IMG/VR virus record: IMGVR_UViG_3300000976_000012
Location: 1 to 64,000 of that record
Strand: one strand, 5' to 3'
Source: a virus
Length of the DNA: 64,000 nucleotides
Shown: piece by piece, positions 1-64,000 of the stretch
How the letters are laid out: each line of letters opens with the position of its first letter
How positions within the stretch are numbered: the stretch's first letter is position 1
Position numbers and translations under genes: made by a program
The notes under the pieces: generated by a model
Databases searched by the model: none
What the model was told of the DNA's origin: nothing
The model's input: the letters and a program-made list of their open reading frames with translations, nothing else

Positions 1-499
1 GAATAACTGCTTGGTTTAAGCTCTCCGTGAAATTCAGTAGCTCTTGTTGGGATACGCCAAGGTCTTTTGCTGCTAGTCCAACACGGGCATATAGTTCTGC
101 TGTCGAATTATATGCGCTACGTGTTTTATTAGCGATGGTGAATAATCGATCCGTGACCACCGCTAATTCTTCGGTGCCAGATGTTACTAGCTTCAATCTG
201 TTTTGAATGTTGGTGTATTCATCTGCCAGCCGGACAGCTTCTCTAACAGCAAACGCCCCTGCCAAAGCCTGCATGGCCCTACCGAGTGAGACTATATTAC
301 CGCGTGCTTTGCGAGCCTCTTGGCCCGTTTTACGAATGCTATCACCTTGCTTACGAACCTGATCTCCAGATTTACGGGCGGCGGTGCCAGCCTTCCTCGA
401 CTGCTCCGCAACGCCTTGCAAATCACCTTTGAAGTTCTGAAGCGCAGCCTTCGCAGCATTACGCATTTTGATGGTGAATATCAGGTCACGATTTTTCAC
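1..499 (-). CDS. tail tape measure protein, N-terminal part (ORF runs off window start)
   Basis: My translation of the minus strand from GTG 499 (alt ATG 466) stays open to position 1: VKNRDLIFTIKMRNAAKAALQNF...TAELYARVGLAAKDLGVSQQELLNF, TMP-like. GTGA overlap with the upstream stop. Follows the G/GT chaperone pair. Confidence 0.7.
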   Translation of the reverse strand, partial: MKNRDLIFTIKMRNAAKAALQNFKGDLQGVAEQSRKAGTAARKSGDQVRKQGDSIRKTGQEARKARGNIVSLGRAMQALAGAFAVREAVRLADEYTNIQNRLKLVTSGTEELAVVTDRLFTIANKTRSAYNSTAELYARVGLAAKDLGVSQQELLNFTESLNQAVI

Positions 500-1337
500 C
501 TTGCACTCCGTCTGTTACCGCCGCGTCTTCCCTTATTCTCTGCGGCCCTCATTTTCCGTTTTTGCTCTTCATCCTCGGCTGATTGAATGGTATTCACTGC
601 ACCTTGGATCACGACAATGAACTCCATGAGAAGCGCCGGTTGATCAAGAAGCCCTCCGTCAACCGGCAATACGCCGCGCTTGTAATTATCGTAATACCAC
701 ATAATCTTCGACATGCCAGTGGGATTATCCAAAAACAGTCGCATGGGGCACCGGGTCAGAAGTTGGCCTTCAATTTCAACCTTTTCTTTGGCAGGCGCTG
801 TGCAACCCCACTGCACCTTTTGCCGAGCGTTACATTTAGAGCAATCGCGATCCGACAAAATGTGAGTGGAGAGTACAGCCTGCCTTAGTCGTTTTTTTCA
901 TCTGCCGACGCTTCGTTGTAGTTCAGAATTTGCTCGCCAAGCTCAGCTATGACATTTGACGGTACACGTCCTATAAATTCAGGGGTACATACTTCGTAGC
1001 CCTTACCACCAAGATTGGTTCGCTTGGTTTCGTACTTCACTTCCTTACCCTTGCTGTCCATGAAGTTGTCCGGCTCTGCCAGTCCAAAGGTGCAAAGGTC
1101 CATATACAGATCATGCTGCGCGACTTGCGTTCCAATCTCCGCATCAGGGTTATTAGGGTCCACGGTGATTTTCGTGGTCTTATCCTTCAGCTTACCCATA
1201 ACACGGCTATCAAGCGTCTTGATGCGCCACGTAGTGGGTTTCCAATCAACGTGGTCAGCGTGGTCTTCGGGTGGCCGGACGTCGGCCTTACAGACATAAT
1301 CTTTCAATTGTCCGGGTGTTAGTGCGGTAATAGCCAT
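496..1337 (-). CDS. tail assembly chaperone G-T fusion (programmed -1 frameshift product)
   Basis: ORF 885..1337 ends GAA AAA AAC GAC TAA. The -1 frame entered at A_AAA_AAC (897..891) is open and runs into ORF 496..858 with no stop. This is the lambda G/GT arrangement directly upstream of the TMP. Confidence 0.6.
885..1337 (-). CDS. tail assembly chaperone (gpG-like)
   Basis: 150 aa from ATG 1337, preceded by GAAGGAAGG. Lies between the tail tube gene and the TMP and carries a slippery site at its 3' end. Confidence 0.65.
   Translation of the reverse strand: MAITALTPGQLKDYVCKADVRPPEDHADHVDWKPTTWRIKTLDSRVMGKLKDKTTKITVDPNNPDAEIGTQVAQHDLYMDLCTFGLAEPDNFMDSKGKEVKYETKRTNLGGKGYEVCTPEFIGRVPSNVIAELGEQILNYNEASADEKND
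891..897 (-). other. -1 ribosomal slippery heptamer A_AAA_AAC
   Basis: The minus strand reads GA-A AAA AAC in the zero frame, 2 codons before the gpG-like stop. Confidence 0.6.
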
Positions 1338-1365
1338 TCTGTGGTTCCTTCCTTCTGTTGGCTTG

Positions 1366-1379
1366 TGCAACGGGTTGCA
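1366..1379. repeat. 14-bp palindromic motif copy 1
   Basis: Plus strand reads TGCAACGGGTTGCA. Intergenic, 29 nt upstream of the chaperone ATG at 1337. Confidence 0.9.
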
Positions 1380-1382
1380 CGG

Positions 1383-1628
1383 TTAGTCTTTGTCAGCGTA
1401 ACGAGTTTCTATCCAGCGGCCCGCCTGCTCGTCCTTCACTCGCTCAGCCGCCGCTAGTGTCAGCTTGGTAGCGATGATCCGTGTGTTCGATATGTGGCGA
1501 TCTCGAACGAAATTCTTCTGGAGCACTATGAACACCTTCACACGATATGAAGGCTTCCCACGACTACGACCCGTGGCTCCGGATGTAGAACCACGGGTCG
1601 CGTCAAGAGTGGTTGCGTTAGTCGCCAT
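1383..1628 (-). CDS. hypothetical protein
   Basis: 81-aa ORF between the tail tube gene and the chaperone. No recognisable domain. Confidence 0.4.
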   Translation of the reverse strand: MATNATTLDATRGSTSGATGRSRGKPSYRVKVFIVLQKNFVRDRHISNTRIIATKLTLAAAERVKDEQAGRWIETRYADKD

Positions 1629-1643
1629 AAGCCCCTGTGATGA

Positions 1644-2951
1644 TCAGCAGAAAACGATGATCGTTTCATCATCTCCGTCAATACGTTTAGGCATAGCAGT
1701 CTTCTCATAAGTGAGAGTACCGTTCCGATCACCAAAGCTCTGCTCTGATGTCTGTGTTTTACCGCAGAAAAACACCGTCTGGTTGCCCGGTTCAGTACCA
1801 ATACGAGTTACGAATACTTTCGACTTAGAGTTCACGAACTCATCCCAAAACGGATGATCCGCTTCAATGGTCGCCTCTGGGTTGAACCCAATGACAGGTA
1901 AACGACTGACAATACGCGAGCCAATGTATCCTTGAGGTCCGTTAACCGAGGGACGTGCTTGCACGTCATTAGCTTGTTCATATGTGATTTGCTCAACAAC
2001 TAGATTGCGATTGCCGCCCCATGTCATGGTGGACAATTCAACCTGTGGTGGCAGGCACACCTCGCCGTAATCTACATCCGGAATGAGTTCATCACCCGGC
2101 TGTACGAAATTGGTTGTGTAATTGAAAGTGAGCTTCGCGATGTCGCCTGCGTTAGCCTCAAGACTGAAACTACCAAGGCCACGCGTACCGATAAGTTTTA
2201 CGCCGTCGCGGTTCAATTCCATACGTGCGGTCTTTTGATCTCGTGAAATAGGTACAGCCTTCACGCCAACCGGAAATACCACAAGAGACCACTTCTGGCC
2301 TAATACAAGATCGCCGGTCCATGTTGGGGTGATTGAACCGCCCTTGGCTCCAAGTGTCAACGCCGTACCGGATGTGATCGTTTCTGATGCCGGAGCTGCG
2401 ATAACGTCTCCGTTCGTACCGTCACCTTCATCTGCTTTAGAGTTCGACGTGATCGTGATTTGCGCCGCGCCGGACGCACCCGCTGTGGTCACTTCGATAA
2501 TATAAAGAACGGGCTGCAACACAGACGTAGCAGCCGGGTCAGATGCCCAACTGATAGTCGGGTCAGTCTTCGCATTGTCTGCGTCGGCAATTACAGGGGA
2601 ATGACAATCAGGCCCTGCGGTCATAGGTAGCAAATCATAACCACATGCTTGGATCATATCAGCGATGATTGGGCGATCTACAAGTAAACCGGACTGTTGC
2701 TTCCCGTTCCCTCGCACCTCAGTGGTGACTTGGAAACCAGAAACAATCCGACCTACAATGCTCTCAAAAGGTGACAGGTCGTTCGATACGTAATCACGCT
2801 CAAGAACTTGTGGGTCCGTTGTATATTCAGGGGATGAAACTTCGATAGCATCGACGTTTGGGTCCAAAACCGGATCAACGCCGGGTGTCTCTTCGATGCC
2901 AAAAAGAAAAGTTGCTCGTCTTGTGAGAAGACCGCCAAGCTCTCCGCTCAT
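1644..2951 (-). CDS. major tail (tube) protein, putative
   Basis: 435 aa with an AAGGAG SD before ATG 2951. Sits after the neck genes and before the chaperone and TMP. No sheath/tube pair is present. Confidence 0.55.
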   Translation of the reverse strand: MSGELGGLLTRRATFLFGIEETPGVDPVLDPNVDAIEVSSPEYTTDPQVLERDYVSNDLSPFESIVGRIVSGFQVTTEVRGNGKQQSGLLVDRPIIADMIQACGYDLLPMTAGPDCHSPVIADADNAKTDPTISWASDPAATSVLQPVLYIIEVTTAGASGAAQITITSNSKADEGDGTNGDVIAAPASETITSGTALTLGAKGGSITPTWTGDLVLGQKWSLVVFPVGVKAVPISRDQKTARMELNRDGVKLIGTRGLGSFSLEANAGDIAKLTFNYTTNFVQPGDELIPDVDYGEVCLPPQVELSTMTWGGNRNLVVEQITYEQANDVQARPSVNGPQGYIGSRIVSRLPVIGFNPEATIEADHPFWDEFVNSKSKVFVTRIGTEPGNQTVFFCGKTQTSEQSFGDRNGTLTYEKTAMPKRIDGDDETIIVFC

Positions 2952-3052
2952 GATAGTTACTCCTTGCTATTGCTAATGCTATTGCTTGTTAGGGACTTCC
3001 CGTAGCAGTGGTTGTTTTACGTGTTCATCTGATCCGCGTCAAGATAATGTGA

Positions 3053-3553
3053 TCAACATTGCGTAGTTGGGTCATTGACGCGAGTGCGGTACTTGATTTC
3101 GACAATGAGCACACCCGCCACCACACCGGGATTGGATGATGTTATATCTAGTTCGCTACCCCGTTCTTCAATGTTCAGAGATAGCTTCTGGCCTGTGTTT
3201 TCTTCAGTGCAGTAAATGTCCAACCCTATGATACGTTGCACCTCTCCAAGCACTCGATTAGCGAAGTCGGCTGCATCATCACATTCAGCCAACTTCACAT
3301 GAAATTCCATAGCCACGCTCAATCGGCGTTCGTCTCGCTGCACATCCGGGCGAACTCGCTCGCTGGTGTCGTACAAACCTATGGCGTAGCCGGACTGCTG
3401 CTGTTCTTTAGTCAGAGGTAACCGACTAACCTCATCCCACGTAAATGATGCACCGTTGACATTGGCTACCTCGCACTCAAACCGTTTCTTCAAATGCTTC
3501 ATTATGCGGTTGCGGATTGGGTCGGGTCCGACTGGTTCGGGGGTCAAGCTCAT
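3053..3553 (-). CDS. tail completion/terminator-like protein, putative
   Basis: 166 aa. Start moved to ATG 3553 (ATGA overlap with the upstream gene). Call is by position in the neck module only. Confidence 0.4.
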   Translation of the reverse strand: MSLTPEPVGPDPIRNRIMKHLKKRFECEVANVNGASFTWDEVSRLPLTKEQQQSGYAIGLYDTSERVRPDVQRDERRLSVAMEFHVKLAECDDAADFANRVLGEVQRIIGLDIYCTEENTGQKLSLNIEERGSELDITSSNPGVVAGVLIVEIKYRTRVNDPTTQC

Positions 3554-4200
3554 GGTAGCCACTCATCTATTATGTTGGAAATTTCCTCAAACGTATTTTT
3601 TTCAAAATAGGTCATACGTGAATTGAACGCCTCTGTCATCTTCAACCGGGGCCGGATCGTAATCTCGGGCTTTAATACGTAAAGCGGCGTCACTTCATTG
3701 GCGTTGGGTAGTTTTCTAAAAATTAGCAGATTTCCTTTTTTCGACCGTGCAACAAATGTGTTGTCCCATGCTCTCGCACGCTCCCTCAAAGGTACGCCTC
3801 GGCTATCCAAAGCAGCAGGCAGTGGGATGGTAAGGTACTGCGAACGCGTCGCCCGGATCGTGCCACCTTCTTCATGAAACGACAGCTTGGCAGCGGATAT
3901 TTTACCAACTGCAAACTCAGTCCCCCCCTGCGCCCTAACCTGTATACTTTCTTGAATAGACCGCAAACCATCACCAGATCGGACTTGCAAATTATTCCCA
4001 GACGGCCCCCCACTCCACGGAGTGCCATGCTTCTTTTTCATCTCGTCTGCAACCTGTTGCAGCGCATCCTGCATCATTGCGGGAACTTCAAGCTCAGCAT
4101 AGTCGATTGCTTCTTCGAGTTGGTCATAGATGTCCATGAACGCGTGTTGCAGCGTTGGATAGCTCATTCGATTGAGCTGGACTTCTACGATGTTAAACAT
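3550..4200 (-). CDS. neck / head-tail joining protein, putative
   Basis: 216 aa with a TAATG overlap onto the connector gene. Call is by position only. Confidence 0.4.
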   Translation of the reverse strand: MFNIVEVQLNRMSYPTLQHAFMDIYDQLEEAIDYAELEVPAMMQDALQQVADEMKKKHGTPWSGGPSGNNLQVRSGDGLRSIQESIQVRAQGGTEFAVGKISAAKLSFHEEGGTIRATRSQYLTIPLPAALDSRGVPLRERARAWDNTFVARSKKGNLLIFRKLPNANEVTPLYVLKPEITIRPRLKMTEAFNSRMTYFEKNTFEEISNIIDEWLP

Positions 4201-4931
4201 TAGCCGCGCCCGGTGCGTACCCGTTTCAGGTGCGCCACAAAGCTCTGAGCTTCAGGGGTCAAGCCACCAAGCACGGCAAACTCACTTTGTGCAATGCTGT
4301 CTTTACCTGACACCTGACGTTCGTTCTTCATGCCTACGTTGTCCCTGCGTAACTTCATATGCAAGAACTGGATTTGCACAAGCGCAGCCATCTTTAACCA
4401 GTGAGGTGCGGCCACACTCAAGGTCGTTTCCCCGCCCTCTTCTGCGAAAGCGTAGCCTGCCGTATACGTGGCTTTGAATGCCCGCTGTCTAAACCGGGTG
4501 CCGATGTTCACGCTTACACGGTCATTATCGTAGTCAATCTGATAATCGCGCTCAGCAACCAACTTGGTGTCGTTTGAAAACGCATCGGTTCCAAAGTTGC
4601 TTGGGTCGTACCAGAGACTGAAGTTAGTGTCTGGGTCGATTACGGTACCGGTCAGAAATAGTGTTTGCGGTTTCACGTCTACGCGCAACCCGTCGTCCAG
4701 TATATTTGGTATGGAGTTACTTTGGAGATCGTAGCTGGTTCTACTGTTCGACCGCGCTGTAAAATACTCCGTGTGTTCTTGCTTGGTGAGATACCGCCCA
4801 GTCATCTTTTCGATCATCTGTGTTGCTGACGCTATCAATCGGTCAACATGGTCATCCTTGTCCGAATTGCTGTTGCGGATTTCAAGTACTTCTTTCGCTT
4901 CAGCGCGGGTCAGGATGGGGTGGCTCAGCAT
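4200..4931 (-). CDS. head-tail connector protein (gp6-like)
   Basis: The N-terminus LTRAEAKEVLEIRNSNSDKDDHVDRLIASATQMIEKMTGRYL resembles gp6-like connector proteins. AGGAGA SD upstream. Confidence 0.55.
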   Translation of the reverse strand: MLSHPILTRAEAKEVLEIRNSNSDKDDHVDRLIASATQMIEKMTGRYLTKQEHTEYFTARSNSRTSYDLQSNSIPNILDDGLRVDVKPQTLFLTGTVIDPDTNFSLWYDPSNFGTDAFSNDTKLVAERDYQIDYDNDRVSVNIGTRFRQRAFKATYTAGYAFAEEGGETTLSVAAPHWLKMAALVQIQFLHMKLRRDNVGMKNERQVSGKDSIAQSEFAVLGGLTPEAQSFVAHLKRVRTGRG

Positions 4932-4947
4932 GATGGTCTCCTAACAG

Positions 4948-4970
4948 AAAAAGGCCGGTGTTACCCGACC
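4948..4970 (-). terminator. rho-independent terminator candidate
   Basis: The minus strand reads GGTCGG-gtaaca-CCGGCC followed by TTTTT, 27 nt after the stop of 4997..5278. Confidence 0.55.
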
Positions 4971-4996
4971 CCTTCTATCTCGTTATGCGGGTGTTG

Positions 4997-5278
4997 TCAC
5001 TTGCTGCGTTTGCGAGGGTTCACCTTAGCATCGTCATCTTCGCTATCTACGTCGCCGAGATCGGTATCGGTCGCTGGCTCGAAGGTGAATTTGCAACGGG
5101 TTTCGTTTGTTTTCTCGTTACCCGTAGTGATTGTGATGGTATCCGTAGCATTAACCTCCAGATGCTCTTTGTCTTCATTCGAGATGATTTGACCTTCACC
5201 CTTTTTGAAGGGGATTCCGCCGTATGTATAAATACGACCGTGAGCGAGAGTGGCTTTCCAAGCCTTGGTATCCGACAT
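4997..5278 (-). CDS. small head-associated protein, putative
   Basis: 93 aa immediately after the MCP gene. C-terminus is KVNPRKRSK (basic tag family). Confidence 0.45.
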   Translation of the reverse strand: MSDTKAWKATLAHGRIYTYGGIPFKKGEGQIISNEDKEHLEVNATDTITITTGNEKTNETRCKFTFEPATDTDLGDVDSEDDDAKVNPRKRSK

Positions 5279-5328
5279 TGTATTGATCCTTCCTGCTGCT
5301 TCTTATGCTGCTGGTTTGGTTGAAACGG

Positions 5329-5365
5329 TAGACGGGAACTTAACGCGTAAGTTCCCGCCCGTCTA
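5329..5365 (-). terminator. strong stem-loop after the major capsid gene
   Basis: TAGACGGGCGGGAACTTA-cgcgt-TAAGTTCCCGTCTA (9 bp plus 6 bp with a bulge), 20 nt after the MCP stop. The U-tract is weak. Confidence 0.45.
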
Positions 5366-5384
5366 TTCGTTTCTCGTTTCCTTA

Positions 5385-6317
5385 TTAGGAACCGAGGTTG
5401 GTCAGCTTAACCGCTGCGTCAACTTCTTCGATTGCGAAGCCGATGCGCATGGTAAGCACGATGACCCAGCTACGTGCACGAATGTCACGTTCGCGCTCGA
5501 TCCGCACATTCCGTTGAAGGCCAAAGATGACATTCTTCGGATCGATCATAAGACCGTTTGCTTCCGGCATAAGTGCCACGCCCTGAAGCGGAACGCCCAG
5601 AACTGGAAGTGGTGCGTTGCCAAGCAACGTCGCGTCGCCAAGATCGGTGCCACGGCTGGCAACCTGCACGCGATAGTCACTCTCGACGTCCATCGAGTTG
5701 AGGTAACGCAGCGTACTCAGGTTTCGGCGATATCGAGTAGGCATCGCTTTCTTCAGATCGTTGAACACGTTGATCGAGATCGGGGAACCTGTAGCATCGA
5801 CCACGTTGGTGTTCACCATTTTGAGAACGCCGTCCAACGTCGCAAGGTATGCGTCACTAGATGCGGTGTCACCCGCGATCAGAAGCTCTTCGAGGTCAAG
5901 CGCTACGCGCTCAGCAAGCAACGTCATAATGGTGTCAGCCATTTGGTCGCGCTCAATGTTATCTTCGAGCAAATCATCGTGGAGATGGATTTCCGCAATA
6001 TACTCAGTCGTAGACAGGTTGACCTGACCAAAGTCCGGGACGGCGCGATCAACAGCATCGAGGTGCCGAGTATTCGAGCCGTCGTCTTGTGCGCCACCGC
6101 TGCCCGTATTAGGCGCAGGGCGTAAGACGCGAGAACCAAACCCTATTTTAGGGATTTTCATCTCAGGTGCGTTCATTGGCTGCTGGCGAACCTGATTGAT
6201 TAAGGTCGGCTCATCAATGATGTTTTGAAAAAAGGTGTTCTGATGCTCAGGGTCGAGCACGCCACCATTTGCGGTAAGATCGGCAAGAGCCAAATCTGCG
6301 CGTTGCACTTTATCCAT
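5385..6317 (-). CDS. major capsid protein (HK97-fold family)
   Basis: 310 aa with a capsid-family-like sequence. Lies after the protease and scaffold genes, has a GAAGGAA SD, and is followed by a stem-loop. Confidence 0.8.
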   Translation of the reverse strand: MDKVQRADLALADLTANGGVLDPEHQNTFFQNIIDEPTLINQVRQQPMNAPEMKIPKIGFGSRVLRPAPNTGSGGAQDDGSNTRHLDAVDRAVPDFGQVNLSTTEYIAEIHLHDDLLEDNIERDQMADTIMTLLAERVALDLEELLIAGDTASSDAYLATLDGVLKMVNTNVVDATGSPISINVFNDLKKAMPTRYRRNLSTLRYLNSMDVESDYRVQVASRGTDLGDATLLGNAPLPVLGVPLQGVALMPEANGLMIDPKNVIFGLQRNVRIERERDIRARSWVIVLTMRIGFAIEEVDAAVKLTNLGS

Positions 6318-6367
6318 GGTATTGTTCCTTCGAGTGGATGGTTTACGGTTATTCGGATGCTGCGATG

Positions 6368-7873
6368 TTACTTGGCGTGGCGACTGCCAGCGGCGCGAAG
6401 AATGTTGTTAGCAGTTTGGCTGCTCTCGCTAGTCTTCTTGGCTGGCTTGCTTTCATCACCAGATACATCATCTGCTCCCTTTTGGGTTTGGCCACGTGCG
6501 TTGTCCGCCGCCACCCGCTCTGCGAGTTCTTTACGAGCCTCGCCAGCATCCTCTTCAGCCTTAGTGGCTTTGGCTTCCGCCGCTTCCACCTTGTCATTCA
6601 AGGGTGCTACGGCCTTCTCGACTGCCGCCTTGACGGTGGCCTCCAGATCAGTACCGTTATCGTCCGACGCATCTGCATCGGCTGATTTCGTTTTGGATGT
6701 TTTCGCCGCGTCGTCGGACTTGGTTACTTCTCCATATTCATCGACAAGCTGAGCGGTCACATCGGTGAGCGCCTCAAGCGTCTGCATAGCAGCGCTCTTC
6801 AGCTTAGTAACGACCTCATCCGAGTAACCGGAATAGTCGGCATCCATGATGATCCAACGTAGCGTCATCACAACGTCAAGAATATCCATCACGCCATAAG
6901 CGTTAACTTTCTTGACTGTGACAGGAACGCCCGCTTTCTTGGCTTGCGCCATTACGCCGTCTATCTTTTCTTTCAGAGCCGCGTGTTCATCTTCGACCGG
7001 CTCCGCGTCCGGCAAGATCAATTGCGTCAGTGGGAAGCTGGCACGCTGCACGGTATCATCTGCGTCAAAACGCACAACGCTAGCTGTATCACCACCAATC
7101 TTTTCAATCGTGGCGAGCTTGCCTTTCATTTCATGATCTTCGTCTGCCACTCGGACGACCGAACCGGCTGCGATAACGGGCGTGTCATCAGACTTAGCAG
7201 CAGCACTATCATCGCCGGGTTTGTCGTCATCTGATTTTGCTACATCATCCTTATCCGCGTCGTCATCGGACTTGGTGGCATCATCTGTATCATTGTCAGA
7301 TTTGGCAGCGTCATCACCGTTGTCATCAGACTTAGACGTGTCGTCTTTGTCGCCTGCATCGTCGTCTGATTTTGTGGCATCACCATCGTCGTCAACGTCA
7401 ACGTCTTGTTCGTCTGCGGTCTTGCCGACAAACGCAGCAACGCCGTCAGCAACGCCATCAATCCGCTTGACAGAGCCTGTCTCAAATTTGAGCGTATTGT
7501 CTTCATCACTGGAAACTTCAAAGGTCTTTTCGGTTTCGATAATCTGGTAACCGTCGTAACCTCCTTCATCCAACCACGCCTTGACGGCGGTTTCATCGGC
7601 AAACTGGCTGTCACCGTCGCCTTTTTGGAAGTCAAATTGCATGACGGCAAAGCCCTTTGGAGCTATCGCCGCCACAGTGCTCTTACTGGCTTTGCGTTTC
7701 ATGTTTGGTTCCTTTACATTATCTTTGTCTCCGCATGCTTTCGCATCTGCTTTGACCACCGTGAACGGTTCTTTGTTAGCCCCGGCTGTCACCATTGAGA
7801 CGAATGCGGGGTTGGGATCGGTCAGCGCTGTCGCTGTCATGGTCTTTGTGATCGGTTTGATCTTCATGGTCAA
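6368..7873 (-). CDS. acidic scaffold-like protein
   Basis: 501 aa, very acidic, with KSDD-type repeats. Lies between the protease and MCP genes. ATGA overlap with the protease gene. Confidence 0.5.
   Translation of the reverse strand: MTMKIKPITKTMTATALTDPNPAFVSMVTAGANKEPFTVVKADAKACGDKDNVKEPNMKRKASKSTVAAIAPKGFAVMQFDFQKGDGDSQFADETAVKAWLDEGGYDGYQIIETEKTFEVSSDEDNTLKFETGSVKRIDGVADGVAAFVGKTADEQDVDVDDDGDATKSDDDAGDKDDTSKSDDNGDDAAKSDNDTDDATKSDDDADKDDVAKSDDDKPGDDSAAAKSDDTPVIAAGSVVRVADEDHEMKGKLATIEKIGGDTASVVRFDADDTVQRASFPLTQLILPDAEPVEDEHAALKEKIDGVMAQAKKAGVPVTVKKVNAYGVMDILDVVMTLRWIIMDADYSGYSDEVVTKLKSAAMQTLEALTDVTAQLVDEYGEVTKSDDAAKTSKTKSADADASDDNGTDLEATVKAAVEKAVAPLNDKVEAAEAKATKAEEDAGEARKELAERVAADNARGQTQKGADDVSGDESKPAKKTSESSQTANNILRAAGSRHAK
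7184..7411 (-). repeat. degenerate tandem acidic repeat (KSDD units) in the scaffold-like gene
   Basis: aa 155-230 read DVDVDDDGDATKSDDDAGDKDDTSKSDDNGDDAAKSDNDTDDATKSDDDADKDDVAKSDDDKPGDDSAAAKSDD. Confidence 0.7.
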
Positions 7874-8466
7874 GCTCCAACGTCAGGTATCGAAAAGCGA
7901 TGCGAATGGCCGTCTGTCTTAGCAGTCATTGTCGCGTGATTGATTTTGTGCACGTGGCCGTCTTCGCCTTCTGACGTAATGCCGCCGATGACATTCCCTA
8001 TGTCATCTGTCTGCACAAAGAAAATATGTTCGTGATCCACGCCTTTCTGTGTTGACGTCTCGCCTACATGATCTCGTGTGGTGGTCACTTCGATGTCATA
8101 ATCAGCAAGACGCACAAGCGCCTCAAAGCTGTAGCCATTGATATTGCCCGCCAACACCTCTGGCCAAATGGTGTCATCCACTTTGACACCCAATACCCAC
8201 TCACCAACGGCAAAGTCCACATCATCTAGGTTGCGATTGACGTAGCTTTCAATAGGGTAGGAGCCATTAGGTACGTTATCATGGTTGGTGTCGATCACAC
8301 CCGCCAAATCCAATTGCATAAAACGGTGCGCCATAGTCTCGATGTCTTCGGCAAGCATAAATTCACCATATGTATCGAGCGCGTTCGGAGCATACACACC
8401 CGCATAAACGATCTGCCTGTCAGCATCGATCCTTTTAATGCGTGCAATGGTCTCGCGTTTTTTCAT
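7870..8466 (-). CDS. prohead protease, XkdF-like (putative)
   Basis: The segment VYAPNALDTYGEFMLAEDIETMAHRF plus C-terminal HxH repeats recall XkdF/S78-type phage proteases (from memory). Position in the head module fits. Alternative start at 8484. Confidence 0.5.
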   Translation of the reverse strand: MKKRETIARIKRIDADRQIVYAGVYAPNALDTYGEFMLAEDIETMAHRFMQLDLAGVIDTNHDNVPNGSYPIESYVNRNLDDVDFAVGEWVLGVKVDDTIWPEVLAGNINGYSFEALVRLADYDIEVTTTRDHVGETSTQKGVDHEHIFFVQTDDIGNVIGGITSEGEDGHVHKINHATMTAKTDGHSHRFSIPDVGA

Positions 8467-8541
8467 GTTCGTGTCCAAAAACATCGTTCAAGTAGATTGC
8501 GATGTTTTTATGCGATGACCATGTGCACGTCAAGGCTCCAG

Positions 8542-8555
8542 TGCAACGGGTTGCA
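8542..8555. repeat. 14-bp palindromic motif copy 2
   Basis: TGCAACGGGTTGCA, 2 nt after the stop of 8557..9516 and upstream of TTGACG-17-TAAAAA and the protease gene. Confidence 0.9.
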
Positions 8556-8556
8556 A

Positions 8557-9516
8557 TTATTCCCAAACGAGACGCGACCGGCAATGGCCGTGGATGGGTG
8601 GTACTACCACACCAAGTGCTAGCAGTTGCGCTTCGTTAAGGCCGCGCACGTCATCTAGTCTTAGCCACGGTGTGATCGTTTTGATCTCTTCTGGTGTTGC
8701 TGTTGCTATACGGTCTGCGAGTATGTTGACATCTTGTGCTTTCCATCGTTTGCCTGCCAACTCCAAACATATCGCAGATGTCTTGCTGTCACGCACAATG
8801 GTATAGACGATGTGGCGCTTACCCATAAACACGCCGGTTTTGATATAGCCGTAATGGTACGCACGTGATGCCGACGCATTGGCCACGATATTCCAGTAAG
8901 GCACACTGCGCAGGCGGCGATCTAACAACTCGCGAATAGCTTGCAGTTCTTGTAGGTCATTAGACGTACCATTGAGCACGGCACTATGCACCGCATCGAC
9001 AAGCACAGGCATTACCTGTGTGTTGAAATAATTATTGGTGTAGTATTTCGCGCTCTGCGACATACCGGTAACAATACGCAAACGCTCAGTATCTGAAAGT
9101 GGCAAACTAAGTGGTACCTCGTGTTGTCCGAGCAACGTGGCACCGTCCAGAGCAATACCCACCTTAGCTTCAAGAGTGGACGGCCATGAATTGTTATCCC
9201 ATATAGCTGCCGAAGTGGCAGCGGCGGTGGCGACTGAGTTCTCATTGAGGCCGTCGCGATCAAGAGCGTCCAGTATTGGTTCCTCTACTTCGTCCGCAAG
9301 GCTTGATGCGTTTTCGGACAGCAACTCTGTCAGGTCCGCCTCGCTGTCCACGAACGGTGCATCACCTGTATCTATCTTCAGCGCAGTACGCAGCCCTGTA
9401 TAATCGCGGACGCGCCGTTCAAGTTGCATAACAGACAAATCATTGAGAATGCTTTCTGTAGCATTTGCACCACAACATCCGCACCTCGGATCGTGTTGAT
9501 CAAGATGGAAGTCCAT
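8557..9516 (-). CDS. minor head / head morphogenesis protein (SPP1 gp7 / Mu F-like)
   Basis: 319 aa with the segment IVRDSKTSAICLELAGKRW, typical of this family. TAATG overlap with the portal gene. Confidence 0.6.
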   Translation of the reverse strand: MDFHLDQHDPRCGCCGANATESILNDLSVMQLERRVRDYTGLRTALKIDTGDAPFVDSEADLTELLSENASSLADEVEEPILDALDRDGLNENSVATAAATSAAIWDNNSWPSTLEAKVGIALDGATLLGQHEVPLSLPLSDTERLRIVTGMSQSAKYYTNNYFNTQVMPVLVDAVHSAVLNGTSNDLQELQAIRELLDRRLRSVPYWNIVANASASRAYHYGYIKTGVFMGKRHIVYTIVRDSKTSAICLELAGKRWKAQDVNILADRIATATPEEIKTITPWLRLDDVRGLNEAQLLALGVVVPPIHGHCRSRLVWE

Positions 9517-11321
9517 TACGCAGCCTTATCGGTAGTAGTGTCGTCGTTCTCTGGATTAGAGCGAGTGCGTTTTGGTGGGTCATATCGTTTCTTGGATGCA
9601 AGCTCTAACACGTCGCGCAAATTACCTATTGCATGTCTCACTTGTCTAGGACCACCGTCTGTTTTGGTCGCGTCATCGTCATCATCTGCAACGGGTTGCA
9701 CGAGATTACTCTCGTTATTGCCAAGTTCGCCGCTTGCGTCATCGATCTCTTTTATGATGTCGTCAAAGCCCATGAGCTTACCTTGTGTGGCGAGTGCCTG
9801 CACAATCATAAATGGGTAGTTGCCCCATTCTTCTTCGACTAAAGACACGTCCAAACCGAATTGCTCGTTGGCCAAACCAATAGCTACGTTCGGCGTCATA
9901 GCGCCCACACTGTTGAAGGCAGACACAGCCTCAATGACCTCTTTCGGATCGGATATGCGAGGTGGGTTAGAGCGCACTTCCCAATACTCCACACCATACG
10001 GTGCTAACAAATGACGATTAACAAAATCATCTATCATTTCGCGCTCAGGACCAAACACCTGACCCTCTGCCACCTCATATGAAGTCTGCGCACTGGCACG
10101 TGTATAATCCTCCGAGTGGCCTGTGAAGATTGGCGGCAAACGGAAACTCGAACGCACCTTCTTGATCTGTGCGGCGTCGTATTCGAGAAACTGACCATCA
10201 TCGATCTTATCACCGGCTAGAGGCTTCAACTCAACTTTAGGAGCCGGAATAACTCCGTCGCGTGCAGCGGCGTTCTCATCACCTTCGACCTCTAGCAACA
10301 GCACGCGGTTATGGCTTGCGCGCCCACGGGCAGCGGTCACGTGCTCCTCAATTTGATCAATTGCATCACCCGTAAGAATGCCACCCGATACCAAAACAGC
10401 CATTGCCGGGATGGCGTTCTCTTTAAAATAATCAAGGTTGGTCAACTCGGCCTGACGCGAACCTTGGATCGCGACTAAGTTATTAAACCAGCGGGGAAGG
10501 CCGTAGAATTGGCCGGGGTAGTATTGCTTGAACATCACGATCTCTGTCGCAGTATCTTCAAACGCTAGGTTCGGTGTAACCTTGCCGTCCTTCGGATTGA
10601 CAAAACGGGGGTCACCAAATTCCTTAAACCAGATTTTCTTCGTTCCCAGTATTTGGATAAAACGCCGGAACCGACGTCGTACCATCGCATCAACACGCTT
10701 GCCAAAGCGCTCTTCAGACACATCCACTTCAACTTCATCCATATCAACAGACGTCGCCCGAACTGTATGTGCAGGGATATGGGATATGAAAATTGGCATA
10801 CCTTCTTTGGTGCGCCCGATCTCCAAATACCCAAAGCCAAGCGTCTCCATATCCCACCGAACGCGTTTGCGTATCTCGGTCATAGATTGCTCTGGATGAA
10901 GTGTTTCTAAGAAGCTCTCAATATGCTCCTTTTCCTTTTTGGATGCATCGGATTGGTCTCCGCCATCCGGTCCAGTGTATTCCATGCGCTGGCCGTGACC
11001 TTCGATATTGATCACCATTGTTTCTATGCACTGACGCAAAATCGAGTTGTCATTTGGCATACGCAACAGCGCAGCTAAGTTGACCGGAGGAGGCAAGATA
11101 CGCAGTTCCGATGTGCCGGACGCCGTGTACAGGCTCTGTTCTTTGAACGGGTCTTCTAACTGATTAGAGAAAGTGGCTCCGCGCTGAATATCTTGTAGTA
11201 CCTCGTCATCATCAACCTCTGTACCACGTCCTTTGAGAGAACCTAGATTGACGGCGCGACGAGTACGACGCTTGGGCGAATTGCCTACATTTCTCTCTAT
11301 CTGGTTTGAACGCTTTATCAT
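9516..11321 (-). CDS. portal protein
   Basis: 601 aa with a portal-like core, immediately upstream of the minor head protein. The C-terminal tail carries VQPVA (palindrome) and YDPPKRTR. Confidence 0.75.
   Translation of the reverse strand: MIKRSNQIERNVGNSPKRRTRRAVNLGSLKGRGTEVDDDEVLQDIQRGATFSNQLEDPFKEQSLYTASGTSELRILPPPVNLAALLRMPNDNSILRQCIETMVINIEGHGQRMEYTGPDGGDQSDASKKEKEHIESFLETLHPEQSMTEIRKRVRWDMETLGFGYLEIGRTKEGMPIFISHIPAHTVRATSVDMDEVEVDVSEERFGKRVDAMVRRRFRRFIQILGTKKIWFKEFGDPRFVNPKDGKVTPNLAFEDTATEIVMFKQYYPGQFYGLPRWFNNLVAIQGSRQAELTNLDYFKENAIPAMAVLVSGGILTGDAIDQIEEHVTAARGRASHNRVLLLEVEGDENAAARDGVIPAPKVELKPLAGDKIDDGQFLEYDAAQIKKVRSSFRLPPIFTGHSEDYTRASAQTSYEVAEGQVFGPEREMIDDFVNRHLLAPYGVEYWEVRSNPPRISDPKEVIEAVSAFNSVGAMTPNVAIGLANEQFGLDVSLVEEEWGNYPFMIVQALATQGKLMGFDDIIKEIDDASGELGNNESNLVQPVADDDDDATKTDGGPRQVRHAIGNLRDVLELASKKRYDPPKRTRSNPENDDTTTDKAA
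9687..9700. repeat. 14-bp palindromic motif copy 3
   Basis: Lies inside the portal 3' end and is translated V-Q-P-V-A. Confidence 0.9.
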
Positions 11322-11370
11322 GGTGCCTCACTAGAATATCGGATTTCCGGAGACAATAGGACAATGAGAC

Positions 11371-13005
11371 CTACAGATCAAGCAATGTGACTGCACGCGT
11401 TTCACGAGGCACTGATGCAACGGGTTGCACGTCTTCACGTCCTTCTTCGAGAGGCGACACAAAATCAAAATCAGTAGGACCCCATGCTTCAGTAAGTTTA
11501 CAAAGCTCTCCGCACACATCACCAATACCTAGGCGTTCAATTGCGCTTTCTGCGCGATATTCATAGCGAGGCCACGCCATTATCCTGCGGGGTGATCCTG
11601 TTGCTTCGATTTTTCTTAATTGGTAGCGGCTCCACACGTTTCGTATCAATACAGGTACTTCCGGGTAATGCAGCGTTTTCAGGTCCGGTGACATGTCGAT
11701 CTGACTGGTCAGGTATTGGAGCCGGTTAAGTGCGTGCGATATTGCAGATGCCATCGTACCGTAACTATTGATTGCGCCTCTGAGTTTAGGGTTCAGCCCC
11801 CGTTGTGGTTCTAAATTCATATGCTCTACACAGTCACTGTCGGACACATAGATAGGGAAAATGAACGCCAGTGGCACTGACAAACAATCCATTGAGTTTC
11901 GGACATGTACTACTTCTTTGATTATGAAACGCCACTCGCTGAGAACTCTATGGATTAAAATCTCCGGTACATCTTTGCCGTCATCGATATTAGGTATACG
12001 GAATTTACGCTTACCTGTTTTGATCAACCTGACCATGGGATGTCGGTTACGCTGAGCATCACCACTGGATCGCGTGTCTCGGCACATACTGGGAAATCTG
12101 ACATGCCCTATGTCTGTCAACTGCATCTGTCTTCGGCTTTTGTCTTTATCGGAATGTATCGTTCCTCGCGCATACTTAGTCACAGTGGCCGATTTGCCTT
12201 TGACCGCCCTAATAGCGTGGTTACGTGAAGGCGCTTTGTGGTTATCCATCCATGATCTATCAGGACAGAACGTGTGTTTGGTGGATTGCATAATGCGCCG
12301 CCACTGGGCACCGACTGTTTTTCCACTAAAACGCCCCGCCGTCCTTAACTTCACACTGGGTATCTTCGAGCGCTTGCTGTCGTAGAGGTGCACAAAGTTG
12401 TATATATCCCGAGGTCCGTTACTTCCCGGTGCACTGGAGTGACGACACATTTTTATCATACGATCTCTAGTACTTTGCATATCACACCGGATGTGGATGA
12501 TATTGGAAAACACCACATTGCTCGTGCATATTTTCTGTAATACCTTTTCCATGTGCTCGGCTGTGTTCTCGATCTCGACAGGCACATTCATAAAATGCAT
12601 CAAGCTGATCAGATTAGACAACAGCGCATCGGTGCTGACAGTCAACAGTTTCCCCATGGGGTGATCGTACAAGGTAAAAAATCCGGGCAGGTCTTTCGTT
12701 ACTCTGTCCGCTTCGTCTTCGTGTATCACAATACCTTCGATTTCATTGCCACCCTCAAGAACGGTTTTGTTGATAGCCACCACATGGACATCTAACAGCG
12801 TGACAGCCGACAGTGATTCTTCGAACTTATGCGGTCTAGCATCTTCATCCGCCATCTCTGATGAGCTGACAAAGGTAACACGGGGGTCTGCAATCTCACG
12901 CTGTTCGTTCTCTACATAACTATCTCCAGCCGTGTCTCGATCCTCGTAAGGTTCTTGCCAGCGGCCAGCTTTGATATATAGTGAATGCAGAATGATGTGA
13001 GCCAT
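11371..13005 (-). CDS. 544-aa ORFan, basic and Cys/His/Met/Arg-rich
   Basis: Only long open frame in this 1.6 kb. Has its own TTGACATAAAAT promoter and GTCGAAAGGGA leader, with ATG 13005 downstream of them. No confident domain; AGRFSGKT is a Walker-A-like string in mid-protein. Confidence 0.6.
   Translation of the reverse strand: MAHIILHSLYIKAGRWQEPYEDRDTAGDSYVENEQREIADPRVTFVSSSEMADEDARPHKFEESLSAVTLLDVHVVAINKTVLEGGNEIEGIVIHEDEADRVTKDLPGFFTLYDHPMGKLLTVSTDALLSNLISLMHFMNVPVEIENTAEHMEKVLQKICTSNVVFSNIIHIRCDMQSTRDRMIKMCRHSSAPGSNGPRDIYNFVHLYDSKRSKIPSVKLRTAGRFSGKTVGAQWRRIMQSTKHTFCPDRSWMDNHKAPSRNHAIRAVKGKSATVTKYARGTIHSDKDKSRRQMQLTDIGHVRFPSMCRDTRSSGDAQRNRHPMVRLIKTGKRKFRIPNIDDGKDVPEILIHRVLSEWRFIIKEVVHVRNSMDCLSVPLAFIFPIYVSDSDCVEHMNLEPQRGLNPKLRGAINSYGTMASAISHALNRLQYLTSQIDMSPDLKTLHYPEVPVLIRNVWSRYQLRKIEATGSPRRIMAWPRYEYRAESAIERLGIGDVCGELCKLTEAWGPTDFDFVSPLEEGREDVQPVASVPRETRAVTLLDL
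11416..11429. repeat. 14-bp palindromic motif copy 4
   Basis: Lies inside the ORFan 3' end (V-Q-P-V-A), 95 nt upstream of the portal ATG. Confidence 0.9.
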
Positions 13006-13026
13006 TTTTTCCCTTTCGACCATACA

Positions 13027-13055
13027 TCCTTAGCGTGTCTAAGATTTTATGTCAA
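13027..13055 (-). promoter_or_regulatory. cassette promoter (TTGACATAAAAT class)
   Basis: TTGACA, 17-nt spacer, then TAAGGA, followed by the GTCGAAAGGGA leader. Drives the ORFan. Confidence 0.55.
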
Positions 13056-13060
13056 GAGAA

Positions 13061-13795
13061 TTATTCGTCGTTTGCGTGCTCTAGTTTAGGCGGCTCTTCG
13101 TTCTTTTCCAAATCTAGTACAACGTGACGGCGCATGTTCATCCGTTTGAAAGGATCACGGAGGTCTTCGATCTCTATTTCAGACGGTCCCCATTTTTCTT
13201 TGGGTAACCGACCGCCCGCCAAGGTCAGCGTATCCATAAGAAACGGATGTGTATCTGCCTCTTCTGAATTACCGTTAGCCCAATCGCGCATCTCTTGCTG
13301 TATCCCTTCCCGGTGCAACGCGGTGCACGCAAAAAGGGTATCGTTCTCTGTGACAGCTGTCATGTGATAAATATCGTGCCGCCCGATCACATTTTCGTTC
13401 CTCTTCCAATAAGGCTCCGGTAGACCGTCAGGTCTTGTCCGGAACGCACGCCGGTATCCTGCTTGGCTTACTGCGTCCATCCACACCAAAGGCACATTGT
13501 CCGGCGCATAGTCTTGGCCATCCACCGGCTGTTTCTCACTAACAATAACCACACCATGTACGTCTTCGTAATTTGGTAAGATACTCGGAGGCAAGCCCGC
13601 ACCTTGGCGATTTGCCCACTGGATCATAGACGCGTTTCGATTAGCCTCTTCTTCTAACTGATCGATCCGTTTATCCAATTCGGCCTTATCCCATGTCAAA
13701 TTGGTGATCGTCCTACGAGCTTTTGAATTATCGAGCAATAACAAGAAATAAGCGGTACCAAGTCCGATGAACGCCCATCCTGAAACATCAATCAT
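13061..13795 (-). CDS. membrane-anchored hypothetical protein
   Basis: N-terminal TM helix GWAFIGLGTAYFLLLL. Start set at ATG 13795 with an AAAGGAAG SD. Confidence 0.55.
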   Translation of the reverse strand: MIDVSGWAFIGLGTAYFLLLLDNSKARRTITNLTWDKAELDKRIDQLEEEANRNASMIQWANRQGAGLPPSILPNYEDVHGVVIVSEKQPVDGQDYAPDNVPLVWMDAVSQAGYRRAFRTRPDGLPEPYWKRNENVIGRHDIYHMTAVTENDTLFACTALHREGIQQEMRDWANGNSEEADTHPFLMDTLTLAGGRLPKEKWGPSEIEIEDLRDPFKRMNMRRHVVLDLEKNEEPPKLEHANDE

Positions 13796-14150
13796 CGAAT
13801 GACTTCCTTTCAAATTTACCCCGTCCTTCCTCAAACGGGTAGTCCAACGGGTGTGTCCCGTTTTCAGAGCCTGACGCCCAATGACGAAAGTGATCGTCTA
13901 GTACGTAACAGGGCAATGTGGCATCTGGGAACTTCGATGCATTGGGGTGAGGCGTCTCTAGTGCCCGAATTGGCCAGCCGAGCGCTCTCAGCTCGGAGAC
14001 ACGTGAGCTGATCGTAAAGCAGTTCAACTCGTATATCGACACCATAGGCGTTATCTTATCCCCTGCCAGTAACGCATCGAGCACACGGCGATTAGCTGAC
14101 GTACTTTTTGGCCACGGGTTAGGACGTGTTGTGTGTTTCCCTTTCGACAT
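13788..14150 (-). CDS. winged-helix DNA-binding protein, putative
   Basis: 120 aa with the wHTH-like segment FTISSRVSELRALGWPI. The ATG lies 6 nt after the -10, so the mRNA may be leaderless. Codons 2-4 are the conserved leader motif. Confidence 0.55.
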   Translation of the reverse strand: MSKGKHTTRPNPWPKSTSANRRVLDALLAGDKITPMVSIYELNCFTISSRVSELRALGWPIRALETPHPNASKFPDATLPCYVLDDHFRHWASGSENGTHPLDYPFEEGRGKFERKSFDD

Positions 14151-14156
14151 GATTAC

Positions 14157-14185
14157 ATAGTGCCATGATTAACATCTTATGTCAA
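14157..14185 (-). promoter_or_regulatory. cassette promoter (variant TTGACATAAGAT)
   Basis: TTGACA-17-CACTAT immediately upstream of ATG 14150. Confidence 0.5.
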
Positions 14186-14388
14186 GAGAAAAGCCCCACC
14201 AATTAGTTGCTTGAGGCAGGTCAAACTGACAGGGCTTATGGACCGAGGTAATCGTCTCTCCGATTAGTCAAGCCTGCGTAAAGAGGGGCTTTCCTTGAAC
14301 CGCGCAGACCGGCTTACTGAGAGTGCGCCTTCCGATTGTCGAAAGGGTCGGCGCGGTAACTTCTGCAAACTCGCTGGTGCGATCTCGT

Positions 14389-14838
14389 TTACGTCCAACC
14401 GGACGCCTCATCACCGTGATTGTCAATGGTGATCAACTGATTGCCGTTCCGTGTAGGTCGGTACATGAATATGGCATGGTAGGGCTTGCGTTCATTGACG
14501 CCTCGGCTCGGCTGGATGACGAACCCGTCATCGATCTTTGCCCGGACGGCCTGAACCATAGGATGGCCTTCCAACTCAAGGTCAGAGACAACTGGACCCT
14601 GTACTTTGATGCTGCCAGAGCGCCCATCCATGGCGGACGGGGAACTGAAGCTCGCAGTCAAGGCACGCAAAATGCCCATGTAATTTTTTCGCATGTGCGT
14701 TGGGAATTGCCCGGTCACATAGACATATGCTGCCCGATCCCGAATGTCCTTACGGACTTTGGAATGGTCATTGAGTAGGTCATCGTGCTCGCCATAGAAC
14801 GGACGTGCAGCGATGCGCTTAGCGGCGGTGATAGCCAT
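14389..14838 (-). CDS. hypothetical protein
   Basis: 149 aa with its own promoter and a GGAAGGAG SD. The overlapping plus-strand ORF is rejected. Confidence 0.65.
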   Translation of the reverse strand: MAITAAKRIAARPFYGEHDDLLNDHSKVRKDIRDRAAYVYVTGQFPTHMRKNYMGILRALTASFSSPSAMDGRSGSIKVQGPVVSDLELEGHPMVQAVRAKIDDGFVIQPSRGVNERKPYHAIFMYRPTRNGNQLITIDNHGDEASGWT

Positions 14839-14886
14839 GTTCGTTCTCCTTCCAGTACACAGGCGGAATTGTTTGCCTGTGATCTA

Positions 14887-14915
14887 CTTGTACGATGCCC
14901 CGCATCTTTTGTCAA
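14887..14915 (-). promoter_or_regulatory. cassette promoter (variant TTGACAAAAGAT)
   Basis: TTGACA-17-TACAAG, with the palindrome 7 nt upstream of the -35. Confidence 0.5.
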
Positions 14916-14922
14916 GAAAAGG

Positions 14923-14936
14923 TGCAACCCGTTGCA
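14923..14936. repeat. 14-bp palindromic motif copy 5
   Basis: TGCAACCCGTTGCA, 4 nt after the stop of 14940..15374 and 7 nt upstream of the -35. Confidence 0.9.
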
Positions 14937-14939
14937 GCA

Positions 14940-15374
14940 TTATTCTGGAAGTTTCCTGCGCCGCTTTGGTGGGTCAACCTTCTTGGGTTCTTGTTCGCTT
15001 TTGGCGACGATCTCATTCCGACGTAATTGAATGCATTGCTCTAGGTTATCCAAAAAGTATGACTGGTCATCCGGCGTGTCGTGAATAATCTGTTCGATCT
15101 CAATCATATCATATGACCGCTCACGCCACTCGCTGATCTTATCTTCGGCAGGTGCCGGGATAGGTGCTTCCTCTGGTGGGGCACCAAACCGCTCGTCCTC
15201 AATAGGGACGTCATCTGGTTCTTTCTCGGCAAATATGTTGTTGAGGTAACCCATGAGGCCGTACTTGTCTGTAGGTACTGCGTGATCTTGATACTCTGGG
15301 TCTAATGCTTTGGCATCAGCTTGCGTGCCAACTAGGCGCGGCCCGTCTTCGGTACTGCAAATATAATAGTCCAT
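14940..15374 (-). CDS. hypothetical acidic protein with C-terminal VDPPKRRRK tag
   Basis: 144 aa. The cassette leader GTCGAAAGGGA precedes the ATG. Confidence 0.65.
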   Translation of the reverse strand: MDYYICSTEDGPRLVGTQADAKALDPEYQDHAVPTDKYGLMGYLNNIFAEKEPDDVPIEDERFGAPPEEAPIPAPAEDKISEWRERSYDMIEIEQIIHDTPDDQSYFLDNLEQCIQLRRNEIVAKSEQEPKKVDPPKRRRKLPE

Positions 15375-15399
15375 ATTGAAACTCCCTTTCGACCTTTAC

Positions 15400-15442
15400 A
15401 CAATGGCACAGGTCGAAAGGGATGTCAAGGATTTTATGTCAA
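15400..15442 (-). promoter_or_regulatory. tandem TTGACA promoter region
   Basis: TTGACATAAAATCC followed by TTGACA-17-CATTGT. The spacer contains the reverse complement of the leader motif. Confidence 0.5.
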
Positions 15443-15450
15443 CGCAAGGA

Positions 15451-15708
15451 CTACTCCGCTGCGTTGAGTGCGTCCGCAATCCGCTTTGCGATATTAGTTC
15501 GCACAGGCAACGCACTCGCTTGGAGAGATACAAACGCAACCTGTTTACGGTCAGCATCAAAAACACATGCACCATCATGGATGAATGGTCCGCGTACAGG
15601 GTCATCTGTTGCAGCTGGCACTGCTTCTGCTTTCTCAGCTAGTGCACCGGTAACTGCTTCGTCCGGCTTCTGACGCCGTGTCTTTGAGTTAGGGTCTTTA
15701 TTTTCCAC
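15451..15708 (-). CDS. hypothetical protein
   Basis: 85-aa ORF between thyX and the next promoter. Confidence 0.5.
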   Translation of the reverse strand: MENKDPNSKTRRQKPDEAVTGALAEKAEAVPAATDDPVRGPFIHDGACVFDADRKQVAFVSLQASALPVRTNIAKRIADALNAAE

Positions 15709-15722
15709 GGGTGATCTCCTCG

Positions 15723-16589
15723 TTAGACTTTGTGATTGTCGAATGTGTATTCATTGAAGCCATCGACAAATTGGCTTTGCATATCCTGATACAGATTAGG
15801 AAAGCGATTGGCTAGTGTTTCTGCTACCTGCCCGAATACCAGCCGGATTTCTTCTTCAGCTGAGCGGTGTGTCCGCTGAGCGACCATGAAACGCCACGCT
15901 CTATGATTAGCCGTCACACCAATAGACGTACTCAAACCGTAAGGAGCCAGCCTACGCATTGACGATGTGATCCGTTTCTTGAGATGGAATGCTCGTTTAT
16001 TCTCCTGTGGTATTTCATCCAACCCCAAACGCTCCGCTGTCTCAACTTGAAATTTCTCCATCATCTCGACAAGCTCTACCCACATCTGTTGTAGTTCTCC
16101 GTGCGCCACCTCTGCTTTCTCTTGCGGAAAAGGATCATCTTGCGCAGTAAATAATTCGGTAAGGAACTTTGTTTCAAATGCTTGCGGATAATATGTACCG
16201 ATCTCGGTCAATCGAACGAACCGCATGGAGACCTGACTGAATGCAGTACCGACGCGATGACGGACAAGCTCATGGGTCACAACCGGGCTGACATCCACAA
16301 AGCCGAACGTGGCATAGCTATGCTCTAGCACTGATCCGTGCTTCACACTCAGTATATTGCCAACGTACCCTTCGTTGCCTTCGCGGGTTCGCGTGATGTT
16401 GGCGTTCATGTCTGTACCAAAGCTCTTGTAGCATAGCCGCCCCATAGTCTCGATAAGCTCTTCGCTATCTGACGGTGCGTCCGTGCGCCAATCCTCCGGC
16501 GCCCCTAGCGCGTGAAGCATCTCTGCCATAGCCCCTTCATCAATTTGAGTGAATGCCACAAGGTGAGCGGACGGTGTTACAAATTTCAT
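15723..16589 (-). CDS. thyX: flavin-dependent thymidylate synthase
   Basis: 288 aa with the ThyX signature LVRHRVGTAFSQVSMRF. Confidence 0.9.
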   Translation of the reverse strand: MKFVTPSAHLVAFTQIDEGAMAEMLHALGAPEDWRTDAPSDSEELIETMGRLCYKSFGTDMNANITRTREGNEGYVGNILSVKHGSVLEHSYATFGFVDVSPVVTHELVRHRVGTAFSQVSMRFVRLTEIGTYYPQAFETKFLTELFTAQDDPFPQEKAEVAHGELQQMWVELVEMMEKFQVETAERLGLDEIPQENKRAFHLKKRITSSMRRLAPYGLSTSIGVTANHRAWRFMVAQRTHRSAEEEIRLVFGQVAETLANRFPNLYQDMQSQFVDGFNEYTFDNHKV

Positions 16590-16619
16590 TCTAGGTTCTC
16601 CCTAAGTTGATGATCGATA

Positions 16620-16648
16620 ATAATTACAATAGCTGCGTTTTTATGTCA
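16620..16648 (-). promoter_or_regulatory. cassette promoter (variant TTGACATAAAAA)
   Basis: TTGACA with TATTGTAAT/TAATTA-type -10 candidates at non-canonical spacing. Lies upstream of thyX. Confidence 0.45.
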
Positions 16649-16649
16649 A

Positions 16650-16681
16650 GAAAAAGGGTCGCTCCCTCTTCGGAAACGACC
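16650..16681 (-). terminator. rho-independent terminator
   Basis: The minus strand GGGTCGTTTCC-gaaga-GGGAGCGACCC forms about 11 bp including G-U pairs, followed by TTTTT. It lies 25 nt after the stop of 16707..17030. Confidence 0.6.
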
Positions 16682-16706
16682 CCTTCAAATGGGTGAGCCA
16701 TTGCTC

Positions 16707-17030
16707 TCAGATAGCTGTGCTGAAACTATCCCCCGGTGGGTGGTATCGGACAGCAAACGCAATGAACGCCAAAGCAGGTGGCCAGAGTATGACCAGAGTA
16801 AGCATCGGAACGACCATCAACCACGATCCAGATCGCATCTGTCGAGCCATATGCGCGAATTGCGGATCAAGTCCTGCATGGGAAAAAATCATGGCTTTTG
16901 CCCGATCCGCAAGCGCGACGCCAATCAACAGATAGACTGCGGCGGCAAGGGTGGTGGGTAGACCGTAGCTGATGAATGCGGTCGCCAAAACGGCGAATAA
17001 CATCGCCATCAGTAATAATAGGATTCTCAT
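16707..17030 (-). CDS. small integral membrane protein
   Basis: 107 aa with about 3 hydrophobic helices (LLLLMAMLFAVLATAFISYGL...). Confidence 0.55.
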   Translation of the reverse strand: MRILLLLMAMLFAVLATAFISYGLPTTLAAAVYLLIGVALADRAKAMIFSHAGLDPQFAHMARQMRSGSWLMVVPMLTLVILWPPALAFIAFAVRYHPPGDSFSTAI

Positions 17031-17063
17031 AAATACTCCTGTTCGCTGGATTGCAATTTTGGG

Positions 17064-17543
17064 CTAAGCGCCCGTACTTCCAAATCTGCCTTCACCGCGT
17101 TCAGTCTCATCGAGATCATTGGCTTCGACTTCTTGGATTTCTGCTTGCGAGACGGGCGCTATCACCATTTGGGCGATGCGCTCTGCGTGCTTCACATGAT
17201 ATGGGCCTTCCCCGTGATTGATTAGCATAATCATCACTTCGCCGCGATAATCGCTATCGATGGTGCCGGGGGCGTTAAGAACGGTGATCTTGAATTTTGC
17301 CGCTAGACCTGAGCGGGGACGTATCTGCCCTTCATATCCTTCGGGTATTGCGTATTTGAAACCTGTCTTCACAAGAGCCTTACCGTGAGGCCGGATAACT
17401 ATGTCACCTGCTTTACCCTCTGCATCGACAAGAAAAGCCTGTAGGTCAAAGGCAGCTGCACCGTTTGTTTGGTATGAAGGGATGGGTAAGTCACACCCGT
17501 CTACTCTGGCTATTTTGACGATAGGTTTAGATGGCACGCGCAC
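17064..17543 (-). CDS. dut: dUTP diphosphatase
   Basis: Trimeric dUTPase motifs AAAFDL, GTIDSDYRGE and RGEGRFGSTG. The alternative GTG start at 17537 has better SD spacing. Confidence 0.9.
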   Translation of the reverse strand: MRVPSKPIVKIARVDGCDLPIPSYQTNGAAAFDLQAFLVDAEGKAGDIVIRPHGKALVKTGFKYAIPEGYEGQIRPRSGLAAKFKITVLNAPGTIDSDYRGEVMIMLINHGEGPYHVKHAERIAQMVIAPVSQAEIQEVEANDLDETERGEGRFGSTGA

Positions 17544-17616
17544 TCTCCCTGCTGATTGGGCGTAGTTGGTATGTATGGATCATTATGCCCCCTAGATCAA
17601 GTACTTCATTCACTCG

Positions 17617-17829
17617 TCACACCACGGCGTAGGTCACCCGGTTGCCTCCATGTTGAGTTCGATTGAGTACACCTTCGACTGTTAATTCTTTTAGAGCTTT
17701 CGCTACCCTCGTGCTGGCTTCGCGATGCTCGTACCCCATCGCCTTGCCTAACTCAGTCGGACTGAAGGGACCGTCCATCTTCTTGGCTTGATCCAAAACC
17801 ACCTGAACTGATTGTTTGCGTGTACCCAT
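17617..17829 (-). CDS. small winged-helix DNA-binding protein, putative
   Basis: 70 aa. FSPTELGKAMGYEHREASTRVAKALKELTVEGVLNR looks like a MarR/ArsR-type wHTH. GGAGGGA SD. Confidence 0.55.
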   Translation of the reverse strand: MGTRKQSVQVVLDQAKKMDGPFSPTELGKAMGYEHREASTRVAKALKELTVEGVLNRTQHGGNRVTYAVV

Positions 17830-17874
17830 TATCGTATCCCTCCGGTTGATCCGAGTTAGTTAAGTTCTCCTGCG

Positions 17875-17903
17875 CCATATCAGTAGCCCTCATTTTTTGT
17901 CAA
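17875..17903 (-). promoter_or_regulatory. cassette promoter (variant TTGACAAAAAAT)
   Basis: Perfect -35 but a weak -10 (ATATGG at 17 nt). Confidence 0.4.
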
Positions 17904-17908
17904 GATTA

Positions 17909-18625
17909 TCATCGATCTATGATCTTATCACGAGCCGCTGTCTCTTCAAGCGCCTTCTCTATCTCTATGTTTGCTGCACCCGGTTGCACCCGAATGATCT
18001 TAGGTTCTTGGGTCTGACGAGCTGTCAGTTGTTCCATAGCTGCCCTAATGAGCGTGAGACCCTCTTCTTCATCTACAATCTCTTCGCCGTGCCGCCACAC
18101 CTCATAATCATTCATGCGTCTATTGGCAGTGTCGCTATAAGGCATGTACTTAGCGCCGGGTCCGAACGGAAAGTCTAAGCCGTAACTGTCAGAGACTAGT
18201 AACACGAATATATCAGGCCGTTCCGGCATAACCGTGGTGTCCAGCAACGCGCTAAACTTCGAGTTAGCTGCCATCTTACCTGCGTCGATCCTGCGCACAT
18301 ACTTGGGAGCGGCGAGGTATGGACAAACCATCATCGCATATCGGGCACATTCCCTGTGGTTGGGGCCGTCAGAATAGCACCCCTGCGGGTGGAATGCAGA
18401 ACCGGGGCCTCCAACAAAGCACATCTCCCCTTGGTTTATGGGATCACCACATATAGAGCACCCACCTATCTTGACGTTCTCGAACACTTTATCGGTATCA
18501 TTGATAGTGAATAATGGCTCTCCGTCGTTATTCACTGCCACTACAACCGGGATAGGGTATCCCCGCTTGTCTACCGGCAAATGCTTCATCCGATCTGGTA
18601 TCGGTACAGCTTCGGGTTTCATCAA
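17909..18625 (-). CDS. hypothetical Cys-containing protein
   Basis: 238 aa. ATGA-type overlap with the upstream gene. A variant palindrome near the 3' end encodes VQPGA. Confidence 0.6.
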   Translation of the reverse strand: MMKPEAVPIPDRMKHLPVDKRGYPIPVVVAVNNDGEPLFTINDTDKVFENVKIGGCSICGDPINQGEMCFVGGPGSAFHPQGCYSDGPNHRECARYAMMVCPYLAAPKYVRRIDAGKMAANSKFSALLDTTVMPERPDIFVLLVSDSYGLDFPFGPGAKYMPYSDTANRRMNDYEVWRHGEEIVDEEEGLTLIRAAMEQLTARQTQEPKIIRVQPGAANIEIEKALEETAARDKIIDR

Positions 18626-19377
18626 TCGAACTCCCGCTGCCCGGTAAGTCCTTCTACTTCATCCAACTTGACGACGCCTTCATCCCACCCAATTGGCCAA
18701 CGGAAATCGACATCGTCATACGCCCACATGTGGTACTGATTAGCGGTATCCACCATTCTGCTTTCAGCGGGAAATAACTGCACTGCTTCGTGCTCGTCAC
18801 TGAGCAATTGATTTTTGATGCGCTGCATATCGCGCCAATCGAAAATAGCTTCTTGATCGTGTCGCTTCACGCTGATGTGGATCATGTCAGGTCCAGACAT
18901 GTTTGATTGCATGGGCATCCGGCGCAAAATAACGTGATAGATATCGTTGCGATAATGATCATCATCCATCAATGAACGATACGTCTTCTCGATTTCTTCC
19001 ATCGACTTACCTGTCTTCCGAACAAGCTCTTCATATCGACACTGAACATCTGGACTTGTAAATTGATCTTCGTTGACCTCACATGGCTCCAAAGACTTGA
19101 AGCTGCCTTGCGCGGGTTTGTTCGCACGCTCACGGCGGTTACGCTCTTGCTTGAATTGCTTCAGTGCTTTGGTCACCATACCCATCTTCAACTCAGTAAT
19201 ACCTTCGCGAAGCAAAGGAGACAGCGCGGTCTGCAACGGCTTAGGCACTTCGCGTGCATTGCATTTGACAAGCTGCTGTAGGTTACGAATAGCATTGACG
19301 ATGCTGAGATCAGCTAATCCTTTAATCAGAGTTGCGTCCACGATCTGCGTATTTGTGCGTCCTTTATTGTATGACAT
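18622..19377 (-). CDS. hypothetical protein
   Basis: 251 aa. Cassette leader GTCGAAAGGGAAATT precedes the ATG. Confidence 0.65.
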   Translation of the reverse strand: MSYNKGRTNTQIVDATLIKGLADLSIVNAIRNLQQLVKCNAREVPKPLQTALSPLLREGITELKMGMVTKALKQFKQERNRRERANKPAQGSFKSLEPCEVNEDQFTSPDVQCRYEELVRKTGKSMEEIEKTYRSLMDDDHYRNDIYHVILRRMPMQSNMSGPDMIHISVKRHDQEAIFDWRDMQRIKNQLLSDEHEAVQLFPAESRMVDTANQYHMWAYDDVDFRWPIGWDEGVVKLDEVEGLTGQREFD

Positions 19378-19400
19378 AATTTCCCTTTCGACTTGTTTAC

Positions 19401-19429
19401 ATAGTAAGATAACCCGTATTTTATGTCAA
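19401..19429 (-). promoter_or_regulatory. cassette promoter
   Basis: TTGACATAAAAT with a -10 TACTAT at 17 nt. Confidence 0.55.
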
Positions 19430-19434
19430 GATAA

Positions 19435-20283
19435 TTAGTGAACAACCTTACGGTGTCGTTTGCTATAACCGGGTGGAGGTGATACGTGCGGAGGTTCGTA
19501 GGTTCCAATACCTTCGTCTTCCGGCCCAAACTCATCGTAGCGCTTGGCAAAATAGCTCTCTTGTATCCGATGCAAACCCATGAACGCTTCATTCGCCATA
19601 GGCATGGTATCAACCATCTCTCGGATCGATGTGTACATCTCAAAATTCGACATCATACCGTTGATCATCACTCGTATCATCCACGATACAGCATCCAGAG
19701 AGGGTACCTCTTCCTCAACACTAAGCACGGCCCCTTCTTCTAATACTGCTGTCAGGTGCTTGTATTCTGTGTCTGCCGCATCACCGACATAGTTCATGAA
19801 GTCTCGTTCAACCTCGATAATAGTAGCTGCGTTGGCCTTGACCATTTTCTCATCCGTATCGCGTGAACAGAAACCATGCTGTCGAACGAGCACAACCACA
19901 CCATGGATAGCACCCTTAAACTTAGCACCTTGTGTCAACAAACGCATTGCATTCAAGTTTAGAGGCAAGTCCTGTACTTCTGCGGCCTGCTTCGGGTCAT
20001 GAACATAAATGCCTAGGACGTATATATGGACCGGTTGACCAAATAGCTCTCTAACCGGAATACGCAAGAAATGAGGAGTGCCGAGCGCCTTTTGGATCAT
20101 TGGCATATCCACATAGAATGTTTGTTCGGGATTATCGTACTCGATAAAGTGGGGGGAGATGTTATGCGCAACCGGAATGATCATGGCTGGTGTCGGACTA
20201 TCCTGCTTCAGCAGCGTTGTCCAGTATGCGCGAAAATCCATGTCGCTCGATTGACGTGGGTCAGGCATCGGTGATGTTTTCAT
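19435..20283 (-). CDS. hypothetical protein
   Basis: 282-aa ORF with a 4-nt overlap onto the upstream gene. Confidence 0.65.
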   Translation of the reverse strand: MKTSPMPDPRQSSDMDFRAYWTTLLKQDSPTPAMIIPVAHNISPHFIEYDNPEQTFYVDMPMIQKALGTPHFLRIPVRELFGQPVHIYVLGIYVHDPKQAAEVQDLPLNLNAMRLLTQGAKFKGAIHGVVVLVRQHGFCSRDTDEKMVKANAATIIEVERDFMNYVGDAADTEYKHLTAVLEEGAVLSVEEEVPSLDAVSWMIRVMINGMMSNFEMYTSIREMVDTMPMANEAFMGLHRIQESYFAKRYDEFGPEDEGIGTYEPPHVSPPPGYSKRHRKVVH

Positions 20284-20891
20284 AGTGCTCTCAATTTACT
20301 CACATAGTGGTGTTCAATATATAACAAACTCTCAAGATAGAACGGGCCAAACGCCTGCGTAAATTCAATGTCCGTGATCCTACCATCTTCAACTGTGTAC
20401 ATGGATCGATTGACGGGGTCCCAGTCTTCTTCGTGGGCCTCCACGTATGCTTTCAGTTTCTCGTAAACCACATCACTCAAAAGAGCTTTGCCCAAATGCT
20501 TGCGCAGCCCGAACTCTGTCACAAAGCAGGGATAGACCATCGGCCAATGTTTACTTTCAAAATCTATGTCGTCTTGCCATGACAGGCTTATATCCACCCG
20601 ATACTGAACCGTAGGTGGTATGGTCTTCTCCCATAGCTTGTCACGAACGATCATGCATGGAAACATCCGGGGATCGGGAATGTCTGTAGGGGACGGGTGA
20701 CAAGATGCGTGTGACTTCTGACCAAATGCGAGAGGACGTGCTTCCGGCACATGCCTAAAGAAATTGGCCACAGTGATTGTGTCGTCACGCTGCTCTTCTA
20801 ATTGCATAGCGTGACATGGTGGCTTCCTACGTCGCTTGGGTGGGTTGATAACTGGAGCGACACGGCGGCGCTTGGGTGGGTCAACTTGCAT
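20280..20891 (-). CDS. hypothetical protein with tandem N-terminal DPPKRRR/NPPKRRR tags
   Basis: Start moved to ATG 20891 (AAAGGAAG SD). N-terminus is MQVDPPKRRRVAPVINPPKRRRKPP. Confidence 0.6.
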   Translation of the reverse strand: MQVDPPKRRRVAPVINPPKRRRKPPCHAMQLEEQRDDTITVANFFRHVPEARPLAFGQKSHASCHPSPTDIPDPRMFPCMIVRDKLWEKTIPPTVQYRVDISLSWQDDIDFESKHWPMVYPCFVTEFGLRKHLGKALLSDVVYEKLKAYVEAHEEDWDPVNRSMYTVEDGRITDIEFTQAFGPFYLESLLYIEHHYVSKLRAL

Positions 20892-21243
20892 CAGGTTCTT
20901 CCTTTGTAACCTCCGCGAAAACCTCAACACTGCCAACGGATACGCCAGCGCGGTTCGTTATCGCTTCTATATTAGCCTCCATCAACGCTTCTACACATTC
21001 CGACACATCGATCATTCCGCTTTTGTTTATCAGGCGTTCCTTGGCTTCCCACGGCTGGTATCGCCTGATACGGATCAGGTAATTCATCGACGCTTCGTAT
21101 AGTGCTTTGCTGTTGGTAACGCGGAAGTCCACAACATGCGTAACTGTGGTGTCAGGGGCAGGCTCAGGGTCCCTCGGAAGTCTTCTCCGAGCTGGTGTGA
21201 ATATCGGTGTTTCTGCTGTTTTCGAGACCCTCTTGAATACCAT
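20881..21243 (-). CDS. hypothetical protein
   Basis: 120 aa from ATG 21243, 5 nt after the upstream stop. Confidence 0.5.
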   Translation of the reverse strand: MVFKRVSKTAETPIFTPARRRLPRDPEPAPDTTVTHVVDFRVTNSKALYEASMNYLIRIRRYQPWEAKERLINKSGMIDVSECVEALMEANIEAITNRAGVSVGSVEVFAEVTKEEPDAS

Positions 21244-21248
21244 TGATG

Positions 21249-21866
21249 CTATAGGCTGACGCCCCTCCCTCCGATTGACCCTGATATATTGCAACGGGTT
21301 GCAGAGATCAGTGATGATGTGTTGCGTCTGAACGGGCGCGGCCCCGGCGTGAATTTATCCACGTCTTCGTCTTCCTTTAACACGTCAAAGACAAAACGCC
21401 ACTCCGAGGTGCCGTTGTCATGATGCCAGAGCACATTCCAATTACCCCCGCTGTAGAGATACAAGTACTCTTGTTCGTATTGAATTAGGTCTGTCACATC
21501 GGGATGAGTGTCTATTTCTAGCGGCTCTGGATTATTGGGGTCGTTGCGGTCTCGATGATAAAACAAACACATTTGATTACGAGGGTCGGCTTTTATCTTA
21601 TCCCAATCTATACTTGATACACCTGTCTTTGGATCAGTGTATTGCATATCATCACCATGACGCCACTCAAAATCGTGCTTTTCTCCTATTAGCGGATTTA
21701 ACACACTCATATGTCCGTGACTGATAAGTAATCCAGCCATGCCGGGGCTATTGTAATGTTCTATAAGCATCTTCCCGTTCCACGATGGATAGCCGTCAGA
21801 GTGGCAATAGATCGAATTGATCTTACCATTCGGGTATTGATATGCGATTGTGCTCCTAGTAGCCAT
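21249..21866 (-). CDS. hypothetical protein
   Basis: 205 aa. Cassette leader CGAAAGGGAAATC precedes the ATG. Confidence 0.65.
   Translation of the reverse strand: MATRSTIAYQYPNGKINSIYCHSDGYPSWNGKMLIEHYNSPGMAGLLISHGHMSVLNPLIGEKHDFEWRHGDDMQYTDPKTGVSSIDWDKIKADPRNQMCLFYHRDRNDPNNPEPLEIDTHPDVTDLIQYEQEYLYLYSGGNWNVLWHHDNGTSEWRFVFDVLKEDEDVDKFTPGPRPFRRNTSSLISATRCNISGSIGGRGVSL
21290..21303. repeat. 14-bp palindromic motif copy 6
   Basis: Lies inside the 3' end of 21249..21866 (frame A-T-R-C), 47 nt upstream of the next ATG. Confidence 0.9.
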
Positions 21867-21886
21867 GATTTCCCTTTCGTGTGATC

Positions 21887-21915
21887 AACTTAGATTAACC
21901 AAGATTTTATGTCAA
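21887..21915 (-). promoter_or_regulatory. cassette promoter
   Basis: TTGACATAAAAT with a -10 TAAGTT at 17 nt. Confidence 0.55.
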
Positions 21916-21924
21916 GAGGCTCTG

Positions 21925-22137
21925 TTAAGCCTCCACGTATTTATTATTGCGATGACCCCACCAACGGTTGGCATCACCATATCGGCACATGTTCTTACCC
22001 GTGTCGAGGCGCCACTTGGGGTGCTCATCAAGTAACGCTAAAATGGCTTCCGCGTGATCATCCGGGTCATCGGAGATGGTTGGCTTTAGTGCGTATGTGT
22101 CATCTCCGTATTCAGTATGTGGTGGTACTGTGATCAT
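21925..22137 (-). CDS. hypothetical protein
   Basis: 70 aa (MITVPPHTEYGDD...) starting 1 nt after the upstream stop. The longer 185-aa ORF is rejected. Confidence 0.5.
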   Translation of the reverse strand: MITVPPHTEYGDDTYALKPTISDDPDDHAEAILALLDEHPKWRLDTGKNMCRYGDANRWWGHRNNKYVEA

Positions 22138-22138
22138 G

Positions 22139-22627
22139 TTATTGATCCAACTGATCTTGGTGCTTAAACTGCATCTGATAATACCACTCAGGGACGCACC
22201 ATACTCGAACTCCATTATTCTTTGTTCGAGAAGTAAAATACCTGCTGTATAATTGATACTGTTTACGCAAAGTATCTGCCAAACTGGCTTGAATAGACCT
22301 AGGGGTTCTGTGCGAGGGGCACGGAACGAAAAAACTATCACCCGGCTGCATGTGCTCGAATGGAAAACGAGTTGCCTTATTCCGACGCATACAACGCCCT
22401 CTCCTTGTGGGAGGTGGTAACTCATGTCCGTGTTCAATCGGATACTGATCTTTACTAGGTAAAGAAACCACCGCGCAATCAACAGGTGTTTGAATTACCA
22501 AATGTTCCAAACCAACACGCACATGGGTCTCCTCTACTGGCCTTAAAAGGTCTTCAGCAGATCGCACATGGAGGCTGGTCTGCGACCAGTGTATAGGAAC
22601 CTCAACTTCTTGGATTTGTGTAGCCAT
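22139..22627 (-). CDS. hypothetical protein
   Basis: 162 aa. Cassette leader GTCGAAAGGGAAAATATC precedes the ATG. Confidence 0.6.
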   Translation of the reverse strand: MATQIQEVEVPIHWSQTSLHVRSAEDLLRPVEETHVRVGLEHLVIQTPVDCAVVSLPSKDQYPIEHGHELPPPTRRGRCMRRNKATRFPFEHMQPGDSFFVPCPSHRTPRSIQASLADTLRKQYQLYSRYFTSRTKNNGVRVWCVPEWYYQMQFKHQDQLDQ

Positions 22628-22651
22628 GATATTTTCCCTTTCGACCTTTAC

Positions 22652-22680
22652 GGGATAGCATGACCTACATTTTATGTCAA
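22652..22680 (-). promoter_or_regulatory. cassette promoter
   Basis: TTGACATAAAAT with a weak -10 TATCCC at 17 nt. Confidence 0.5.
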
Positions 22681-22686
22681 GAGGTT

Positions 22687-22947
22687 TTACCGCGTCTCTC
22701 TGGCAGTCGCCACGAAATACCGAGTGCCCTTTATGTATAAGTGTTCCCCTGCTGTGCTCGCAACATTATCAGTCAACTTATAATCGCCAAACCAATCCAC
22801 TGTATACATACGACGATTAAGTACCAGCGCGACTGTGGCGCGGATGGTCTGAGATTTCGTTATCTGAACCATCAACGGGCTTGAACGACCTGCTTGATAT
22901 GCTAGCCACACTCGACCCACCCACTCCACTCTGTTTTTCAACTTCAT
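22687..22947 (-). CDS. hypothetical protein
   Basis: 86 aa with a globular-looking sequence. Overlaps the 3' 131 nt of 22817..23194 in another frame. Confidence 0.45.
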   Translation of the reverse strand: MKLKNRVEWVGRVWLAYQAGRSSPLMVQITKSQTIRATVALVLNRRMYTVDWFGDYKLTDNVASTAGEHLYIKGTRYFVATARETR

Positions 22948-23194
22948 CGACTATCTCCGCTCTTATTCCGAAATAGAACCCGCTCGTGCCATTGCATCTC
23001 TCGATCCTATTCAGGGGTAATTTTGATCTGGACAACATGCGCTCAGTCATTGCGGCATCGAGTGCATCATGCACCTGCACCACAACGATCAACTTATCAT
23101 GTACGAACTGAAAAGTTACACCTTCGTCCCTGTGATTTCCAAATGAACAATGATCTTCGATCTTTCTGCTCAATTTCTTCAAGTCCCCTATCAT
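22817..23194 (-). CDS. hypothetical protein (3' extent uncertain)
   Basis: 125-aa ORF. The last ~40 codons are low-complexity and overlap the next ORF. Confidence 0.45.
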   Translation of the reverse strand: MIGDLKKLSRKIEDHCSFGNHRDEGVTFQFVHDKLIVVVQVHDALDAAMTERMLSRSKLPLNRIERCNGTSGFYFGIRAEIVDEVEKQSGVGGSSVASISSRSFKPVDGSDNEISDHPRHSRAGT

Positions 23195-23201
23195 AAGCCC
23201 C

Positions 23202-23717
23202 TCATCTGATCCTGCTATCTATCGGGTTGACATCTTGGTGCCTTAACTCCCGTGCAGTTCTTTCATCTATAGCATCTGGCACCCGGATTAGAAAGGGTTC
23301 CCACTGATATGGTTGAAGCTCATAGCCGAGCACGCTGTTCATTCTGAAGTGATGCGCAGCCTTGCAGTAGCGATGTGCGCCATCGATTATCAGATGCTCT
23401 TCTAACTCTGCGTCTTTGCCTACTCCGGGTATCCGTGCGACGATAACCGGATTGGCCATGATCTGTCGTTTAGTTATGCGATCATAGCGATGCTTCTCGA
23501 CCCCGCGATGCACCATGCAATAGCGGGCGAACGGCATGTCTATAGGAACTCGAATGATTGGCACTTGTGTGGCTGTGCGTAGCCACTTCTCTATTCGCGT
23601 GACAGCGAAGTGCCTAACCTCCCCAGTCTCGTTATCAACGTGAGAGAATGCAGTCTCAGTGGAATGCAAATTTCCGTCACCATCAACGGTTAAATCAAGG
23701 TCCGTCCATTCAATCAT
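23202..23717 (-). CDS. ParB/Srx-fold protein (fourth copy), putative
   Basis: The segment NPVIVARIPG...EEHLIIDGAHRYCKAAH matches the ParB N-domain DGxHR core. Confidence 0.5.
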   Translation of the reverse strand: MIEWTDLDLTVDGDGNLHSTETAFSHVDNETGEVRHFAVTRIEKWLRTATQVPIIRVPIDMPFARYCMVHRGVEKHRYDRITKRQIMANPVIVARIPGVGKDAELEEHLIIDGAHRYCKAAHHFRMNSVLGYELQPYQWEPFLIRVPDAIDERTARELRHQDVNPIDSRIR

Positions 23718-24513
23718 CTAAATTGGTTGCCCTTCGTTTTTTGGTGATCTCCAGATCAGTGCCTTTAGGCTTCAAAGATTTGGGTGCAACGGGTTGCACG
23801 GTCTCTCCGTATGAAGCACCAAAATCCTGCTGCATCGCATTACTGAAGTCACGCACCGACGCCCCGGATTGTGATGCAGCACGAGATAACTGCTCCATAG
23901 CTTGAGCCTGTGCTTGTGACGCGCTCGTTACTCCGTTCATTTGGGCACTGCGACGGTCACCTCCTAGTATTCGCTGCTCCATGTCTCGACCAAACGCTTC
24001 AGCTAGCCGCTGAGTTATTGTTTCACGCATGTTGGAAAACCTATCGTCTTCGATATTTTCCAACCTGACCTCTGATATAGGGGAGCGTATTGCTCTACCT
24101 ATTTGCTGTATATTCGGGCCGGGACTAAACACCCTCCTTGTTGGGCTTTGCCCACCTTCAAATGTAATGAACCCTGTTCGATCCGGGGTGGACGCCGGGT
24201 CCATTCCCATAATGGCCTCACCCTGTGGTCGTACAAGACGATCAGAAAACAACATACCGGGTTCCGATTGCGCGAATGCGTCAAACAACTCTCTGTTCAA
24301 TAAACCACCTGTTGCAAATAGATTAGAGCGCGATGGGCGCTCTGCCTCTCTGAGCCGCAAGACAGCTATCGCTTCTGGGTCTCCGGGAAATGCACGGCGC
24401 AACTGGCGACTGGTCATGTTCTCGTAGTCGGGCACCATCTCGCCCCATTCATTCCGCATGTGGGCATGGTTGTTACTAAAGTGCCCTGATCGATGATCCT
24501 TGTTTCTAATCAT
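23710..24513 (-). CDS. hypothetical protein
   Basis: 267 aa with an ATGA overlap. The C-terminal region carries VQPVA (palindrome) and KKRRATNLDD. Confidence 0.6.
   Translation of the reverse strand: MIRNKDHRSGHFSNNHAHMRNEWGEMVPDYENMTSRQLRRAFPGDPEAIAVLRLREAERPSRSNLFATGGLLNRELFDAFAQSEPGMLFSDRLVRPQGEAIMGMDPASTPDRTGFITFEGGQSPTRRVFSPGPNIQQIGRAIRSPISEVRLENIEDDRFSNMRETITQRLAEAFGRDMEQRILGGDRRSAQMNGVTSASQAQAQAMEQLSRAASQSGASVRDFSNAMQQDFGASYGETVQPVAPKSLKPKGTDLEITKKRRATNLDD
23785..23798. repeat. 14-bp palindromic motif copy 7
   Basis: Lies inside the 3' end of 23710..24513 (V-Q-P-V-A), 68 nt upstream of the ParB-fold gene ATG. Confidence 0.9.
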
Positions 24514-24902
24514 ATCCGGAAGGCTCTTTTATTGCTGGTGGGGGCGACCTTAGCTTTTCTTGGTTCACGTCGTTGCTTTGCCACGGGCACAAACGACCGG
24601 GCAAGTGCGACAGCGGCCTCATGGCCGTCCACAGCTTCTTCATAGCTTGTGTAGCGCCACATCTCTTGATCTATGTTTGGGTACCCGTCTGCGAATATAA
24701 GAGTTTCCCAAAGTACAGGGCCACCATCTCCACTGGGGTTATGGTCTAACCCTAGAAACACAGTGCTGACCCACATACCATCAACTATATCTGTTTTCCC
24801 CACACATGCTCTATCACTGCCCATAGGTGCGTTAGCATACGGTGAAGGTCTGTCCAAAGGAACAGGGTTATTACCCTTATCAAGATCGTACCATGAAGTC
24901 AC
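24510..24902 (-). CDS. hypothetical protein, C-terminal KRAFRI
   Basis: 130 aa. GTG start in a GTGA overlap. Confidence 0.6.
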   Translation of the reverse strand: MTSWYDLDKGNNPVPLDRPSPYANAPMGSDRACVGKTDIVDGMWVSTVFLGLDHNPSGDGGPVLWETLIFADGYPNIDQEMWRYTSYEEAVDGHEAAVALARSFVPVAKQRREPRKAKVAPTSNKRAFRI

Positions 24903-25468
24903 AGTCGAATTGCTCGTTTATTATCACCGGATAACGCATCCGGATGAAGTCGCTTATCCACCTCTTCTTGAACACGTTCTTCAAACTCGTCTTCCATTTC
25001 CTTAAAGGAACGCTCCATCTTCCGTCGATCGTTTATTAATTGCATGTGTTTAGCACGATACTCACGTTCAATAGTGTCAGTATAATCTCGTGCTCTTTCT
25101 TTAGCCTCACGGATCAGTACATTACTGTGGCGGCGTACACTCTTCAGGGTGTTATTATAAACCTGCTTAGCTTTCGATAAATCCAAAAGCTCAAAATCAT
25201 CCTCACCCTTCAATTTAGTCATGAACGTACAGAATATATCAGCGCGATCAAATAAATCTTCATAGGCATCTTGGTGCTCAAAACTCATAAGATCAACACG
25301 GTCCTTAGCCAGATCAAGTATCCGGTCCATATCATGTAGGTCTTTATGAAAACCTAAGGGATCACCTGTGGCATCTCTATAAGAAGCATCACCCACCGTA
25401 GCCGCCACGCGTATACTCTCTGCGTTCGATCTCAGCACCTTTGTTATACCTGTTATACCGACGCACAT
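24899..25468 (-). CDS. hypothetical coiled-coil-like protein, C-terminal KRAIRL (start uncertain)
   Basis: 189-aa ORF overlapping 25389..25613 by 80 nt. A GTG near 25394 is an alternative start. Confidence 0.5.
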   Translation of the reverse strand: MCVGITGITKVLRSNAESIRVAATVGDASYRDATGDPLGFHKDLHDMDRILDLAKDRVDLMSFEHQDAYEDLFDRADIFCTFMTKLKGEDDFELLDLSKAKQVYNNTLKSVRRHSNVLIREAKERARDYTDTIEREYRAKHMQLINDRRKMERSFKEMEDEFEERVQEEVDKRLHPDALSGDNKRAIRL

Positions 25469-25613
25469 ATTTCTTCAGAGTAGGCTTTAGCTTCCTGCGC
25501 CAAAACAAATTCCACAAAGTGGTTCCTAGGGTCAACGCGAGCACCCACGCCAATAACTCTCCGTTATCAAACGTGCGTTCGACACCTGCCCAATCCATTA
25601 ACATTTTTTCCAT
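25389..25613 (-). CDS. small membrane protein
   Basis: 74 aa with a TM helix LLAWVLALTLGTTLWNLFW. Cassette leader precedes the ATG. Confidence 0.55.
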   Translation of the reverse strand: MEKMLMDWAGVERTFDNGELLAWVLALTLGTTLWNLFWRRKLKPTLKKYVRRYNRYNKGAEIERREYTRGGYGG

Positions 25614-25638
25614 AGTAAATTCCCTTTCGACTAATCGC

Positions 25639-25667
25639 AGCCTAGGGGAACCGACATTTTATGTCAA
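25639..25667 (-). promoter_or_regulatory. cassette promoter
   Basis: TTGACATAAAAT with a -10 TAGGCT at 17 nt. Confidence 0.55.
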
Positions 25668-25673
25668 GAGGAA

Positions 25674-26009
25674 TTATACAGTCGGGAAGCCGCTTTTTTC
25701 GATGTCATATTTGAACTTATATTCGACCGACATAGGCACGGTGAGCGTTGTGTTCTCAATACACACGTAAACCAGATGGTCTGTCTCTTCCATGGTGGCC
25801 GTCTCGGCTGGTGTCAGGAACGCTAGAAACCGGGTATTCTCTGAGTTCTTGGCTGTGACCTCGCGTTCGATAGGAGGATCAGCAGTAGGCACACTGATGC
25901 GGCACGTATAGTTACTGTCCAGCGTGATCAAATCATCGCTGTCAGCATCCCGGTGGCCGATTGCCCACGGGCGGGCAGTCCTACCCCTTGGTGTCGATCT
26001 GTTGCTCAT
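25674..26009 (-). CDS. hypothetical protein
   Basis: 111-aa ORF at the end of the fibre-associated gene run. Confidence 0.5.
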   Translation of the reverse strand: MSNRSTPRGRTARPWAIGHRDADSDDLITLDSNYTCRISVPTADPPIEREVTAKNSENTRFLAFLTPAETATMEETDHLVYVCIENTTLTVPMSVEYKFKYDIEKSGFPTV

Positions 26010-26238
26010 GCTCTGTCACCTCTATTTCGTCACCATCTATTATATCGATCATCTCCTCCGGTCCATCCTCAATATCGATTTCCCGTGCAGCGTCTCGATA
26101 GTCCGCCACATCCACACCCTCTGCGCGGTAGTCTTCCAAATCCAATGTATCCGTAACACGCACCTCTGATCCGGTCGTAATGACCTTGCCGGATGAAAGC
26201 GCACCGAACGTGATAAAAGATAAGAGGTCTCTAATCAT
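25981..26238 (-). CDS. hypothetical acidic protein
   Basis: 85 aa with an ATGA overlap onto the upstream gene. Confidence 0.5.
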   Translation of the reverse strand: MIRDLLSFITFGALSSGKVITTGSEVRVTDTLDLEDYRAEGVDVADYRDAAREIDIEDGPEEMIDIIDGDEIEVTEHEQQIDTKG

Positions 26239-26792
26239 GGATCGATGTTCAATGCTCGCCGCGTCTGAGTAAGAGACAACGTGCCGTCACCTGTCGTATC
26301 TACTTGTAGATCATCGCCCGCTGTAACTAATTCCGGTGTGACAACCAATGGGTTATCTGGATCAAGCCCATGGCGCCTCCAGAGGTCATCTAAGCGCCGT
26401 GCTTGCTCTGCTGTGAATGACTGACCAATTAAACCGGCTGAGTTGGTTGGGATAACCTGTACGTCATTCCGAATGAGGATACCTCCTTCGATATCCCATA
26501 TATTATTATTGGAGCCTTTGAGGGTGACTGAATACAGCCCGTCTTCAAATTTGATCATCCACCCGTTTATGATCTCTATGCTCTGCGCCAGTGTGGTACC
26601 TGCGACAGTAAATTCAGCGTTTCTGTTATGAGTTATCGGGTATCCCATCCCTGCTGGAGACGCCTCTAGCTCCCTGAGATCACGGCGGAATACCTCAGTG
26701 TCAAGTTCGTATGACCCTTCACTTAGCTGTGTCAGATAAGAGACAGGTACGATTATGTGTAATACATTCCATTTGACAATCAGAGAGGACAT
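26235..26792 (-). CDS. hypothetical protein (possibly fibre/baseplate-associated)
   Basis: 185 aa. Call is by position downstream of the fibre genes only. Confidence 0.5.
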   Translation of the reverse strand: MSSLIVKWNVLHIIVPVSYLTQLSEGSYELDTEVFRRDLRELEASPAGMGYPITHNRNAEFTVAGTTLAQSIEIINGWMIKFEDGLYSVTLKGSNNNIWDIEGGILIRNDVQVIPTNSAGLIGQSFTAEQARRLDDLWRRHGLDPDNPLVVTPELVTAGDDLQVDTTGDGTLSLTQTRRALNIDP

Positions 26793-26801
26793 ACCTGTTC
26801 A

Positions 26802-27071
26802 TTACTCAGCCGCAAAAGCCTCAGTGATAACCTGAGCTTCTTTGACGTCAGTAGCGCCGTCAGTAACGCGCTTGTAGAGATCAGTCTTCTCTTCTTCATT
26901 CCAACCCGGCTTGTCTTTCTTGATACACAGCCGATGTTCTTCATTAGCAATAAAAAGCTCAATGCGGTCTTTGGTCCACAGAGGCTCAGCAACCTCGTCT
27001 TCCGACTTAGCTTTTTTCTTTTTAGATAAAACGCTTTGGGAATTTGCCACTCCTGATCTTTTTAACACCAT
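26802..27071 (-). CDS. hypothetical protein
   Basis: Start moved to ATG 27071 with an AAGGAGA SD. 89 aa. Confidence 0.55.
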   Translation of the reverse strand: MVLKRSGVANSQSVLSKKKKAKSEDEVAEPLWTKDRIELFIANEEHRLCIKKDKPGWNEEEKTDLYKRVTDGATDVKEAQVITEAFAAE

Positions 27072-27084
27072 GATGTATTCTCCT

Positions 27085-27345
27085 TTATTCCTTAACCGTT
27101 GACCCACCATTATAACCGGGTGGTATGCTGGGGACAGCAGGTGGTGCTCCTTCAAGCGCCGTTATTTTCTGCTCTAAAAGTGCAACCCGTTGCAGCAAAT
27201 CAGTATTAGCATTCTCTAACCTCTTATTGGTTTGGTTCATAGCATCTATGTTTTTAGACGTTGCTACTAACCATGCTAGCGTCACACCCGGCTCGCCTGA
27301 GCCGTGCTCTTCTAACACCTTCTCCAATAAGTTTTCGTCAGTCAT
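27085..27345 (-). CDS. small coiled-coil protein
   Basis: 86 aa with a GGGAGGG SD. Contains palindrome copy 8, read L-Q-R-V-A. Confidence 0.55.
   Translation of the reverse strand: MTDENLLEKVLEEHGSGEPGVTLAWLVATSKNIDAMNQTNKRLENANTDLLQRVALLEQKITALEGAPPAVPSIPPGYNGGSTVKE
27181..27194. repeat. 14-bp palindromic motif copy 8
   Basis: TGCAACCCGTTGCA inside 27085..27345, 110 nt upstream of the next ATG. Confidence 0.9.
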
Positions 27346-27371
27346 AATACCCTCCCATAAAATATAGGATA

Positions 27372-27400
27372 CTTCTAGAGCACCTCACATTTTACGTCAA
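27372..27400 (-). promoter_or_regulatory. cassette promoter (variant TTGACGTAAAAT)
   Basis: TTGACG-17-TAGAAG directly after the stop of the 566-aa fibre-like gene. Confidence 0.45.
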
Positions 27401-27406
27401 GACACC

Positions 27407-29107
27407 TTACTCGTCGGTGGTACGGATAACGGTTGCTGAACCGCCTGCCGAACCTAACGTGCCGGTAGTTTCAAACGGTTTGATGGGAGATGCCCCGCCA
27501 TCGCGTACCCGAATGAACAAAGGACGGTCAGCAAGGTAAACCGACGTGAAGCTTTCCGATGCCGACCCTGCTAACTTATCCACGTAGGATACGAATGCAT
27601 CGTTTCCAAGGTTGGCATTGTTACTACTGAAGTTAGCCACGTTAGGCACGGCTGCTTCAGATGCGGCGGGATCGATGGTGAACGTATCACCTGTATAGCT
27701 TGTATAAACAAGCCGATGCTCAAGGCCGTTGTTATCAACCACCCGAATTGTACCAACAGATGGGGTATCCGTTGGAATTGCGGCGTTCATCTGCACGGTT
27801 GTGATATTATCCGTGGTCAATGCAGCGGCCAATGAGAACTGATCCTTTTGCAATGAACCACCGCTTTCCGGTCCTACAAGAATACGATCCTCGGCTGGTA
27901 CAAGCCCAGACGTGGTGAATACCACGTTGTTTGGGGGAACCTGCTGGACATTGGCAAGATCGAATAGCTTGTCCGATGCGGTCAAATCGTTAGGGTCGAT
28001 GCCAAGGCCGTAAGAGCCGATAATGGATGAGCCGGTCGATGCACCTGCGAATGGGATAGAGATCGAACGGTCAGTTACGGTCACGTTGACCTCAGCTGTA
28101 GCAGCCGACGTTCCGCCCGTGATCACATCGTTATCCGATGGGGCACTACCTGATAGCAACTGTATCCACATCTTGGTGCCAGCGGTCGTGCTGTCGATTG
28201 CAAGCAACTGACCTGCGCCACCTGCCCATGTAACCCCTTCAGGTTCTTGGAACGTGCCAGTAGGGTTGTCGATGTCAATCTCATTGGTGATGCCTCGGAA
28301 CAACTCACCGGGAAGGCCATACACGGTCTCGACTGAGCCGTCACGGGTCAACCATTTGGTGCGCTCAAAGAAATCATTGATCGACTGCGGTCCTAAATCC
28401 CAATCCGAGTAGTAAAACTCGTCTGCGCCGTTGCCGTTAATGTCGAGACCAATATAGCCTTCATTCGAGTTCGTGATGCCTGTCATCAGCGCAACCGTAG
28501 CTTCGGCTGTCTGATTGTTCAGATCATCGCTCTCGGAAAGCGCAAGCACGTTGTTACCGCGCTGTGTGGCGTTGATGGAAAATTCAGAGTACGTCTTACC
28601 AAAGTTACGAGATGTACCGATCAAACGCCGGGTATCTATGTCGGCCCCACCGTCACGTACCTTAATCATAAAGCGATGCGAAATACCGGACGCTGCGTCT
28701 GAGTTCAAACCACCATTAGAGTTCCACCAATCATCCGCTATGATTGCGCCATTCTGTATGAGTTGTATTTGCGGACTATTACCGAAATTCACGATACCGT
28801 CATAGATCGTCGCGCCGGACGATTGAATGATCGATCCATCGTACAAATGCTCTGCTGCATTGTCGTCAATGTTATATCCATTGAGCAACGTGATAATGTT
28901 GTCAGTAGAACGATCCGATGGAGCGTCCTTGGTGATGTCCACCTGATCATCGCCAACAAACGACGCATCGTCTGCTAGACTTCCGAGCCAACGGTGGGCT
29001 TCGATTACAGTTGCGTAACTTGGTGACGACCCACCATGGTCATCACCTATGTAGCGGACGTTTTTGGTAGCTTGATCAACGCTCCAGTCAGTAGCGACTA
29101 TGGGCAT
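27407..29107 (-). CDS. tail fibre / virion structural protein, putative
   Basis: 566 aa, Gly/Ser/Thr/Asn-rich and beta-rich in composition. Adjacent to the 903-aa fibre-like gene. Confidence 0.5.
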   Translation of the reverse strand: MPIVATDWSVDQATKNVRYIGDDHGGSSPSYATVIEAHRWLGSLADDASFVGDDQVDITKDAPSDRSTDNIITLLNGYNIDDNAAEHLYDGSIIQSSGATIYDGIVNFGNSPQIQLIQNGAIIADDWWNSNGGLNSDAASGISHRFMIKVRDGGADIDTRRLIGTSRNFGKTYSEFSINATQRGNNVLALSESDDLNNQTAEATVALMTGITNSNEGYIGLDINGNGADEFYYSDWDLGPQSINDFFERTKWLTRDGSVETVYGLPGELFRGITNEIDIDNPTGTFQEPEGVTWAGGAGQLLAIDSTTAGTKMWIQLLSGSAPSDNDVITGGTSAATAEVNVTVTDRSISIPFAGASTGSSIIGSYGLGIDPNDLTASDKLFDLANVQQVPPNNVVFTTSGLVPAEDRILVGPESGGSLQKDQFSLAAALTTDNITTVQMNAAIPTDTPSVGTIRVVDNNGLEHRLVYTSYTGDTFTIDPAASEAAVPNVANFSSNNANLGNDAFVSYVDKLAGSASESFTSVYLADRPLFIRVRDGGASPIKPFETTGTLGSAGGSATVIRTTDE

Positions 29108-29181
29108 GTGCTGTCTCCTGATCTCTTTTGTATAATACGATGGAGACTTGTTTACTCAAATCATGTAGCTTACACAAGTGC

Positions 29182-31893
29182 CTAATCTGGTAGTTGGGAC
29201 ACAGACAAGGCATAACCAGTCTGGGTGATTGTCCCTGTTGTTTGAAATTGCTTGTAATAAGGGGCGCTAGACGACTTTCTTATTACTACTTTGATGGGCT
29301 GTCTGGCTGTAAACAAATAAGGAACCAGAACGGGGTCTGTCACTACCGATTCATTATATAACTCATCGCCTTGAGTAGCAGGCCCCCCTGCCAAAGCTTC
29401 TATGTAAATTCTGGAGCCCAGAACGGCCCCTAGTATTTCTAGGTTTAGCTGTAGACCGTTCACATCTTGAATAAACCCGGTAACGGTGGCTCCGTTAGAT
29501 AGTGTCACCGTTCCTGTACTTCTAACTGAGCCTGTGTACACGGTGGCTCGAAGTGTCACGGTTGAACCGTCAAAATCAAACGGGTCAGATGCGGTAGCGT
29601 CGATTACTAGATCATACTCACCACTATCAAATATATCACCTTCTCGAACACCCGGAAGGGTGTCTGTGGATGGTATTTCCAAGTTGGTAATCTTCCAAAG
29701 TTTCATTAAATCATACGCTTTAGCAGACGTGTCCGCGTTTGCGTACCCTGTTACAGTAACTTGAGATGTCTCTGTAACTAGAAAATCAGGAGCCAACTTC
29801 TGAGTTAGTTCTTTAACATTAGCGCCCTTTAGGGGCTCATCTAGGAATGGCTGATATTGGTGCAAATAAGACCAAATATGAATATCGAATAGATCACTAG
29901 AATTGTTATTCTTGCCGCGATAATCCCACGCATATCGCCCTGTATTCACGGCATCATTGGATGATCCGTTCTGTTGATCTGCAAAAGCGTTAGCGAGACG
30001 TACAGCGATCACGGGTGTTTGCCCAAATTGATCGGTTAGCTCTGTGTAAACACGATCTGCTAACTCATCAAAATTATTACCTTCATCGTCATAAACACGA
30101 CGGTCACCGTTGTCTGTGTCCCGAATGAAAACGACTGCATCAGGTACGGGCGTATTGGACTGGTCTATCAAGGATACGCGAATTTCCTCGTCAACCCTGA
30201 GACATCCAAAACTATTATTACTACCAATAATATGAGCACCTGTGTTTAATTGAGAACCGGTCACACTGTTGATTAAATAGGGGCGCGAACCTTGCCAGTG
30301 TTTAACGTCAATCACATTACCTCGGCCCCCTCCTGCATAATTGCGAACGATCACATCCTCATTCGGGGTCGCTCCAGAGAATGCTAACGCACCTCCACAA
30401 TGAGTAGTACGATAACCATTCAATTGCTGCTGCGTGCCAACAATTGTGAAATCCCCATTGACAAAATCAAAAGCCTCAGAGATGAAATCATCCGTCTCTT
30501 GACGTATCTGGTGTTGTTCCTCCGCAGTGTTATAGATCAGTTTGGCTTCAAGGCTATAGATGCGTACAGTGACACTATCTCCAAGAAAGCTGAATTTCCC
30601 GCTTTCCATGAAAATAACACCACCAAACCAATCAAAACGTGCGTTATCTACAAACTCCACACGGTCTGTGAATGAATTGACAGTACCTGTGTCCTCAAAA
30701 CGAATAGCAGTACCTGTGGAGTGCCGCCTAAAACCTTCGAAATCTATAGACCGGCCAACGATCAAATGCCCATTGCCTGTGACCCGGAAAAGTTCAGTGT
30801 TACCATCATAACCCATGAGTAATTCTTCAACCTCCGGGTCAATAAACAATTCACCAGTGACGTTCATCTGAAGAGAGCCGGTAGCAACATCGTACACGGT
30901 ACGGCCAGCCACTTGGCAGGCGGTTACTCCTGCGATTGCATCAAGCCCTTCAAGAGTACCACTCCCTGACTGAGTAATAATACCGCCAGCTAGGCTCCAT
31001 GTGCTTGCTCCAACAGGAAAATTGACGAACTCATCGTCGATAAATTGATATGGGTTAGGTGCGACAACATTTACACTACGCGTCTCTACTGTTTGATTTA
31101 AATCGGTATCTATAACTGTATAGGTAACGTCATAAGAGCCTATAACAGCCGTATCTACGGCATCTCCACCAACAACGATAGCTCCTGTGAGATCACCATC
31201 TTCCGTGTCTATTGCAGTAGCGCCCGGATCAATATAATTAGCACCAACTTCCAAAGTTAATGGATTATCACCTTGGATCGTAATTACAGGACTATCACCT
31301 ACTGAGTTAGCCACGCCCACAACAGTGATCGTATCCAACGCAAAGTCATTGTTCCATATGTCACCTGTTGTGCCAAGCGTAACAACCAAGCGAATACGGG
31401 TCTGAGCACTGCTCACCAACCCGGCAAGGTCAACATCACGCTCTATCCAGTTGGTACTCTGCTGTCCCGGTCCACCAAACAGGGGACCACGGTTAACCCA
31501 ACCTGCTCCTGCCTCATTAGTTTGGACCTGACACGTTGCTTCGTTTGCAGCACCATTCTGGTTAGTCCAAAAATTGATCGAAACACTGTTTGCATTAGCA
31601 TCTAAGTCTTGGTTCAACTCCACGGTGAAAACGTCACCAGCGGCAGCTGGAGAAGTCGCCTCGGTATAGATATAACCATCACCACCGACGCCTGTAGTTG
31701 AACCGACACCTCCTTGACCTCCAACTGGAGGACCGACCGCATTCGATCCCGATGCAGTGACATCAGTATCATGGCACCACCGCCGCGCAGTATTGGCAGG
31801 CTGTAACCCTGTGCCTACTGGATCAGAAAATACCCATTCTTGCGCATCTGCTCCGCCCTGCGTGTCAAATGTGTAAATGAAATTAAATGGCAT
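29182..31893 (-). CDS. large tail fibre / receptor-binding protein, putative
   Basis: 903 aa with an Ig-like segment DSPVITIQGDNPLTLEVGANYIDPGATAIDTEDGDLTG...YDVTYTVIDTDLN and beta-rich repeats. Confidence 0.6.
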   Translation of the reverse strand: MPFNFIYTFDTQGGADAQEWVFSDPVGTGLQPANTARRWCHDTDVTASGSNAVGPPVGGQGGVGSTTGVGGDGYIYTEATSPAAAGDVFTVELNQDLDANANSVSINFWTNQNGAANEATCQVQTNEAGAGWVNRGPLFGGPGQQSTNWIERDVDLAGLVSSAQTRIRLVVTLGTTGDIWNNDFALDTITVVGVANSVGDSPVITIQGDNPLTLEVGANYIDPGATAIDTEDGDLTGAIVVGGDAVDTAVIGSYDVTYTVIDTDLNQTVETRSVNVVAPNPYQFIDDEFVNFPVGASTWSLAGGIITQSGSGTLEGLDAIAGVTACQVAGRTVYDVATGSLQMNVTGELFIDPEVEELLMGYDGNTELFRVTGNGHLIVGRSIDFEGFRRHSTGTAIRFEDTGTVNSFTDRVEFVDNARFDWFGGVIFMESGKFSFLGDSVTVRIYSLEAKLIYNTAEEQHQIRQETDDFISEAFDFVNGDFTIVGTQQQLNGYRTTHCGGALAFSGATPNEDVIVRNYAGGGRGNVIDVKHWQGSRPYLINSVTGSQLNTGAHIIGSNNSFGCLRVDEEIRVSLIDQSNTPVPDAVVFIRDTDNGDRRVYDDEGNNFDELADRVYTELTDQFGQTPVIAVRLANAFADQQNGSSNDAVNTGRYAWDYRGKNNNSSDLFDIHIWSYLHQYQPFLDEPLKGANVKELTQKLAPDFLVTETSQVTVTGYANADTSAKAYDLMKLWKITNLEIPSTDTLPGVREGDIFDSGEYDLVIDATASDPFDFDGSTVTLRATVYTGSVRSTGTVTLSNGATVTGFIQDVNGLQLNLEILGAVLGSRIYIEALAGGPATQGDELYNESVVTDPVLVPYLFTARQPIKVVIRKSSSAPYYKQFQTTGTITQTGYALSVSQLPD

Positions 31894-31915
31894 AGATCGT
31901 GATCCCTAATAATGC

Positions 31916-31929
31916 TGCAACCCGTTGCA
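31916..31929. repeat. 14-bp palindromic motif copy 9
   Basis: Intergenic, 6 nt after the HNH stop and 23 nt upstream of the fibre ATG at 31893. Confidence 0.9.
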
Positions 31930-31934
31930 CCGGG

Positions 31935-32378
31935 CTAGTAAAGCCAGAGTATATGGTCTCCCTCGGAAAACGGCAATAAGAATACGTGATCCGAGACGGG
32001 AATACCCAAGTCACCTTTGCGCCCTTCGATCCTGCGACGCTGGTTCTCACCCGCTTCCACAAGCTCAAGATGCGCGGGATTAACACACAATGCGTTCTCA
32101 CACTTATGATCAAGGTTCATTCCGGCTGGCACCCGCATGGGTAGGGTGCGTGGTACTATTCCAGTTAGCCATGCGATATAAACGTGCGCCCGGACGCCCC
32201 CTGTAACCACACCACCCGGATTGAATGTTCCGTATATAGCCCGTGATGAAAATCTCTGCCCGCCACGGCTCTTGCCTCCTGTCCATTGCCAGCATCCTGT
32301 ATCAGGGTCCTCCTCAATATAATTGGTGAAGCGATTGACCACCTCGCATACATCTGGTTGGCGATCCTTGACACACAT
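31935..32378 (-). CDS. HNH homing endonuclease
   Basis: CWQWTGGKSRGGQ...LDHKCENALCVNPAHLELV is an HNH_3-type core. Confidence 0.75.
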   Translation of the reverse strand: MCVKDRQPDVCEVVNRFTNYIEEDPDTGCWQWTGGKSRGGQRFSSRAIYGTFNPGGVVTGGVRAHVYIAWLTGIVPRTLPMRVPAGMNLDHKCENALCVNPAHLELVEAGENQRRRIEGRKGDLGIPVSDHVFLLPFSEGDHILWLY

Positions 32379-32857
32379 CAGTCTAAGTCCAGTGTCACAC
32401 CGCGCTTATCAGTGCCTTTGTCGGACCTAGGTGTTTTCGTCGGCTTCATTGGATGATCCGGGAATGACGGCTGACTAGACAGCCCATCAAACATATACGA
32501 TCTCTCAGGCAATGATTGTCGTTGTGGGCGACGCGGTATAGATAATGCCTCCATTTCAGCTACAGCGTACAGCGTAATGGTTTGCCGCGTCTGTTCTTGT
32601 TGCATTTCCTGAACACGATACTGAACTCCATCATGTTCTAGGTAAAAATCGCCAGACTGCATATACGCAATCAATTGGTATGCGTTAGCACCATTATTAT
32701 CCTTCATATACTGGTCTATCTCTAGTCGCATAGTGTGGCGAGTACCTGTAACAACGCGCTGTGAGCCGCCTCCGATAAAATTCCTATTGACCCCATCAAG
32801 CTCGGTGCTCAACTCTAAGTTGATGTACGGAATATCCTCAACATTAATCGTCGTCAT
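32378..32857 (-). CDS. hypothetical protein
   Basis: Start moved to ATG 32857 with a GGGAGGG SD. 159 aa. Confidence 0.5.
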   Translation of the reverse strand: MTTINVEDIPYINLELSTELDGVNRNFIGGGSQRVVTGTRHTMRLEIDQYMKDNNGANAYQLIAYMQSGDFYLEHDGVQYRVQEMQQEQTRQTITLYAVAEMEALSIPRRPQRQSLPERSYMFDGLSSQPSFPDHPMKPTKTPRSDKGTDKRGVTLDLD

Positions 32858-33605
32858 TGAAGCCCTCCCAATGCTCAACGTCTGTTCCCGGATTGGCCAA
32901 TAGATAATCACGAATTTGGTGCTTCACGTCAACCGGGTAATGGCCAGCCTGTCTGTTGCACTTGGCGTGTGCCAGCGTCAGATTATGTTCGTCGTCCACT
33001 GTCTTTAATAATTGAGCAACGCGACGCGCTTCTCTTAACAGCCGTTTCTGCTTCCGGGTCAGCGACGTGCCCTCCTCCATCAGCTTGGTGAAGCTCTCAA
33101 CCCTCTGCTTGGCCGTCTTGTACTGCTTCTTGGATACAAGATGCTCAATAGTGATGTCGTCACCGCCGTCTTCTGCGCAGCCGATCATGGTGTGGCCGCA
33201 ATACCAGCAATCGTCGCCGTCTCGCATAAGGAGCCGAGGCGTCATACGTTTGTTCAGTGACTTGGACGGCTGGCGCTTCGGTTCTTTGTATCCGTCCGGA
33301 CGCGTCACCTTGGGCAGCTTCTTGCCTGCAATAAACGTATCCCAATGGAGCCGGGTATCCTGCGTCCACGTGAGTGCCCCGTTTGTCTTGCGGTACACAA
33401 TCTGTGTGACCATCTTGAATTTGCCCTTGACGATCTTCGGCACACGGTATCGCAGCACCTCGTATTCGTTTGTAGGTTTGTCCCTCTCGCACCCGCACGC
33501 TTCCAGCCACTTCACGAACTCATCACCGCGCTGTTGTAAGGTCTTCGTGATTTTGAGACTGGAGCCGTAAACTTCAGTCATATCGATGTGATATTTGAAG
33601 TTCAT
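32844..33605 (-). CDS. HNH endonuclease with N-terminal extension
   Basis: DGDDCWYCGHTM...ITIEHLVSKK...LTLAHAKCN matches an HNH core. Confidence 0.7.
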   Translation of the reverse strand: MNFKYHIDMTEVYGSSLKITKTLQQRGDEFVKWLEACGCERDKPTNEYEVLRYRVPKIVKGKFKMVTQIVYRKTNGALTWTQDTRLHWDTFIAGKKLPKVTRPDGYKEPKRQPSKSLNKRMTPRLLMRDGDDCWYCGHTMIGCAEDGGDDITIEHLVSKKQYKTAKQRVESFTKLMEEGTSLTRKQKRLLREARRVAQLLKTVDDEHNLTLAHAKCNRQAGHYPVDVKHQIRDYLLANPGTDVEHWEGFNDDD

Positions 33606-34204
33606 GCTTTCATAAGTTCCTTCAGATGTGACAGTAGCTGGATCACTCGATCTTCTGCCATATGCTCATATAGCCCGCCCAGCGACGATGGTTCTTTATC
33701 AAAGCCGGGTACGAATGTGGACGTCGGTACATCAATAGGAACCGTGTCGGCAAACTGATATAGCATAATCACCGTGTCATCATTGACCGCAATGGTGTGA
33801 ATTTCGTCGGCTCGACAATAGTAACTTTGACCCGTTTCATATCGCTCTTCTGCCACGCGCTCAAGATCGACTTCTCCAATCCACTCAAATCCATTGCCGT
33901 CAAGCAAGGGAGTTCTCCAATCAAACTTTTGATACCTAGTCATATCGTTCGGCAACATGTGACGCCTGACCGGGTGTTGGCTATATCTATAGTGGCCGGA
34001 CTGACCGGCAAGCACTTGCGTGTGGAATGGGTATCGATGATCGTGGGGGCATATTACTTCTGGAGCGGTTTGCCCACCTCTTTCAAAGAAGTACACTTTA
34101 ATGGTTAGTTCTTCTGACCTGTGCACGCACAAATAATCCAACCCCTTAGTGTGGAAATTGGAAAAACTATTACGGGCCATCACCTCTATTGGGTCATAAA
34201 TCAT
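33602..34204 (-). CDS. cupin-like metalloprotein (paralog A)
   Basis: CPHDHRYPFHTQVLAG and ADEIHT motifs are shared with 41923..42519. Confidence 0.5.
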   Translation of the reverse strand: MIYDPIEVMARNSFSNFHTKGLDYLCVHRSEELTIKVYFFERGGQTAPEVICPHDHRYPFHTQVLAGQSGHYRYSQHPVRRHMLPNDMTRYQKFDWRTPLLDGNGFEWIGEVDLERVAEERYETGQSYYCRADEIHTIAVNDDTVIMLYQFADTVPIDVPTSTFVPGFDKEPSSLGGLYEHMAEDRVIQLLSHLKELMKA

Positions 34205-34551
34205 AGGTGCACCGCTCTTTTTGTGGACAAAGGTGCCGCCTGCCTTTTCTTAGCCAAAACCCTGTTCAGCCACGTATCTTCGTCTTCATCAGTTTCAAAT
34301 TCAAAAAAAAGGATATCATAATCAGTGTCGATTTCATCTTCTCTACCATGATCCCACCAATCATTTGTTGTAAAAGAGTTAATACTAACAATATGTAAGT
34401 CTCCAAAACGATTTTTATAACCGTCTCGACAGTGATATCTCGTGGATAATTCTGCTAAAAAAGGAGGTAAACCAACGCCATCATGTGCCCATACCCTAGG
34501 GTCTAATGCGCGAATAAATTTCCTACCTACACAGATGACACTGTCAGTCAT
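34201..34551 (-). CDS. hypothetical protein, C-terminal KRAVHL
   Basis: 116 aa with ATGA overlaps at both ends. Confidence 0.55.
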   Translation of the reverse strand: MTDSVICVGRKFIRALDPRVWAHDGVGLPPFLAELSTRYHCRDGYKNRFGDLHIVSINSFTTNDWWDHGREDEIDTDYDILFFEFETDEDEDTWLNRVLAKKRQAAPLSTKRAVHL

Positions 34552-34958
34552 AGGTGAATTGCCCTTCTTAAGCGCTCTTCTTCAAGCACTGCTGCTTTGC
34601 GGTCTCGGTTCATATTATTGGCCTGTTCTTGCATTTGTACTTTCTCTAATGCTCGCTGTTCGGCAAGATCAACACCAGCACGCATGGCTTCGTCCATACT
34701 CAGGCTAGTGGAAATACGTCTGAGATCACCACTCAACAATCGAGAATAGAATGTATCATAATCAATTACAGTAACTCCACTGTGTCTCGCCTCAGTAGCC
34801 TTGCGGGTGTCTGTCCTAGATGCGACTAAGATGGTACTTGCACCATACGCACTATCCACAATATAATGGCCTTCATTGCGCGCCATGGTTGACCACGTGA
34901 CACGGTCCATGAATACCCCGTTTAGGTTACCTCTTCCTGTGAAACATATGGCTGCCAT
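34548..34958 (-). CDS. BRCT-domain-like protein, C-terminal RRAIHL
   Basis: AICFTGRGNLNG...STILVASRTDTRKATEARHSGVTVIDYDTFYSRL resembles a BRCT fold. Confidence 0.5.
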   Translation of the reverse strand: MAAICFTGRGNLNGVFMDRVTWSTMARNEGHYIVDSAYGASTILVASRTDTRKATEARHSGVTVIDYDTFYSRLLSGDLRRISTSLSMDEAMRAGVDLAEQRALEKVQMQEQANNMNRDRKAAVLEEERLRRAIHL

Positions 34959-34983
34959 TGTTCAATTCCCTTTCGACATGATT

Positions 34984-35012
34984 ACAATAGCGTAGCTGAC
35001 ATTTTATGTCAA
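34984..35012 (-). promoter_or_regulatory. cassette promoter
   Basis: TTGACATAAAAT with a -10 TATTGT at 17 nt. The palindrome lies 9 nt upstream. Confidence 0.6.
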
Positions 35013-35021
35013 GCGAAACAG

Positions 35022-35035
35022 TGCAACGGGTTGCA
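35022..35035. repeat. 14-bp palindromic motif copy 10
   Basis: Intergenic, 5 nt after the stop at 35040 and 9 nt upstream of the -35. Confidence 0.9.
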
Positions 35036-35039
35036 CGCA

Positions 35040-35636
35040 TCACACTCCTATAATAACGGCTCGTTTGCCTGTCCGATCTTCCGGTGCCCTGCCGTACAGG
35101 CGCTCATTCACTCGGCGCTCGACTTCGGCTTCGAGGTTACCTTCCTTGAGAGAATACTCGGCAACCATATTTTCCATGGCTGTCTCCATTTCACTCATCT
35201 GTAGTTGTGCAGCGGTCTTCTCCGCCATGGCGTGCATGATCTCATCTTGGCAACGCTGCTTAACTGCGTGCACTTCTGCACGGGCCTCATTCTGTGCCAC
35301 CGCCGTAGCGGCTTCCATAGCCGTGTCTTCAGCAGCAACCATCTTTCGGTTAGCCATGGCGTTGATCTCATCAAACAACGCACTCCGCTGCGACGCAGCG
35401 TCTCCCCATAGTATCGTGTCCAATACCAGCAATACATTCTCGATCTCATAGAAGTTATGGTTCTTCTCATCGCAGTACCGGGTATAAGCATCGTCCTCAC
35501 GCTCTTCCTTATCCTCTATGTCTTCGTCTTCCATGTTGGACAGGGGGAATTCCATCAGCCCACGCAACCGCTCTAGCGCAGCCTTCATATCAGGCACCCA
35601 CTTAGCCAATAGTGCTTGATACTCTGAAGGTGACAT
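35040..35636 (-). CDS. hypothetical coiled-coil protein
   Basis: 198 aa. C-terminus GKRAVIIGV is a variant tag. Confidence 0.6.
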   Translation of the reverse strand: MSPSEYQALLAKWVPDMKAALERLRGLMEFPLSNMEDEDIEDKEEREDDAYTRYCDEKNHNFYEIENVLLVLDTILWGDAASQRSALFDEINAMANRKMVAAEDTAMEAATAVAQNEARAEVHAVKQRCQDEIMHAMAEKTAAQLQMSEMETAMENMVAEYSLKEGNLEAEVERRVNERLYGRAPEDRTGKRAVIIGV

Positions 35637-35950
35637 TATTGCCCCGGTGGTATTTGATAAGTGTACAGTCCGCGATGAACGTGCCTCTTATCTACTCGGT
35701 AACCGCCAAAGCGTTCTTTTCGGAGATTGCGTAACTGAGCAGATATGGAAGCGGGCGGGTCTCCGGTAACTTCTGCTATTTGATCCAGCGTGCGCCACTG
35801 GCCGTCCAACATGAGGTCTCTAACCCTTCGTATCTGCTCGGTTAAACGCCTAGTTGCATCCGGGTTCATATCTGGCCCACTGAAATCAAGGTTCGGTCGT
35901 ATTCTTCTGCGGCGTGATCGCGGGTTCACTTGCTCTGGATCATACGTCAT
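35636..35950 (-). CDS. winged-helix DNA-binding protein, putative
   Basis: Start set at ATG 35950 (ATGA overlap). WRTLDQIAEVTGDPPASISAQLRNLRKERFGGYRV looks wHTH-like. N-terminus has VNPRSRRRRIRP. Confidence 0.55.
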   Translation of the reverse strand: MTYDPEQVNPRSRRRRIRPNLDFSGPDMNPDATRRLTEQIRRVRDLMLDGQWRTLDQIAEVTGDPPASISAQLRNLRKERFGGYRVDKRHVHRGLYTYQIPPGQ

Positions 35951-36168
35951 TTGAATGTCCTCCCTGTTCGGTTTACCAGCCACTCAGCAACCCGGACAAG
36001 CGGGTGCTCTTGCAGCACGTAACCCATGTCTCGTATCGCCAGATGGAACGCCATGGATTGCGAGGCATAGGTATCAGCCACTACCTTGATATTGTCCAAC
36101 GTCCGGGGCACGCCCCATCTGCGACACATGATCCGGGCAGCGCGCCATTGATGATCACCGCCCCTCAC
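35947..36168 (-). CDS. hypothetical protein
   Basis: 73 aa. GTG start in a GTGA overlap, ATGA overlap at the 3' end. Confidence 0.45.
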   Translation of the reverse strand: MRGGDHQWRAARIMCRRWGVPRTLDNIKVVADTYASQSMAFHLAIRDMGYVLQEHPLVRVAEWLVNRTGRTFK

Positions 36169-36458
36169 AGCGCGATCGCTCTCTTATTCGTAACAGGTGG
36201 GATGTATGGCTCACGTCTGTAATTCGGGTCTCCGGTCGGATCATACTTCTCGACAGCGATCATCCGGGGGATGCCCTCACAATGCTCCGCTGTGGTGGTG
36301 CGCTCTTCGCCAGCCGGGTTCATCACGGGGATGCTATTCCGGTCCATCGGATTGAGTGACGTCACTTCGTATATGGTTTCGTCTTGTGGCAGGCTGGGGA
36401 TCACTTGGTCCAGTGTCACCTTCTCGCCAATGAAGCGTCCGTAGTGTGTGCCGTTCAT
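36165..36458 (-). CDS. hypothetical protein, C-terminal KRAIAL
   Basis: 97-aa ORF overlapping its neighbours by 4 nt. Confidence 0.55.
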   Translation of the reverse strand: MNGTHYGRFIGEKVTLDQVIPSLPQDETIYEVTSLNPMDRNSIPVMNPAGEERTTTAEHCEGIPRMIAVEKYDPTGDPNYRREPYIPPVTNKRAIAL

Positions 36459-36640
36459 GATCCGTCTCCGACGTAGGGGCCGTCCGGCTGGTAGTGTGGT
36501 TCAGAGCACCACTCATATAGGTCGTTTGTTTGTCGGCAGTCGATCCTGCCTTGCTTGATCATGCCAACGTGGAACGATAGCAGGAATGCAATGCCTACCA
36601 GTACCAGTGCTGTATTCAATATGGTGAAGTGTTTTCTCAT
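36455..36640 (-). CDS. small membrane protein
   Basis: Start moved to ATG 36640, after the leader GTCGAAAGGGAGAACTCAT. TM helix FTILNTALVLVGIAFLLSF. Confidence 0.5.
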   Translation of the reverse strand: MRKHFTILNTALVLVGIAFLLSFHVGMIKQGRIDCRQTNDLYEWCSEPHYQPDGPYVGDGS

Positions 36641-36665
36641 ATGAGTTCTCCCTTTCGACACTCCA

Positions 36666-36694
36666 TATATGCCATAGCCGACATTTTATGTCAA
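36666..36694 (-). promoter_or_regulatory. cassette promoter
   Basis: TTGACATAAAAT with a -10 CATATA at 17 nt. Confidence 0.55.
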
Positions 36695-36769
36695 GCAAAA
36701 AGCATAAAGGGAGCACCGATTTCTCGACGCCCCCTGCGACCCTTCCGGGTTACTTGTTCGTGGTAGCGA

Positions 36770-36922
36770 TCAACGCAGATCGGTATTGTGGTCTTCACCA
36801 TCTCTGCGCCCGCGCCCGCCTGAGCCACTTCCACCACTTGGGCGGTTATTGGTTTTCTTCACGCGGGTGTAGATGAAATAGCCGAATGCCACGAGTGCGA
36901 CGGCTGCGATTGCGTATTCCAT
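36770..36922 (-). CDS. small membrane protein (below the ORF-track cutoff)
   Basis: My translation: MEYAIAAVALVAFGYFIYTRVKKTNNRPSGGSGSGGRGRRDGEDHNTDLR. AGGAG SD 6 nt upstream. Confidence 0.4.
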   Translation of the reverse strand: MEYAIAAVALVAFGYFIYTRVKKTNNRPSGGSGSGGRGRRDGEDHNTDLR

Positions 36923-36996
36923 GTGCTTGCTCCTGTTATTGGAAACTCATGTCTAGCAGGTCGAGGCCGTCTTGACAATGATTACAGGTTGTACGC

Positions 36997-37428
36997 TCAC
37001 CGAATACCTGTTTGGATATAGGCCGCGCAAACTTGTCCCGTTAATAACATATAGCGATCAGGTACGCCGCGAACAGAGCCGAACGTAATGACTTTATCAG
37101 GTAGACCACTGGCGACTTCTTTGATCTGATCCGCTGTCATGTCTGGGTGAAGTGCGGATGTGTAATATCGCAGCGTATCATCACACGTTTGGGTGATCCG
37201 GATCAGGGCAAGTTCGGAAACCGCCGTGCCATCGGTGTCTTGAGCAACGGCCCACACACCATTGGGGCGTACCATGTCCATTGCCGATTGCGGCTGGACT
37301 TCAGTTGCTTCTGCAACCTGCACCATCTCGACCGGATCATCCGGTACGGCCTCCTGTGCTGCAACCGGGTGCACGGCAACGGCCAGTGCGAGAGACGCCA
37401 TAGCGGCAATTCGAGTAAACATTTTCAT
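36997..37428 (-). CDS. secreted/periplasmic protein, putative
   Basis: Start moved to ATG 37428 (AGGAAGGA SD). Signal-peptide-like MKMFTRIAAMASLALAVAVHPVAAQEA. Confidence 0.55.
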   Translation of the reverse strand: MKMFTRIAAMASLALAVAVHPVAAQEAVPDDPVEMVQVAEATEVQPQSAMDMVRPNGVWAVAQDTDGTAVSELALIRITQTCDDTLRYYTSALHPDMTADQIKEVASGLPDKVITFGSVRGVPDRYMLLTGQVCAAYIQTGIR

Positions 37429-37442
37429 GGTAGTGATCCTTC

Positions 37443-37673
37443 CTACTTTCTTGGTGTGATGGTCAACGTGACCTGATCGCCGACTTCCATGCCACAATCG
37501 GCTGGTATCTCCAAGTTCTCATTGGAACCCAAATTCAGGGTGGCAATTCGTTCAGATGTGATGGAGGTGGGCTTACCGTCTGGGAAGCCGTGCTGATACT
37601 GCGCTTTCTTGGTGTCTGTGATCTTCACCACGTCCGCATAGATCTCAATGTAATCACCGTCTTGCATTATCAC
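37443..37673 (-). CDS. hypothetical protein
   Basis: 76 aa, preceded by an unusually long leader of ~125 nt. Confidence 0.5.
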   Translation of the reverse strand: MIMQDGDYIEIYADVVKITDTKKAQYQHGFPDGKPTSITSERIATLNLGSNENLEIPADCGMEVGDQVTLTITPRK

Positions 37674-37800
37674 ACTCTCTTATACGTGGGAGAGGAAGGC
37701 GCGTTTCAAGATGCGTTTCCGGTGCGAGCCTTGCGGCGGCATCCCGTACTTTGTCTCGCGTTGCGGTCCTACCCTGTCCCTTGTCTCTGTCTTTATAAAT

Positions 37801-37829
37801 ACAATAGCGCAACCCACATTTTATGTCAA
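37801..37829 (-). promoter_or_regulatory. cassette promoter
   Basis: TTGACATAAAAT with a -10 TATTGT at 17 nt. The palindrome lies 7 nt upstream. Confidence 0.6.
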
Positions 37830-37836
37830 GAGGTAT

Positions 37837-37850
37837 TGCAACCCGTTGCA
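37837..37850. repeat. 14-bp palindromic motif copy 11
   Basis: TGCAACCCGTTGCA, intergenic, 7 nt upstream of the -35. Confidence 0.9.
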
Positions 37851-37940
37851 CCGAATTATGTAGGTCGGGGGGCAGCGGGGAAAGCTGTAGTTCCCGTCTC
37901 GCTTGCACACTCGGCTGATCAAGACGCCTACCCCCTAAAC

Positions 37941-38339
37941 TCATATATTTCTCTTCGCTTCCAGCTTCGCAATCGCCACACGTGCTTCAGGTGGCGGGTT
38001 CTCGATCTCTTCCATGCCGTGTATTGCAGCTTCTGCCCCGGACGGGAAAAGCTCAATAGGACTGACGTAGTTGAAGGTCTCCGGATCAACCCGGTTAAAG
38101 CGCAGCGCTGCTAGATGATTGGTATCGTGACAGCCCACCCACCCGGCGCATAGGTGCCCGTCATTCTGGTGACAGTAGAATAGCGCGTGTGCTCCCTTAA
38201 TGATCTGGTCCATCGTCTCACCATCATACTGCGGTAGCTTCAGGTACTCATGCGCATCCCATATGCCGGACGGCACATCAGTGCGATAAGGGCAAGTGCC
38301 GCACGGCACCTTGCTCGGACAGGGTAGTTCTTCACTCAT
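37941..38339 (-). CDS. Cys-rich hypothetical protein
   Basis: 132 aa with CPSKVPCGTCPYR...FYCHQNDGHLCAGW, possibly a metal-binding cluster. Confidence 0.6.
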   Translation of the reverse strand: MSEELPCPSKVPCGTCPYRTDVPSGIWDAHEYLKLPQYDGETMDQIIKGAHALFYCHQNDGHLCAGWVGCHDTNHLAALRFNRVDPETFNYVSPIELFPSGAEAAIHGMEEIENPPPEARVAIAKLEAKRNI

Positions 38340-38524
38340 GCTTCAGTATCTCGAACACGGAACTCGCGTGCGGTTCCTTCGTCCTGCTCTTCCTCGATCC
38401 GACACGCCGCTGCGTCGCCTTCTTCGTGGAACGAATAAATCATTTCCCACTCGTTCTTATACGGCTTGGGCGGCGCAACGCGAAAGCGGCGCTCGACTAC
38501 AAATCTGAGATGCTGTTCGGTCAT
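38336..38524 (-). CDS. hypothetical acidic protein
   Basis: 62 aa. Cassette leader precedes the ATG. Confidence 0.5.
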   Translation of the reverse strand: MTEQHLRFVVERRFRVAPPKPYKNEWEMIYSFHEEGDAAACRIEEEQDEGTAREFRVRDTEA

Positions 38525-38550
38525 TGTTCATTTTCCCTTTCGACACTCAA

Positions 38551-38579
38551 TCAATAGCGTGGCTAAGATTTTATGTCAA
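38551..38579 (-). promoter_or_regulatory. cassette promoter
   Basis: TTGACATAAAAT with a -10 TATTGA at 17 nt. Part of a 38-bp segment identical to 58639..58676. Confidence 0.6.
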
Positions 38580-38587
38580 GAGAATAG

Positions 38588-38601
38588 TGCAACGGGTTGC
38601 A
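38588..38601. repeat. 14-bp palindromic motif copy 12
   Basis: Intergenic, 7 nt after the stop at 38608 and 8 nt upstream of the -35. Confidence 0.9.
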
Positions 38602-38607
38602 CCAAAA

Positions 38608-38778
38608 TCATAAGACATCCAGTACGTCTCTCATGATCCAAACCGACTGTGGTTCACCTGCCAGCGCTAATAGATACGTTATGCCGAATGCAGCACAGCC
38701 TGCGACCGCGTACACTACCAGTGACCACAGCAACCCGCTGCGCACTCCTTTGAAAAACTTGCGTCCCTCCGGTGTCAT
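38608..38778 (-). CDS. small membrane protein (below the ORF-track cutoff)
   Basis: My translation: MTPEGRKFFKGVRSGLLWSLVVYAVAGCAAFGITYLLALAGEPQSVWIMRDVLDVL. ATGA overlap with the upstream gene. Confidence 0.45.
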   Translation of the reverse strand: MTPEGRKFFKGVRSGLLWSLVVYAVAGCAAFGITYLLALAGEPQSVWIMRDVLDVL

Positions 38779-39245
38779 AACGTGATTGCCCTCTTCACCC
38801 GACCTAGCTTGTGCATACTCTTATACTTGCGACGCTCTGCCCGGTTCATATTCTCCATCTTGCGACGGTGCTCTCGAAGCTCTTCGTACTCCTGTGCGTC
38901 CAATGTCCGCTGCGCAGTCTGTGCCGCCGCCCTATCGGATGCGTTCAGATCAATCTCCATGTCAGGTAGATCGATGTGTGCCTGTGTCGTGTCCGGTTGG
39001 ATCACCAAACTATCCTCACGCATAACATAGGCCAGCAAGACTTGCCGGATGGCTATAGTGATTGGCTCCCCGTCATCCTCCACTGATCTCCGATAACTGA
39101 TCAAGCCGTCTTCATCGGGTTCGGGTACAGTGGTGTCCAGCCAGATGGATGTCATGTGACCGTCACGTGAGTTCCTGCATCCGATGATCAACCGGGCGCC
39201 TACTTTCGCATTGCGAAGCGTTATATTGATTATGCGCGTTGCCAT
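38775..39245 (-). CDS. hypothetical protein, C-terminal KRAITL
   Basis: Start set at ATG 39245, 5 nt after the upstream stop. 156 aa. Confidence 0.55.
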   Translation of the reverse strand: MATRIINITLRNAKVGARLIIGCRNSRDGHMTSIWLDTTVPEPDEDGLISYRRSVEDDGEPITIAIRQVLLAYVMREDSLVIQPDTTQAHIDLPDMEIDLNASDRAAAQTAQRTLDAQEYEELREHRRKMENMNRAERRKYKSMHKLGRVKRAITL

Positions 39246-39249
39246 CTGC

Positions 39250-39501
39250 TTACCAGAATACCCACCATGTCCAATTGCCTTTGACAACAATACCAACCGC
39301 TATCACCAATACAATGATCCCTGCAATAAACCACGCGCACCCTATGTTGCTTGTCCTGTCGCTCTCGGCGTTCGGAGCGGGCGTAATGTAACTGGTCATG
39401 GAAACCAGCAATGCAATCTCACACCATATCAACGCACCTACCACTACCATGCCTAGCACCGCCAATATGTAACCGGCTACTGTCATCATCATCATCTCCA
39501 T
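39250..39501 (-). CDS. small integral membrane protein
   Basis: 83 aa with two to three hydrophobic helices. Confidence 0.6.
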   Translation of the reverse strand: MEMMMMTVAGYILAVLGMVVVGALIWCEIALLVSMTSYITPAPNAESDRTSNIGCAWFIAGIIVLVIAVGIVVKGNWTWWVFW

Positions 39502-39610
39502 GTCGCATACTCCCTTTCTGGTTAAATTCCTGTTTCCACTCCTACTGGCTCATATCTCTCTATGCTAGTCCCGTGTGTTTCCCCCGGTAAACTGCGGGTA
39601 TGCGCCCCTA

Positions 39611-39961
39611 TTAGTTTCCGTGAGCCTTTTGATCATAATACAGCGCGTCGCGTATTTCCTCTATGCCCTCGGCATCCTCTGTGTTCCTGAATGCGCCCTC
39701 TTTGTTGATCTCATCGAAATCGACTTGGATGCGCTCATGTAGTATTGCCAGCATCTGATCACTAAGTTGGTGATTGGACCCTGTTTTATAGAGGATGCCG
39801 TCATCTACTGCCTGCTGGTTCATTGTGACTTCACACATCAACCTAGGCACCGTGCGCTGTGGGTCTTCTTGCCAATTAACCCCTACTGTGATTGTGGGCA
39901 ATCCGTCCCCTTGCTTCCGGCCATATGTGAACCGCGTGTTCTCCATGGTGATACGCTTCAT
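39611..39961 (-). CDS. hypothetical protein
   Basis: 116-aa ORF with a purine-rich SD region. Confidence 0.6.
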   Translation of the reverse strand: MKRITMENTRFTYGRKQGDGLPTITVGVNWQEDPQRTVPRLMCEVTMNQQAVDDGILYKTGSNHQLSDQMLAILHERIQVDFDEINKEGAFRNTEDAEGIEEIRDALYYDQKAHGN

Positions 39962-39980
39962 CGTTTCATCCTCTCTGCCC

Positions 39981-40196
39981 TCAATGCGTAGACAACGGGT
40001 TCCGGTATGCGTCCGCGCTGGCCACGATGTCTCCGTTACCGTGTAACGTCCCGTCTGGGTCTTCTATTGCAACTGTGACTGAAGCGGCGGCGCGCTTCCC
40101 TGCCTCTGTGATCTCTTCTGACGTGCGACCGCAACCGATGCACACGTTCTTCTCTAGCCTGCATACACCGATGCACCTGATTGTGTCGTTTGTCAT
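39981..40196 (-). CDS. small Cys-rich protein (DUF1289-like, from memory)
   Basis: Contains CIGVCRLEKNVCIGCGRTSEEI. Confidence 0.5.
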   Translation of the reverse strand: MTNDTIRCIGVCRLEKNVCIGCGRTSEEITEAGKRAAASVTVAIEDPDGTLHGNGDIVASADAYRNPLSTH

Positions 40197-40495
40197 GTCG
40201 CGTATACCTCAAAAACGGTGCAATCATTGACGGCTTGCATAAGTCTACTCACGAGGCTTCGGAGACACGGCTCCCTGCTGACATGTGCTTCCTTGCAAAA
40301 CCACTTCTCGCTTGCAGGCCAGTAATTAACAACGACAGGCGTGTCTCGATATAAAATACGTAATTGAATGTGCCATCCCTTATTAGACACCCTCCATAAT
40401 ATCTGGGGATTTACACGCATAAAACGCCGAATACGCTCCGTGCCAATGCGATTGTTTTCGTACCGCCTCATTATTGATGTGTTTGTTCTTCCCAT
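40193..40495 (-). CDS. hypothetical basic protein (start uncertain)
   Basis: ATG 40495 overlaps the upstream stop (TGATG). GTG 40522 is the alternative. Confidence 0.45.
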   Translation of the reverse strand: MGRTNTSIMRRYENNRIGTERIRRFMRVNPQILWRVSNKGWHIQLRILYRDTPVVVNYWPASEKWFCKEAHVSREPCLRSLVSRLMQAVNDCTVFEVYAT

Positions 40496-40758
40496 CAAAA
40501 GTATTCTTTGTCTTCTAGACACACATGTGGATCAATGCGCTGTCCGCACTTACAGATATACTCCAGTGCAACGGGTTGCAGCGAATGGTCAGCTTCCAAT
40601 GCAACTTCTCCGAGCACGATGTGCTTCCCATTACCTGCGAAGTAATAGTCAGCAGCCCACTGTTCTTCACCCGTTCCAGCATATGCGTCGCGGATGCGTT
40701 GCTCTACTTCCTGCCATGCAAGCCGGGAAACCTTCAGGATCGTGTAGGTGCAGCTCAT
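40495..40758 (-). CDS. hypothetical protein
   Basis: 87 aa. Contains palindrome copy 13, read L-Q-P-V-A. Confidence 0.5.
   Translation of the reverse strand: MSCTYTILKVSRLAWQEVEQRIRDAYAGTGEEQWAADYYFAGNGKHIVLGEVALEADHSLQPVALEYICKCGQRIDPHVCLEDKEYF
40567..40580. repeat. 14-bp palindromic motif copy 13
   Basis: Lies inside 40495..40758, about 45-72 nt upstream of the next start. Confidence 0.9.
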
Positions 40759-41051
40759 ATCATCAATTCCCTTATACGGTTCTGCAAGACATGCTGTTCA
40801 CCTCCACATTTTTTGATGTAATCAAACTGATCTAGAGCGCGCTGTAGGTTTCCAGAAAGTATTCGTTCAGCCAAACACTTACAACTAAAACCATTATGCT
40901 TAGATACGATAGGATCACCTTCGTGATAAAGAGTGTGAGTATCCTTCTCTTCATGCCACCTTATGGCAAAGCCACCCACGTCAAAAGTAAGCAAAGAATT
41001 GGAGCTATTAGGAAGAATGGAACGTGTGCCTCTATGCAACTGATTGCTCAT
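40755..41051 (-). CDS. hypothetical protein
   Basis: 98 aa with a TAATG overlap onto the upstream small ORF. Confidence 0.5.
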   Translation of the reverse strand: MSNQLHRGTRSILPNSSNSLLTFDVGGFAIRWHEEKDTHTLYHEGDPIVSKHNGFSCKCLAERILSGNLQRALDQFDYIKKCGGEQHVLQNRIRELMI

Positions 41052-41212
41052 TATTTTGTCCCTCTCGTTTTGTGACGGAATTTCTTCCCTCTGTTATGTG
41101 GTCCTAGCAACCCGGGACCGCGCAAGCCGGACATGCCACCTGCTTTAGGACATGCGATCCTACACTCCATGCGTTGACGTATCTCTGTGCACTGGCATCC
41201 GTCTGTGATCAT
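41051..41212 (-). CDS. small Cys-rich basic protein (below the ORF-track cutoff)
   Basis: My translation: MITDGCQCTEIRQRMECRIACPKAGG...KKFRHKTRGTK. It fills the gap exactly, with ATGA and TAATG overlaps. Confidence 0.35.
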   Translation of the reverse strand: MITDGCQCTEIRQRMECRIACPKAGGMSGLRGPGLLGPHNRGKKFRHKTRGTK

Positions 41213-41529
41213 ATCCTTGTTGCCCGCTTTCTTATTGGAGTGGCCGGGGGAGGCAACGGCGCAGGTTGATCTTTGACGCGTACTTGATCTTTGGCTTCTT
41301 CAAGTGCCTCAAAATATGCGCGACAAGCTATATCGCTAGCCCACTCCTCCAATTCTCGCTCTGAAGGTCCGATCCGTATCAATCCAAACAGATAACGCTT
41401 TGGCTTAGGCACGCTCATCCGCTCTGAGTGGGTTAGCCAGTCAAGCAAGTTCCCTCCGGCTGCGCGAAAGGTCTGGATCATACGCTCGATCTTATCTTCA
41501 GCGCTATCATCAGCCATTTCTAGTTCCAT
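41209..41529 (-). CDS. hypothetical protein, C-terminal RKRATRI
   Basis: 106-aa ORF. Confidence 0.55.
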   Translation of the reverse strand: MELEMADDSAEDKIERMIQTFRAAGGNLLDWLTHSERMSVPKPKRYLFGLIRIGPSERELEEWASDIACRAYFEALEEAKDQVRVKDQPAPLPPPATPIRKRATRI

Positions 41530-41926
41530 CTTTCAACGCAGTATGTTCTTCCAGAATGTGTACTGATTGGTTCAACGCCTGTAGTTCATCATAGCAGAAG
41601 CCACCTGCTGATTTTGGATCATATGCGTTCTTACCGTTGACTAACCAGTTCATTGTCATGAGCACAGTATCATACGCGATTGGAGGGCCGTGGGGTTCAT
41701 GCTGCATTGTTGCGCGGTATAGATTATCTCTTGGCACACCGCGCAACCACGCACCTAGGCAAACAGACCACCATATAATTTTAGCCGAAAACCCTTTGGG
41801 TGGCATCAATTCTTTACAGACCACAAACGCAGCGAGGTACGGATAAAGCTCAGTTGGTAAGAGATCGATACGGTTTCGCAAAGAAATCAGGTCAGATTTA
41901 TTCGTGTAATCAATACTAGGCGTCAT
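41510..41926 (-). CDS. hypothetical protein
   Basis: 138 aa with an ATGA overlap onto the upstream gene. Confidence 0.55.
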   Translation of the reverse strand: MTPSIDYTNKSDLISLRNRIDLLPTELYPYLAAFVVCKELMPPKGFSAKIIWWSVCLGAWLRGVPRDNLYRATMQHEPHGPPIAYDTVLMTMNWLVNGKNAYDPKSAGGFCYDELQALNQSVHILEEHTALKDGTRNG

Positions 41927-42519
41927 CTCGTTCTCCCCGCACGTTCAAACGTGTCTTCAATAATGTCAATCATCTCCGCGTGACCAAGCGCACCATCTCG
42001 ATCAAACCCATTGTCGGGGTCGTGTCCTATCCGGCAAAGGACGCGGGGCTGTAATCGTTCGTCTGTCACGGTCTTCTGCATGAAGGTGATAGTGGGTTCA
42101 TTAGTTAGCGTCTCATGGAACTCACCGGGGCGCATAATGTACTGAGCACCGCTGCGCTTCAACACCATATTAAATAGAAACGGAATGCATGTCTTATCCC
42201 TATGAGCTATCAGCTTGGTGTCTTCGGAGCCGGGACGGCTCGGTTCAAACGTGCAAGCAAAATGCGTGGCGCGGTGATCTTCACTTACTGGTTGAAATTT
42301 GTACCATACATTGACCAGCGATCCGAATACCACTGTGCTCTTGAAACCGAACCTATGATCATGGATCGGTGTTGGCTCTATCTGGCGTGGCACGCCCGGA
42401 TGACCAAATATGTGAATGCGCTCACCCTTTCCCACGTCGGCTTGGATAAAGCCGTTACCGTGGATGCGGATGTTCTTGGCGTGCTCTCGCACCCAGTTGA
42501 GGTCAATGTGGTCTGTCAT
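41923..42519 (-). CDS. cupin-like metalloprotein (paralog B)
   Basis: PIHDHRFGFKSTVVFG and GEFHET motifs are shared with 33602..34204. Confidence 0.5.
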   Translation of the reverse strand: MTDHIDLNWVREHAKNIRIHGNGFIQADVGKGERIHIFGHPGVPRQIEPTPIHDHRFGFKSTVVFGSLVNVWYKFQPVSEDHRATHFACTFEPSRPGSEDTKLIAHRDKTCIPFLFNMVLKRSGAQYIMRPGEFHETLTNEPTITFMQKTVTDERLQPRVLCRIGHDPDNGFDRDGALGHAEMIDIIEDTFERAGRTR

Positions 42520-42884
42520 TGCGGTAGCGCACTCCCTACCGGCTTAGATGCCTGCTTGGCGCGTATCTTTTCCACGATCTCGTGTGCTTCGATCCGCTCG
42601 ACTTCAGTCTCTCCGGCCTGTGCCATGGATATGTCATTTGGTGTGCAGAGTGCAGCTAGAGTGACCAATACACCACCTACTTCCTGTGGCGGGTCACCAA
42701 CATCTCTACCATAAACGTAATCGACCAAAGCAAGTACACGTTCTTTTGGCATTCCGAGAGACTGGACAAGCTCAAGTGCTTCTTCCGTGAAGCGATCATT
42801 CCGCTCCATCTTGTCGGCTGCGATCTCCGCGCCAAAGCATTTCTGCATCCATCGCGCCACTCTCTGCTGGAAATTATCGATCAT
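42516..42884 (-). CDS. MazG-like nucleotide pyrophosphohydrolase, putative
   Basis: 122 aa, all-alpha. ERNDRFTEEALELVQSLG resembles the MazG EExxE region. Confidence 0.55.
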   Translation of the reverse strand: MIDNFQQRVARWMQKCFGAEIAADKMERNDRFTEEALELVQSLGMPKERVLALVDYVYGRDVGDPPQEVGGVLVTLAALCTPNDISMAQAGETEVERIEAHEIVEKIRAKQASKPVGSALPQ

Positions 42885-43219
42885 ACGGCCTCTCCTGTTG
42901 CAACGCGTTGCACCACGCCTTCGGCATAGCAGAAACGCTGTTCACCTCCTCGAATAAAGTAGGAAAATTCTCCATCTCCTTGAGCGACATATGTTAAATC
43001 CTGTTGGATTTGGGTTATCTCCGCCTTTGAAAATATACTCATCTGGTTGTCATGCTTGTCGTGGTGACAGCCGACTTTCAGAGAACCGTCGTTCATGGAG
43101 TGTACTCTAAAATACACACCTAATAACTTGTCGTGTACGTCGTACCCCTCCATCCAAATAGATGCCCCCTTACGCAAGCGCTTACCTGTCTTCGTATCTC
43201 TGAAAGTTAGTTTGGTCAT
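42881..43219 (-). CDS. hypothetical protein
   Basis: 112 aa. A variant perfect palindrome TGCAACGCGTTGCA at the 3' end encodes VQRVA. Confidence 0.55.
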   Translation of the reverse strand: MTKLTFRDTKTGKRLRKGASIWMEGYDVHDKLLGVYFRVHSMNDGSLKVGCHHDKHDNQMSIFSKAEITQIQQDLTYVAQGDGEFSYFIRGGEQRFCYAEGVVQRVATGEAV

Positions 43220-43258
43220 TTCTTCTCCGATATGTGCGTGATGTTGCTGGTGTGAATG

Positions 43259-43453
43259 TCATGGTTGACTATGTTCCGTGCACATGTGGAGCCATTTATC
43301 CCCACTCTTATACACACGCCATTTCTCAGCTTTCATGTCAACCAACGCGTCATGGAAATTTTTGTGCTCGGTTTCACAAACATCGGAACACCCAGATGCA
43401 TGGTCACACAAGAATGAGATGGGGCCGTTATAGTACTCCCGTTCAATCGTCAT
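43259..43453 (-). CDS. small Cys/His-rich protein
   Basis: 64 aa with CDHASGCSDVCETEH...MCTEH. Confidence 0.5.
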   Translation of the reverse strand: MTIEREYYNGPISFLCDHASGCSDVCETEHKNFHDALVDMKAEKWRVYKSGDKWLHMCTEHSQP

Positions 43454-43530
43454 GGCATGTCCTTGTCGTGGCGGAATTCTTCAATTGTCTCTAGTTGACG
43501 GCTCATAGCCTTTTCCTCTCTACTGTGCAC

Positions 43531-43559
43531 ACAGTGCCATAGCACCAATTTTATGTCAA
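43531..43559 (-). promoter_or_regulatory. cassette promoter
   Basis: TTGACATAAAAT with a -10 CACTGT at 17 nt. Confidence 0.55.
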
Positions 43560-43568
43560 GAGGAAAAA

Positions 43569-43832
43569 CTACCGGCCCCACCTGTACTCAGTCACTTCAT
43601 CTCCAAAGCTGGTACGGTGTACCCAAAACTTCCCTTTACCGTCCGGGCGGCTCATCCGGATCAAACCAAGCCTGCGTAGATCATAACGCAATTTGCCCTT
43701 ACCAGTCTTCTTTCCCATACGTGCTCGATCTCGTGCGTCTGCATCGTGCCGAGACGGTATCTCCTGAAGGTGTGCCCACTGCGCAGCATTCAGTTCATCT
43801 GCGGTCTGTTTCACATAACTACTTACGGCCAT
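43569..43832 (-). CDS. hypothetical basic protein
   Basis: 87-aa ORF. Confidence 0.5.
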   Translation of the reverse strand: MAVSSYVKQTADELNAAQWAHLQEIPSRHDADARDRARMGKKTGKGKLRYDLRRLGLIRMSRPDGKGKFWVHRTSFGDEVTEYRWGR

Positions 43833-44341
43833 AGTGTTGGTTCCAACTCATAAGGTAAATATAGTGGGTGCTCTGGCCATCCATTAGGTGACACGCGAAT
43901 GGCATGAAACTGAGCCTCTGCCTGTTTCGCCATCTCCGTTACGTGCTCGATCCGAGCAATGATAGCGCGCTGAACTGCGGCCTTACCTTTTGGTGTTCCC
44001 CATGCGGCGATTAATATGCCATTATTCTCTTTGACGATCTTAAACGCCTGTCTTAGCGCATAATCTGCCCAACGGCACGTCAACCCCTCCGAGGTCAGGT
44101 CTTTAGCATCCGTAGCGCAGCGGGTTACCACATTGGTGAATATCATATCAGTGTAACCCCATCGCTCTGCAAAGCCCTGCCCTTTTCGGGAGGTTGCATC
44201 ATCGTCGTCTGCGTTAGCTGTGCTTGGGTTGTGTAGTACAAATACCGACGGTTTGAAACCAATCGGTTTGATCGCGACGCGACGGCGTAACCACAGTCTG
44301 TGGTCACCAGTAAATATCGCGTCCTTATTCGTATCAAACAA
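43823..44341 (-). CDS. DUF1643-like protein (from memory)
   Basis: VFVLHNPSTANADDDDATSRKGQGFAERWGY matches the family hallmark. TTG start with a GGGAGA SD. Confidence 0.55.
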   Translation of the reverse strand: MFDTNKDAIFTGDHRLWLRRRVAIKPIGFKPSVFVLHNPSTANADDDDATSRKGQGFAERWGYTDMIFTNVVTRCATDAKDLTSEGLTCRWADYALRQAFKIVKENNGILIAAWGTPKGKAAVQRAIIARIEHVTEMAKQAEAQFHAIRVSPNGWPEHPLYLPYELEPTLWP

Positions 44342-44363
44342 AATCAGTCTCCCTGTAGTGCTT

Positions 44364-44392
44364 CACTTAGCAAGGGACGTATTTTATGTCAA
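44364..44392 (-). promoter_or_regulatory. cassette promoter
   Basis: TTGACATAAAAT with a -10 TAAGTG at 17 nt. Preceded by the stem ACGCCCG...CGGGCGT-TTTC. Confidence 0.5.
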
Positions 44393-44498
44393 GAAACGCC
44401 CGCCACACTCAGGGAGAAGCGCGACGGGCGTCCATGTAGGTTGGGGGGCTTGTCCAACCCGGAGCCATTTACAAGTAGCTTACGCTCAATGTCAACGG

Positions 44499-44512
44499 TG
44501 CAACGGGTTGCA
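44499..44512. repeat. 14-bp palindromic motif copy 14
   Basis: Intergenic, 11 nt after the stop at 44523 and 3 nt upstream of a further TTGACA-17-GTAAAT. Confidence 0.9.
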
Positions 44513-44522
44513 CATGCCTGTA

Positions 44523-45281
44523 TTATGCTTGGTTCTCGATAGACCAGTTGATAGCATCGGTCTCACCACCTTCATCATCCGCAATTTTGAACGTGCCTGT
44601 CCATGTCTGCGCAACGGCGGTAGCATTAGACGTGATAACGCCTGTAGCTTTCGTCAGCGTAAATTTCTTGGTTCCAATAAAGAAGTCCTGCGTCAGATTA
44701 TCATTCGAGTAATCAACCGCATCCCCGTTAAATTCGCTGACACGCAAGACATCACTATCCGCGTCGGCACCCGCTGCCACAGTGATAAAGTTCACTGAGA
44801 TAGGTGTGTTGTTAGCGAATTGCTGTACTGGAATATCTGATCCAGTTGGATCGACATTGGCTGTTGCCCAATCATCATCGATCTGGTTCGGGCCTTCGTA
44901 GGTGTCGTTGGCCGTGCCCTTATCTTGTGCGAACTCAGTGAGCGTAGCATCAATATCAGCGGCGGTAGCGAAACGAGGATGCGACGCCTTGACAGCGGAC
45001 AGCGCATCAACTGCTTCTGCCCGTGCAGCTACAATCTCTGCATCCCATGATGCGACTGAACCTGCCACGTCTGCGTCACTGGCCTGATCCGCGCCAAGCA
45101 AAGCCGCTTCAAGGCGTGCAAGAGCGATTGCCGCTAGTGCCGTTGCCGAAGTGGACGCCATCGCAGGGAAGCTGTTGGCCGCATCTGCAAGAGGTGCCAA
45201 TTTGGGAAGGTTATGGTCGATGGCAAAGTGCCGATTGAGGTAGTGTGCTGGAACCTGTTGGTTGCCGGGAACGATATTCAT
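44523..45281 (-). CDS. hypothetical protein (possibly virion-associated)
   Basis: 252 aa, Ala/Asp/Thr-rich. First gene after terL. The RBS lies inside a 9-bp hairpin. Confidence 0.55.
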   Translation of the reverse strand: MNIVPGNQQVPAHYLNRHFAIDHNLPKLAPLADAANSFPAMASTSATALAAIALARLEAALLGADQASDADVAGSVASWDAEIVAARAEAVDALSAVKASHPRFATAADIDATLTEFAQDKGTANDTYEGPNQIDDDWATANVDPTGSDIPVQQFANNTPISVNFITVAAGADADSDVLRVSEFNGDAVDYSNDNLTQDFFIGTKKFTLTKATGVITSNATAVAQTWTGTFKIADDEGGETDAINWSIENQA

Positions 45282-45282
45282 T

Positions 45283-45315
45283 GGATGTCTCCACGATCTT
45301 GTTTCAGAGACATCC
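45283..45315 (-). promoter_or_regulatory. RBS-sequestering hairpin
   Basis: GGATGTCTC-15 nt-GAGACATCC is a perfect 9-bp stem. Its 3' arm holds the GGAGA SD, 1 nt before ATG 45281. Confidence 0.55.
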
Positions 45316-45338
45316 TCGCTATCACCCTAAATAAGCAA

Positions 45339-45367
45339 GTGCAAGTATATCTTAGATTTGTTGTCAA
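45339..45367 (-). promoter_or_regulatory. second-class promoter candidate (TTGACAACAAATC)
   Basis: The 15-nt CGTTGACAACAAATC is shared with 53998..54012. The -35 overlaps the terL stop. The -10 is poor. Confidence 0.35.
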
Positions 45368-47370
45368 CGCCTCCTACGGCTCTGAGGACGGTCGATAGAT
45401 TGCTTGCGCTCACGCTCCCTTGGCCGCACCTTCTTACGGCGTAGCGGTGACGTGCTATCTCCTTCACCTCCTCGGACAACCTGCATGTTGTTTCTGATCT
45501 CGCGAGACAGCAAGGCACCTTGTACGGCCCCGGCAAGGGCGTCAGCAATATCCTTGGTTCCACGGGGCGGGTGATCCACTTTGTTACGCTGCTGATACCA
45601 TTCAACTGTTGCTAGTTCCAGCCGCAAGCCCTCGCAATCGCCTTGGATGTCGAGACGATCCTGATAGATCATATCCCTCAAATCCTCGTATGGAACCGGG
45701 GTACGGTCCACACTAATGACTTCCGAATGGATGCCTGCCTTGCGTACTTGTTGAATTGTTTCGCTCGATGCAAAACCATCGAACGTCACTGATTTCAAGT
45801 TCACCCCGTGCTGTAAGAGAGACAGCAAGAAACCCCTTACCTCTGCAATATCTATTTCATGCACTGCATTTGGCTTGATGCCGATACCTGCCACCACGGT
45901 CAACTGTGGCACCTTCTCATATACATTGCCCTCACTACCTTCCAATTCCTTCAGTACCATACCCTCAAATCGTACAAGACAAATACCACATTTATCTCCG
46001 CTCTTGGATAAATCGGCATGAGCGAAGTGTGGTCGATCAAGCACGTTCTGCGGTGGAAACATGTCTAGCTCCCATTCTGGCATACCGTCCGTAGCAAGCT
46101 CGTATTCGTCTTGTTTGGTAAGCATAGGCACCTCCCGGTCGATCCCGCGTTGCATCGCTTTTGTGATCTTGTTTCTACGTCTGAAGAATGGCGTGATCGC
46201 ATCAGTGGCGACGCCCACTACATCTCGCAGTGCCGCGTCAGGGTCTTTCAAAAAGTCTGGTTTGTACGGCATCGGTATAGACAGAATTTCACCGTCATCT
46301 GGGAAGTGAATACCTCGCTCATCTCCCTCCTCTAGCACCCGTGTCAGATACTCATCTGTACCTACCAAAATATCAAACGTGTCGTAATTACCGTCGGAAA
46401 AACGAGGGTTCACTTCATACTGCTTATGACGGAATGACAGATGATTTGGCTCATAATCTCTGTTGGCTCTAGTCTCAACAGCGGCAATCGTATCCATCTC
46501 ATCGATCTTACGATCTAAGAAGTCCATCCGGTAACGTGTCGATGATACCGTGCAGATGTTACCAATAGACATACCACGGGTTGTGTAAGAGCGCTTCCTA
46601 CGACGTGAGATATTTGAGTAAATGATCTCAGCTTGATCGAAGTGACCGCCAAGGCCCTGCGGACCTGCTACTGTCTTTGAGTTTTCCACAATCTGCATGA
46701 AGTTGACCTCATCCAAAATCGCGCCTGCCACAGCTTGACCTAGAATTGTTTGCAAGCTCGCTGCTGCCGGGATGATGTGGACGTTGTTCGACAACTCCAG
46801 AACACTTTCCTTACGCTCATTCCACTGGCACCACTTACGAACATAAGGCATGTTCAAAAACATCGCCCGAAACGGCTCGTAGAGCACTCTCTTCGTCACT
46901 GTTGGGTTTACACTCTGAAGCATGAATACCATGGGCGTCATTGGTGTTAGTCCGAACAACTTCTGTGGCACATCAAAGCACGTAGAGAGATACACCTGAT
47001 ATGCGATACTGGCTGTGGATAAGTGAGACTTACCTGTACCTGTAGCGCCCCCTAGCAACACCTCGTGAATGGGTGTCTCCCCTGCCAGAACATCTGGGTT
47101 CATCCTGCGTAGGTCATCTCTCAACGTGTGCCAGATAGCAAAGTCCACGCCAGCCAAAAACTCTTCGCTATCCACGAACTCGTCTATGGTAACAGGAACC
47201 TTATTCATGCGCGATATAGCGTTAAAGAAATCCGGATTGTTGTGGTCGATTATTTGCTCAGCCGCATTGCGAAATATCTCGCCAGTCCGATGCATACCGG
47301 ATGCCAACGCATGCTTATACGCCCGCTCCGCTGCGACTTTCTTGTCCCTCAGAGGGTCGATACGGGTCAC
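45364..47370 (-). CDS. terL: terminase large subunit
   Basis: 668 aa. Walker A LLGGATGTGKS, Walker B AILDEVNFM, and a C-terminal RNaseH-like nuclease region (ADLSKSGDKCGICLV, VTFDGFASSE, KDIADALAGA). Confidence 0.85.
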   Translation of the reverse strand: MTRIDPLRDKKVAAERAYKHALASGMHRTGEIFRNAAEQIIDHNNPDFFNAISRMNKVPVTIDEFVDSEEFLAGVDFAIWHTLRDDLRRMNPDVLAGETPIHEVLLGGATGTGKSHLSTASIAYQVYLSTCFDVPQKLFGLTPMTPMVFMLQSVNPTVTKRVLYEPFRAMFLNMPYVRKWCQWNERKESVLELSNNVHIIPAAASLQTILGQAVAGAILDEVNFMQIVENSKTVAGPQGLGGHFDQAEIIYSNISRRRKRSYTTRGMSIGNICTVSSTRYRMDFLDRKIDEMDTIAAVETRANRDYEPNHLSFRHKQYEVNPRFSDGNYDTFDILVGTDEYLTRVLEEGDERGIHFPDDGEILSIPMPYKPDFLKDPDAALRDVVGVATDAITPFFRRRNKITKAMQRGIDREVPMLTKQDEYELATDGMPEWELDMFPPQNVLDRPHFAHADLSKSGDKCGICLVRFEGMVLKELEGSEGNVYEKVPQLTVVAGIGIKPNAVHEIDIAEVRGFLLSLLQHGVNLKSVTFDGFASSETIQQVRKAGIHSEVISVDRTPVPYEDLRDMIYQDRLDIQGDCEGLRLELATVEWYQQRNKVDHPPRGTKDIADALAGAVQGALLSREIRNNMQVVRGGEGDSTSPLRRKKVRPRERERKQSIDRPQSRRRR

Positions 47371-48125
47371 GCGACATCCTCTTCCTCTAATATGCGCTCA
47401 TCCGACCGGATCGACTTACGCGTGGTTTCCGGGTCGAAATCGCCTTGTAGGAAACTAGTAGCCAATTGCTTCAGAGCATCGGCCTCGCCTTTACCTTCTT
47501 CGTTGTACGTGATGGCAGGTCGCATAGGTGCATTATCAAAGAAGCCCCCAAGCTGCATCATTTTGGTGATTTCGCTGGTAGCTTTCATAGCAACCTCAAC
47601 ACCGCGCATCCTACGTGACCACTCCATAGCCTTGGCAGATGCAGCCTCTCTCCAACCTGCGGCCTGTGCTTCTCTATACTGTGTTACTTGCACGCCGATG
47701 CCATATGCGGGGTCAAGTCCTTTGATGTACTCTCTTTCGCGATCTCGCAACTCAGCTTTCCAGCGTTTGATCGTACTGAGACTAACGCCAAGCCTAATAG
47801 CGCATAAGTCGTTCGGCATGTTGGTGAGTACAAGCTGCTGTAGTGTATCTAAAGCAAACTCATGTGCCGCACCCCATCCGGATGTATCTTCGAGCGTCTT
47901 TATCCGGCTCACAAAGTCTGTGGCGGATGTGGTGCCGATCAAGCTATCTTCGATGAGTTCGTAAAGTGGCTCAGCAGTCACATGCTCCTGCGCAGCCATT
48001 ACCTTCTGGGTAGCCACCTTGGCCTTCTTTGGTTTGGGTGATCCTTTCGGGCGACCTACTTTCTTCTTCGCCGTTGGCTTAGAAGGTGGGTCTTCTTTCT
48101 TCTCTGATTTACGAACGAACGCCAT
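47367..48125 (-). CDS. terS: terminase small subunit, putative
   Basis: 252 aa with a basic N-terminus and HTH-like LGVSLSTIKRWKAEL. GTGA overlap into terL. Confidence 0.55.
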   Translation of the reverse strand: MAFVRKSEKKEDPPSKPTAKKKVGRPKGSPKPKKAKVATQKVMAAQEHVTAEPLYELIEDSLIGTTSATDFVSRIKTLEDTSGWGAAHEFALDTLQQLVLTNMPNDLCAIRLGVSLSTIKRWKAELRDREREYIKGLDPAYGIGVQVTQYREAQAAGWREAASAKAMEWSRRMRGVEVAMKATSEITKMMQLGGFFDNAPMRPAITYNEEGKGEADALKQLATSFLQGDFDPETTRKSIRSDERILEEEDVA

Positions 48126-48139
48126 TTGCCACCGTCCGA

Positions 48140-48745
48140 CTAACTGGCAGTGTCAGGTATCTTCGGCCCTCGGTCTTTCGGACCCCATGCGCGACTGTAC
48201 TTGTGCTCGTCAATCTTCATCTTGGTGAAGACGCTCTCCTGAAGCAATAACTCAATCTCAGCGCGGTCGGCACCAAGTTCTTTCATCAACTGTTCGATGG
48301 GAATATCATGGTCCTCTACCAATGAAGTCACAAGGTCGTGCATTCTAGCGGAAACATGAGTACCCTTGGCGCGGTTGATCCTAACGGTCAACATCTTGCG
48401 CTCAGCTTCATCAATATCCATGACAGCGCAAGGCACCTTTGTGCCAAACGCTTCTTGAATTTCCGTATCTGTCTTGGTCAATGTGCAACGGTGAAAGCCA
48501 TCGATAATCGTGTACTGATCTGGTTGATCAGGATGAGGCACCACGAGTACAGGCTGTATCCAACCCTGCTTCAGCATAGACAGCTTCAGCAACCTAAACT
48601 CAGGCCCAATAACGACGTTGGGATTATAGTCATTGGCGTTCAATTGATCGACATCAATCCACTGAATACCGTCGATAGGGTGCTTCATATCATCCGTCCT
48701 AATCTGCTGTGCAACCCGTTGCATGGGTCCACTGCTGCTGAACAC
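48140..48745 (-). CDS. ParB/IbrB-like protein
   Basis: NANDYNPNVV...GWIQPVLVV...YTIIDGFHRC matches the ParB N-domain. Candidate ATG 48724 overlaps palindrome copy 15. Confidence 0.7.
   Translation of the reverse strand: MFSSSGPMQRVAQQIRTDDMKHPIDGIQWIDVDQLNANDYNPNVVIGPEFRLLKLSMLKQGWIQPVLVVPHPDQPDQYTIIDGFHRCTLTKTDTEIQEAFGTKVPCAVMDIDEAERKMLTVRINRAKGTHVSARMHDLVTSLVEDHDIPIEQLMKELGADRAEIELLLQESVFTKMKIDEHKYSRAWGPKDRGPKIPDTAS
48710..48723. repeat. 14-bp palindromic motif copy 15
   Basis: TGCAACCCGTTGCA overlaps the candidate start ATG 48724 of the ParB-like gene (M-Q-R-V-A). Confidence 0.9.
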
Positions 48746-48814
48746 TTCTGTCCGTGTAGCTCATATTTTATGGTCAGGTCAACCTCTATGCCACACTCGC
48801 CCTGTCTTTATTGC

Positions 48815-49012
48815 CTACACAAGAGATCGACTTACACCATAATCATTCGCAACCACTCTATCTACCCTACCATCTACTTTGATAGTATCGGCTTGTTTCT
48901 GTGTTAAAATAGAATTTCCATTCTTCTCGCCTATGTTACGACGTCCCCGTTTTCCTTGATCATCCATATTGTCTTGGTGTGTTCCGGACAGAAGGTGCAT
49001 GGGATTACAACA
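48815..49012 (-). pseudogene. truncated HNH_3 homing-endonuclease remnant
   Basis: The frame reads CCNPMHLLSGTHQDNMDDQGKRGRRNIGEKNGNSILTQKQ...DYGVSRSLV. The HNH N-terminal half is missing: the frame is cut by the TGA at 49013..49015, which is also the stop of the dioxygenase gene. Confidence 0.6.
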
Positions 49013-49945
49013 TCAACCCCCGTCCCAGACATGAGGGTATCGATGATCCGCCTTTACACCTGCCTCTGGTGTCTTTGTCATATACATCCGCTGTAACCAC
49101 CGATGGTCCCCGGTAGAAAAATCAGGGGTAAATCCAACCCTCCCATGAGCAGCTTTTCTGTTATTGATCACCATACATTGACCGGGTTGCAACTCTACTT
49201 CGATGCTCCGCTGAGAGACCCAATCACGTAGCCATAAAAGCGCCTCTTTCGCACGTTCTTCAGTTGCGTACATCTCAGCTAAATCAACCCGGAATAGGGG
49301 ATCACCTTGATTGTACTCTATGATTGGTTTCCAGAACGTCTTATCGTGTCCAAAGCTCTCTCCGATGCGAATGCCAAACTTAGGCTGCGTCAACATAAAG
49401 CACACACCATCAGGTGCCTCGCTTATCACGTCCTCCAACAGTACGTAGCTGGTACGACCCTTCTCATGGTTCTTCAACGGTATCAGCGCGATGGTATCAG
49501 GTGGTGTTTCATGGTGTGGTGCTTCTATATGAAAATCAAACAGGTCCGATCCCCTGTTGGAGTTAGACGCTTCACAACCGGGAACCGGACTAATCTGATG
49601 TATCAACTCCCCGTCTTTCTCATTGTGAAAAGCAACCGGACACTGATCTAGTATGGCAGCTACTGCGTTCAGAACAGCCTCACTTATATTAGCGGGCTTG
49701 GTAACCCTTTTGCCATCCATTGGAGACGCGGGCAAGCATGTGTCCACAGGCAAATCGGTAAGAATAGCTACACCTTTGGAAACACACTCAACAAAGCCGT
49801 GCGGATCATCGAGACCTACCCACAGCAAATCAGCTAATTCCTCACTGCGTCGCCCACCGGGGCGATAAGGGTCCGACGCTCTGGCCACATCTAATAACTG
49901 GTCTCGATACGCGCCGTTCCAACTGAAATAAATACTACTCGCCAT
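49013..49945 (-). CDS. Fe(II)/2-oxoglutarate dioxygenase, clavaminate-synthase/TauD-like
   Basis: 310 aa from ATG 49945. HxE triad candidate FDFHIEAPHH and distal NRKAAHGRVGF. Confidence 0.6.
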   Translation of the reverse strand: MASSIYFSWNGAYRDQLLDVARASDPYRPGGRRSEELADLLWVGLDDPHGFVECVSKGVAILTDLPVDTCLPASPMDGKRVTKPANISEAVLNAVAAILDQCPVAFHNEKDGELIHQISPVPGCEASNSNRGSDLFDFHIEAPHHETPPDTIALIPLKNHEKGRTSYVLLEDVISEAPDGVCFMLTQPKFGIRIGESFGHDKTFWKPIIEYNQGDPLFRVDLAEMYATEERAKEALLWLRDWVSQRSIEVELQPGQCMVINNRKAAHGRVGFTPDFSTGDHRWLQRMYMTKTPEAGVKADHRYPHVWDGG

Positions 49946-51182
49946 GCGTCGCCTCAGCTGCGTCTGCTTCAGCTTCACGCTCATACCGAATCATGTCGTG
50001 GTCTGGGTTGCTGTGCACTTGGATGCCTTTGAGATAATCGCCCTTCACAATTTTCTTGAACACATGCAGAATTGGGTAACCGTAACAGTATCCCGGATCG
50101 GCATACTTGCCTTTGCGCATATTGTTCTGCTTCCCTTTATATGTGGTCTCCACAATCTTCTTCGCCCTCGCCACGTTGGCAGGTTCTTCAATGGTGTCAT
50201 CAATATACGCCATGATCCCTTCAAAGCTCTTGGGGTATCGATTAATGATGCCGTAGCGATCAAAGTCCTTCCAATAACGCTCGTGCGTAGCAACGCCGGG
50301 AAACACGGCACATAGCTGCTCAAAAAACTTGGGATACATCTGACGTAACCGTGACAGGTACGCGTAAGCCTGATCATGGAGAGGCGTGCTTACTCGCAAA
50401 TGACTATTGGCTGTGCCGGACAGCATCTGGCGATCATATATCTTGCAATACTTGATCTCACGCTCCCAAAAGAACCTGAAAATATCTTCCGTGCTCCAAT
50501 CATAAATAGGTTTGATGAAGCTGGTGTCTTTTGCGCCCCCTGCATCTCCAGCGATGTAGTTATACGCGTTCTTGGTGAGGTTACATGACCGGAACCGTAG
50601 CAAACTTTCTTGTGCTCGAATGCCGTTGAACATCCCGATCTTACCTGTCCATCCGAGCCGGATATTGATCAATGCCTGCATTTCCGTTTGGATCATGGGC
50701 TTCCCTTCCGGGTGCACATCGGTGATGGCGAAGTCTGGCTTCTGTCTTACCCAGTTATCCCGGCGCTCTTCATCCCACTGGATGTAACTGTGGTGTTTGC
50801 CGAGCAAAAAGAATTGGTTGATCATAGGCACCGCAAAGAAGTGTAGCGTCCACTTATCCGGCTCATCACGTAACTCAGTCACCTTATCGATGACCTCTCC
50901 CGGTATAAGCTCTTCGTCTCTGAATACGACATCCAGCGGGAAGTTCCAGCCCATCTCATCCATCACCTCACGCACAAGGTAAAGTACAACATGACTATCT
51001 TTGCCTCCAGAATAAGAGACAGCGCACCTGTCATAGCTTAGTAGACAATGGCGAATGCGCTTCTTAGCTTCAGTCAGCACGTCGCTATCTACGTAGTGAA
51101 CGCGGGTGTCTGAAAAAATGTGTGGCCGATCCTGCGGTGGTATTTCGCGCTCGGTCTCTGTGCTAAGTGGTTGCCCCATCAT
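49935..51182 (-). CDS. PP-loop ATPase of the PAPS-reductase / DndC / IbrA family
   Basis: PP-loop VSYSGGKDSHVV and GIRAQESLLR, plus a long C-terminal domain (PIYDWSTEDIFRFF...) as in IbrA-type proteins. Confidence 0.8.
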   Translation of the reverse strand: MMGQPLSTETEREIPPQDRPHIFSDTRVHYVDSDVLTEAKKRIRHCLLSYDRCAVSYSGGKDSHVVLYLVREVMDEMGWNFPLDVVFRDEELIPGEVIDKVTELRDEPDKWTLHFFAVPMINQFFLLGKHHSYIQWDEERRDNWVRQKPDFAITDVHPEGKPMIQTEMQALINIRLGWTGKIGMFNGIRAQESLLRFRSCNLTKNAYNYIAGDAGGAKDTSFIKPIYDWSTEDIFRFFWEREIKYCKIYDRQMLSGTANSHLRVSTPLHDQAYAYLSRLRQMYPKFFEQLCAVFPGVATHERYWKDFDRYGIINRYPKSFEGIMAYIDDTIEEPANVARAKKIVETTYKGKQNNMRKGKYADPGYCYGYPILHVFKKIVKGDYLKGIQVHSNPDHDMIRYEREAEADAAEATHGE

Positions 51183-51876
51183 TAATCTCCCTGCTGACCG
51201 TGCCACCGTCTTCTATGAACTTGGCGATGCGTGCGCTTATCGACGGTTCCGTTGGGTATTTGCCTCTTAGCACCCCTAATAACTCGACAAATCGTGTGTA
51301 ATTAGTGTCGTTTGAAAACTGTAAATTGGTTCGATGGATCGTGGGAACGAAACCCGTCCACGCTGCCTTGTTCTGACCATGCGCGTCAAATCCCACTTCC
51401 GACGCCTCCCCGGTTGGTGTAGCATTATCGCCGTTGACGATGCCGGTGGAACCACCTGCTCGTGGCAAAAATAAAGCATCCTCCTCACTAAAGCCAAGAG
51501 ACGTGTAATCGTCTCGCCCTACTCCAATGCGGTCAAACTCGTCAGATACAGCCGACAAGTCCATCGGTGTCATTTGCTGAATTTGATTGTGGGCAATGCC
51601 GTAACCCCTGCGCTTTGCCTCATCCAATTGAAGCACGATGACAGGCACCGTCTCTATGTTTAATTCTTCCGCTGCGGAAAGCCTACCATGGCCCTCCACG
51701 ATCATGAATGCACCGTCTTCATCTGGGTGATCCACAACGCCAAGCGGGTCCAAAAACCCGAACCGCGTGATGGACGCCTTAATCTGTGCGAGGTTCACTT
51801 CGTTATGGCGTTTCACGTTATCAGGGTCAGGCAAGACAGTAGATGTAGCGACGTGCTGAATATCAAGCTGCTTCAT
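51163..51876 (-). CDS. ParB-like N-domain protein (tandem copy 2)
   Basis: Start ATG 51876 with a GAGGAGG SD. LPDPDNVKRHNE...FGFLDPLGV...MIVEGHGRLSAAEELNIETVPV. Confidence 0.75.
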   Translation of the reverse strand: MKQLDIQHVATSTVLPDPDNVKRHNEVNLAQIKASITRFGFLDPLGVVDHPDEDGAFMIVEGHGRLSAAEELNIETVPVIVLQLDEAKRRGYGIAHNQIQQMTPMDLSAVSDEFDRIGVGRDDYTSLGFSEEDALFLPRAGGSTGIVNGDNATPTGEASEVGFDAHGQNKAAWTGFVPTIHRTNLQFSNDTNYTRFVELLGVLRGKYPTEPSISARIAKFIEDGGTVSREINDGATT

Positions 51877-52564
51877 GTTCGACCTCCTCATCCGCGATGC
51901 CTGCTTGATGATCGAGGGAAATCGTACCGGGCACCATCAAACAAAGCTGTTCCCATATCTCAGGGTGGTCTCGTTGGATCATTGCCATAAACACTTCGCC
52001 GCTGCCCATCGCTTTGTCCGCTCCGCGTTCATCTTCGTCGGCTAAGAACTGCTTGAACAATTCCTTTTGCTCTTTGTCTTCCCAGATGACCTCGTAACTC
52101 AGCGCACCGCTATCCGCAGCGCGACTTTCACCCTCTTCTTCTGGATCAGCTTCACCGAAATTCTGGAAAAGATTACCTACGATTGCGTCATTGAAACCCA
52201 TGTCTTCATAAGAAATCCCATCCTCTCCCACCACGTCTTGCAAAGCGGAAAACAGGGCAGCAAAATCAAACTGACTAGTCAATGCAATTTTGTTGTGTGC
52301 GATGCGATAGAGATCGTACTGATCTTCAGTCAGGCCCTCTATAACCATAACTGGTACAGCTTCTATCCCTAAGTTCTGCGCTGCTTGATGACGCCCGTGG
52401 CCTTCAATGATAACCATACCCGTAGTAACAGCAATTGGATCGTTAAACCCGAAACGCTCGATGGAGCGCATTATAGCACTCACATCTTCATCATTGTGGT
52501 GCTTCGAGTTGGTGTCATACGGCAAGAGATCGCCTGTATTTTTCCGTTCTAATCGTAGTTTCAT
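51863..52564 (-). CDS. ParB-like N-domain protein (tandem copy 1)
   Basis: LLPYDTNSKHHND...FGFNDPIAV...VIIEGHGRHQAAQNLGIEAVPV. Confidence 0.75.
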   Translation of the reverse strand: MKLRLERKNTGDLLPYDTNSKHHNDEDVSAIMRSIERFGFNDPIAVTTGMVIIEGHGRHQAAQNLGIEAVPVMVIEGLTEDQYDLYRIAHNKIALTSQFDFAALFSALQDVVGEDGISYEDMGFNDAIVGNLFQNFGEADPEEEGESRAADSGALSYEVIWEDKEQKELFKQFLADEDERGADKAMGSGEVFMAMIQRDHPEIWEQLCLMVPGTISLDHQAGIADEEVEHEAA

Positions 52565-52628
52565 GGTCTGCTGCTTCCTATGCTGCTGACTTACTGTTCG
52601 CTACTTACTATCTCGAAGACCTTTTCAT

Positions 52629-52642
52629 TGCAACCCGTTGCA
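52629..52642. repeat. 14-bp palindromic motif copy 16
   Basis: Lies in the leader of the ParB operon, 15 nt downstream of TGACATAAAAT and 65 nt upstream of ATG 52564. Confidence 0.9.
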
Positions 52643-52669
52643 CCTGCAAAAGCGTATATTTTATGTCAC
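52641..52669 (-). promoter_or_regulatory. cassette promoter variant (GTGACATAAAAT)
   Basis: The -35-like GTGACA overlaps the stop of 52666..53265. There is no good -10 at 17 nt. The palindrome sits downstream, not upstream. Confidence 0.4.
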
Positions 52670-53265
52670 GCTCTCTTGCGCTTTGGTGGGTTAATGAATC
52701 GAGAAGGTAGGATGCCCTTTGGCTTACTGACTTCAGGAAAGCCCCAAAAGAAACGGATAGGGTCTCGTAGATCACGCGACAGAAATAAGTCTCGGCTGAT
52801 GCCTGCTTCTGTAGCGAACGCTTCCCAAAACTCTCCATCTTTAGGCAACCCTACCGGATAAACCTCATCATATGATCGATACATTTTGACAGGCGACATC
52901 ACCAACATAGTCCACCAAGCACCGTGTTTGTAATTCCGTGCCACAAAGTCAAACCACGAACGCGGGTCCACAAAACGGGCATGAAGCAAGCGATGTGCTA
53001 GTTTGGACACGGGCAACCATTCTGTAGACTTTTCAATGGAATAGTCTTCTAGATGGGTGAACATATAACCAGCACCCTTCGGATCGTCAGGTCGAGTGTA
53101 CCCCGTAATGGAGCACACTGTTGGGTTGTTACCTCGCTGGTAGCGCTCCACTCGTTGGGGTTGGTTCACCCCATTTCGCGCTTGGGGACTGAAGCCGTTG
53201 TACCAGCGGTCCTTACTCACCTTACGCCCTGCGGCGATGTAATCGTTAAGCCCCTGCATCTTCAT
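52666..53265 (-). CDS. hypothetical protein, C-terminal INPPKRKRA
   Basis: 199 aa. Start overlaps the methyltransferase stop. No recognised domain. Confidence 0.6.
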   Translation of the reverse strand: MKMQGLNDYIAAGRKVSKDRWYNGFSPQARNGVNQPQRVERYQRGNNPTVCSITGYTRPDDPKGAGYMFTHLEDYSIEKSTEWLPVSKLAHRLLHARFVDPRSWFDFVARNYKHGAWWTMLVMSPVKMYRSYDEVYPVGLPKDGEFWEAFATEAGISRDLFLSRDLRDPIRFFWGFPEVSKPKGILPSRFINPPKRKRA

Positions 53266-53948
53266 TATGCGCGCTCCAAAATGACAGCGGCGTCTTCAGA
53301 CTTCTTGGAGCGGAACGTCTCTTTCCAGAGCGGGCCGATAGCTTCGATCTCAATGTCTGTGTTATAAATCGGGTGTGCCAGCCGGTTCCTATACGGTCCG
53401 TAGAGACGGCCTTCGAGCACTATGTACTCAATACCTGCATCGGCGGCGGCTTTGCCAAAAGCATGTCCAGCAGGTAGCCAAATATCGCGACCTGTCTCCA
53501 TGTGAACAGCGGCTTTGCCAAACGTAGTGGCAAAAAGCTCGGACAAAACACGACGACAAAGGAACGTATTGATCCCTTGGCTTACCCAGTCACGACACAT
53601 AACCGCAAATTCTTCGGTACGTACATCGAGCTTAGCTGTTTGGAGAGTAACCCCATCTGTGCGGACAAATTGGTTATAGGCGTCCACCGCCTTCTGGTTC
53701 ATTTCCAACCCAATGACAGGCCCCCACCCCATTTTCCGGGCACGGATCGATAACATCCCGTGACATGCGCCGAAATCGATAGCACCTCCGCGCTTGTCTT
53801 TAGGTACTTGCTCCATGGCAATACCCATTTGCTTATGGATGTTGGGGAGTTTTCCTTCATCCAGATATTTTTGGATGTGTTTGAAATGTCCGTAGATTGC
53901 GCCACCGTCTAATTTAGTGGGGTTCGGGTTTGTGTTTGCAGTTGTCAT
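53265..53948 (-). CDS. class I SAM-dependent methyltransferase
   Basis: Motif I AIDFGACHG and an acidic beta-2 end VIGLEMN. No DPPY/NPPY or C5 PC/ENV motifs, so the substrate is unclear. Confidence 0.65.
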   Translation of the reverse strand: MTTANTNPNPTKLDGGAIYGHFKHIQKYLDEGKLPNIHKQMGIAMEQVPKDKRGGAIDFGACHGMLSIRARKMGWGPVIGLEMNQKAVDAYNQFVRTDGVTLQTAKLDVRTEEFAVMCRDWVSQGINTFLCRRVLSELFATTFGKAAVHMETGRDIWLPAGHAFGKAAADAGIEYIVLEGRLYGPYRNRLAHPIYNTDIEIEAIGPLWKETFRSKKSEDAAVILERA

Positions 53949-53981
53949 GAAAGTCCTTTCAGCCCTGAATTTCTATGAATT

Positions 53982-54010
53982 ATAATACCGTACCTCTGAT
54001 TTGTTGTCAA
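53982..54010 (-). promoter_or_regulatory. sigma70-like promoter (TTGACAACAAATC class)
   Basis: TTGACA-17-TATTAT, 34 nt upstream of ATG 53948. Confidence 0.6.
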
Positions 54011-54019
54011 CGATCTAGA

Positions 54020-54514
54020 CTACGTTTCCGCGTACAATTCTCGGTCATTCGCTGTCTTTACTGTGTGGCAGGGTGGGCATCGAGTTGCCATGTTTTTCAG
54101 TGTCCATAGCTCATGCGGGTTACCTTGTTTTGGAGCCTCGGATAACGGGATAATGTGATCTAATTCCCACCGCCCTAAAGCTAACGGCTTCAACCCCGGT
54201 TTGCCATAATCAACCGGGTTCAATATCTCTTCTATAATGCGACGAACTTGATCACTAGATTGACCACCCGGTGAACAATCCATACCACAATCAGCGCAGA
54301 TACCCCGATCCCTTACGAATACAAATCGACGGGCAACCTGCGGATTATTCATAATAGACCATTTAAGAGAGCACTCTGAATGCCAGAACGCTCCCTTATT
54401 GATCTTACCTTGCCGGTCGATGATACGATCACCACAAAACTTGCAGTGACCACGCTTTGGCTTGAGCATAAAGCGTGGCCGAGGCGGTATTCGGTGTCGC
54501 CCCTTCCTACGCAT
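54020..54514 (-). CDS. HNH endonuclease
   Basis: Start set at ATG 54514 (TAATG overlap with the nrdJ stop). CKFCG...HSEC...ELDHIIPLSE...CPPCHTVKT. Confidence 0.75.
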   Translation of the reverse strand: MRRKGRHRIPPRPRFMLKPKRGHCKFCGDRIIDRQGKINKGAFWHSECSLKWSIMNNPQVARRFVFVRDRGICADCGMDCSPGGQSSDQVRRIIEEILNPVDYGKPGLKPLALGRWELDHIIPLSEAPKQGNPHELWTLKNMATRCPPCHTVKTANDRELYAET

Positions 54515-57063
54515 TACTTCTCCTCGTTGAACTCCACGGGGCAAGCACCGCCGTCGCAATCAATATGGACTTTGTTGATGTCCTCGCTGATGTCACCTGA
54601 TTTTGAGATGGCTCGTGCAATACCCTCAAACTCCGCTTTAGATACTGATTGCTCAGGGAGATATTCGTATGCCCCCATATCGTCAACCTGCGGCATGACA
54701 CTCACACAGCGCACCTCTGGTTGGTGATGTGCGATAGTCCGGGCAAACTCTTCGTAGGGCGTATCACTCGGCTTGTACTTGAGTGTGTAACTGATCTGGT
54801 TGCCATACGGCTCTAGCGTTTTCATGTCCGCTTGGAAACTGGCCGGATCGTGGCCTTCCAGCCAAAACGCCTCACCTAGTTTTAGCCATAAGAATTGCTG
54901 GTCCATGCTGGCCTCGCCAGCGGTTACGATGTGCTCTTCAATACCTTCAAGTTCGGTGATTGTTGGTATAGTTGGGAAGCCAACAATGGTGTGGCCTTTG
55001 TACTCTTTCAATTCACGTACCGGATAACCGAGTTCGCGATAAGTATCCACCAATGAGTCACCGTTGCGATACTGAACCCACCTCATGTAACGCTTCATTG
55101 CGGGCAAGTGCCAGCCTTCAGTCAATCCAAACAACTTAGACACTGATCCAGATGGTTTAATGGTCGTGACCGTGTGTGGAGGCTCTACGCCAAGCTCATC
55201 TGCGTAATGACGGCTCTCTAAATAGGACGCCCGTGACAGCTTGCCGAGACAGTTCCAAAACGCTGCGGCCCGGACGCAGGGATTATCGTGATTTGCACCG
55301 GGGCAATAGCTGTCATCCTTGCCTTGATACTCTTCTATCCATACCTCAAAGTCAGGATGGATAAGGTGATTAAAACCGATGTTGAAAAACTTCCACGCAA
55401 ACTCATGCACACCAGTCAATCCTACGCCAATGCGGTTCGTTCTGGCTACCTCTGCGTTATACAGGCTGTCCATGAGATTGACCCGTATCAAAGCGCGTGT
55501 CGTGGATCGTATGGCATCCTCTGCCTGCTCCAGCGTATCTGCGTGGAACGGAACGACGTCCGCAATGACGCAAAAACCTCCTAGAACAAACAGGGCGATC
55601 TCGCCGCATGGATTTGTGATATATCCATTTGGTTTCTTGCGAACGGCTTTCGCGAGCCTCTGAAGATATATGCGTGTCTCGTCTTTGGTGGTGTACCGCT
55701 TCGACCGCACGTAGTCACCGGAACGGTACGCCCCTTCATCTGTGCCAGCACGATTGTCATGCAGCATGTCGCTGTTGATCAGTCCCGGCTCACCTGTGCC
55801 GTCTCCATAAGAGCACTCAGATACGCGTTTCAGGACGGCACGTGCCTTGACGCTAAGCGGTGATTGATAATCAGCGTGATCCTCGGTGAGCTTGGCGCGA
55901 CGCCAAAACTCTTTGTCCACTGTCACACTGTTGTTGGATGACCATAAGAAAGCCATGGGCGGGAAGTCGAGGTCAGCAGTGTACGCCTGCACCTCGTCCA
56001 TTGTCATGCCTTCAAATTCGATTGGACGTTTGATCTCAATGAAGTCGAGAATGTCTGGATCACTCCAGTGCTTTGTGCTCATCCGAGCGGCGCGACGCGC
56101 TCCACCCACAAGCACAGGCTCCGCTAGAAAATGATCGATGTATAGCGCTTGCATCCATGGCTTGAGGCCAGCACCCTTGATCTTGGCGATCTTCTCTATG
56201 GTATTCATTAGAGGGACCGGGCCGGATGATGGGCGTCCTTGCATTCCTATGATTGGTGCACCTTCCGGGCGGACATCGCTGAAGTCGATAATCAACATGT
56301 CGTCTTTGTAGGCTTTCTGGAAAGCCATGACTTCCATAAGCTCGATAGCCTCTGCCCACCCCTCACGACTGTCAGGCACCTTAAACCAATGCACACTATC
56401 ACCCTTACCGTATAGGTGTTGCGCATCTCGTACAGCGGTGTGTTGGCCAAACTTAAAATCGGCATGGCCTTCAGCGAGCACCACGCGGACAGTCGGCATG
56501 TGATCCCAATTGATCAATACCATATCATCATCGTAGCACCTACCTACCCCGGCACCATTCAGCAACAAATAGAACAGTGCAAAGCTAGACGCCGATGTGG
56601 CGCAGTTACAGAATACTTCCATAGGTCGTTTGGTCTGATGGGTGTCGCCTTGCTGAAGGTGCCGCCCAGACATCAACGTCCTACCTGTAGCGATATGTCC
56701 TTGCAGCGCAGCCAACTCAGCGTCTGTATGCTCAATAGACCAATCTTGGTCTGTCAGTGACAAGAGACTAACATTGCCTGTTGCAACGCGTTGCGCAACC
56801 TCTCCCCATTCTTCCCACCGCGTAGGAGGCTCTTGACCACGCATAGGTGCGTTTTCATCCATCGTGACATCGAACCCACCTGTGTTGTGTAGTGCCACAA
56901 GCCACGGTCGCATATCTGGATCATTCGGATTAATCTTAATATCTGCGTCAAGCAAACTCATTGCTTCGTCTGTCAGCACCTTCCGCAGGTATGTTCGTTC
57001 AGCTACGGCTTTACCCATTCCGGGGTGAAGTGGGCGATAAGGTACAACGGCATTGGACTGCAT
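54514..57063 (-). CDS. nrdJ: ribonucleotide reductase, class II (B12-dependent) type
   Basis: 849 aa with the active-site ITNPCGEI and a C-terminal Cys pair CDGGACP. No NrdB partner or ATP-cone is seen in the window. Confidence 0.8.
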   Translation of the reverse strand: MQSNAVVPYRPLHPGMGKAVAERTYLRKVLTDEAMSLLDADIKINPNDPDMRPWLVALHNTGGFDVTMDENAPMRGQEPPTRWEEWGEVAQRVATGNVSLLSLTDQDWSIEHTDAELAALQGHIATGRTLMSGRHLQQGDTHQTKRPMEVFCNCATSASSFALFYLLLNGAGVGRCYDDDMVLINWDHMPTVRVVLAEGHADFKFGQHTAVRDAQHLYGKGDSVHWFKVPDSREGWAEAIELMEVMAFQKAYKDDMLIIDFSDVRPEGAPIIGMQGRPSSGPVPLMNTIEKIAKIKGAGLKPWMQALYIDHFLAEPVLVGGARRAARMSTKHWSDPDILDFIEIKRPIEFEGMTMDEVQAYTADLDFPPMAFLWSSNNSVTVDKEFWRRAKLTEDHADYQSPLSVKARAVLKRVSECSYGDGTGEPGLINSDMLHDNRAGTDEGAYRSGDYVRSKRYTTKDETRIYLQRLAKAVRKKPNGYITNPCGEIALFVLGGFCVIADVVPFHADTLEQAEDAIRSTTRALIRVNLMDSLYNAEVARTNRIGVGLTGVHEFAWKFFNIGFNHLIHPDFEVWIEEYQGKDDSYCPGANHDNPCVRAAAFWNCLGKLSRASYLESRHYADELGVEPPHTVTTIKPSGSVSKLFGLTEGWHLPAMKRYMRWVQYRNGDSLVDTYRELGYPVRELKEYKGHTIVGFPTIPTITELEGIEEHIVTAGEASMDQQFLWLKLGEAFWLEGHDPASFQADMKTLEPYGNQISYTLKYKPSDTPYEEFARTIAHHQPEVRCVSVMPQVDDMGAYEYLPEQSVSKAEFEGIARAISKSGDISEDINKVHIDCDGGACPVEFNEEK

Positions 57064-57135
57064 AAGTAGGTTCCTATTTTTAGTTTGAGAATTTACTTAT
57101 GAAAAACTCAAACCTACTTGTCCAGAATTTTCGAC

Positions 57136-57149
57136 TGCAACCCGTTGCA
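57136..57149. repeat. 14-bp palindromic motif copy 17
   Basis: Intergenic, 73 nt upstream of the nrdJ ATG and next to a long inverted repeat. Confidence 0.9.
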
Positions 57150-57213
57150 CCATACAGAAAGGCCCGATGCCATTACAGCACCGAGCCACCCTGACAAGGA
57201 TTGCAGGATTTTA

Positions 57214-58575
57214 TCAGGCGGCCTTTTCTTCCGCCTCCTCTTCGCTGGCTTCTTCTGTCTCGCCAACCGGGGTAGTAGTGATCTTCACACCAAAACGTGC
57301 TTCTGCCAGTTCCACGGTCTGTTCGAGTGTCATGTCAGAGCCATCCGAGTGACCACGCCAATCGTTCACAATATATGCAAACGCCTTGCCCATATCTTCC
57401 TCGCCGATTGCCGCCATGGCTTCCGTGATACCTTCATTGACGCCAATAGCATCTTCTTCCGCTACACTGAAGCTGAACTTAGTCATCTTCACGGTGTCAC
57501 CACCGCGAGTTGCGACTTCGTAGTTCTTCTTGATGTGCTCAGTAAGTTCATCGCGAGTAGTAGTCTTTGCCATTTCCAGCAAAGCGTCCTTGTCGCGCTT
57601 GAGATCGTCGATGGCGATCCGAGCAATTTCCTTAGCTTTCGACCAACCGATGTCAGCCAGTTCCGTTTCGCCGATATTGGCCAGCGAACACGCACGATAG
57701 ACTGAGATCAGATAGCGCGCCTTGCGATATTCCAGATCGAGCTCACCATCGATATAGTCTTTGAAAGCGTTCTTGCCGTCATAGCCCATCTGCTTATGGA
57801 TGCCGGTCTGGTCAACGTGGTCCAAAACACCACCAAGGGTGAAGTAAGTTCGCTCAACCTGCTCAATCAAATGACGGGCAGCGTCCGTGGCATTGTCCGC
57901 ATCGGACAGTGCTTTGGTGACTGATGCCATCGGAGCAATCTGCTCTGGCTCGGACTTCTTGACTTCCGTCTTTTTGTTCTTCGCTTCCGCTTTTGGTTTT
58001 TCTTCTTCAACAGGGGCCGACCTGGCAGCTTCGATAGCTTCAATGCGGTCTTTCTTGGTGACTGCATTCGAGATGTCCGCACCTTCGTCTTTGGCAATGG
58101 CCGCAATTTCCTTGACGGTCATCCGTTCATTCAGGGCGGGGAGGTCTTCAGAGGCGCTCTCGCTATCCCTGACCGCTTCACTGTCACCTGCTTCACTGTC
58201 ACCTGCTTCAGCTTCGCTGGAGTTATCTTCAGCTTCTTCGATGTCGTCACCGCCTTCAGCATCACCTGTTTCCAGTTCGGCTGCTTCGATTTCTGAGAGG
58301 AATACCCGCTCAGCATGTGACGGTTCACCACTGTCTTTATCCAGCAATTCGTTACCGTCTTCATCAACGCCTACAACTACAATGTCGCCTTCGCCTTCAT
58401 CGAAACGAATGATCTTCACAGGCATGTCTTTTTCGAGGATTTCTTCCTCTCCTTCGACTGCGGATGAGTATCCGTTAAACAAGGCGAACGCACCAGTTGT
58501 GATGCCTACTGCCTTAGCTTGAGCTTTGAGGCTCTGCTTGTCTTCGTCTGCCATTTTCTTCATCTCCTGTGGCAT
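57214..58575 (-). CDS. acidic HeH/SAP-motif protein
   Basis: 453 aa with a very acidic centre, HeH-like MTVKEIAAIAKDEGADIS, and a C-terminal helical domain with weak ParB-HTH flavour. Confidence 0.55.
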   Translation of the reverse strand: MPQEMKKMADEDKQSLKAQAKAVGITTGAFALFNGYSSAVEGEEEILEKDMPVKIIRFDEGEGDIVVVGVDEDGNELLDKDSGEPSHAERVFLSEIEAAELETGDAEGGDDIEEAEDNSSEAEAGDSEAGDSEAVRDSESASEDLPALNERMTVKEIAAIAKDEGADISNAVTKKDRIEAIEAARSAPVEEEKPKAEAKNKKTEVKKSEPEQIAPMASVTKALSDADNATDAARHLIEQVERTYFTLGGVLDHVDQTGIHKQMGYDGKNAFKDYIDGELDLEYRKARYLISVYRACSLANIGETELADIGWSKAKEIARIAIDDLKRDKDALLEMAKTTTRDELTEHIKKNYEVATRGGDTVKMTKFSFSVAEEDAIGVNEGITEAMAAIGEEDMGKAFAYIVNDWRGHSDGSDMTLEQTVELAEARFGVKITTTPVGETEEASEEEAEEKAA

Positions 58576-58623
58576 TTACATGGATTGCAAAACCACCACA
58601 AAAATTGCTGCGGTGGTGGTTAC

Positions 58624-58652
58624 ACAATACGGCGCGACAGATTTTATGTCAA
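58624..58652 (-). promoter_or_regulatory. cassette promoter
   Basis: TTGACATAAAAT with a -10 TATTGT at 17 nt. The palindrome lies 8 nt upstream. 38 bp are identical to 38566..38603. Confidence 0.6.
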
Positions 58653-59272
58653 GAGAATAGTGCAACGGGTTGCACCGGCTCTAGTCCGTGTCTCTTACGT
58701 AAATTGAGGATAAGCCCCTTCTGTTCGTCATCGATTTCTATATGCTCGTCTGTCCAAACGCAAGCGGCGATTAACGCCAACACTGCTGCATCAGCTTCGT
58801 CGTCCTGCGGAATGTCCAACCCCCATCGTTCCTTCAAAGCCGCGATGACTGCGGGCTTAGGTGAATTACCCTTACCTGTGGCAAACTGCTTCAGTTCGTT
58901 TGGCGTCACCTCTATATAAGAGACGCCCATATCATGCAGTAATAAACGCGCTACACCTCCCCATTCCCCTATATTAGCGAGACGACCTCTCGATCCCATG
59001 CTGTACCCTTCGATAGCTAGCAAGGTGGGTAAAAGCCCACTGAAATTGTTTTCTAACTGATCCCGCAAACTAGCGAGCCGATGTGCTCCTCGTTTCTTTG
59101 TTTGCGGTTTGATGCACCCGTGCCTCATCTGCCCATATCGGATTGTGGCATCTCCCGTGCTGGTTAGAGATAAATCCAGTCCACTAAATTTCTCAGTGAA
59201 CGAAGGGAAACCTCCTATCGGTGCACCGTATAAAACTGGGTTACCTCGCTTGCGTTTAGGTGGATCAATCAT
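58649..59272 (-). CDS. RuvC-like Holliday junction resolvase
   Basis: GLDLSLTSTGDA, AIEGYSMG and DEADAAVLAL fit the RuvC acidic residues. Start ATG 59272 (ATGA overlap) gives the N-terminus MIDPPKRKRGNP. Confidence 0.6.
   Translation of the reverse strand: MIDPPKRKRGNPVLYGAPIGGFPSFTEKFSGLDLSLTSTGDATIRYGQMRHGCIKPQTKKRGAHRLASLRDQLENNFSGLLPTLLAIEGYSMGSRGRLANIGEWGGVARLLLHDMGVSYIEVTPNELKQFATGKGNSPKPAVIAALKERWGLDIPQDDEADAAVLALIAACVWTDEHIEIDDEQKGLILNLRKRHGLEPVQPVALFS
58661..58674. repeat. 14-bp palindromic motif copy 18
   Basis: Lies inside the last codons of the RuvC-like gene (P-V-Q-P-V-A-L-F-S-stop), 8 nt upstream of the -35. Confidence 0.9.
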
Positions 59273-60216
59273 AGGCTGAAACACAGATTGGCGCGACGGC
59301 AAGACTTGGCTTTCTTACAATCAATTGTGTCGCATATCTCACGTCGGGGGAGGGTACGCGCCCTGTTACTCCGAGCGATAATGCCGGCACGTCTAAACAA
59401 TGATTGTACTTGGCCTTCCCACTCATCTGCTTCGATACGATACTCTTTGTAAATCGACTTGTCTTTGGTCTTCCATTGAAAGTCTTTCCGGACATACAGT
59501 ATCTTGACGAAAGGAAATACTTGCATTCCGGCAAGGCGATAAAGCTCTCTGTACATCATCGCCTGCAATATATGATCTGCCAGAGCTTCCTTCAATTTGT
59601 CGAATTGCTCTTTATTCATGGATTTAACTTCGATCACCATATACCAGCCACGCTCCACAAGCGTGATGTCTGGTGAGCCAATGACACCTGCGGTATGATC
59701 AACCAATAGAGGTTCTTCGTAACGCGTCAACGACCCTCCACAGCGAGTGCACTTATGGCTTTCGTTTGGTTTGTTCAAATCTCGGACCTTGGAGCCTCCG
59801 CACCGACAACTCCACACTCCGTAAATACCCATGCCGCCACGCGATGCGATGATTCCGTCTTTGACATGCTTTTCGGCTGCGCGGCCTAATGCCCACACTA
59901 CCTTCATAGCCCCCTGCACCTCTTCACTCAACGGTAATCCGTACTGGTAGCTGATTACTTGCTCTCTTTCACAACAACCAATCAATGAAGATACATGCGA
60001 GTACCCTTCGATCCCTTCCTGCTTCGATCCCCCTGATCGGGTCTCGACCGGCACACGATCTGATCTCTCCAACATCTCTTTGAGCACATCGTTTTCGATA
60101 GTGGGAGCGCTAGAGGATATACCCGCCCCTTCTGGAATAGACGGGCGATCTGCAACCTGTTGCACAGGCCGAGACCTGCGTGCTTTACTTCCTATCGCGC
60201 TGAGCAAGCTACTCAT
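59269..60216 (-). CDS. Cas4/RecB-like PD-(D/E)XK exonuclease
   Basis: DITLV...VIEVKS and QAMMY motifs. Cys clusters CRCGG..CTRCGG and a C-terminal CDTIDCKKAKSC. Confidence 0.6.
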   Translation of the reverse strand: MSSLLSAIGSKARRSRPVQQVADRPSIPEGAGISSSAPTIENDVLKEMLERSDRVPVETRSGGSKQEGIEGYSHVSSLIGCCEREQVISYQYGLPLSEEVQGAMKVVWALGRAAEKHVKDGIIASRGGMGIYGVWSCRCGGSKVRDLNKPNESHKCTRCGGSLTRYEEPLLVDHTAGVIGSPDITLVERGWYMVIEVKSMNKEQFDKLKEALADHILQAMMYRELYRLAGMQVFPFVKILYVRKDFQWKTKDKSIYKEYRIEADEWEGQVQSLFRRAGIIARSNRARTLPRREICDTIDCKKAKSCRRANLCFSL

Positions 60217-60572
60217 TTCTTAGCCCCGTCTATCAGGGCATCCAATGCCCACGTTGGTATGACCGCAACGGAAACCGGGTCATTTTGATTATCAATCTCG
60301 ATCTCCAAAACCGGCAACTCTCCTACAGACAGGGCTTGCATCTCTATCGTCTCAATGATCTCACGGGTCACCCTGAAACTCTTGTGCTGCGTGGTCTTAG
60401 CCTCCAGTCGGACAATTCCCTCAATCTGTACGTCACCCTTACAGTCTCCTGCCCCTGATCCTTTGACCTGTTGAGCGCCAAGCCGGGCGGCAATGCTCGC
60501 CTCCTGTACCTTTGACCTCTTAACAGACGCGTGCTGTCCTTTCAGTCGCTTGGGCAGACGTAGCTCAGTCAT
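60213..60572 (-). CDS. small PD-(D/E)XK (Hjc-like) nuclease, putative
   Basis: 119 aa with GSGAGDCKGDV...RLEAKTT. Confidence 0.4.
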   Translation of the reverse strand: MTELRLPKRLKGQHASVKRSKVQEASIAARLGAQQVKGSGAGDCKGDVQIEGIVRLEAKTTQHKSFRVTREIIETIEMQALSVGELPVLEIEIDNQNDPVSVAVIPTWALDALIDGAKK

Positions 60573-61678
60573 AGATAATTACGGTCTAGGCCACGACTCT
60601 CTCGATAGTCGCCAATCAATCGCGTCTTGAAGTGGTCAAAGAAATCAAAGTTAGAGTACATATAATCTGCGATCTCTTGAAGCCTTCCAAACTTCTGATC
60701 TACCCCATCAACTCGCCATGTAGAGCCACCACCTGATACCACGCCAGTAGATTTACCCCACTTCACCACGGTCTCAGCATCATCTACAAAACCCTGACCA
60801 AGTGGGTGATCTGGATTACGGATCATCTTAAAATTGCCTTCACGGGGGCCGTTGCCTACCTTGTTCTTTTTGATGTTGAATGGATGCTCATTGTAGTCGA
60901 TCTGGTGATGGCCGTCGTCGTCTCGACCGTCCTTCTCTTTGTTCTTGAAATCGATCTTGATGCTGGCGAGATAGTGCTGCGCCGTGCCACCGGGCAGTAC
61001 ACGGGGGTCACCGTACACCTGCCCTACTTTGTAGCGCCACTGGTTGACCAAATAGACTGCGACATTATGTCCTCGATGTCGTTCCGCAATCATTTCTGAT
61101 TGGATCGTGGCACAAAACCGATTTATCAACCTAGCCTGTTCTGCAACCACTGCGTCCTCAAACGACTTTTGCTTGGTCTTCATCGGCATAATACCGGACA
61201 GACTATCGATCATAAGACAACTTACTTCAGCAGTCTTGATCATGGCCACAGCGATGTCGAGAGCCTGCTCTCCGTTCTCCGGTTGGACAAGAGCTAGGTT
61301 CTCGTTGTCGATGCCATGCACAGCGCCCCAATCAAGATCGTAGGTGCCTTCAGTGTCGATAAGTACAGGCGTTTTCTTTGGGTATTTTTTCTGCGCTTGT
61401 CCAAGCATTCGCAAACCCATAGTTGTTTTACCGCTGTGCTCCCATCCAAAACCGAGCGTAGCCAAGCCTTCTGGCAACCCACCAAACATGGCTATGTCAA
61501 GAGAAAAGATACCCGTGCTTATGTGTTTCCAACGTGGCTTCATATCAGCACGGGTCAATACAGCGGGGCCGTGCGCCTTAGAAATCATGCCCATGGCTTT
61601 GGATAGCTCAGAGCTGCTGTCATTCAGCGCGTTCTTCGCCACTTTCTTACGGCGTGCAGGTGGGTTCACATCGGTCAT
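60569..61678 (-). CDS. RecA-like recombination ATPase
   Basis: Walker A GWEHSGKTT and Walker B CLMIDSL. N-terminus is MTDVNPPARRKKV. Confidence 0.65.
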   Translation of the reverse strand: MTDVNPPARRKKVAKNALNDSSSELSKAMGMISKAHGPAVLTRADMKPRWKHISTGIFSLDIAMFGGLPEGLATLGFGWEHSGKTTMGLRMLGQAQKKYPKKTPVLIDTEGTYDLDWGAVHGIDNENLALVQPENGEQALDIAVAMIKTAEVSCLMIDSLSGIMPMKTKQKSFEDAVVAEQARLINRFCATIQSEMIAERHRGHNVAVYLVNQWRYKVGQVYGDPRVLPGGTAQHYLASIKIDFKNKEKDGRDDDGHHQIDYNEHPFNIKKNKVGNGPREGNFKMIRNPDHPLGQGFVDDAETVVKWGKSTGVVSGGGSTWRVDGVDQKFGRLQEIADYMYSNFDFFDHFKTRLIGDYRESRGLDRNYL

Positions 61679-62094
61679 AGTCTCTCCTCAAGTGAAGCGA
61701 CATCATCCACCTCACCAATTTCGTAGGACAGATAATCTTCCACCGTGCGGCTTGCGAAGTCATAGGTATGATCGATGTCGTCCTTATTTGGTTGGCAAGG
61801 TAGCTCCACTGCAACGTCTATTCTGGCAAACTCAAAGTTGCCAAGACTGCGTGTGACGCCCCCGGATACCCGAACTTTGGCAGGCGGTCCTTCTATCACG
61901 GGCACGGGTATCTTGACTTCACGCAAATTATCAGTGCCGTAGCTTGTCATGCGCACCAACACACTGCCATCAGGTGCGCTAAGCGCAGCCGCATCAGTCA
62001 TGTCTCTCAAAGGGATGCGAGACTTCCTTTTGGGTGGGTCAATCGCAGGTCTCTCTGGCACCTCAACAGGTATTTTCTTGGATCGTACTATCAT
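61675..62094 (-). CDS. hypothetical protein with IDPPKRKSR tag
   Basis: 139-aa ORF with a 4-nt overlap onto the RecA-like gene. Confidence 0.55.
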   Translation of the reverse strand: MIVRSKKIPVEVPERPAIDPPKRKSRIPLRDMTDAAALSAPDGSVLVRMTSYGTDNLREVKIPVPVIEGPPAKVRVSGGVTRSLGNFEFARIDVAVELPCQPNKDDIDHTYDFASRTVEDYLSYEIGEVDDVASLEERL

Positions 62095-62119
62095 ATTTAA
62101 GCCCTCTTGAATTTTGATC

Positions 62120-62626
62120 CTAACCGGATTTACGAACCTCGTCCACCGCCGAGTAAACGGACGTTATTGCAGCCGCATTGTCTTTCCGGAAATAAAGCAA
62201 ATCGGCTAGAAATGGACCTAAGCTTTCGATGATTGCAGCAGCTTCCTTCTGCGTATAGCAATCCAACATCACGATGTCGTTCTTACCTCTTGCCCGGACG
62301 GCTGTCTTTGGCAACCGGCCATCTGCTATCCATGTGCGTACTTGCTTAACCGGACGACCTAATAGATCAGCCATCTCTGATTTAGAGAACGTCAACACAG
62401 CGCCGTCTGTGCTCCCGTCCACATCACGTAGTGATCCAAAGGACGCGAACTTCCACACGTTGGTTCTTGGATCAAACGGCTCCGGTGATCCCGCTGCTTT
62501 ACGGTATCCGTCACGCGCCGCTTTGTTCTCTTTGCTTCTGTAATCCGCTTCCGAATGGTAGCGCTCTTTGCGTCTCTCGTTCCGGTCGTCAAACCACGGG
62601 CCGGTATATGGTCCCTTTTTGGTCAT
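62120..62626 (-). CDS. HTH DNA-binding protein, putative
   Basis: Start ATG 62626 with a GAGGAG SD. LTFSKSEMADLLGRPVKQVRTWIADGRLP is MerR/excisionase-like. Confidence 0.5.
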   Translation of the reverse strand: MTKKGPYTGPWFDDRNERRKERYHSEADYRSKENKAARDGYRKAAGSPEPFDPRTNVWKFASFGSLRDVDGSTDGAVLTFSKSEMADLLGRPVKQVRTWIADGRLPKTAVRARGKNDIVMLDCYTQKEAAAIIESLGPFLADLLYFRKDNAAAITSVYSAVDEVRKSG

Positions 62627-62636
62627 GCTGCGCTCC

Positions 62637-63980
62637 TCAAATTTTTCCTTCAATCACAGTACAAGTACCATCTAATCGATAATCCTTCAATCGTGACATA
62701 AAATATCGGCGTGACATCCAGTCACCCTCGTCAACTATAGTGATCCAGAGTGCTTTATCTTTGCCGGGGTGTGGTCTGCGGACACGCCCAATTGTCTGCT
62801 TTGCTTTCGATTGCGGTGACAACTCAATGCCTGCGTCCAGTCGTGGTTCGTCTATCCCTTCTTTGAACGAACCGTATGTAGCAAACACGATGTCCGCATT
62901 CTCTTTGGCGTGATCAAACTCTTCCCGTGTAACCTTTTTCTTGGTGACCTTCACACCGTTCCTGATGTGTCGCTCTCCCGTGCACTGTCCCATGGCACTA
63001 GGAGGGATACCAGCCTGTGCACACAACTGCATAATCACTTGCACGTGGCCTACGTGGTCTCCAATGGCCAGTATCTTGCGGCCTGAGTTCCAAAGGCGTT
63101 TAATATAGTGCACAAGCATCTGATTACGCATTCCGTCTTCAGTCAGCTTCTTGATCCTAAAGCCGTGGTCACTAACTTTCTTGCCCTTTTTCTTCTTCAG
63201 GGGAGGGATAGCTGCCATACGTCCACCATCATCATATCGCTTGACGTATATATGGCAGTCTACCGCAGTCGCGACACTGCGAACCTTGCGAGGTCCAATG
63301 TGCCAAAAGATGACGCGATCACTGCCGTCAGTTCTATCCAATGTTGCGGACATTCCGAAACGAACGCGAGCTGGGAACTGTGTCGTGATCATAGCTAACT
63401 CTGGCGTGCCTAGTCTGTGTGCTTCATCTACAATAACAGTGCCGACGCTTTTGTAGAACTCCGGATGATACCGTCGCATCCCCATCGACTTCATCATGCA
63501 GAGCACAAAATCTTTATCTTCCCACTCACACGTATCTGACTGGACAACCCCTATCTTGTTTTCAGGTATGCCAAGGTGGGTGGCTATCTCTTTGTGCCAC
63601 TGATCCATCAGTCGTTCTAACGGTACAAGTACCGCTGTCTTACGTCCTCTTATAGCAGCAGACCGCATAGAACAGACTGTTTTCCCTGATCCAGTGGTTG
63701 CTTCAGCTAAGAAGTGTTGCTCTTGAATTACTGCCTGATCCAACTCAGCCATGAACTTGGCCTGTGCCTTGGGTTCTTTGACAGCTGGGTGATTGGGGTC
63801 AGGTAAACGAGCAGGTGGAGCAGTGAATGCTAAGCCATCTGTTCTATGATCTTCAACGGCAAGTTGGGGGTATCGAAGCATACCATATGCTCTGGGCATC
63901 CCAAGGTAACCATCGCCGGGTAAATCTTTGAACATTCGGATTGGCTTATCGCCGTCATGGTATCTGGATTTCCATGTCAA
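62637..63980 (-). CDS. SF2 DEAD/DEAH-box DNA helicase
   Basis: Motifs ATTGSGKT, VIVDEAHRLG, MSATL and QTIGRVRR. The listed start is TTG and the frame stays open to position 64000, so the true start may lie beyond the window. Confidence 0.8.
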   Translation of the reverse strand: MTWKSRYHDGDKPIRMFKDLPGDGYLGMPRAYGMLRYPQLAVEDHRTDGLAFTAPPARLPDPNHPAVKEPKAQAKFMAELDQAVIQEQHFLAEATTGSGKTVCSMRSAAIRGRKTAVLVPLERLMDQWHKEIATHLGIPENKIGVVQSDTCEWEDKDFVLCMMKSMGMRRYHPEFYKSVGTVIVDEAHRLGTPELAMITTQFPARVRFGMSATLDRTDGSDRVIFWHIGPRKVRSVATAVDCHIYVKRYDDGGRMAAIPPLKKKKGKKVSDHGFRIKKLTEDGMRNQMLVHYIKRLWNSGRKILAIGDHVGHVQVIMQLCAQAGIPPSAMGQCTGERHIRNGVKVTKKKVTREEFDHAKENADIVFATYGSFKEGIDEPRLDAGIELSPQSKAKQTIGRVRRPHPGKDKALWITIVDEGDWMSRRYFMSRLKDYRLDGTCTVIEGKI

Positions 63981-64000
63981 ATTATTCCGCTCTGTCCGAA

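Follow-up and report, generated by a model that had tools for sequence, protein, structure and literature searches.

A recurrent C-terminal peptide on unrelated proteins of a phage, probably a common recognition tag

Seven mutually unrelated open reading frames on the minus strand of this phage DNA end with the same C-terminal hexapeptide, [KR]RA[IVFT]x[LI], and since a related phage has retained the tail on the corresponding proteins, we consider it most likely a common recognition tag. The reading that we prefer, with a probability of roughly 0.55, is that of a lineage-specific C-terminal tag with a common reader, for which a ClpX-type factor is the best guess, and with codons that double as a Shine-Dalgarno sequence (SD). 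The parts of this reading differ in strength: that the motif is a peptide tag read by one common partner is very probable, while a ClpX-like identity of this partner, proposed by analogy, is doubtful.

The window (the whole stretch analysed, 64,000 nt) comes from the genome of an uncultivated marine phage, and we called 98 proteins in it. From the amino-acid composition of these proteins, 0.002 exact C-terminal matches are expected, against the seven observed. An earlier note had listed these C-termini, and their sequences, coordinates and codons all agreed when re-checked (Table 1). At the DNA level, the pattern ARMGRGCNNYNNNNNTRTG has six matches versus 0.37 expected, all six at tag junctions, and a search of the non-coding DNA for the motif gave no occurrence. 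As the note had also stated, every exact end (7/7) stops at a TGA that is part of an ATGA or GTGA overlapping the following ORF. Such -4 overlaps make up 26 of the 97 junctions in our own gene calls, 19 of them without the motif (the earlier count was about 13), and their presence at 7/7 exact ends compares with 17 of the 40 junctions of the region (p = 0.0025). The prolines reported three to six residues upstream of the motif are present in four carriers and, at 41209, a PPKR-like stretch continues straight into it (PPPATPIRKRATRI). Four tails have the longer pattern P-x-[ST]-[NT]-K-R-A in common, and two pairs of carriers lie in tandem (24899/24510 and 34548/34201). The variants GKRAVIIGV* (35040) and KRKRA* (52666), noticed earlier, are both real.

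When the core is relaxed to R[AG][VLTIF]x[LI] (that is, R[AG]Φx[LI]) and scored within the last nine residues, the set grows to 13 of the 98 proteins (~1/8), where 0.21 are expected and where 2000 shuffles gave three matches at most. The six additions to the seven exact ends occupy the lower part of Table 1. Elsewhere in the proteins the relaxed core shows no enrichment (6 matches versus 7.4 expected by chance); the motif is specific to the C-terminal position.

Table 1. Tag sites in the window: seven exact ends, followed by the extended and weak forms.
Tag and stop	Position (strand)	Carrier	Junction with the next gene
KRAFRI + TGA	24510..24530 (-)	130-aa protein, 24510..24902	ATGA overlap with gene 23710..24513
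KRAIRL + TGA	24899..24919 (-)	ORFan, 24899..25468	GTGA overlap with gene 24510..24902
KRAVHL + TGA	34201..34221 (-)	34201..34551 (116 aa)	ATGA overlap with gene 33602..34204
RRAIHL + TGA	34548..34568 (-)	BRCT-like protein, 34548..34958 (136 aa)	ATGA overlap with gene 34201..34551
KRAIAL + TGA	36165..36185 (-)	ORFan, 36165..36458 (97 aa)	GTGA overlap with ORF 35947..36168
KRAITL + TGA	38775..38795 (-)	ORF 38775..39296 (start codon uncertain)	ATGA overlap with 56-aa ORF 38608..38778
KRATRI + TGA	41209..41229 (-)	41209..41529 (106 aa); PPPATPIR before the tag	ATGA overlap with 53-aa ORF 41051..41212
KRAVIIGV + TGA	35040..35066 (-)	35040..35636 (198 aa)	last gene of its operon; then palindrome and promoter, without a coupled gene
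KRRATNLDD + TGA	23710..23739 (-)	23710..24513 (267 aa)	8-nt overlap
RRALNIDP + TGA	26235..26261 (-)	26235..26792 (185 aa)	
KRGVTLDLD + TGA	32378..32407 (-)	32378..32911	
TRAVTLLDL + TAG	11371..11400 (-)	550-aa protein just upstream of the portal gene	49-nt gap
GRGVSL + TAG (weak form)	21249..21269 (-)	21249..21866 (205 aa)	

The carriers have no detectable similarity to one another in an all-against-all BLASTP, and no Pfam or PHROG family is common to them. No homologue of the 24899..25468 protein was found among 5.8 billion proteins, and no real homologue of the 36165..36458 protein among 1.84 billion representative proteins. Several carriers of extended forms are not small ORFans: the 550-aa protein has its gene immediately upstream of that for the portal, and the 185-aa protein is conserved beside a 566-aa protein that is common to more than 100 related contigs. 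The 23710..24513 protein has a weak similarity to capsid proteins, and a terminase identity of the 550-aa protein was not confirmed. Nothing marks the carriers as early proteins, as had been assumed; the same sigma-70-type promoter precedes genes across the whole window, including the gene before the portal gene.

In the related phage IMGVR_UViG_3300044993_000080, orthologues of two carriers lie in the sequenced part, and the tail is kept in both (2/2); a third homologue of one of these carriers keeps it as well. Absence of the motif from orthologues, which the earlier note had named as evidence against a tag, is thus not seen in close relatives. The BRCT-like orthologue of that phage (L153:7793-8539) ends RRAIVL* and is followed by 170 nt of non-coding DNA; another BRCT-like orthologue (P0070, on the metagenome contig Logan L149) ends RRAINLDED*, the SD of the next gene lying within the DED codons. 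The alignable parts of these orthologues are the N-terminal domain and the tail, and the 60-170 residues between them cannot be aligned. A second orthologue pair consists of GRGVSL* (21249, in the window) and KRRVVRL* (L153:17763-18563). Judged by these sequences, drawn from two families of orthologues and a single related phage, the tag appears conserved in orthologues; ~75 genes of that phage were examined, with only 2-3 carriers. Further away, the 24510 protein has 56 homologues that end after the conserved domain, without the tail, and 42 homologues of the 26235 protein in distant relatives also lack its tail (RRAVNIDP is a near-identical variant of the 26235 tail), and the tail was not found among ~1750 genes of more distant relatives. 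We take this absence from distant homologues as the mark of a lineage-specific add-on and not of a lack of function. In an AF2 model of the 24510 protein, the one carrier modelled, most of residues 1-100 have pLDDT >90 (one block of ten is at 73), the last three blocks of ten are at 85, 64 and 70, and there is no secondary structure past residue 110; here the tag is predicted to be an unstructured extension.

The codons of the motif indicate what is being selected. With the last codon excluded, pairwise nucleotide identity is 0.67 and 0.73 at codon positions 1 and 2 but 0.34 at position 3, the first two positions being conserved and the third at the random level. Arginine is encoded by AGA, AGG, CGA and CGG, and alanine by GCA, GCC and GCG. 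Since synonymous sites are saturated and positions 1 and 2 are kept, selection on the peptide is ongoing: it acts at the protein level, and the signal lies in the peptide and not in the RNA. It is also independent of the geometry of the downstream start codon, as it occurs without a coupled start at 35040 and 11371 and with other junction geometries in three more variants.

The tag codons also resemble SD sequences at ATGA overlaps, and a purely RNA-level origin has to be weighed. At the seven exact ends they are purine-rich and lie 10-17 nt upstream of the overlapping start. At overlap sites AGR accounts for 6 of the 8 motif Arg codons versus 20% genome-wide (p = 0.0013); the non-overlap variants use it in 1 of 7 cases (Fisher p = 0.03). 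This bias and the 7/7 incidence of -4 overlaps imply that RNA-level constraints act on the tag codons too, and the enrichment suggests that they serve as a weak SD as well; the earlier proposal that the AAR-AGR codons double as an SD thus probably holds, weakly, at overlap sites. AGG stands before the Ala codon also in both orthologues without a coupled start; some of the codon bias may therefore be inherited and not selected. Taken to its limit, this evidence would make the motif a by-product of translational coupling, an SD and spacer read in the fixed ATGA/GTGA frame, with a functionless peptide. Consistent with that, the intergenic ribosome-binding site AAGAGGGC (gene 61675..62094) reads AAG AGG GCN and, although the stop codon has shifted at the 23710/23202 junction, the motif there keeps its distance to the following ATG to within 2 nt. 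However, the K-R-A codons pair weakly with the anti-SD where they give the best site (-2.2 to -6.3 kcal/mol; -2.2 for AAA CGA GCA at 24899), at a spacing (6-10 nt) longer than that of the phage's own GGAG-type elements (4-8 nt), and two of the seven exact ends use CGA or CGG. Third positions are random and Arg switches codon family; conservation of the tag tracks codon structure. Neither the alanine, encoded by GCN at 7/7 exact ends, nor the two hydrophobic residues can be explained by an SD, as the earlier note had already argued. Further, the motif stands at an operon end (35040) and ahead of the 49-nt gap (11371), the tail is kept in orthologues that have a separate SD or no coupled gene, the DNA motif is absent from non-coding DNA, and the 19 further -4 junctions use other sequences. 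We therefore regard a coupling by-product as unlikely.

Comparison with T4 internal proteins, which are diverse small proteins with one short terminal targeting peptide in common (PMC3012670), brings up a tag that would dock its carriers on the capsid interior, scaffold or portal for packaging or assembly, after the model of the T4 capsid targeting sequence or of the cargo-loading peptides of HK97-fold encapsulins. The logic would be the same, with diverse proteins, a single short terminal peptide and one reader. This phage has an HK97-type capsid, a portal and a prohead protease, and extended forms of the tag are found on the portal-adjacent 550-aa protein, on the 23710..24513 protein with its weak similarity to capsid proteins and on the protein beside the 566-aa protein. 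However, the T4 sequence is N-terminal, cleaved by the prohead protease and unrelated in sequence, whereas the tag is C-terminal and lacks a recognisable protease site; the phage's own prohead protease and scaffold-like protein are without it, and the case is weakened by the unconfirmed terminase. We know of no sequence similarity between the tag and the T4 targeting sequence or encapsulin loading peptides, which counts against a role in the virion, and such a role seems improbable to us. The tails could also be an inherited junction cassette, a module of linker, tail and start spread by recombination, whose peptide has little or no function. Their nature as lineage-specific add-ons, the two tandem pairs of carriers and the longer pattern in four tails fit this origin; it sits badly with synonymous sites that are saturated next to conserved positions 1 and 2, with flanking DNA in which no similarity was detected, and with orthologues that kept the tail while the adjoining 60-170 residues were replaced, and we hold it to be very unlikely. 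Least probable of all would be a nascent-peptide effect in which the last six residues slow release at UGA and favour re-initiation at the overlapping AUG or GUG. It would account for peptide conservation and 7/7 overlapping starts together, but six extended or non-coupled cases and two orthologues have the motif two to three residues off the stop or lack an overlapping start. To our knowledge the tag matches no known arrest motif, which also counts against such an effect.

Returning to a recognition tag, RRKKAI at the end of MuA, the transposase of phage Mu (CILEQNRRKKAI), is the ClpX C-motif 2 degron (PMC12723719, PMC5143411). Both peptides are C-terminal, unstructured and borne by phage proteins, and in both a basic cluster precedes an Ala-hydrophobic pair (KKAI in MuA, [KR]RA[IVF] here). 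They differ in that x-[LI] follows the Ala-hydrophobic pair here, and in that ~13 unrelated proteins of one phage carry the tag versus one protein in the case of MuA. RRKKAI is the closest known sequence, and the putative link to ClpX is drawn from this partial resemblance. The two extra residues (up to five in the extended variants) count against the preferred reading, and so does the nature of some carriers, as a degron would be an odd feature for the 550-aa protein by the portal gene and for a protein of a structural-looking cluster. C-terminal hub-binding tails of replication proteins, such as the beta-clamp motif QLxLxL, the T4 gp45-binding tails and the SSB DDDIPF tail, use flexible linkers and alternating hydrophobics to tie unrelated proteins to one hub. 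In contrast to the beta-clamp motif, the tag lacks Gln at position 1 and is basic where that motif has its hydrophobic position 2, and no clamp gene was seen in ~82 kb (the window, ~8 kb upstream and 10 kb downstream).

We propose that the tag takes the form [KR]-R-[A/G]-hydrophobic-x-[L/I], after which comes either the free carboxylate or a stretch of one to three residues, mostly acidic, and that it would be placed at the tip of a flexible linker, often Pro- or Lys-rich, on mutually unrelated proteins. At the seven exact ends, the last codon and TGA together supply the ATGA or GTGA at which the next gene starts, and the purine-rich, AGR-biased K-R-A codons would probably act as a weak SD for termination-reinitiation. 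A single common partner would read all carriers, through a binding site that accepts a basic pair, a small residue, hydrophobics at i and i+2 and a following negative charge. If one candidate for this reader had to be named, it would be a ClpX-type AAA+ unfoldase or protease of the host, in which case the tag may be a remodelling or turnover signal akin to the RRKKAI of MuA.

An earlier note, made from the sequence alone, had reported seven proteins of this DNA (24510, 24899, 34201, 34548, 36165, 38775 and 41209, each named by the first window coordinate of its minus-strand gene) that end in the same hexapeptide, [KR]-R-A-[IVFT]-x-[LI]. Its seven C-termini and their codons proved to be correct, and each stop is a TGA lying within an ATGA or GTGA overlap with the next gene. 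Composition predicts 0.002 such ends among the 98 called proteins, and the corresponding degenerate DNA pattern, expected 0.37 times, is found six times, always at these junctions and in frame at gene ends. When the motif was relaxed to the core R[AG][VLTIF]x[LI], 13 of 19 matches fell within the last nine residues of a protein (0.21 expected, maximum of three in 2000 shuffles), and the other six matches are at chance level (7.4 expected). The relaxed core shows that the carrier set is larger than seven and strictly position-bound. A chance origin of the tag is ruled out by the composition, DNA-pattern and shuffle counts. The additions bring the exact ends to eight in the window (the seven strict ones plus 21249), with two more in a related virus record, IMGVR_UViG_3300044993_000080 (hereafter the relative), and five window instances carry 2-3 extra residues before the stop. 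In three of these five extended forms, and in P0070, a homologue of 34548 on a Logan contig, Asp directly follows [LI], occupying the place of the free carboxylate in the exact ends.

Additional tag carriers and other recurrent or accessory features (terminal peptides are written up to the stop codon; carriers are named by gene)
Feature	Position	Strand	Remark
Exact end GRGVSL	21249	-	relaxed-core addition
Extended form KRAVIIGV	35040	-	relaxed-core addition
Extended form RRATNLDD	23710	-	relaxed-core addition
Extended form RRALNIDP	26235	-	relaxed-core addition
Extended form KRGVTLDLD	32378	-	relaxed-core addition
Extended form TRAVTLLDL	11371	-	relaxed-core addition
HNH endonuclease gene (HNH_3)	31935-32378	-	accessory region between tag-bearing genes
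Gene with weak, sub-threshold HNH match	32844-33605	-	accessory region between tag-bearing genes
Promoter -35 elements, first half	~58652, 54010, 52669, 45367, 44392, 43559, 38579, 37829, 36694, 35012	-	
Promoter -35 elements, second half	~27400, 25667, 22680, 21915, 19429, 17903, 16649, 15442, 14915, 14185, 13055	-	
Palindrome, examples	58661-58674, 44499-44512, 38588-38601, 35022-35035, 31916-31929, 23785-23798, 11416-11429, 9687-9700		
Palindrome outside the window	L149:899-915, L153:8635-8650		Logan contig (L149) and the relative (L153)
Second tag, window sites	62027-62039, 59253-59265, 52679-52691, 20869-20881, 20833-20845, 14962-14974, 9568-9580	-	

Paralogy of the carriers was rejected, as an all-against-all BLASTP comparison came back empty, and Pfam and PHROGs revealed no known domain in them save a weak BRCT-like match for 34548. 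A repeated DNA element, promoter or terminator beneath the tag was likewise discarded: the 21-nt sites share no common DNA repeat, and the pattern is confined to in-frame positions at gene ends. A Tat signal, a membrane-targeting helix and a frameshift site were dismissed (wrong position, motif too short, no slippery sequence).

A few matches lie away from the C-terminus. One in the protein encoded at 1644..2951 is an inherited N-terminal segment of that protein's family, and one in the portal is not kept in relatives. ThyX contains an internal ENKRAFHL (residues 196-203; 15988-15999, minus strand), whose codons AAT AAA CGA GCA are the same 12 nt as in the 24899 tail; since non-C-terminal matches are overall at chance frequency, this is probably a coincidence. 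The 550-aa protein 11371 (11371-13023, minus strand), whose gene lies upstream of that for the portal, carries SAVTLLDV internally (residues ~72-79) and RAVTLLDL at its end (~543-550), so that the C-terminal tag duplicates a stretch found earlier in the protein. No profile search (Pfam, PHROGs) or PDB sequence confirmed a terminase identity for 11371; the sole support is where the gene lies, together with weak homologues that also precede portal genes. The tag may have degenerate relatives at the ends of the proteins at 59269-60216 (CRRANLCFSL; CKRANLCFSLP in the relative) and 20280-20936 (SKLRAL; DKLRKIA in the relative), both on the minus strand, and of the one at L149:45-299 (KIKRANPGNPS).

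The relative was reached by a pattern search with the promoter-leader sequence described below, and ~36 of its 84 kb were compared; it is ~66% identical in DNA around recA. Its 34548 orthologue ends in RRAIVL; downstream come a non-coding stretch of ~170 nt and a promoter. P0070 ends in RRAINLDED and overlaps the next gene by one base, the SD of that gene (GAGGA) sitting in the DED codons. In a three-way alignment of these BRCT-like proteins only the ~75-residue N-terminal domain and the terminal RRAIxL are common, and the 60-170 residues between them are unalignable. The orthologue of 21249 in the relative ends in KRRVVRL; the ~36 kb held no orthologue of any other carrier. Homologue searches left 24899 and 36165 as ORFans. 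Among more distant relatives, picked up by way of their structural proteins (144 loci from IMG/VR and metagenomes, ~1750 distinct genes), there were two matches to a looser motif, and only 26235 among the carriers had a homologue there, its tail being absent from all 42 distant homologues. With no more than 67% identity on a 566-aa protein, these relatives are too distant to show tag conservation. These comparisons show the tag to be specific to this lineage.

Protein 24510 (24510-24902, minus strand) belongs to a family of small proteins that is widespread, with at least 56 members across metagenomes and NCBI records, and has STVFLG..H..P..ET..R..A..H as its invariant pattern. All 56 homologues stop soon after the domain and lack the tail. 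An AF2 model built from the family alignment is confident (mean pLDDT 88), with values mostly above 90 across residues 1-100 (a single ten-residue block is at 73), then 85, 64 and 70 in the last three such blocks, and no secondary structure past residue 110; the PDB held no similar fold. The tail is an add-on to the carrier proteins; in the single protein modelled, a predicted disordered linker joins the two.

At the seven overlaps the tag codons lie just before the start of the next gene, and the earlier note had argued that they are not simply a Shine-Dalgarno (SD) artefact. That case is upheld by codon structure, SD strength, geometry, the orthologues and the add-on tail. Pairwise identity across the motif codons is 0.67 at the first, 0.73 at the second and 0.34 at the third codon position, and the codons used vary (AGA, AGG, CGA and CGG for Arg; GCA, GCC and GCG for Ala); conservation follows codon position, and the codon-independent nucleotide conservation of an SD is not seen. 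The SD elements of this phage are of GGAG, GGGAG and AAGGGA types, 4-8 nt before the start codon, and GGAG-type sites elsewhere in the window pair at about -6 to -10 kcal/mol with that spacing. The K-R-A codons pair with the 16S anti-SD at -2.2 to -6.3 kcal/mol with a spacing of 6-10 nt, which does not match what is usual for SD elements of this phage, and at two of the seven sites another stretch pairs better. A fixed distance to the start codon holds at the seven exact ends but fails for 35040, 11371, 26235, 32378 and 21249; the orthologues L153:7793-8539 and P0070 do not keep it either. Gene 35040 is the last of its operon, with the palindrome and then a promoter downstream, a 49-nt gap follows 11371, and the motif-to-start distances differ in 26235, 32378 and 23710. 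Taken together, the sequence data show a C-terminal peptide under protein-level selection on otherwise unrelated proteins.

Constraints at the RNA level act on the tag codons as well. Of the eight motif Arg codons in the seven overlaps, six are AGR, against 20% genome-wide (p = 0.0013), and all eight end in a purine; in the non-overlap variants AGR accounts for 1/7 (Fisher p = 0.03 for the AGR difference). All seven exact ends lie in -4 overlaps, vs 26/97 junctions in the window (p = 1e-4) and 17/40 in the region (p = 0.0025). Part of the AGR bias may be inherited, because AGG precedes the Ala codon in two orthologues that have no coupled start. We read the pattern as dual coding, in which the last tag codon (Leu/Ile) and the TGA create the start codon of the next gene and the purine-biased first codons probably give a weak SD for termination-reinitiation. 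The locus is a clean natural case: one set of six codons specifies a peptide under selection and a start codon, and probably a weak ribosome-binding site too.

At the protein level, the tag is probably a docking or recognition peptide with a single partner as its reader. Among known sequences, the ClpX C-motif-2 degron of MuA, CILEQNRRKKAI, comes closest (PMC12723719, PMC5143411). In both, Ala and a hydrophobic residue come after a basic cluster, [KR]RA[IVF] paralleling the KKAI of RRKKAI, but in the tag x-[LI] always follows, two further residues that the MuA degron lacks. As in a degron, the tag lies at the extreme C-terminus (save for the five extended window forms), and the one tail modelled is unstructured (pLDDT 64-70). 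By analogy, a ClpX-type reading is a lead, which would fit the small accessory proteins well and the 550-aa portal-adjacent protein and the one conserved as a neighbour of the 566-aa protein poorly. A β-clamp motif (QL[SD]LF / QLxLxL) agrees with the tag at hydrophobic positions 4 ([IVF], Thr once) and 6 ([LI]), but in place of Gln and a hydrophobic residue at positions 1-2 the tag has [KR]-R. Nine of ten exact ends have the hydrophobic-x-[LI]-COOH of a class II PDZ ligand, 41209 having Thr first, while four extended forms have Asp right after [LI]. Neither a PDZ nor a TPR domain was found when ~49 window proteins were scanned against Pfam, and no clamp or Clp gene was seen among the proteins scanned. 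The closest known logic is that of the T4 capsid targeting sequence, the only feature common to very diverse internal proteins (PMC3012670). There too, one short terminal peptide sits on otherwise unrelated proteins; our tag is C-terminal and basic-Ala-hydrophobic, unlike the T4 or encapsulin tags. The T4 tag is N-terminal and cleaved, and the encapsulin cargo peptide is C-terminal and Gly/Ser/Leu-rich. Eukaryotic viruses are well known for short linear motifs through which many unrelated proteins bind one reader; from phages, few such motifs have been described, namely clamp-binding tails, SSB tails, degrons and the T4 capsid targeting sequence. The tag is new and its general kind already known, and we find it moderately surprising because so many proteins carry it.

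The window belongs to an uncultivated, siphovirus-like phage and has every gene on the minus strand. It encodes a helicase, RecA, a class II ribonucleotide reductase, PAPS-reductase-like and TauD-like enzymes, dUTPase and ThyX, together with three ParB_N-domain proteins, the portal, a prohead protease and an HK97-type capsid protein. Just outside the window start there is a lambda-like tail module, and DnaB, PolA and primase lie past the window end. The same or near-identical sequence was found in JGI sample 3300001202 (record name BBAY72) and Logan run SRR2835677, and no GenBank phage matched the window. At 45364-53948 (minus strand), the three ParB_N-domain proteins cluster with the PAPS-reductase-like protein, the TauD-family dioxygenase and a methyltransferase-like protein, which suggests a DNA-modification module.

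A sigma-70-type promoter, TCTTGACATAAAAT followed by a -10-like TAnnnT, is present in ~22 near-identical copies that split the genome into many short operons, and many of them are followed by a conserved leader, GTCGAAAGGGA, which supplies the SD. The relative has the same promoter-leader. A 16-bp palindrome, GTGCAAC-NN-GTTGCAC, has ~25 sites in the window, often just upstream of the promoter, where it could be a terminator or operator; the three ParB_N-domain proteins might bind it. Within coding regions, 13/15 copies are in a single frame reading [VLM]Q[PRQ]VA (p = 3e-5), and in 11371, 23710 and P0070 the palindrome precedes the tag by 45-75 nt.

A second recurrent tag, [IV][DN]PPKR[KR]R, resembles a nuclear localisation signal. 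It lies at the N- or C-termini of RecA (NPPARRKK, residues 5-12), a RuvC-like protein, the portal, 61675, 52666 and 14940, occurs twice in 20280, and has a related form, SPRKRKRVCV, at the C-terminus of PolA (L067:1643-4525); NPPAR[RST] is present in four proteins of the relative. Its 13-mer, AYCCACCNAARMG, has 7 matches vs 0.04 expected. A DNA- or RNA-level component is possible, since the first Pro codon is CCA in 8/8 cases vs 27% genome-wide. Upstream of the window end, a ~372-aa replication-module protein (L067:6445-7563) ends in SDDVPF, and its counterpart in the relative (L151:11784-12917, minus strand) in DDDLPF. This tail resembles the acidic C-terminal tail of bacterial SSB and may, by analogy, be another terminal docking peptide of the phage.

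An improbable idea, to which we give little weight, is that these peptides form a small "address code", each routing its carriers to their own destination in the infected cell or virion. The KRA-hydrophobic-x-L tail would mark one set of up to 13 proteins, the NLS-like [DN]PPKR[KR]R would mark DNA-handling proteins including RecA, the RuvC-like protein and the portal, with the DNA polymerase carrying the related SPRKRKRV; diverse small effectors, for example, would be loaded into the HK97-type capsid for co-injection. If true, this would be a protein-sorting system so far undescribed for an ordinary-sized siphovirus.

Roughly one in eight proteins of this uncultivated phage, mostly ORFans of unknown function, share one tag. 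Its reader might be the capsid or some protease, chaperone or replication hub and, if found, would offer one experimental entry point to an entire set of proteins that otherwise resist interpretation.

Follow-up and report, generated by a model that had tools for sequence, protein, structure and literature searches.

Among the described systems that come closest to the locus analysed here are some that combine a ParB-fold protein with a PP-loop enzyme. In IbrA/IbrB (E. coli YbdN/YbdM type; phrog_2302/phrog_2159), a PP-loop enzyme of PAPS-reductase fold is accompanied by the ParB-type partner IbrB. The original E. coli study reportedly concerned eib gene activation by IbrAB, and a literature search returned no paper assigning a function to IbrA or IbrB. 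In DndB/DndC (SspD, BrxP), a ParB-fold protein is paired with a PP-loop ATP pyrophosphatase of PAPS-reductase fold that is presumed to act on DNA, and DndC is marked by a 4Fe-4S cysteine triad and a cysteine dyad (PMC10853773). A Vibrio phage escaped Dnd through the transfer of a PAPS-domain::Dam fusion and an adjacent gene of unknown function (bioRxiv 10.1101/2021.05.05.442762).

Here we describe an island within the window (the whole 64-kb stretch of phage DNA analysed) that shares with IbrA/IbrB the PP-loop enzyme and its ParB partner but adds, in this lineage, an AsnO-like dioxygenase. A sequence-only reading had known of no described system with this composition. That holds for the dioxygenase, the only new element, but not for the ParB/IbrA-like/IbrB-like core (with or without a methyltransferase, MTase) beside the terminase, which is already annotated in many cultured phages.

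Organisation and conservation of the island

All the ORFs named in the sequence-only reading are present on the minus strand at the coordinates it gave, with the folds and motifs it had described. The features of the region are:

53982..54010, minus: predicted sigma70-type promoter, TTGACA-17-TATTAT (consensus match)
53265..53948, minus: MT227 methyltransferase (phrog_11826, E 1e-17)
52666..53265, minus: 199-aa Cys/His-rich ORF, paired tightly with MT227 (no family match)
51863..52564, minus: ParB233, upstream ParB paralog 1 (ParB_N, E 7e-5; phrog_620, E 3e-39)
51163..51891, minus: ParB242, upstream ParB paralog 2 (ParB_N, E 3e-7; phrog_620, E 4e-29)
49935..51206 (alternative start 51182), minus: IbrA-like PP-loop protein (PF01507, E 1.6e-11; phrog_2302, E 6e-101)
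49013..49945, minus: Fe(II)/2-oxoglutarate dioxygenase, AsnO-like (PF02668, E 1e-12)
48815..49000, minus: 61-aa HNH-endonuclease fragment (phrog_59, E 6e-5)
48140..48745, minus: IbrB-like ParB protein, ParB N-domain plus HTH-like region (phrog_2159, E 1e-62)
47367..48125, minus: putative small terminase subunit, terS (by position)
45364..47370, minus: large terminase subunit, terL (44% identity to the annotated terL of Rhizobium phages RHph_I4 and L338C)

The same gene set is found in four divergent metagenomic phage contigs (L003, L005, L012 and L013) at 30-76% amino-acid identity, in the order MTase, 199-aa, ParB, ParB, IbrA-like, dioxygenase, IbrB-like, terS, terL. Only the MTase/199-aa pair varies, its order being swapped in L003, while L005 and L012 carry extra small genes between the pair and ParB. 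The dioxygenase slot between IbrA and IbrB is filled in all four. Starts and stops overlap at ParB233/ParB242 (by 29 nt), ParB242/IbrA, IbrA/dioxygenase and MT227/199-aa; judging from the overlap of its start with the IbrA stop, which is present in 5/5 dioxygenase-carrying genomes, the dioxygenase is translationally coupled to IbrA. The genes form one conserved unit, as had been proposed: a conserved operon rather than a chance cluster. The genes present, their folds and catalytic motifs, the conservation of the operon and the joint inheritance of its parts all have direct support. The 61-aa HNH ORF, already recognised as a remnant, has no counterpart in any related locus, and 267 nt separate dioxygenase and IbrB here, compared with about 60-95 nt in relatives. 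It is an insertion remnant that this genome alone carries, and it probably does not belong to the system.

The promoter lies between HNH179 and MT227, which are 71 nt apart, matches the consensus at 11 of 12 positions and has the top score across the window; L013 and Rhizobium phages L001 and L002 also have a similar TTGACA-17 site at the head of the island. From this consensus match it is the predicted start of the island transcript. The suggestion that the island is transcriptionally fused to the terminase genes deserves little weight, as ORFs of at least 120 aa, excluding those nested inside a longer minus-strand ORF, are all on the minus strand over the whole 64 kb. The terS-terL assignment stands for terL, which also matches phrog_9 (E 1e-4) and carries the Walker A motif GATGTGKS, whereas terS has no family match and is placed by position: it starts 14 nt past the end of IbrB and is kept upstream of terL in the four contigs.

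Beyond these genomes, the ParB, IbrA-like and IbrB-like core recurs in cultured phages of Arthrobacter, Mycobacterium, Bacillus and Rhizobium, in many cases together with an MTase of the same family, and usually adjoins the terminase or a genome end. Of the 16 IbrA-containing loci examined, 15 also encode an IbrB homolog (32-74% identical), the exception being Microbacterium phage Rasputia (L016), and we call the IbrB-like protein an obligate partner of IbrA. The clusters of Arthrobacter phage Laroye, mycobacteriophage Pipefish/Obutu and Bacillus phage PBC5 encode the same IbrA subfamily (36-45% identity) with flanking ParB and IbrB, adjoin the terminase or a genome end and, in Laroye and PBC5, include the MTase family of the window. 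Unlike the window, they lack the dioxygenase and the 199-aa protein and have a single upstream ParB next to IbrA, although in Laroye another, larger ParB is encoded further upstream. In phages with DUF3440-type IbrA, the partners are SNF2/DEAD helicases, whereas the subfamily of the window has a dedicated MTase instead of an SNF2 helicase, together with one or two ParB paralogs upstream. No modified base or linkage was found reported in the literature for cultured phages carrying the core.

Predicted enzymes and ParB-fold proteins

By profile comparison, the IbrA-like protein is homologous over its full length to DUF3440-containing IbrA (E 2.7e-38), although Pfam does not detect DUF3440 in its C-terminal half. 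SGGKDS is invariant among its homologs, as is a single cysteine, which lies in a YC motif common to FAD synthase; FAD synthase, an adenylyltransferase acting on phosphate, is also its sole sequence match of solved structure. On these sequence features, the protein is a PP-loop ATP pyrophosphatase with a PAPS-reductase fold and a divergent DUF3440-like C-terminal half. It had been described as IbrA/DndC-like, and the likeness to IbrA and the SGGKDS motif stand. The analogy with DndC, however, fails on the defining cysteines: neither the 4Fe-4S triad nor the cysteine dyad was found in the protein, DndC and BrxP models match it weakly and at the PP-loop only, and TIGR03183 scores 15.5 bits against a cutoff of 290. 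The C-terminal catalytic cysteine of CysH was likewise not found. Lacking the DndC Fe-S cysteines and the CysH catalytic cysteine, it is most probably neither a phosphorothioation enzyme nor a sulfur-assimilation gene.

The dioxygenase, recognised earlier by its HxE...H motif and supported by its PF02668 match, has an H139-x-E141...H267 triad invariant among homologs and aligns with AsnO (2og5; E 3e-29). H139/E141/H267, R282, E109, N130, D221 and R286 match the metal, 2OG and substrate residues of AsnO, so that the 2-His-1-carboxylate triad, the 2OG-binding Arg and the residues holding the amino acid are shared with the AsnO/VioC/clavaminate-synthase-like group, including the Asn-specifying Asp (D241 of AsnO, which sets Asn versus Asp specificity; PMC9968057). 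The phage proteins differ from this group in their own N-terminal segment of ~55 residues, a conserved C-terminal ADxRYPHVW tail and their genomic setting, which is a phage operon and not an NRPS cluster. The clade was found only in these phage contigs, with no member in 50,697 phage records. By sequence, it is a small phage clade of AsnO-type (clavaminate-synthase-like) amino-acid beta-hydroxylases. Because most IbrA phages lack it, the dioxygenase is not essential to the core chemistry.

The three ParB-fold proteins were correctly called, the tandem pair matching ParB_N and phrog_620 and the IbrB-like protein phrog_2159. ParB233 and ParB242 are paralogs (33-37% identical by cross-hits). Both most resemble the ParB domain found in phage fusions of ParB with a DNA methyltransferase (phrog_498, E 2e-33 for ParB233 and 6e-25 for ParB242; PADLOC MTase_II, E 1e-22 for ParB233). 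Box II of ParB233 reads EGHGR, and among solved structures the best relatives of ParB242 are chromosomal ParB and Spo0J. In contrast to those fusions, which carry the ParB domain at their N-terminus, the ParBs of the window have no fused MTase, the partner enzymes are separate and DNA-MTase motifs are missing from the MTase close by. The IbrB-like protein shares 35% identity with an annotated phage IbrB and aligns with Noc through the HTH region.

MT227 has the class I SAM fold expected of it: family search gave a weak PrmA/PRMT-like class I match, the AF2 model (pLDDT 81) has BCDIN3D, PrmA, NNMT and small-molecule MTases as top Foldseek matches, and DNA-MTase motif IV was not found. Homologs are present in the four contigs, and hhalign links MT227 to the MTases inside the IbrA modules of PBC5 (probability 99.3) and Laroye (99.0). 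MT227 belongs to a phage-specific class I SAM MTase family dedicated to IbrA modules. The 199-aa protein, listed earlier as unknown, indeed has no family match. Its 27 homologs, which include those in Rhizobium phages and the four contigs, share invariant C51, H71, E73, Y75, H91, H95 and R97, and distant ones show CxxC...H.E...CxxCHxxxH. The AF2 model (pLDDT 85) places H71, H91 and H95 on a beta-beta-alpha element, with weak HNH/EndoVII Foldseek matches, while no profile match to the neighbouring HNH179 was found. From this model it is possibly a degenerate His-Me finger (HNH/EndoVII-like) nuclease, a weak assignment.

Proposed function and alternatives

Our best reading is a non-sulfur modification of phage DNA that is guided by ParB, activated with ATP and tailored through methylation and a hydroxylated amino acid; we offer it tentatively, as quite possible rather than probable. 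The DNA modification proposed earlier is still the most plausible reading, within which the DNA target, the chemistry of adenylation, the link to an amino acid and a protective function are inferred. The likeness of ParB233 and ParB242 to ParB domains fused to DNA methyltransferases counts for a DNA target and, by analogy, suggests the same logic, with ParB delivering a DNA-modifying enzyme. The helicases that accompany the DUF3440-type sister subfamily, also by analogy, point to DNA. Also in favour of this reading are the co-inheritance of the parts, the alignment of IbrB with Noc, the invariant PP-loop in a protein that has no Fe-S or persulfide cysteines, the AsnO residues kept by the dioxygenase, the promoter and the Vibrio phage precedent. 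Against it stand the lack of any reported modified base or linkage in core-carrying cultured phages, the absence of the dioxygenase from most IbrA phages and the weak assignment of the 199-aa protein. In addition, small molecules are the substrates of the closest characterised enzyme relatives (free Asn for AsnO, phosphate or sulfate for FAD synthase and CysD; generic MTases also count among these relatives), and the sole direct data on true IbrAB concern prophage gene activation.

A regulator of late genes or packaging is unlikely, yet is the foremost alternative. IbrB and the extra ParBs would bind specific phage DNA sites, with IbrA as ATP-dependent partner, and would activate late transcription or label concatemers for terminase, with accessory roles for the MTase and dioxygenase. 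The module does lie immediately upstream of terS/terL here, in the four contigs and in Arthrobacter phage Laroye, directly before terL in mycobacteriophage Obutu (no terS annotated) and beside the portal gene in FCL-2, and late activators occupy this slot in many phages. However, the island is ~42 kb from terL in the Rhizobium phages, the closest cultured relatives, the module of S. thermophilus phages lies between lysis and early genes, and three conserved, translationally coupled enzymes with intact catalytic motifs are left unexplained.

We consider it improbable that the island makes or destroys a soluble compound, such as a hydroxylated, methylated, nucleotide-activated amino acid serving as anti-defence factor, signal mimic or precursor, with the ParB-fold proteins as NTP-binding or kinase-like subunits and not DNA binders. 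All free-amino-acid-binding residues of AsnO are kept, the one solved-structure match of IbrA is FAD synthase, the structural neighbours of MT227 comprise small-molecule, protein and RNA-phosphate MTases, and the free-serine kinase SerK and sulfiredoxin are ParB-fold. Matches to SerK are weak here, however, and the ParBs are far closer to the DNA-binding ParB, Spo0J and Noc (E 6e-7 versus 0.4); the extension of the IbrB alignment into the Noc HTH and the helicases of the sister subfamily also argue against it.

Dnd/Ssp-like phosphorothioation of phage DNA, or mimicry of a host PT mark, with a host cysteine desulfurase, is very improbable: the DndB/DndC-like pairing, the weak PP-loop matches and the Vibrio phage precedent favour it, but the cysteines are missing, the IbrA-like protein scores far under the model cutoffs, and no sulfur donor and no DndA, DndD, DndE or SspB/SspC homolog was found within the island. 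A chance neighbourhood of unrelated accessory genes, including a cysH-like sulfur-assimilation 'auxiliary metabolic gene', has hardly any likelihood, since, despite frequent reports of phage PAPS-reductase genes as sulfur AMGs and the sign of mobile-element traffic in the HNH fragment, it is contradicted by the conserved content and ParB-to-terL order across 30-76% identical genomes, the co-inheritance of the MTase across host phyla, the overlapping genes and the missing CysH cysteine.

On the DNA-modification reading, the island would be a single operon for an expanded IbrA/IbrB-type system with phage DNA as its target. The three ParB-fold proteins, two ParB-MTase-type paralogs and a Noc-like IbrB, would bind phage DNA or be loaded onto it and would bring in the IbrA-like enzyme, which, using ATP, would adenylate a DNA group (a base carbonyl, or a backbone or terminal phosphate) for displacement by a non-sulfur nucleophile. 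The MT227-family methyltransferase would modify the adduct or its precursor and, in this lineage only, the AsnO-like hydroxylase would supply or tailor a free (or tethered) asparagine-type amino acid; the 199-aa His/Cys protein may give a nick or DNA access. Expressed from a promoter of its own that heads the packaging operon, the island would mark phage DNA during replication and packaging, and the marked DNA would be protected against host restriction-type defences.

Layout and surroundings of the island

The island occupies approximately 48140-53948 on the minus strand and runs directly into the terminase genes. Every gene listed by a sequence-only reading was recovered where that reading had placed it.

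Genes of the island and the adjoining terminase genes, in minus-strand order
53265-53948, minus strand: MT227, a 227-aa protein matching phrog_11826 'methyltransferase' (E 1e-17), with weak PrmA/PRMT similarity
52666-53265, minus strand: 199-aa ORF, matching no family
51863-52564, minus strand: ParB233, ParB_N domain, phrog_620
51163-51891, minus strand: ParB242, ParB_N domain, phrog_620
49935-51206, minus strand: IbrA-like protein, PF01507, phrog_2302 (E 6e-101), SGGKDS motif
49013-49945, minus strand: dioxygenase, PF02668
48815-49000, minus strand: HNH fragment of 61 aa, phrog_59
48140-48745, minus strand: IbrB-like ParB protein (IbrB201), phrog_2159 (E 1e-62)
47367-48125, minus strand: putative terS, by position only
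45364-47370, minus strand: terL, 44% identity to the annotated terL of Rhizobium phages

Throughout the window, all ORFs of at least 120 aa that are not nested in a longer minus-strand ORF lie on the minus strand. Over 1-64000, 31 of 32 2-kb windows have a negative GC skew and the remaining one a skew of 0.000; no tRNA genes were found in this interval. A sequence search of solved structures returned no match for terL. Upstream of the island lie a class II ribonucleotide reductase (RNR) gene with an overlapping HNH gene, then RuvC, exonuclease, RecA and helicase genes. With replication genes upstream and the terminase downstream, the island therefore marks the transition from the replication module to the packaging module.

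Neighbouring genes overlap at MT227/199-aa, ParB233/ParB242 and ParB242/IbrA, and the IbrA stop overlaps the dioxygenase start by 11 nt, compared with 4 nt in four divergent metagenomic phage contigs carrying the dioxygenase-bearing island (L003, L005, L012 and L013). The 61-aa HNH fragment has a counterpart in none of the related loci and looks like insertion debris. A predicted sigma70-type promoter, TTGACA-17-TATTAT (11/12), lies at 53982-54010 on the minus strand, in the 71-nt gap directly upstream of MT227, and is the top sigma70-type match of the entire window. L013 and the Rhizobium phages RHph_I4 and L338C have similar predicted sites at the head of the island. Between the island and terS/terL no convincing terminator was found, and a repeat search of 47000-54200 for parS- or pac-like sites gave only the ParB paralogy.

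Several further features surround the island. Six minus-strand sites combine an exact TTGACA, a 17-18 nt spacer and a TATTGT-like -10 element (58624-58652, 53982-54010, 37801-37829, 34984-35012, 19401-19429 and 16620-16649), at least four of them in gaps just upstream of ORFs, which suggests that the phage may rely on host sigma70 promoters spread along its single-strand gene array. The HNH endonuclease gene (phrog_11604, 54020-54559) overlaps the 3' end of the class II RNR gene (54514-57063) by 46 nt, a pairing kept in the Rhizobium phages and in L003, L012 and L013. Beyond the RNR gene, 57214-58575 encodes a very acidic, Glu/Ala-rich protein of 453 aa (phrog_17202) with a weak endonuclease VII-like segment; the strongest terminator-like hairpin of the region (57161-57187) follows this gene, just upstream of the RNR gene. 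A DUF1643 protein (PF07799, E 2e-21; 43823-44341) is encoded two genes downstream of terL, as it is in L003 and L012.

Predicted activities of the encoded proteins

The IbrA-like protein matches PF01507 above cutoff (E 1.6e-11), and its PP-loop SGGKDS is invariant across nine homologs. Pfam finds no PF11922 (DUF3440) match in the C-terminal half even at E 10. Profile-profile alignment (hhalign) to a DUF3440-containing phage IbrA covers 332 columns including the DUF3440 region (E 2.7e-38); by this alignment the window-type and DUF3440-type subfamilies are full-length homologs. The sole invariant cysteine of the alignment falls in a YCxxY motif also present in FAD synthase, which is the only, and weak, solved-structure match of the protein. 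CysH PAPS/APS reductases use a C-terminal catalytic cysteine in an ECGLH-type motif; the alignment has no conserved C-terminal cysteine, so that identity as a CysH-type sulfur auxiliary metabolic gene (AMG) was rejected. DndC binds a 4Fe-4S cluster through three cysteines and transfers sulfur with a cysteine dyad (PMC10853773). Both triad and dyad are absent from the alignment, which speaks against DndC, SspD and BrxP; the DndC model TIGR03183 scores 15.5 bits against a cutoff of 290.4, and PADLOC matches to DndC and BrxP span the PP-loop only (residues 42-126). With an invariant PP-loop and none of the Fe-S, dyad or CysH cysteines, the protein is therefore predicted to be an ATP pyrophosphatase or adenylyltransferase; judged from its residues, it is unlikely to handle sulfur.

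For the dioxygenase, the best solved relative is AsnO, an L-asparagine beta-hydroxylase (E 3e-29). The iron triad H139, E141 and H267 and the 2OG-binding R282 are invariant, aligning to AsnO H155, E157, H287 and R301 (AsnO literature numbering is the chain number minus 24). The substrate ligands of AsnO, E125, N146, D241 and R305, correspond to E109, N130, D221 and R286, which are kept in the phage clade. The AsnO structure paper reportedly places E125, N146 and R305 among the residues that contact a free amino acid at its alpha-amino group, alpha-carboxylate and side chain. D221 varies in relatives further off than the phage clade, as expected for a specificity determinant; in AsnO, D241N shifts specificity from Asn to Asp (PMC9968057). 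These features place the protein among the clavaminate-synthase-like Fe(II)/2OG amino-acid hydroxylases such as AsnO and VioC, with a predicted activity to match. A TET/JBP DNA-base dioxygenase was rejected: no TET/JBP-type double-stranded beta-helix domain was recognised, and the matching families are all of TauD/CAS type.

The AF2 model of MT227 (pLDDT 81) adopts a class I SAM methyltransferase fold and matches 388 solved chains at E<=1e-3, essentially all SAM methyltransferases among those listed. Its nearest structures are BCDIN3D (an RNA 5'-phosphate methyltransferase), PrmA, NNMT and natural-product methyltransferases. The fold is Rossmann-like, and both the glycine-rich motif I (DFGACHG) and the acidic motif II (GLE) are kept. 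The DNA-methyltransferase motif IV, (D/N/S)PP(Y/F/W) or PC for C5, is absent from MT227 and 10 homologs, and DNA methyltransferases are absent from the best 50 structural matches; on both counts an N6A, N4C or C5 DNA methyltransferase was rejected. An anionic substrate would fit the invariant RRVxxE and LEGR motifs.

All three ParB-fold proteins match ParB_N (PF02195). ParB242 alone (30.8 bits) exceeds the gathering cutoff of 26.3 bits; ParB233 (23.2 bits) and IbrB201 (22.2 bits) fall below it, and their assignment rests on strong PHROG matches. Box II reads EGHGR, EGHGR and DGFHR, and the P-motif arginine is kept in all three. Against the PDB, ParB242 has significant matches to chromosomal ParB and Spo0J, ParB233 has weak ones (best E 0.02), and IbrB aligns with Noc, reaching into the Noc HTH region. 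A SerK-like kinase reading was downgraded because ParB, Spo0J and Noc match far better than SerK, itself marginal (E 0.4). The proteins thus belong to the ParB-CTPase fold, with nucleotide binding predicted from their motifs. ParB233 and ParB242 are similar to the ParB domain that occurs in phage fusions with DNA methyltransferases; according to a survey, ParB-fold proteins of phages bind CTP or ATP, and many are joined to a DNA methyltransferase (PMC12704722).

Certain Cys, His, Glu and Tyr residues are invariant across the 27 homologs of the 199-aa protein, and its distant relatives carry CxxC...H.E...CxxCHxxxH. Its AF2 model (pLDDT 85) contains a beta(69-71)-beta(84-86)-alpha(88-95) element bearing the invariant H71, H91 and H95. 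Foldseek matches to HNH/EndoVII proteins are recurrent and non-significant, a Pfam scan of all 27 family members gave no match, and profile-profile comparison with the neighbouring HNH protein (HNH179) found no relation. The protein is a reasonable candidate for a His-Me-finger nuclease. In an apparently bacterial contig (L011, from JGI 3300070316), a homolog at 10001-10489 with 60% identity over the core comes right after a 620-aa integrase gene, the integrase stop overlapping its start. IbrA is not nearby, so the 199-aa family is not restricted to IbrA modules.

Conservation and relation to known phage modules

L003 (104 kb), L005, L012 and L013 were recovered by exact-protein look-ups of dioxygenase, 199-aa and methyltransferase homologs. 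All four carry the methyltransferase, 199-aa, ParB, ParB, IbrA, dioxygenase, IbrB, terS and terL genes at 30-76% amino-acid identity. Gene order is that of the window except around the methyltransferase/199-aa pair, which is swapped in L003 and which extra small genes part from ParB in L005 and L012. The gene-neighbourhood conservation that the sequence-only reading had left as a check is borne out, and, as judged by sequence comparison, the island is a conserved unit rather than a fortuitous cluster. The terL homolog of L013 (15028-18030) is 1000 aa long with a Hom_end_hint (intein/homing endonuclease) domain, so this terminase is intein-interrupted.

No homolog of the dioxygenase was found in 50,697 deposited phage records by tblastn, scans of viral and metagenome contigs for the dioxygenase pattern found nothing, and in a library of 1.84 billion proteins the phage clade is confined to the six to eight highest-ranked representatives, above a plateau of AsnO-like enzymes. 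Megablast gave no nucleotide match to the island in the same 50,697 records, 220 of which carry IbrA-like homologs. Genome contigs scanned with the IbrA alignment yielded only two close matches, from Nocardia and Kribbella, and the host is not inferable from them.

Among cultured phages, RHph_I4 and L338C share the RNR, HNH, 199-aa-like, ParB, ParB, IbrA and IbrB genes at 31-54% identity but lack the dioxygenase and MT227, and their terminase is ~42 kb off; RHph_I4 EVC24_111 tested negative as an MT227 homolog. Arthrobacter phage Laroye has ParB, IbrA, ParB, methyltransferase, terS and terL; mycobacteriophages Obutu/Pipefish have ParB ... IbrA, ParB, terL; and Bacillus phage PBC5 has ParB, IbrA, methyltransferase ... 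ParB at its right genome end. The MT227 family shows full-length homology to the PBC5 and Laroye methyltransferases (hhalign probabilities 99.3 and 99.0, E 4.5e-20 and 5e-18). The enzyme is therefore a dedicated part of the module, with which it has moved between hosts from different phyla.

A sister subfamily with Pfam-detectable DUF3440 occurs in Streptococcus thermophilus phages, Flavobacterium FCL-2 and Pseudomonas Amjad_SA, where IbrA and IbrB are paired with an SNF2/DEAD helicase, and in Microbacterium phage Rasputia. In Rasputia (92039-97096 of MT639646.1, right genome end), the IbrA-like gene closes a run of three glycosyltransferases, an acetyltransferase and a methyltransferase, a candidate for another modification island built around IbrA. 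Of the 16 IbrA-containing loci examined, 15 have an IbrB homolog next to IbrA, Rasputia being the exception.

The ParB-IbrA-IbrB(-methyltransferase) core is thus a known kind of phage module, annotated and uncharacterised; new here is its coupling to an AsnO-like dioxygenase and a Cys/His protein. Phage IbrA copies are commonly presented as 'PAPS reductase' sulfur AMGs. Our literature search found no paper assigning a biochemical function to IbrA/IbrB or to the E. coli K-12 paralogs YbdN/YbdM. For DUF3440 or PAPS reductase with ParB it returned, instead of a functional study, only AMG-style claims and a Vibrio podophage result, in which a PAPS-domain::Dam fusion gene and a gene of unknown function, moved together, let the recipient phage escape host Dnd (bioRxiv 10.1101/2021.05.05.442762; cited in PMC13551039).

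Possible function of the module

The sequence-only reading had proposed a nucleic-acid modification island transcriptionally fused to the terminase genes; its gene observations hold, and its modification-pathway reading is partly supported. The parts are co-inherited and, by their retained motifs, catalytically competent. We tentatively favour a ParB-guided, non-sulfur modification of phage DNA: the ParB-fold proteins would guide IbrA to the DNA, IbrA would activate with ATP, and the dedicated methyltransferase would tailor the product, as would the asparagine-type amino-acid hydroxylase in the dioxygenase-bearing lineage only, the system being expressed where the packaging operon begins. We infer that DNA is the target, and likewise the chemistry and a protective role. 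It is rather unlikely that the mark is a non-sulfur covalent modification of a kind not seen before; in that case IbrA would transfer an adenylyl group to a base carbonyl or to a phosphate, backbone or terminal, an amino acid of (hydroxy)asparagine type would be joined on, and the adduct would carry a methyl group.

A late-transcription or packaging switch, for which the position of the module and the historical IbrAB phenotype speak, also seems unlikely to us. The substrates of the closest characterised enzymes point instead to a small-molecule pathway, which we regard as improbable. Dnd/Ssp-type phosphorothioation, lacking both its cysteines and its partners, is scarcely credible, and equally so is a chance neighbourhood or AMG, contradicted by the conservation.

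E. coli K-12 (ybdNM), prophages and hundreds of phages carry IbrA/IbrB-type pairs. To these the island adds a phage IbrA subfamily without the cysteines for sulfur chemistry, a dedicated methyltransferase that travels along across host phyla, and one lineage that recruited an amino-acid hydroxylase whose substrate-binding residues are readable from sequence. Together they give concrete handles on the chemistry: which amino acid, which adduct mass, which cultured phages. The island does not reveal the mechanism, but it makes IbrA/IbrB function experimentally approachable. A late-gene or packaging switch would be a new type of enzymatic regulator. If the product is a DNA modification, it would constitute a phage DNA chemistry of a new class as well as a novel anti-restriction strategy; were it amino-acid-derived, a PAPS-reductase-fold enzyme would be making a DNA hypermodification or a phosphate cap, and the long-elusive chemistry of the entire IbrA/IbrB (YbdN/YbdM) family would come to light.
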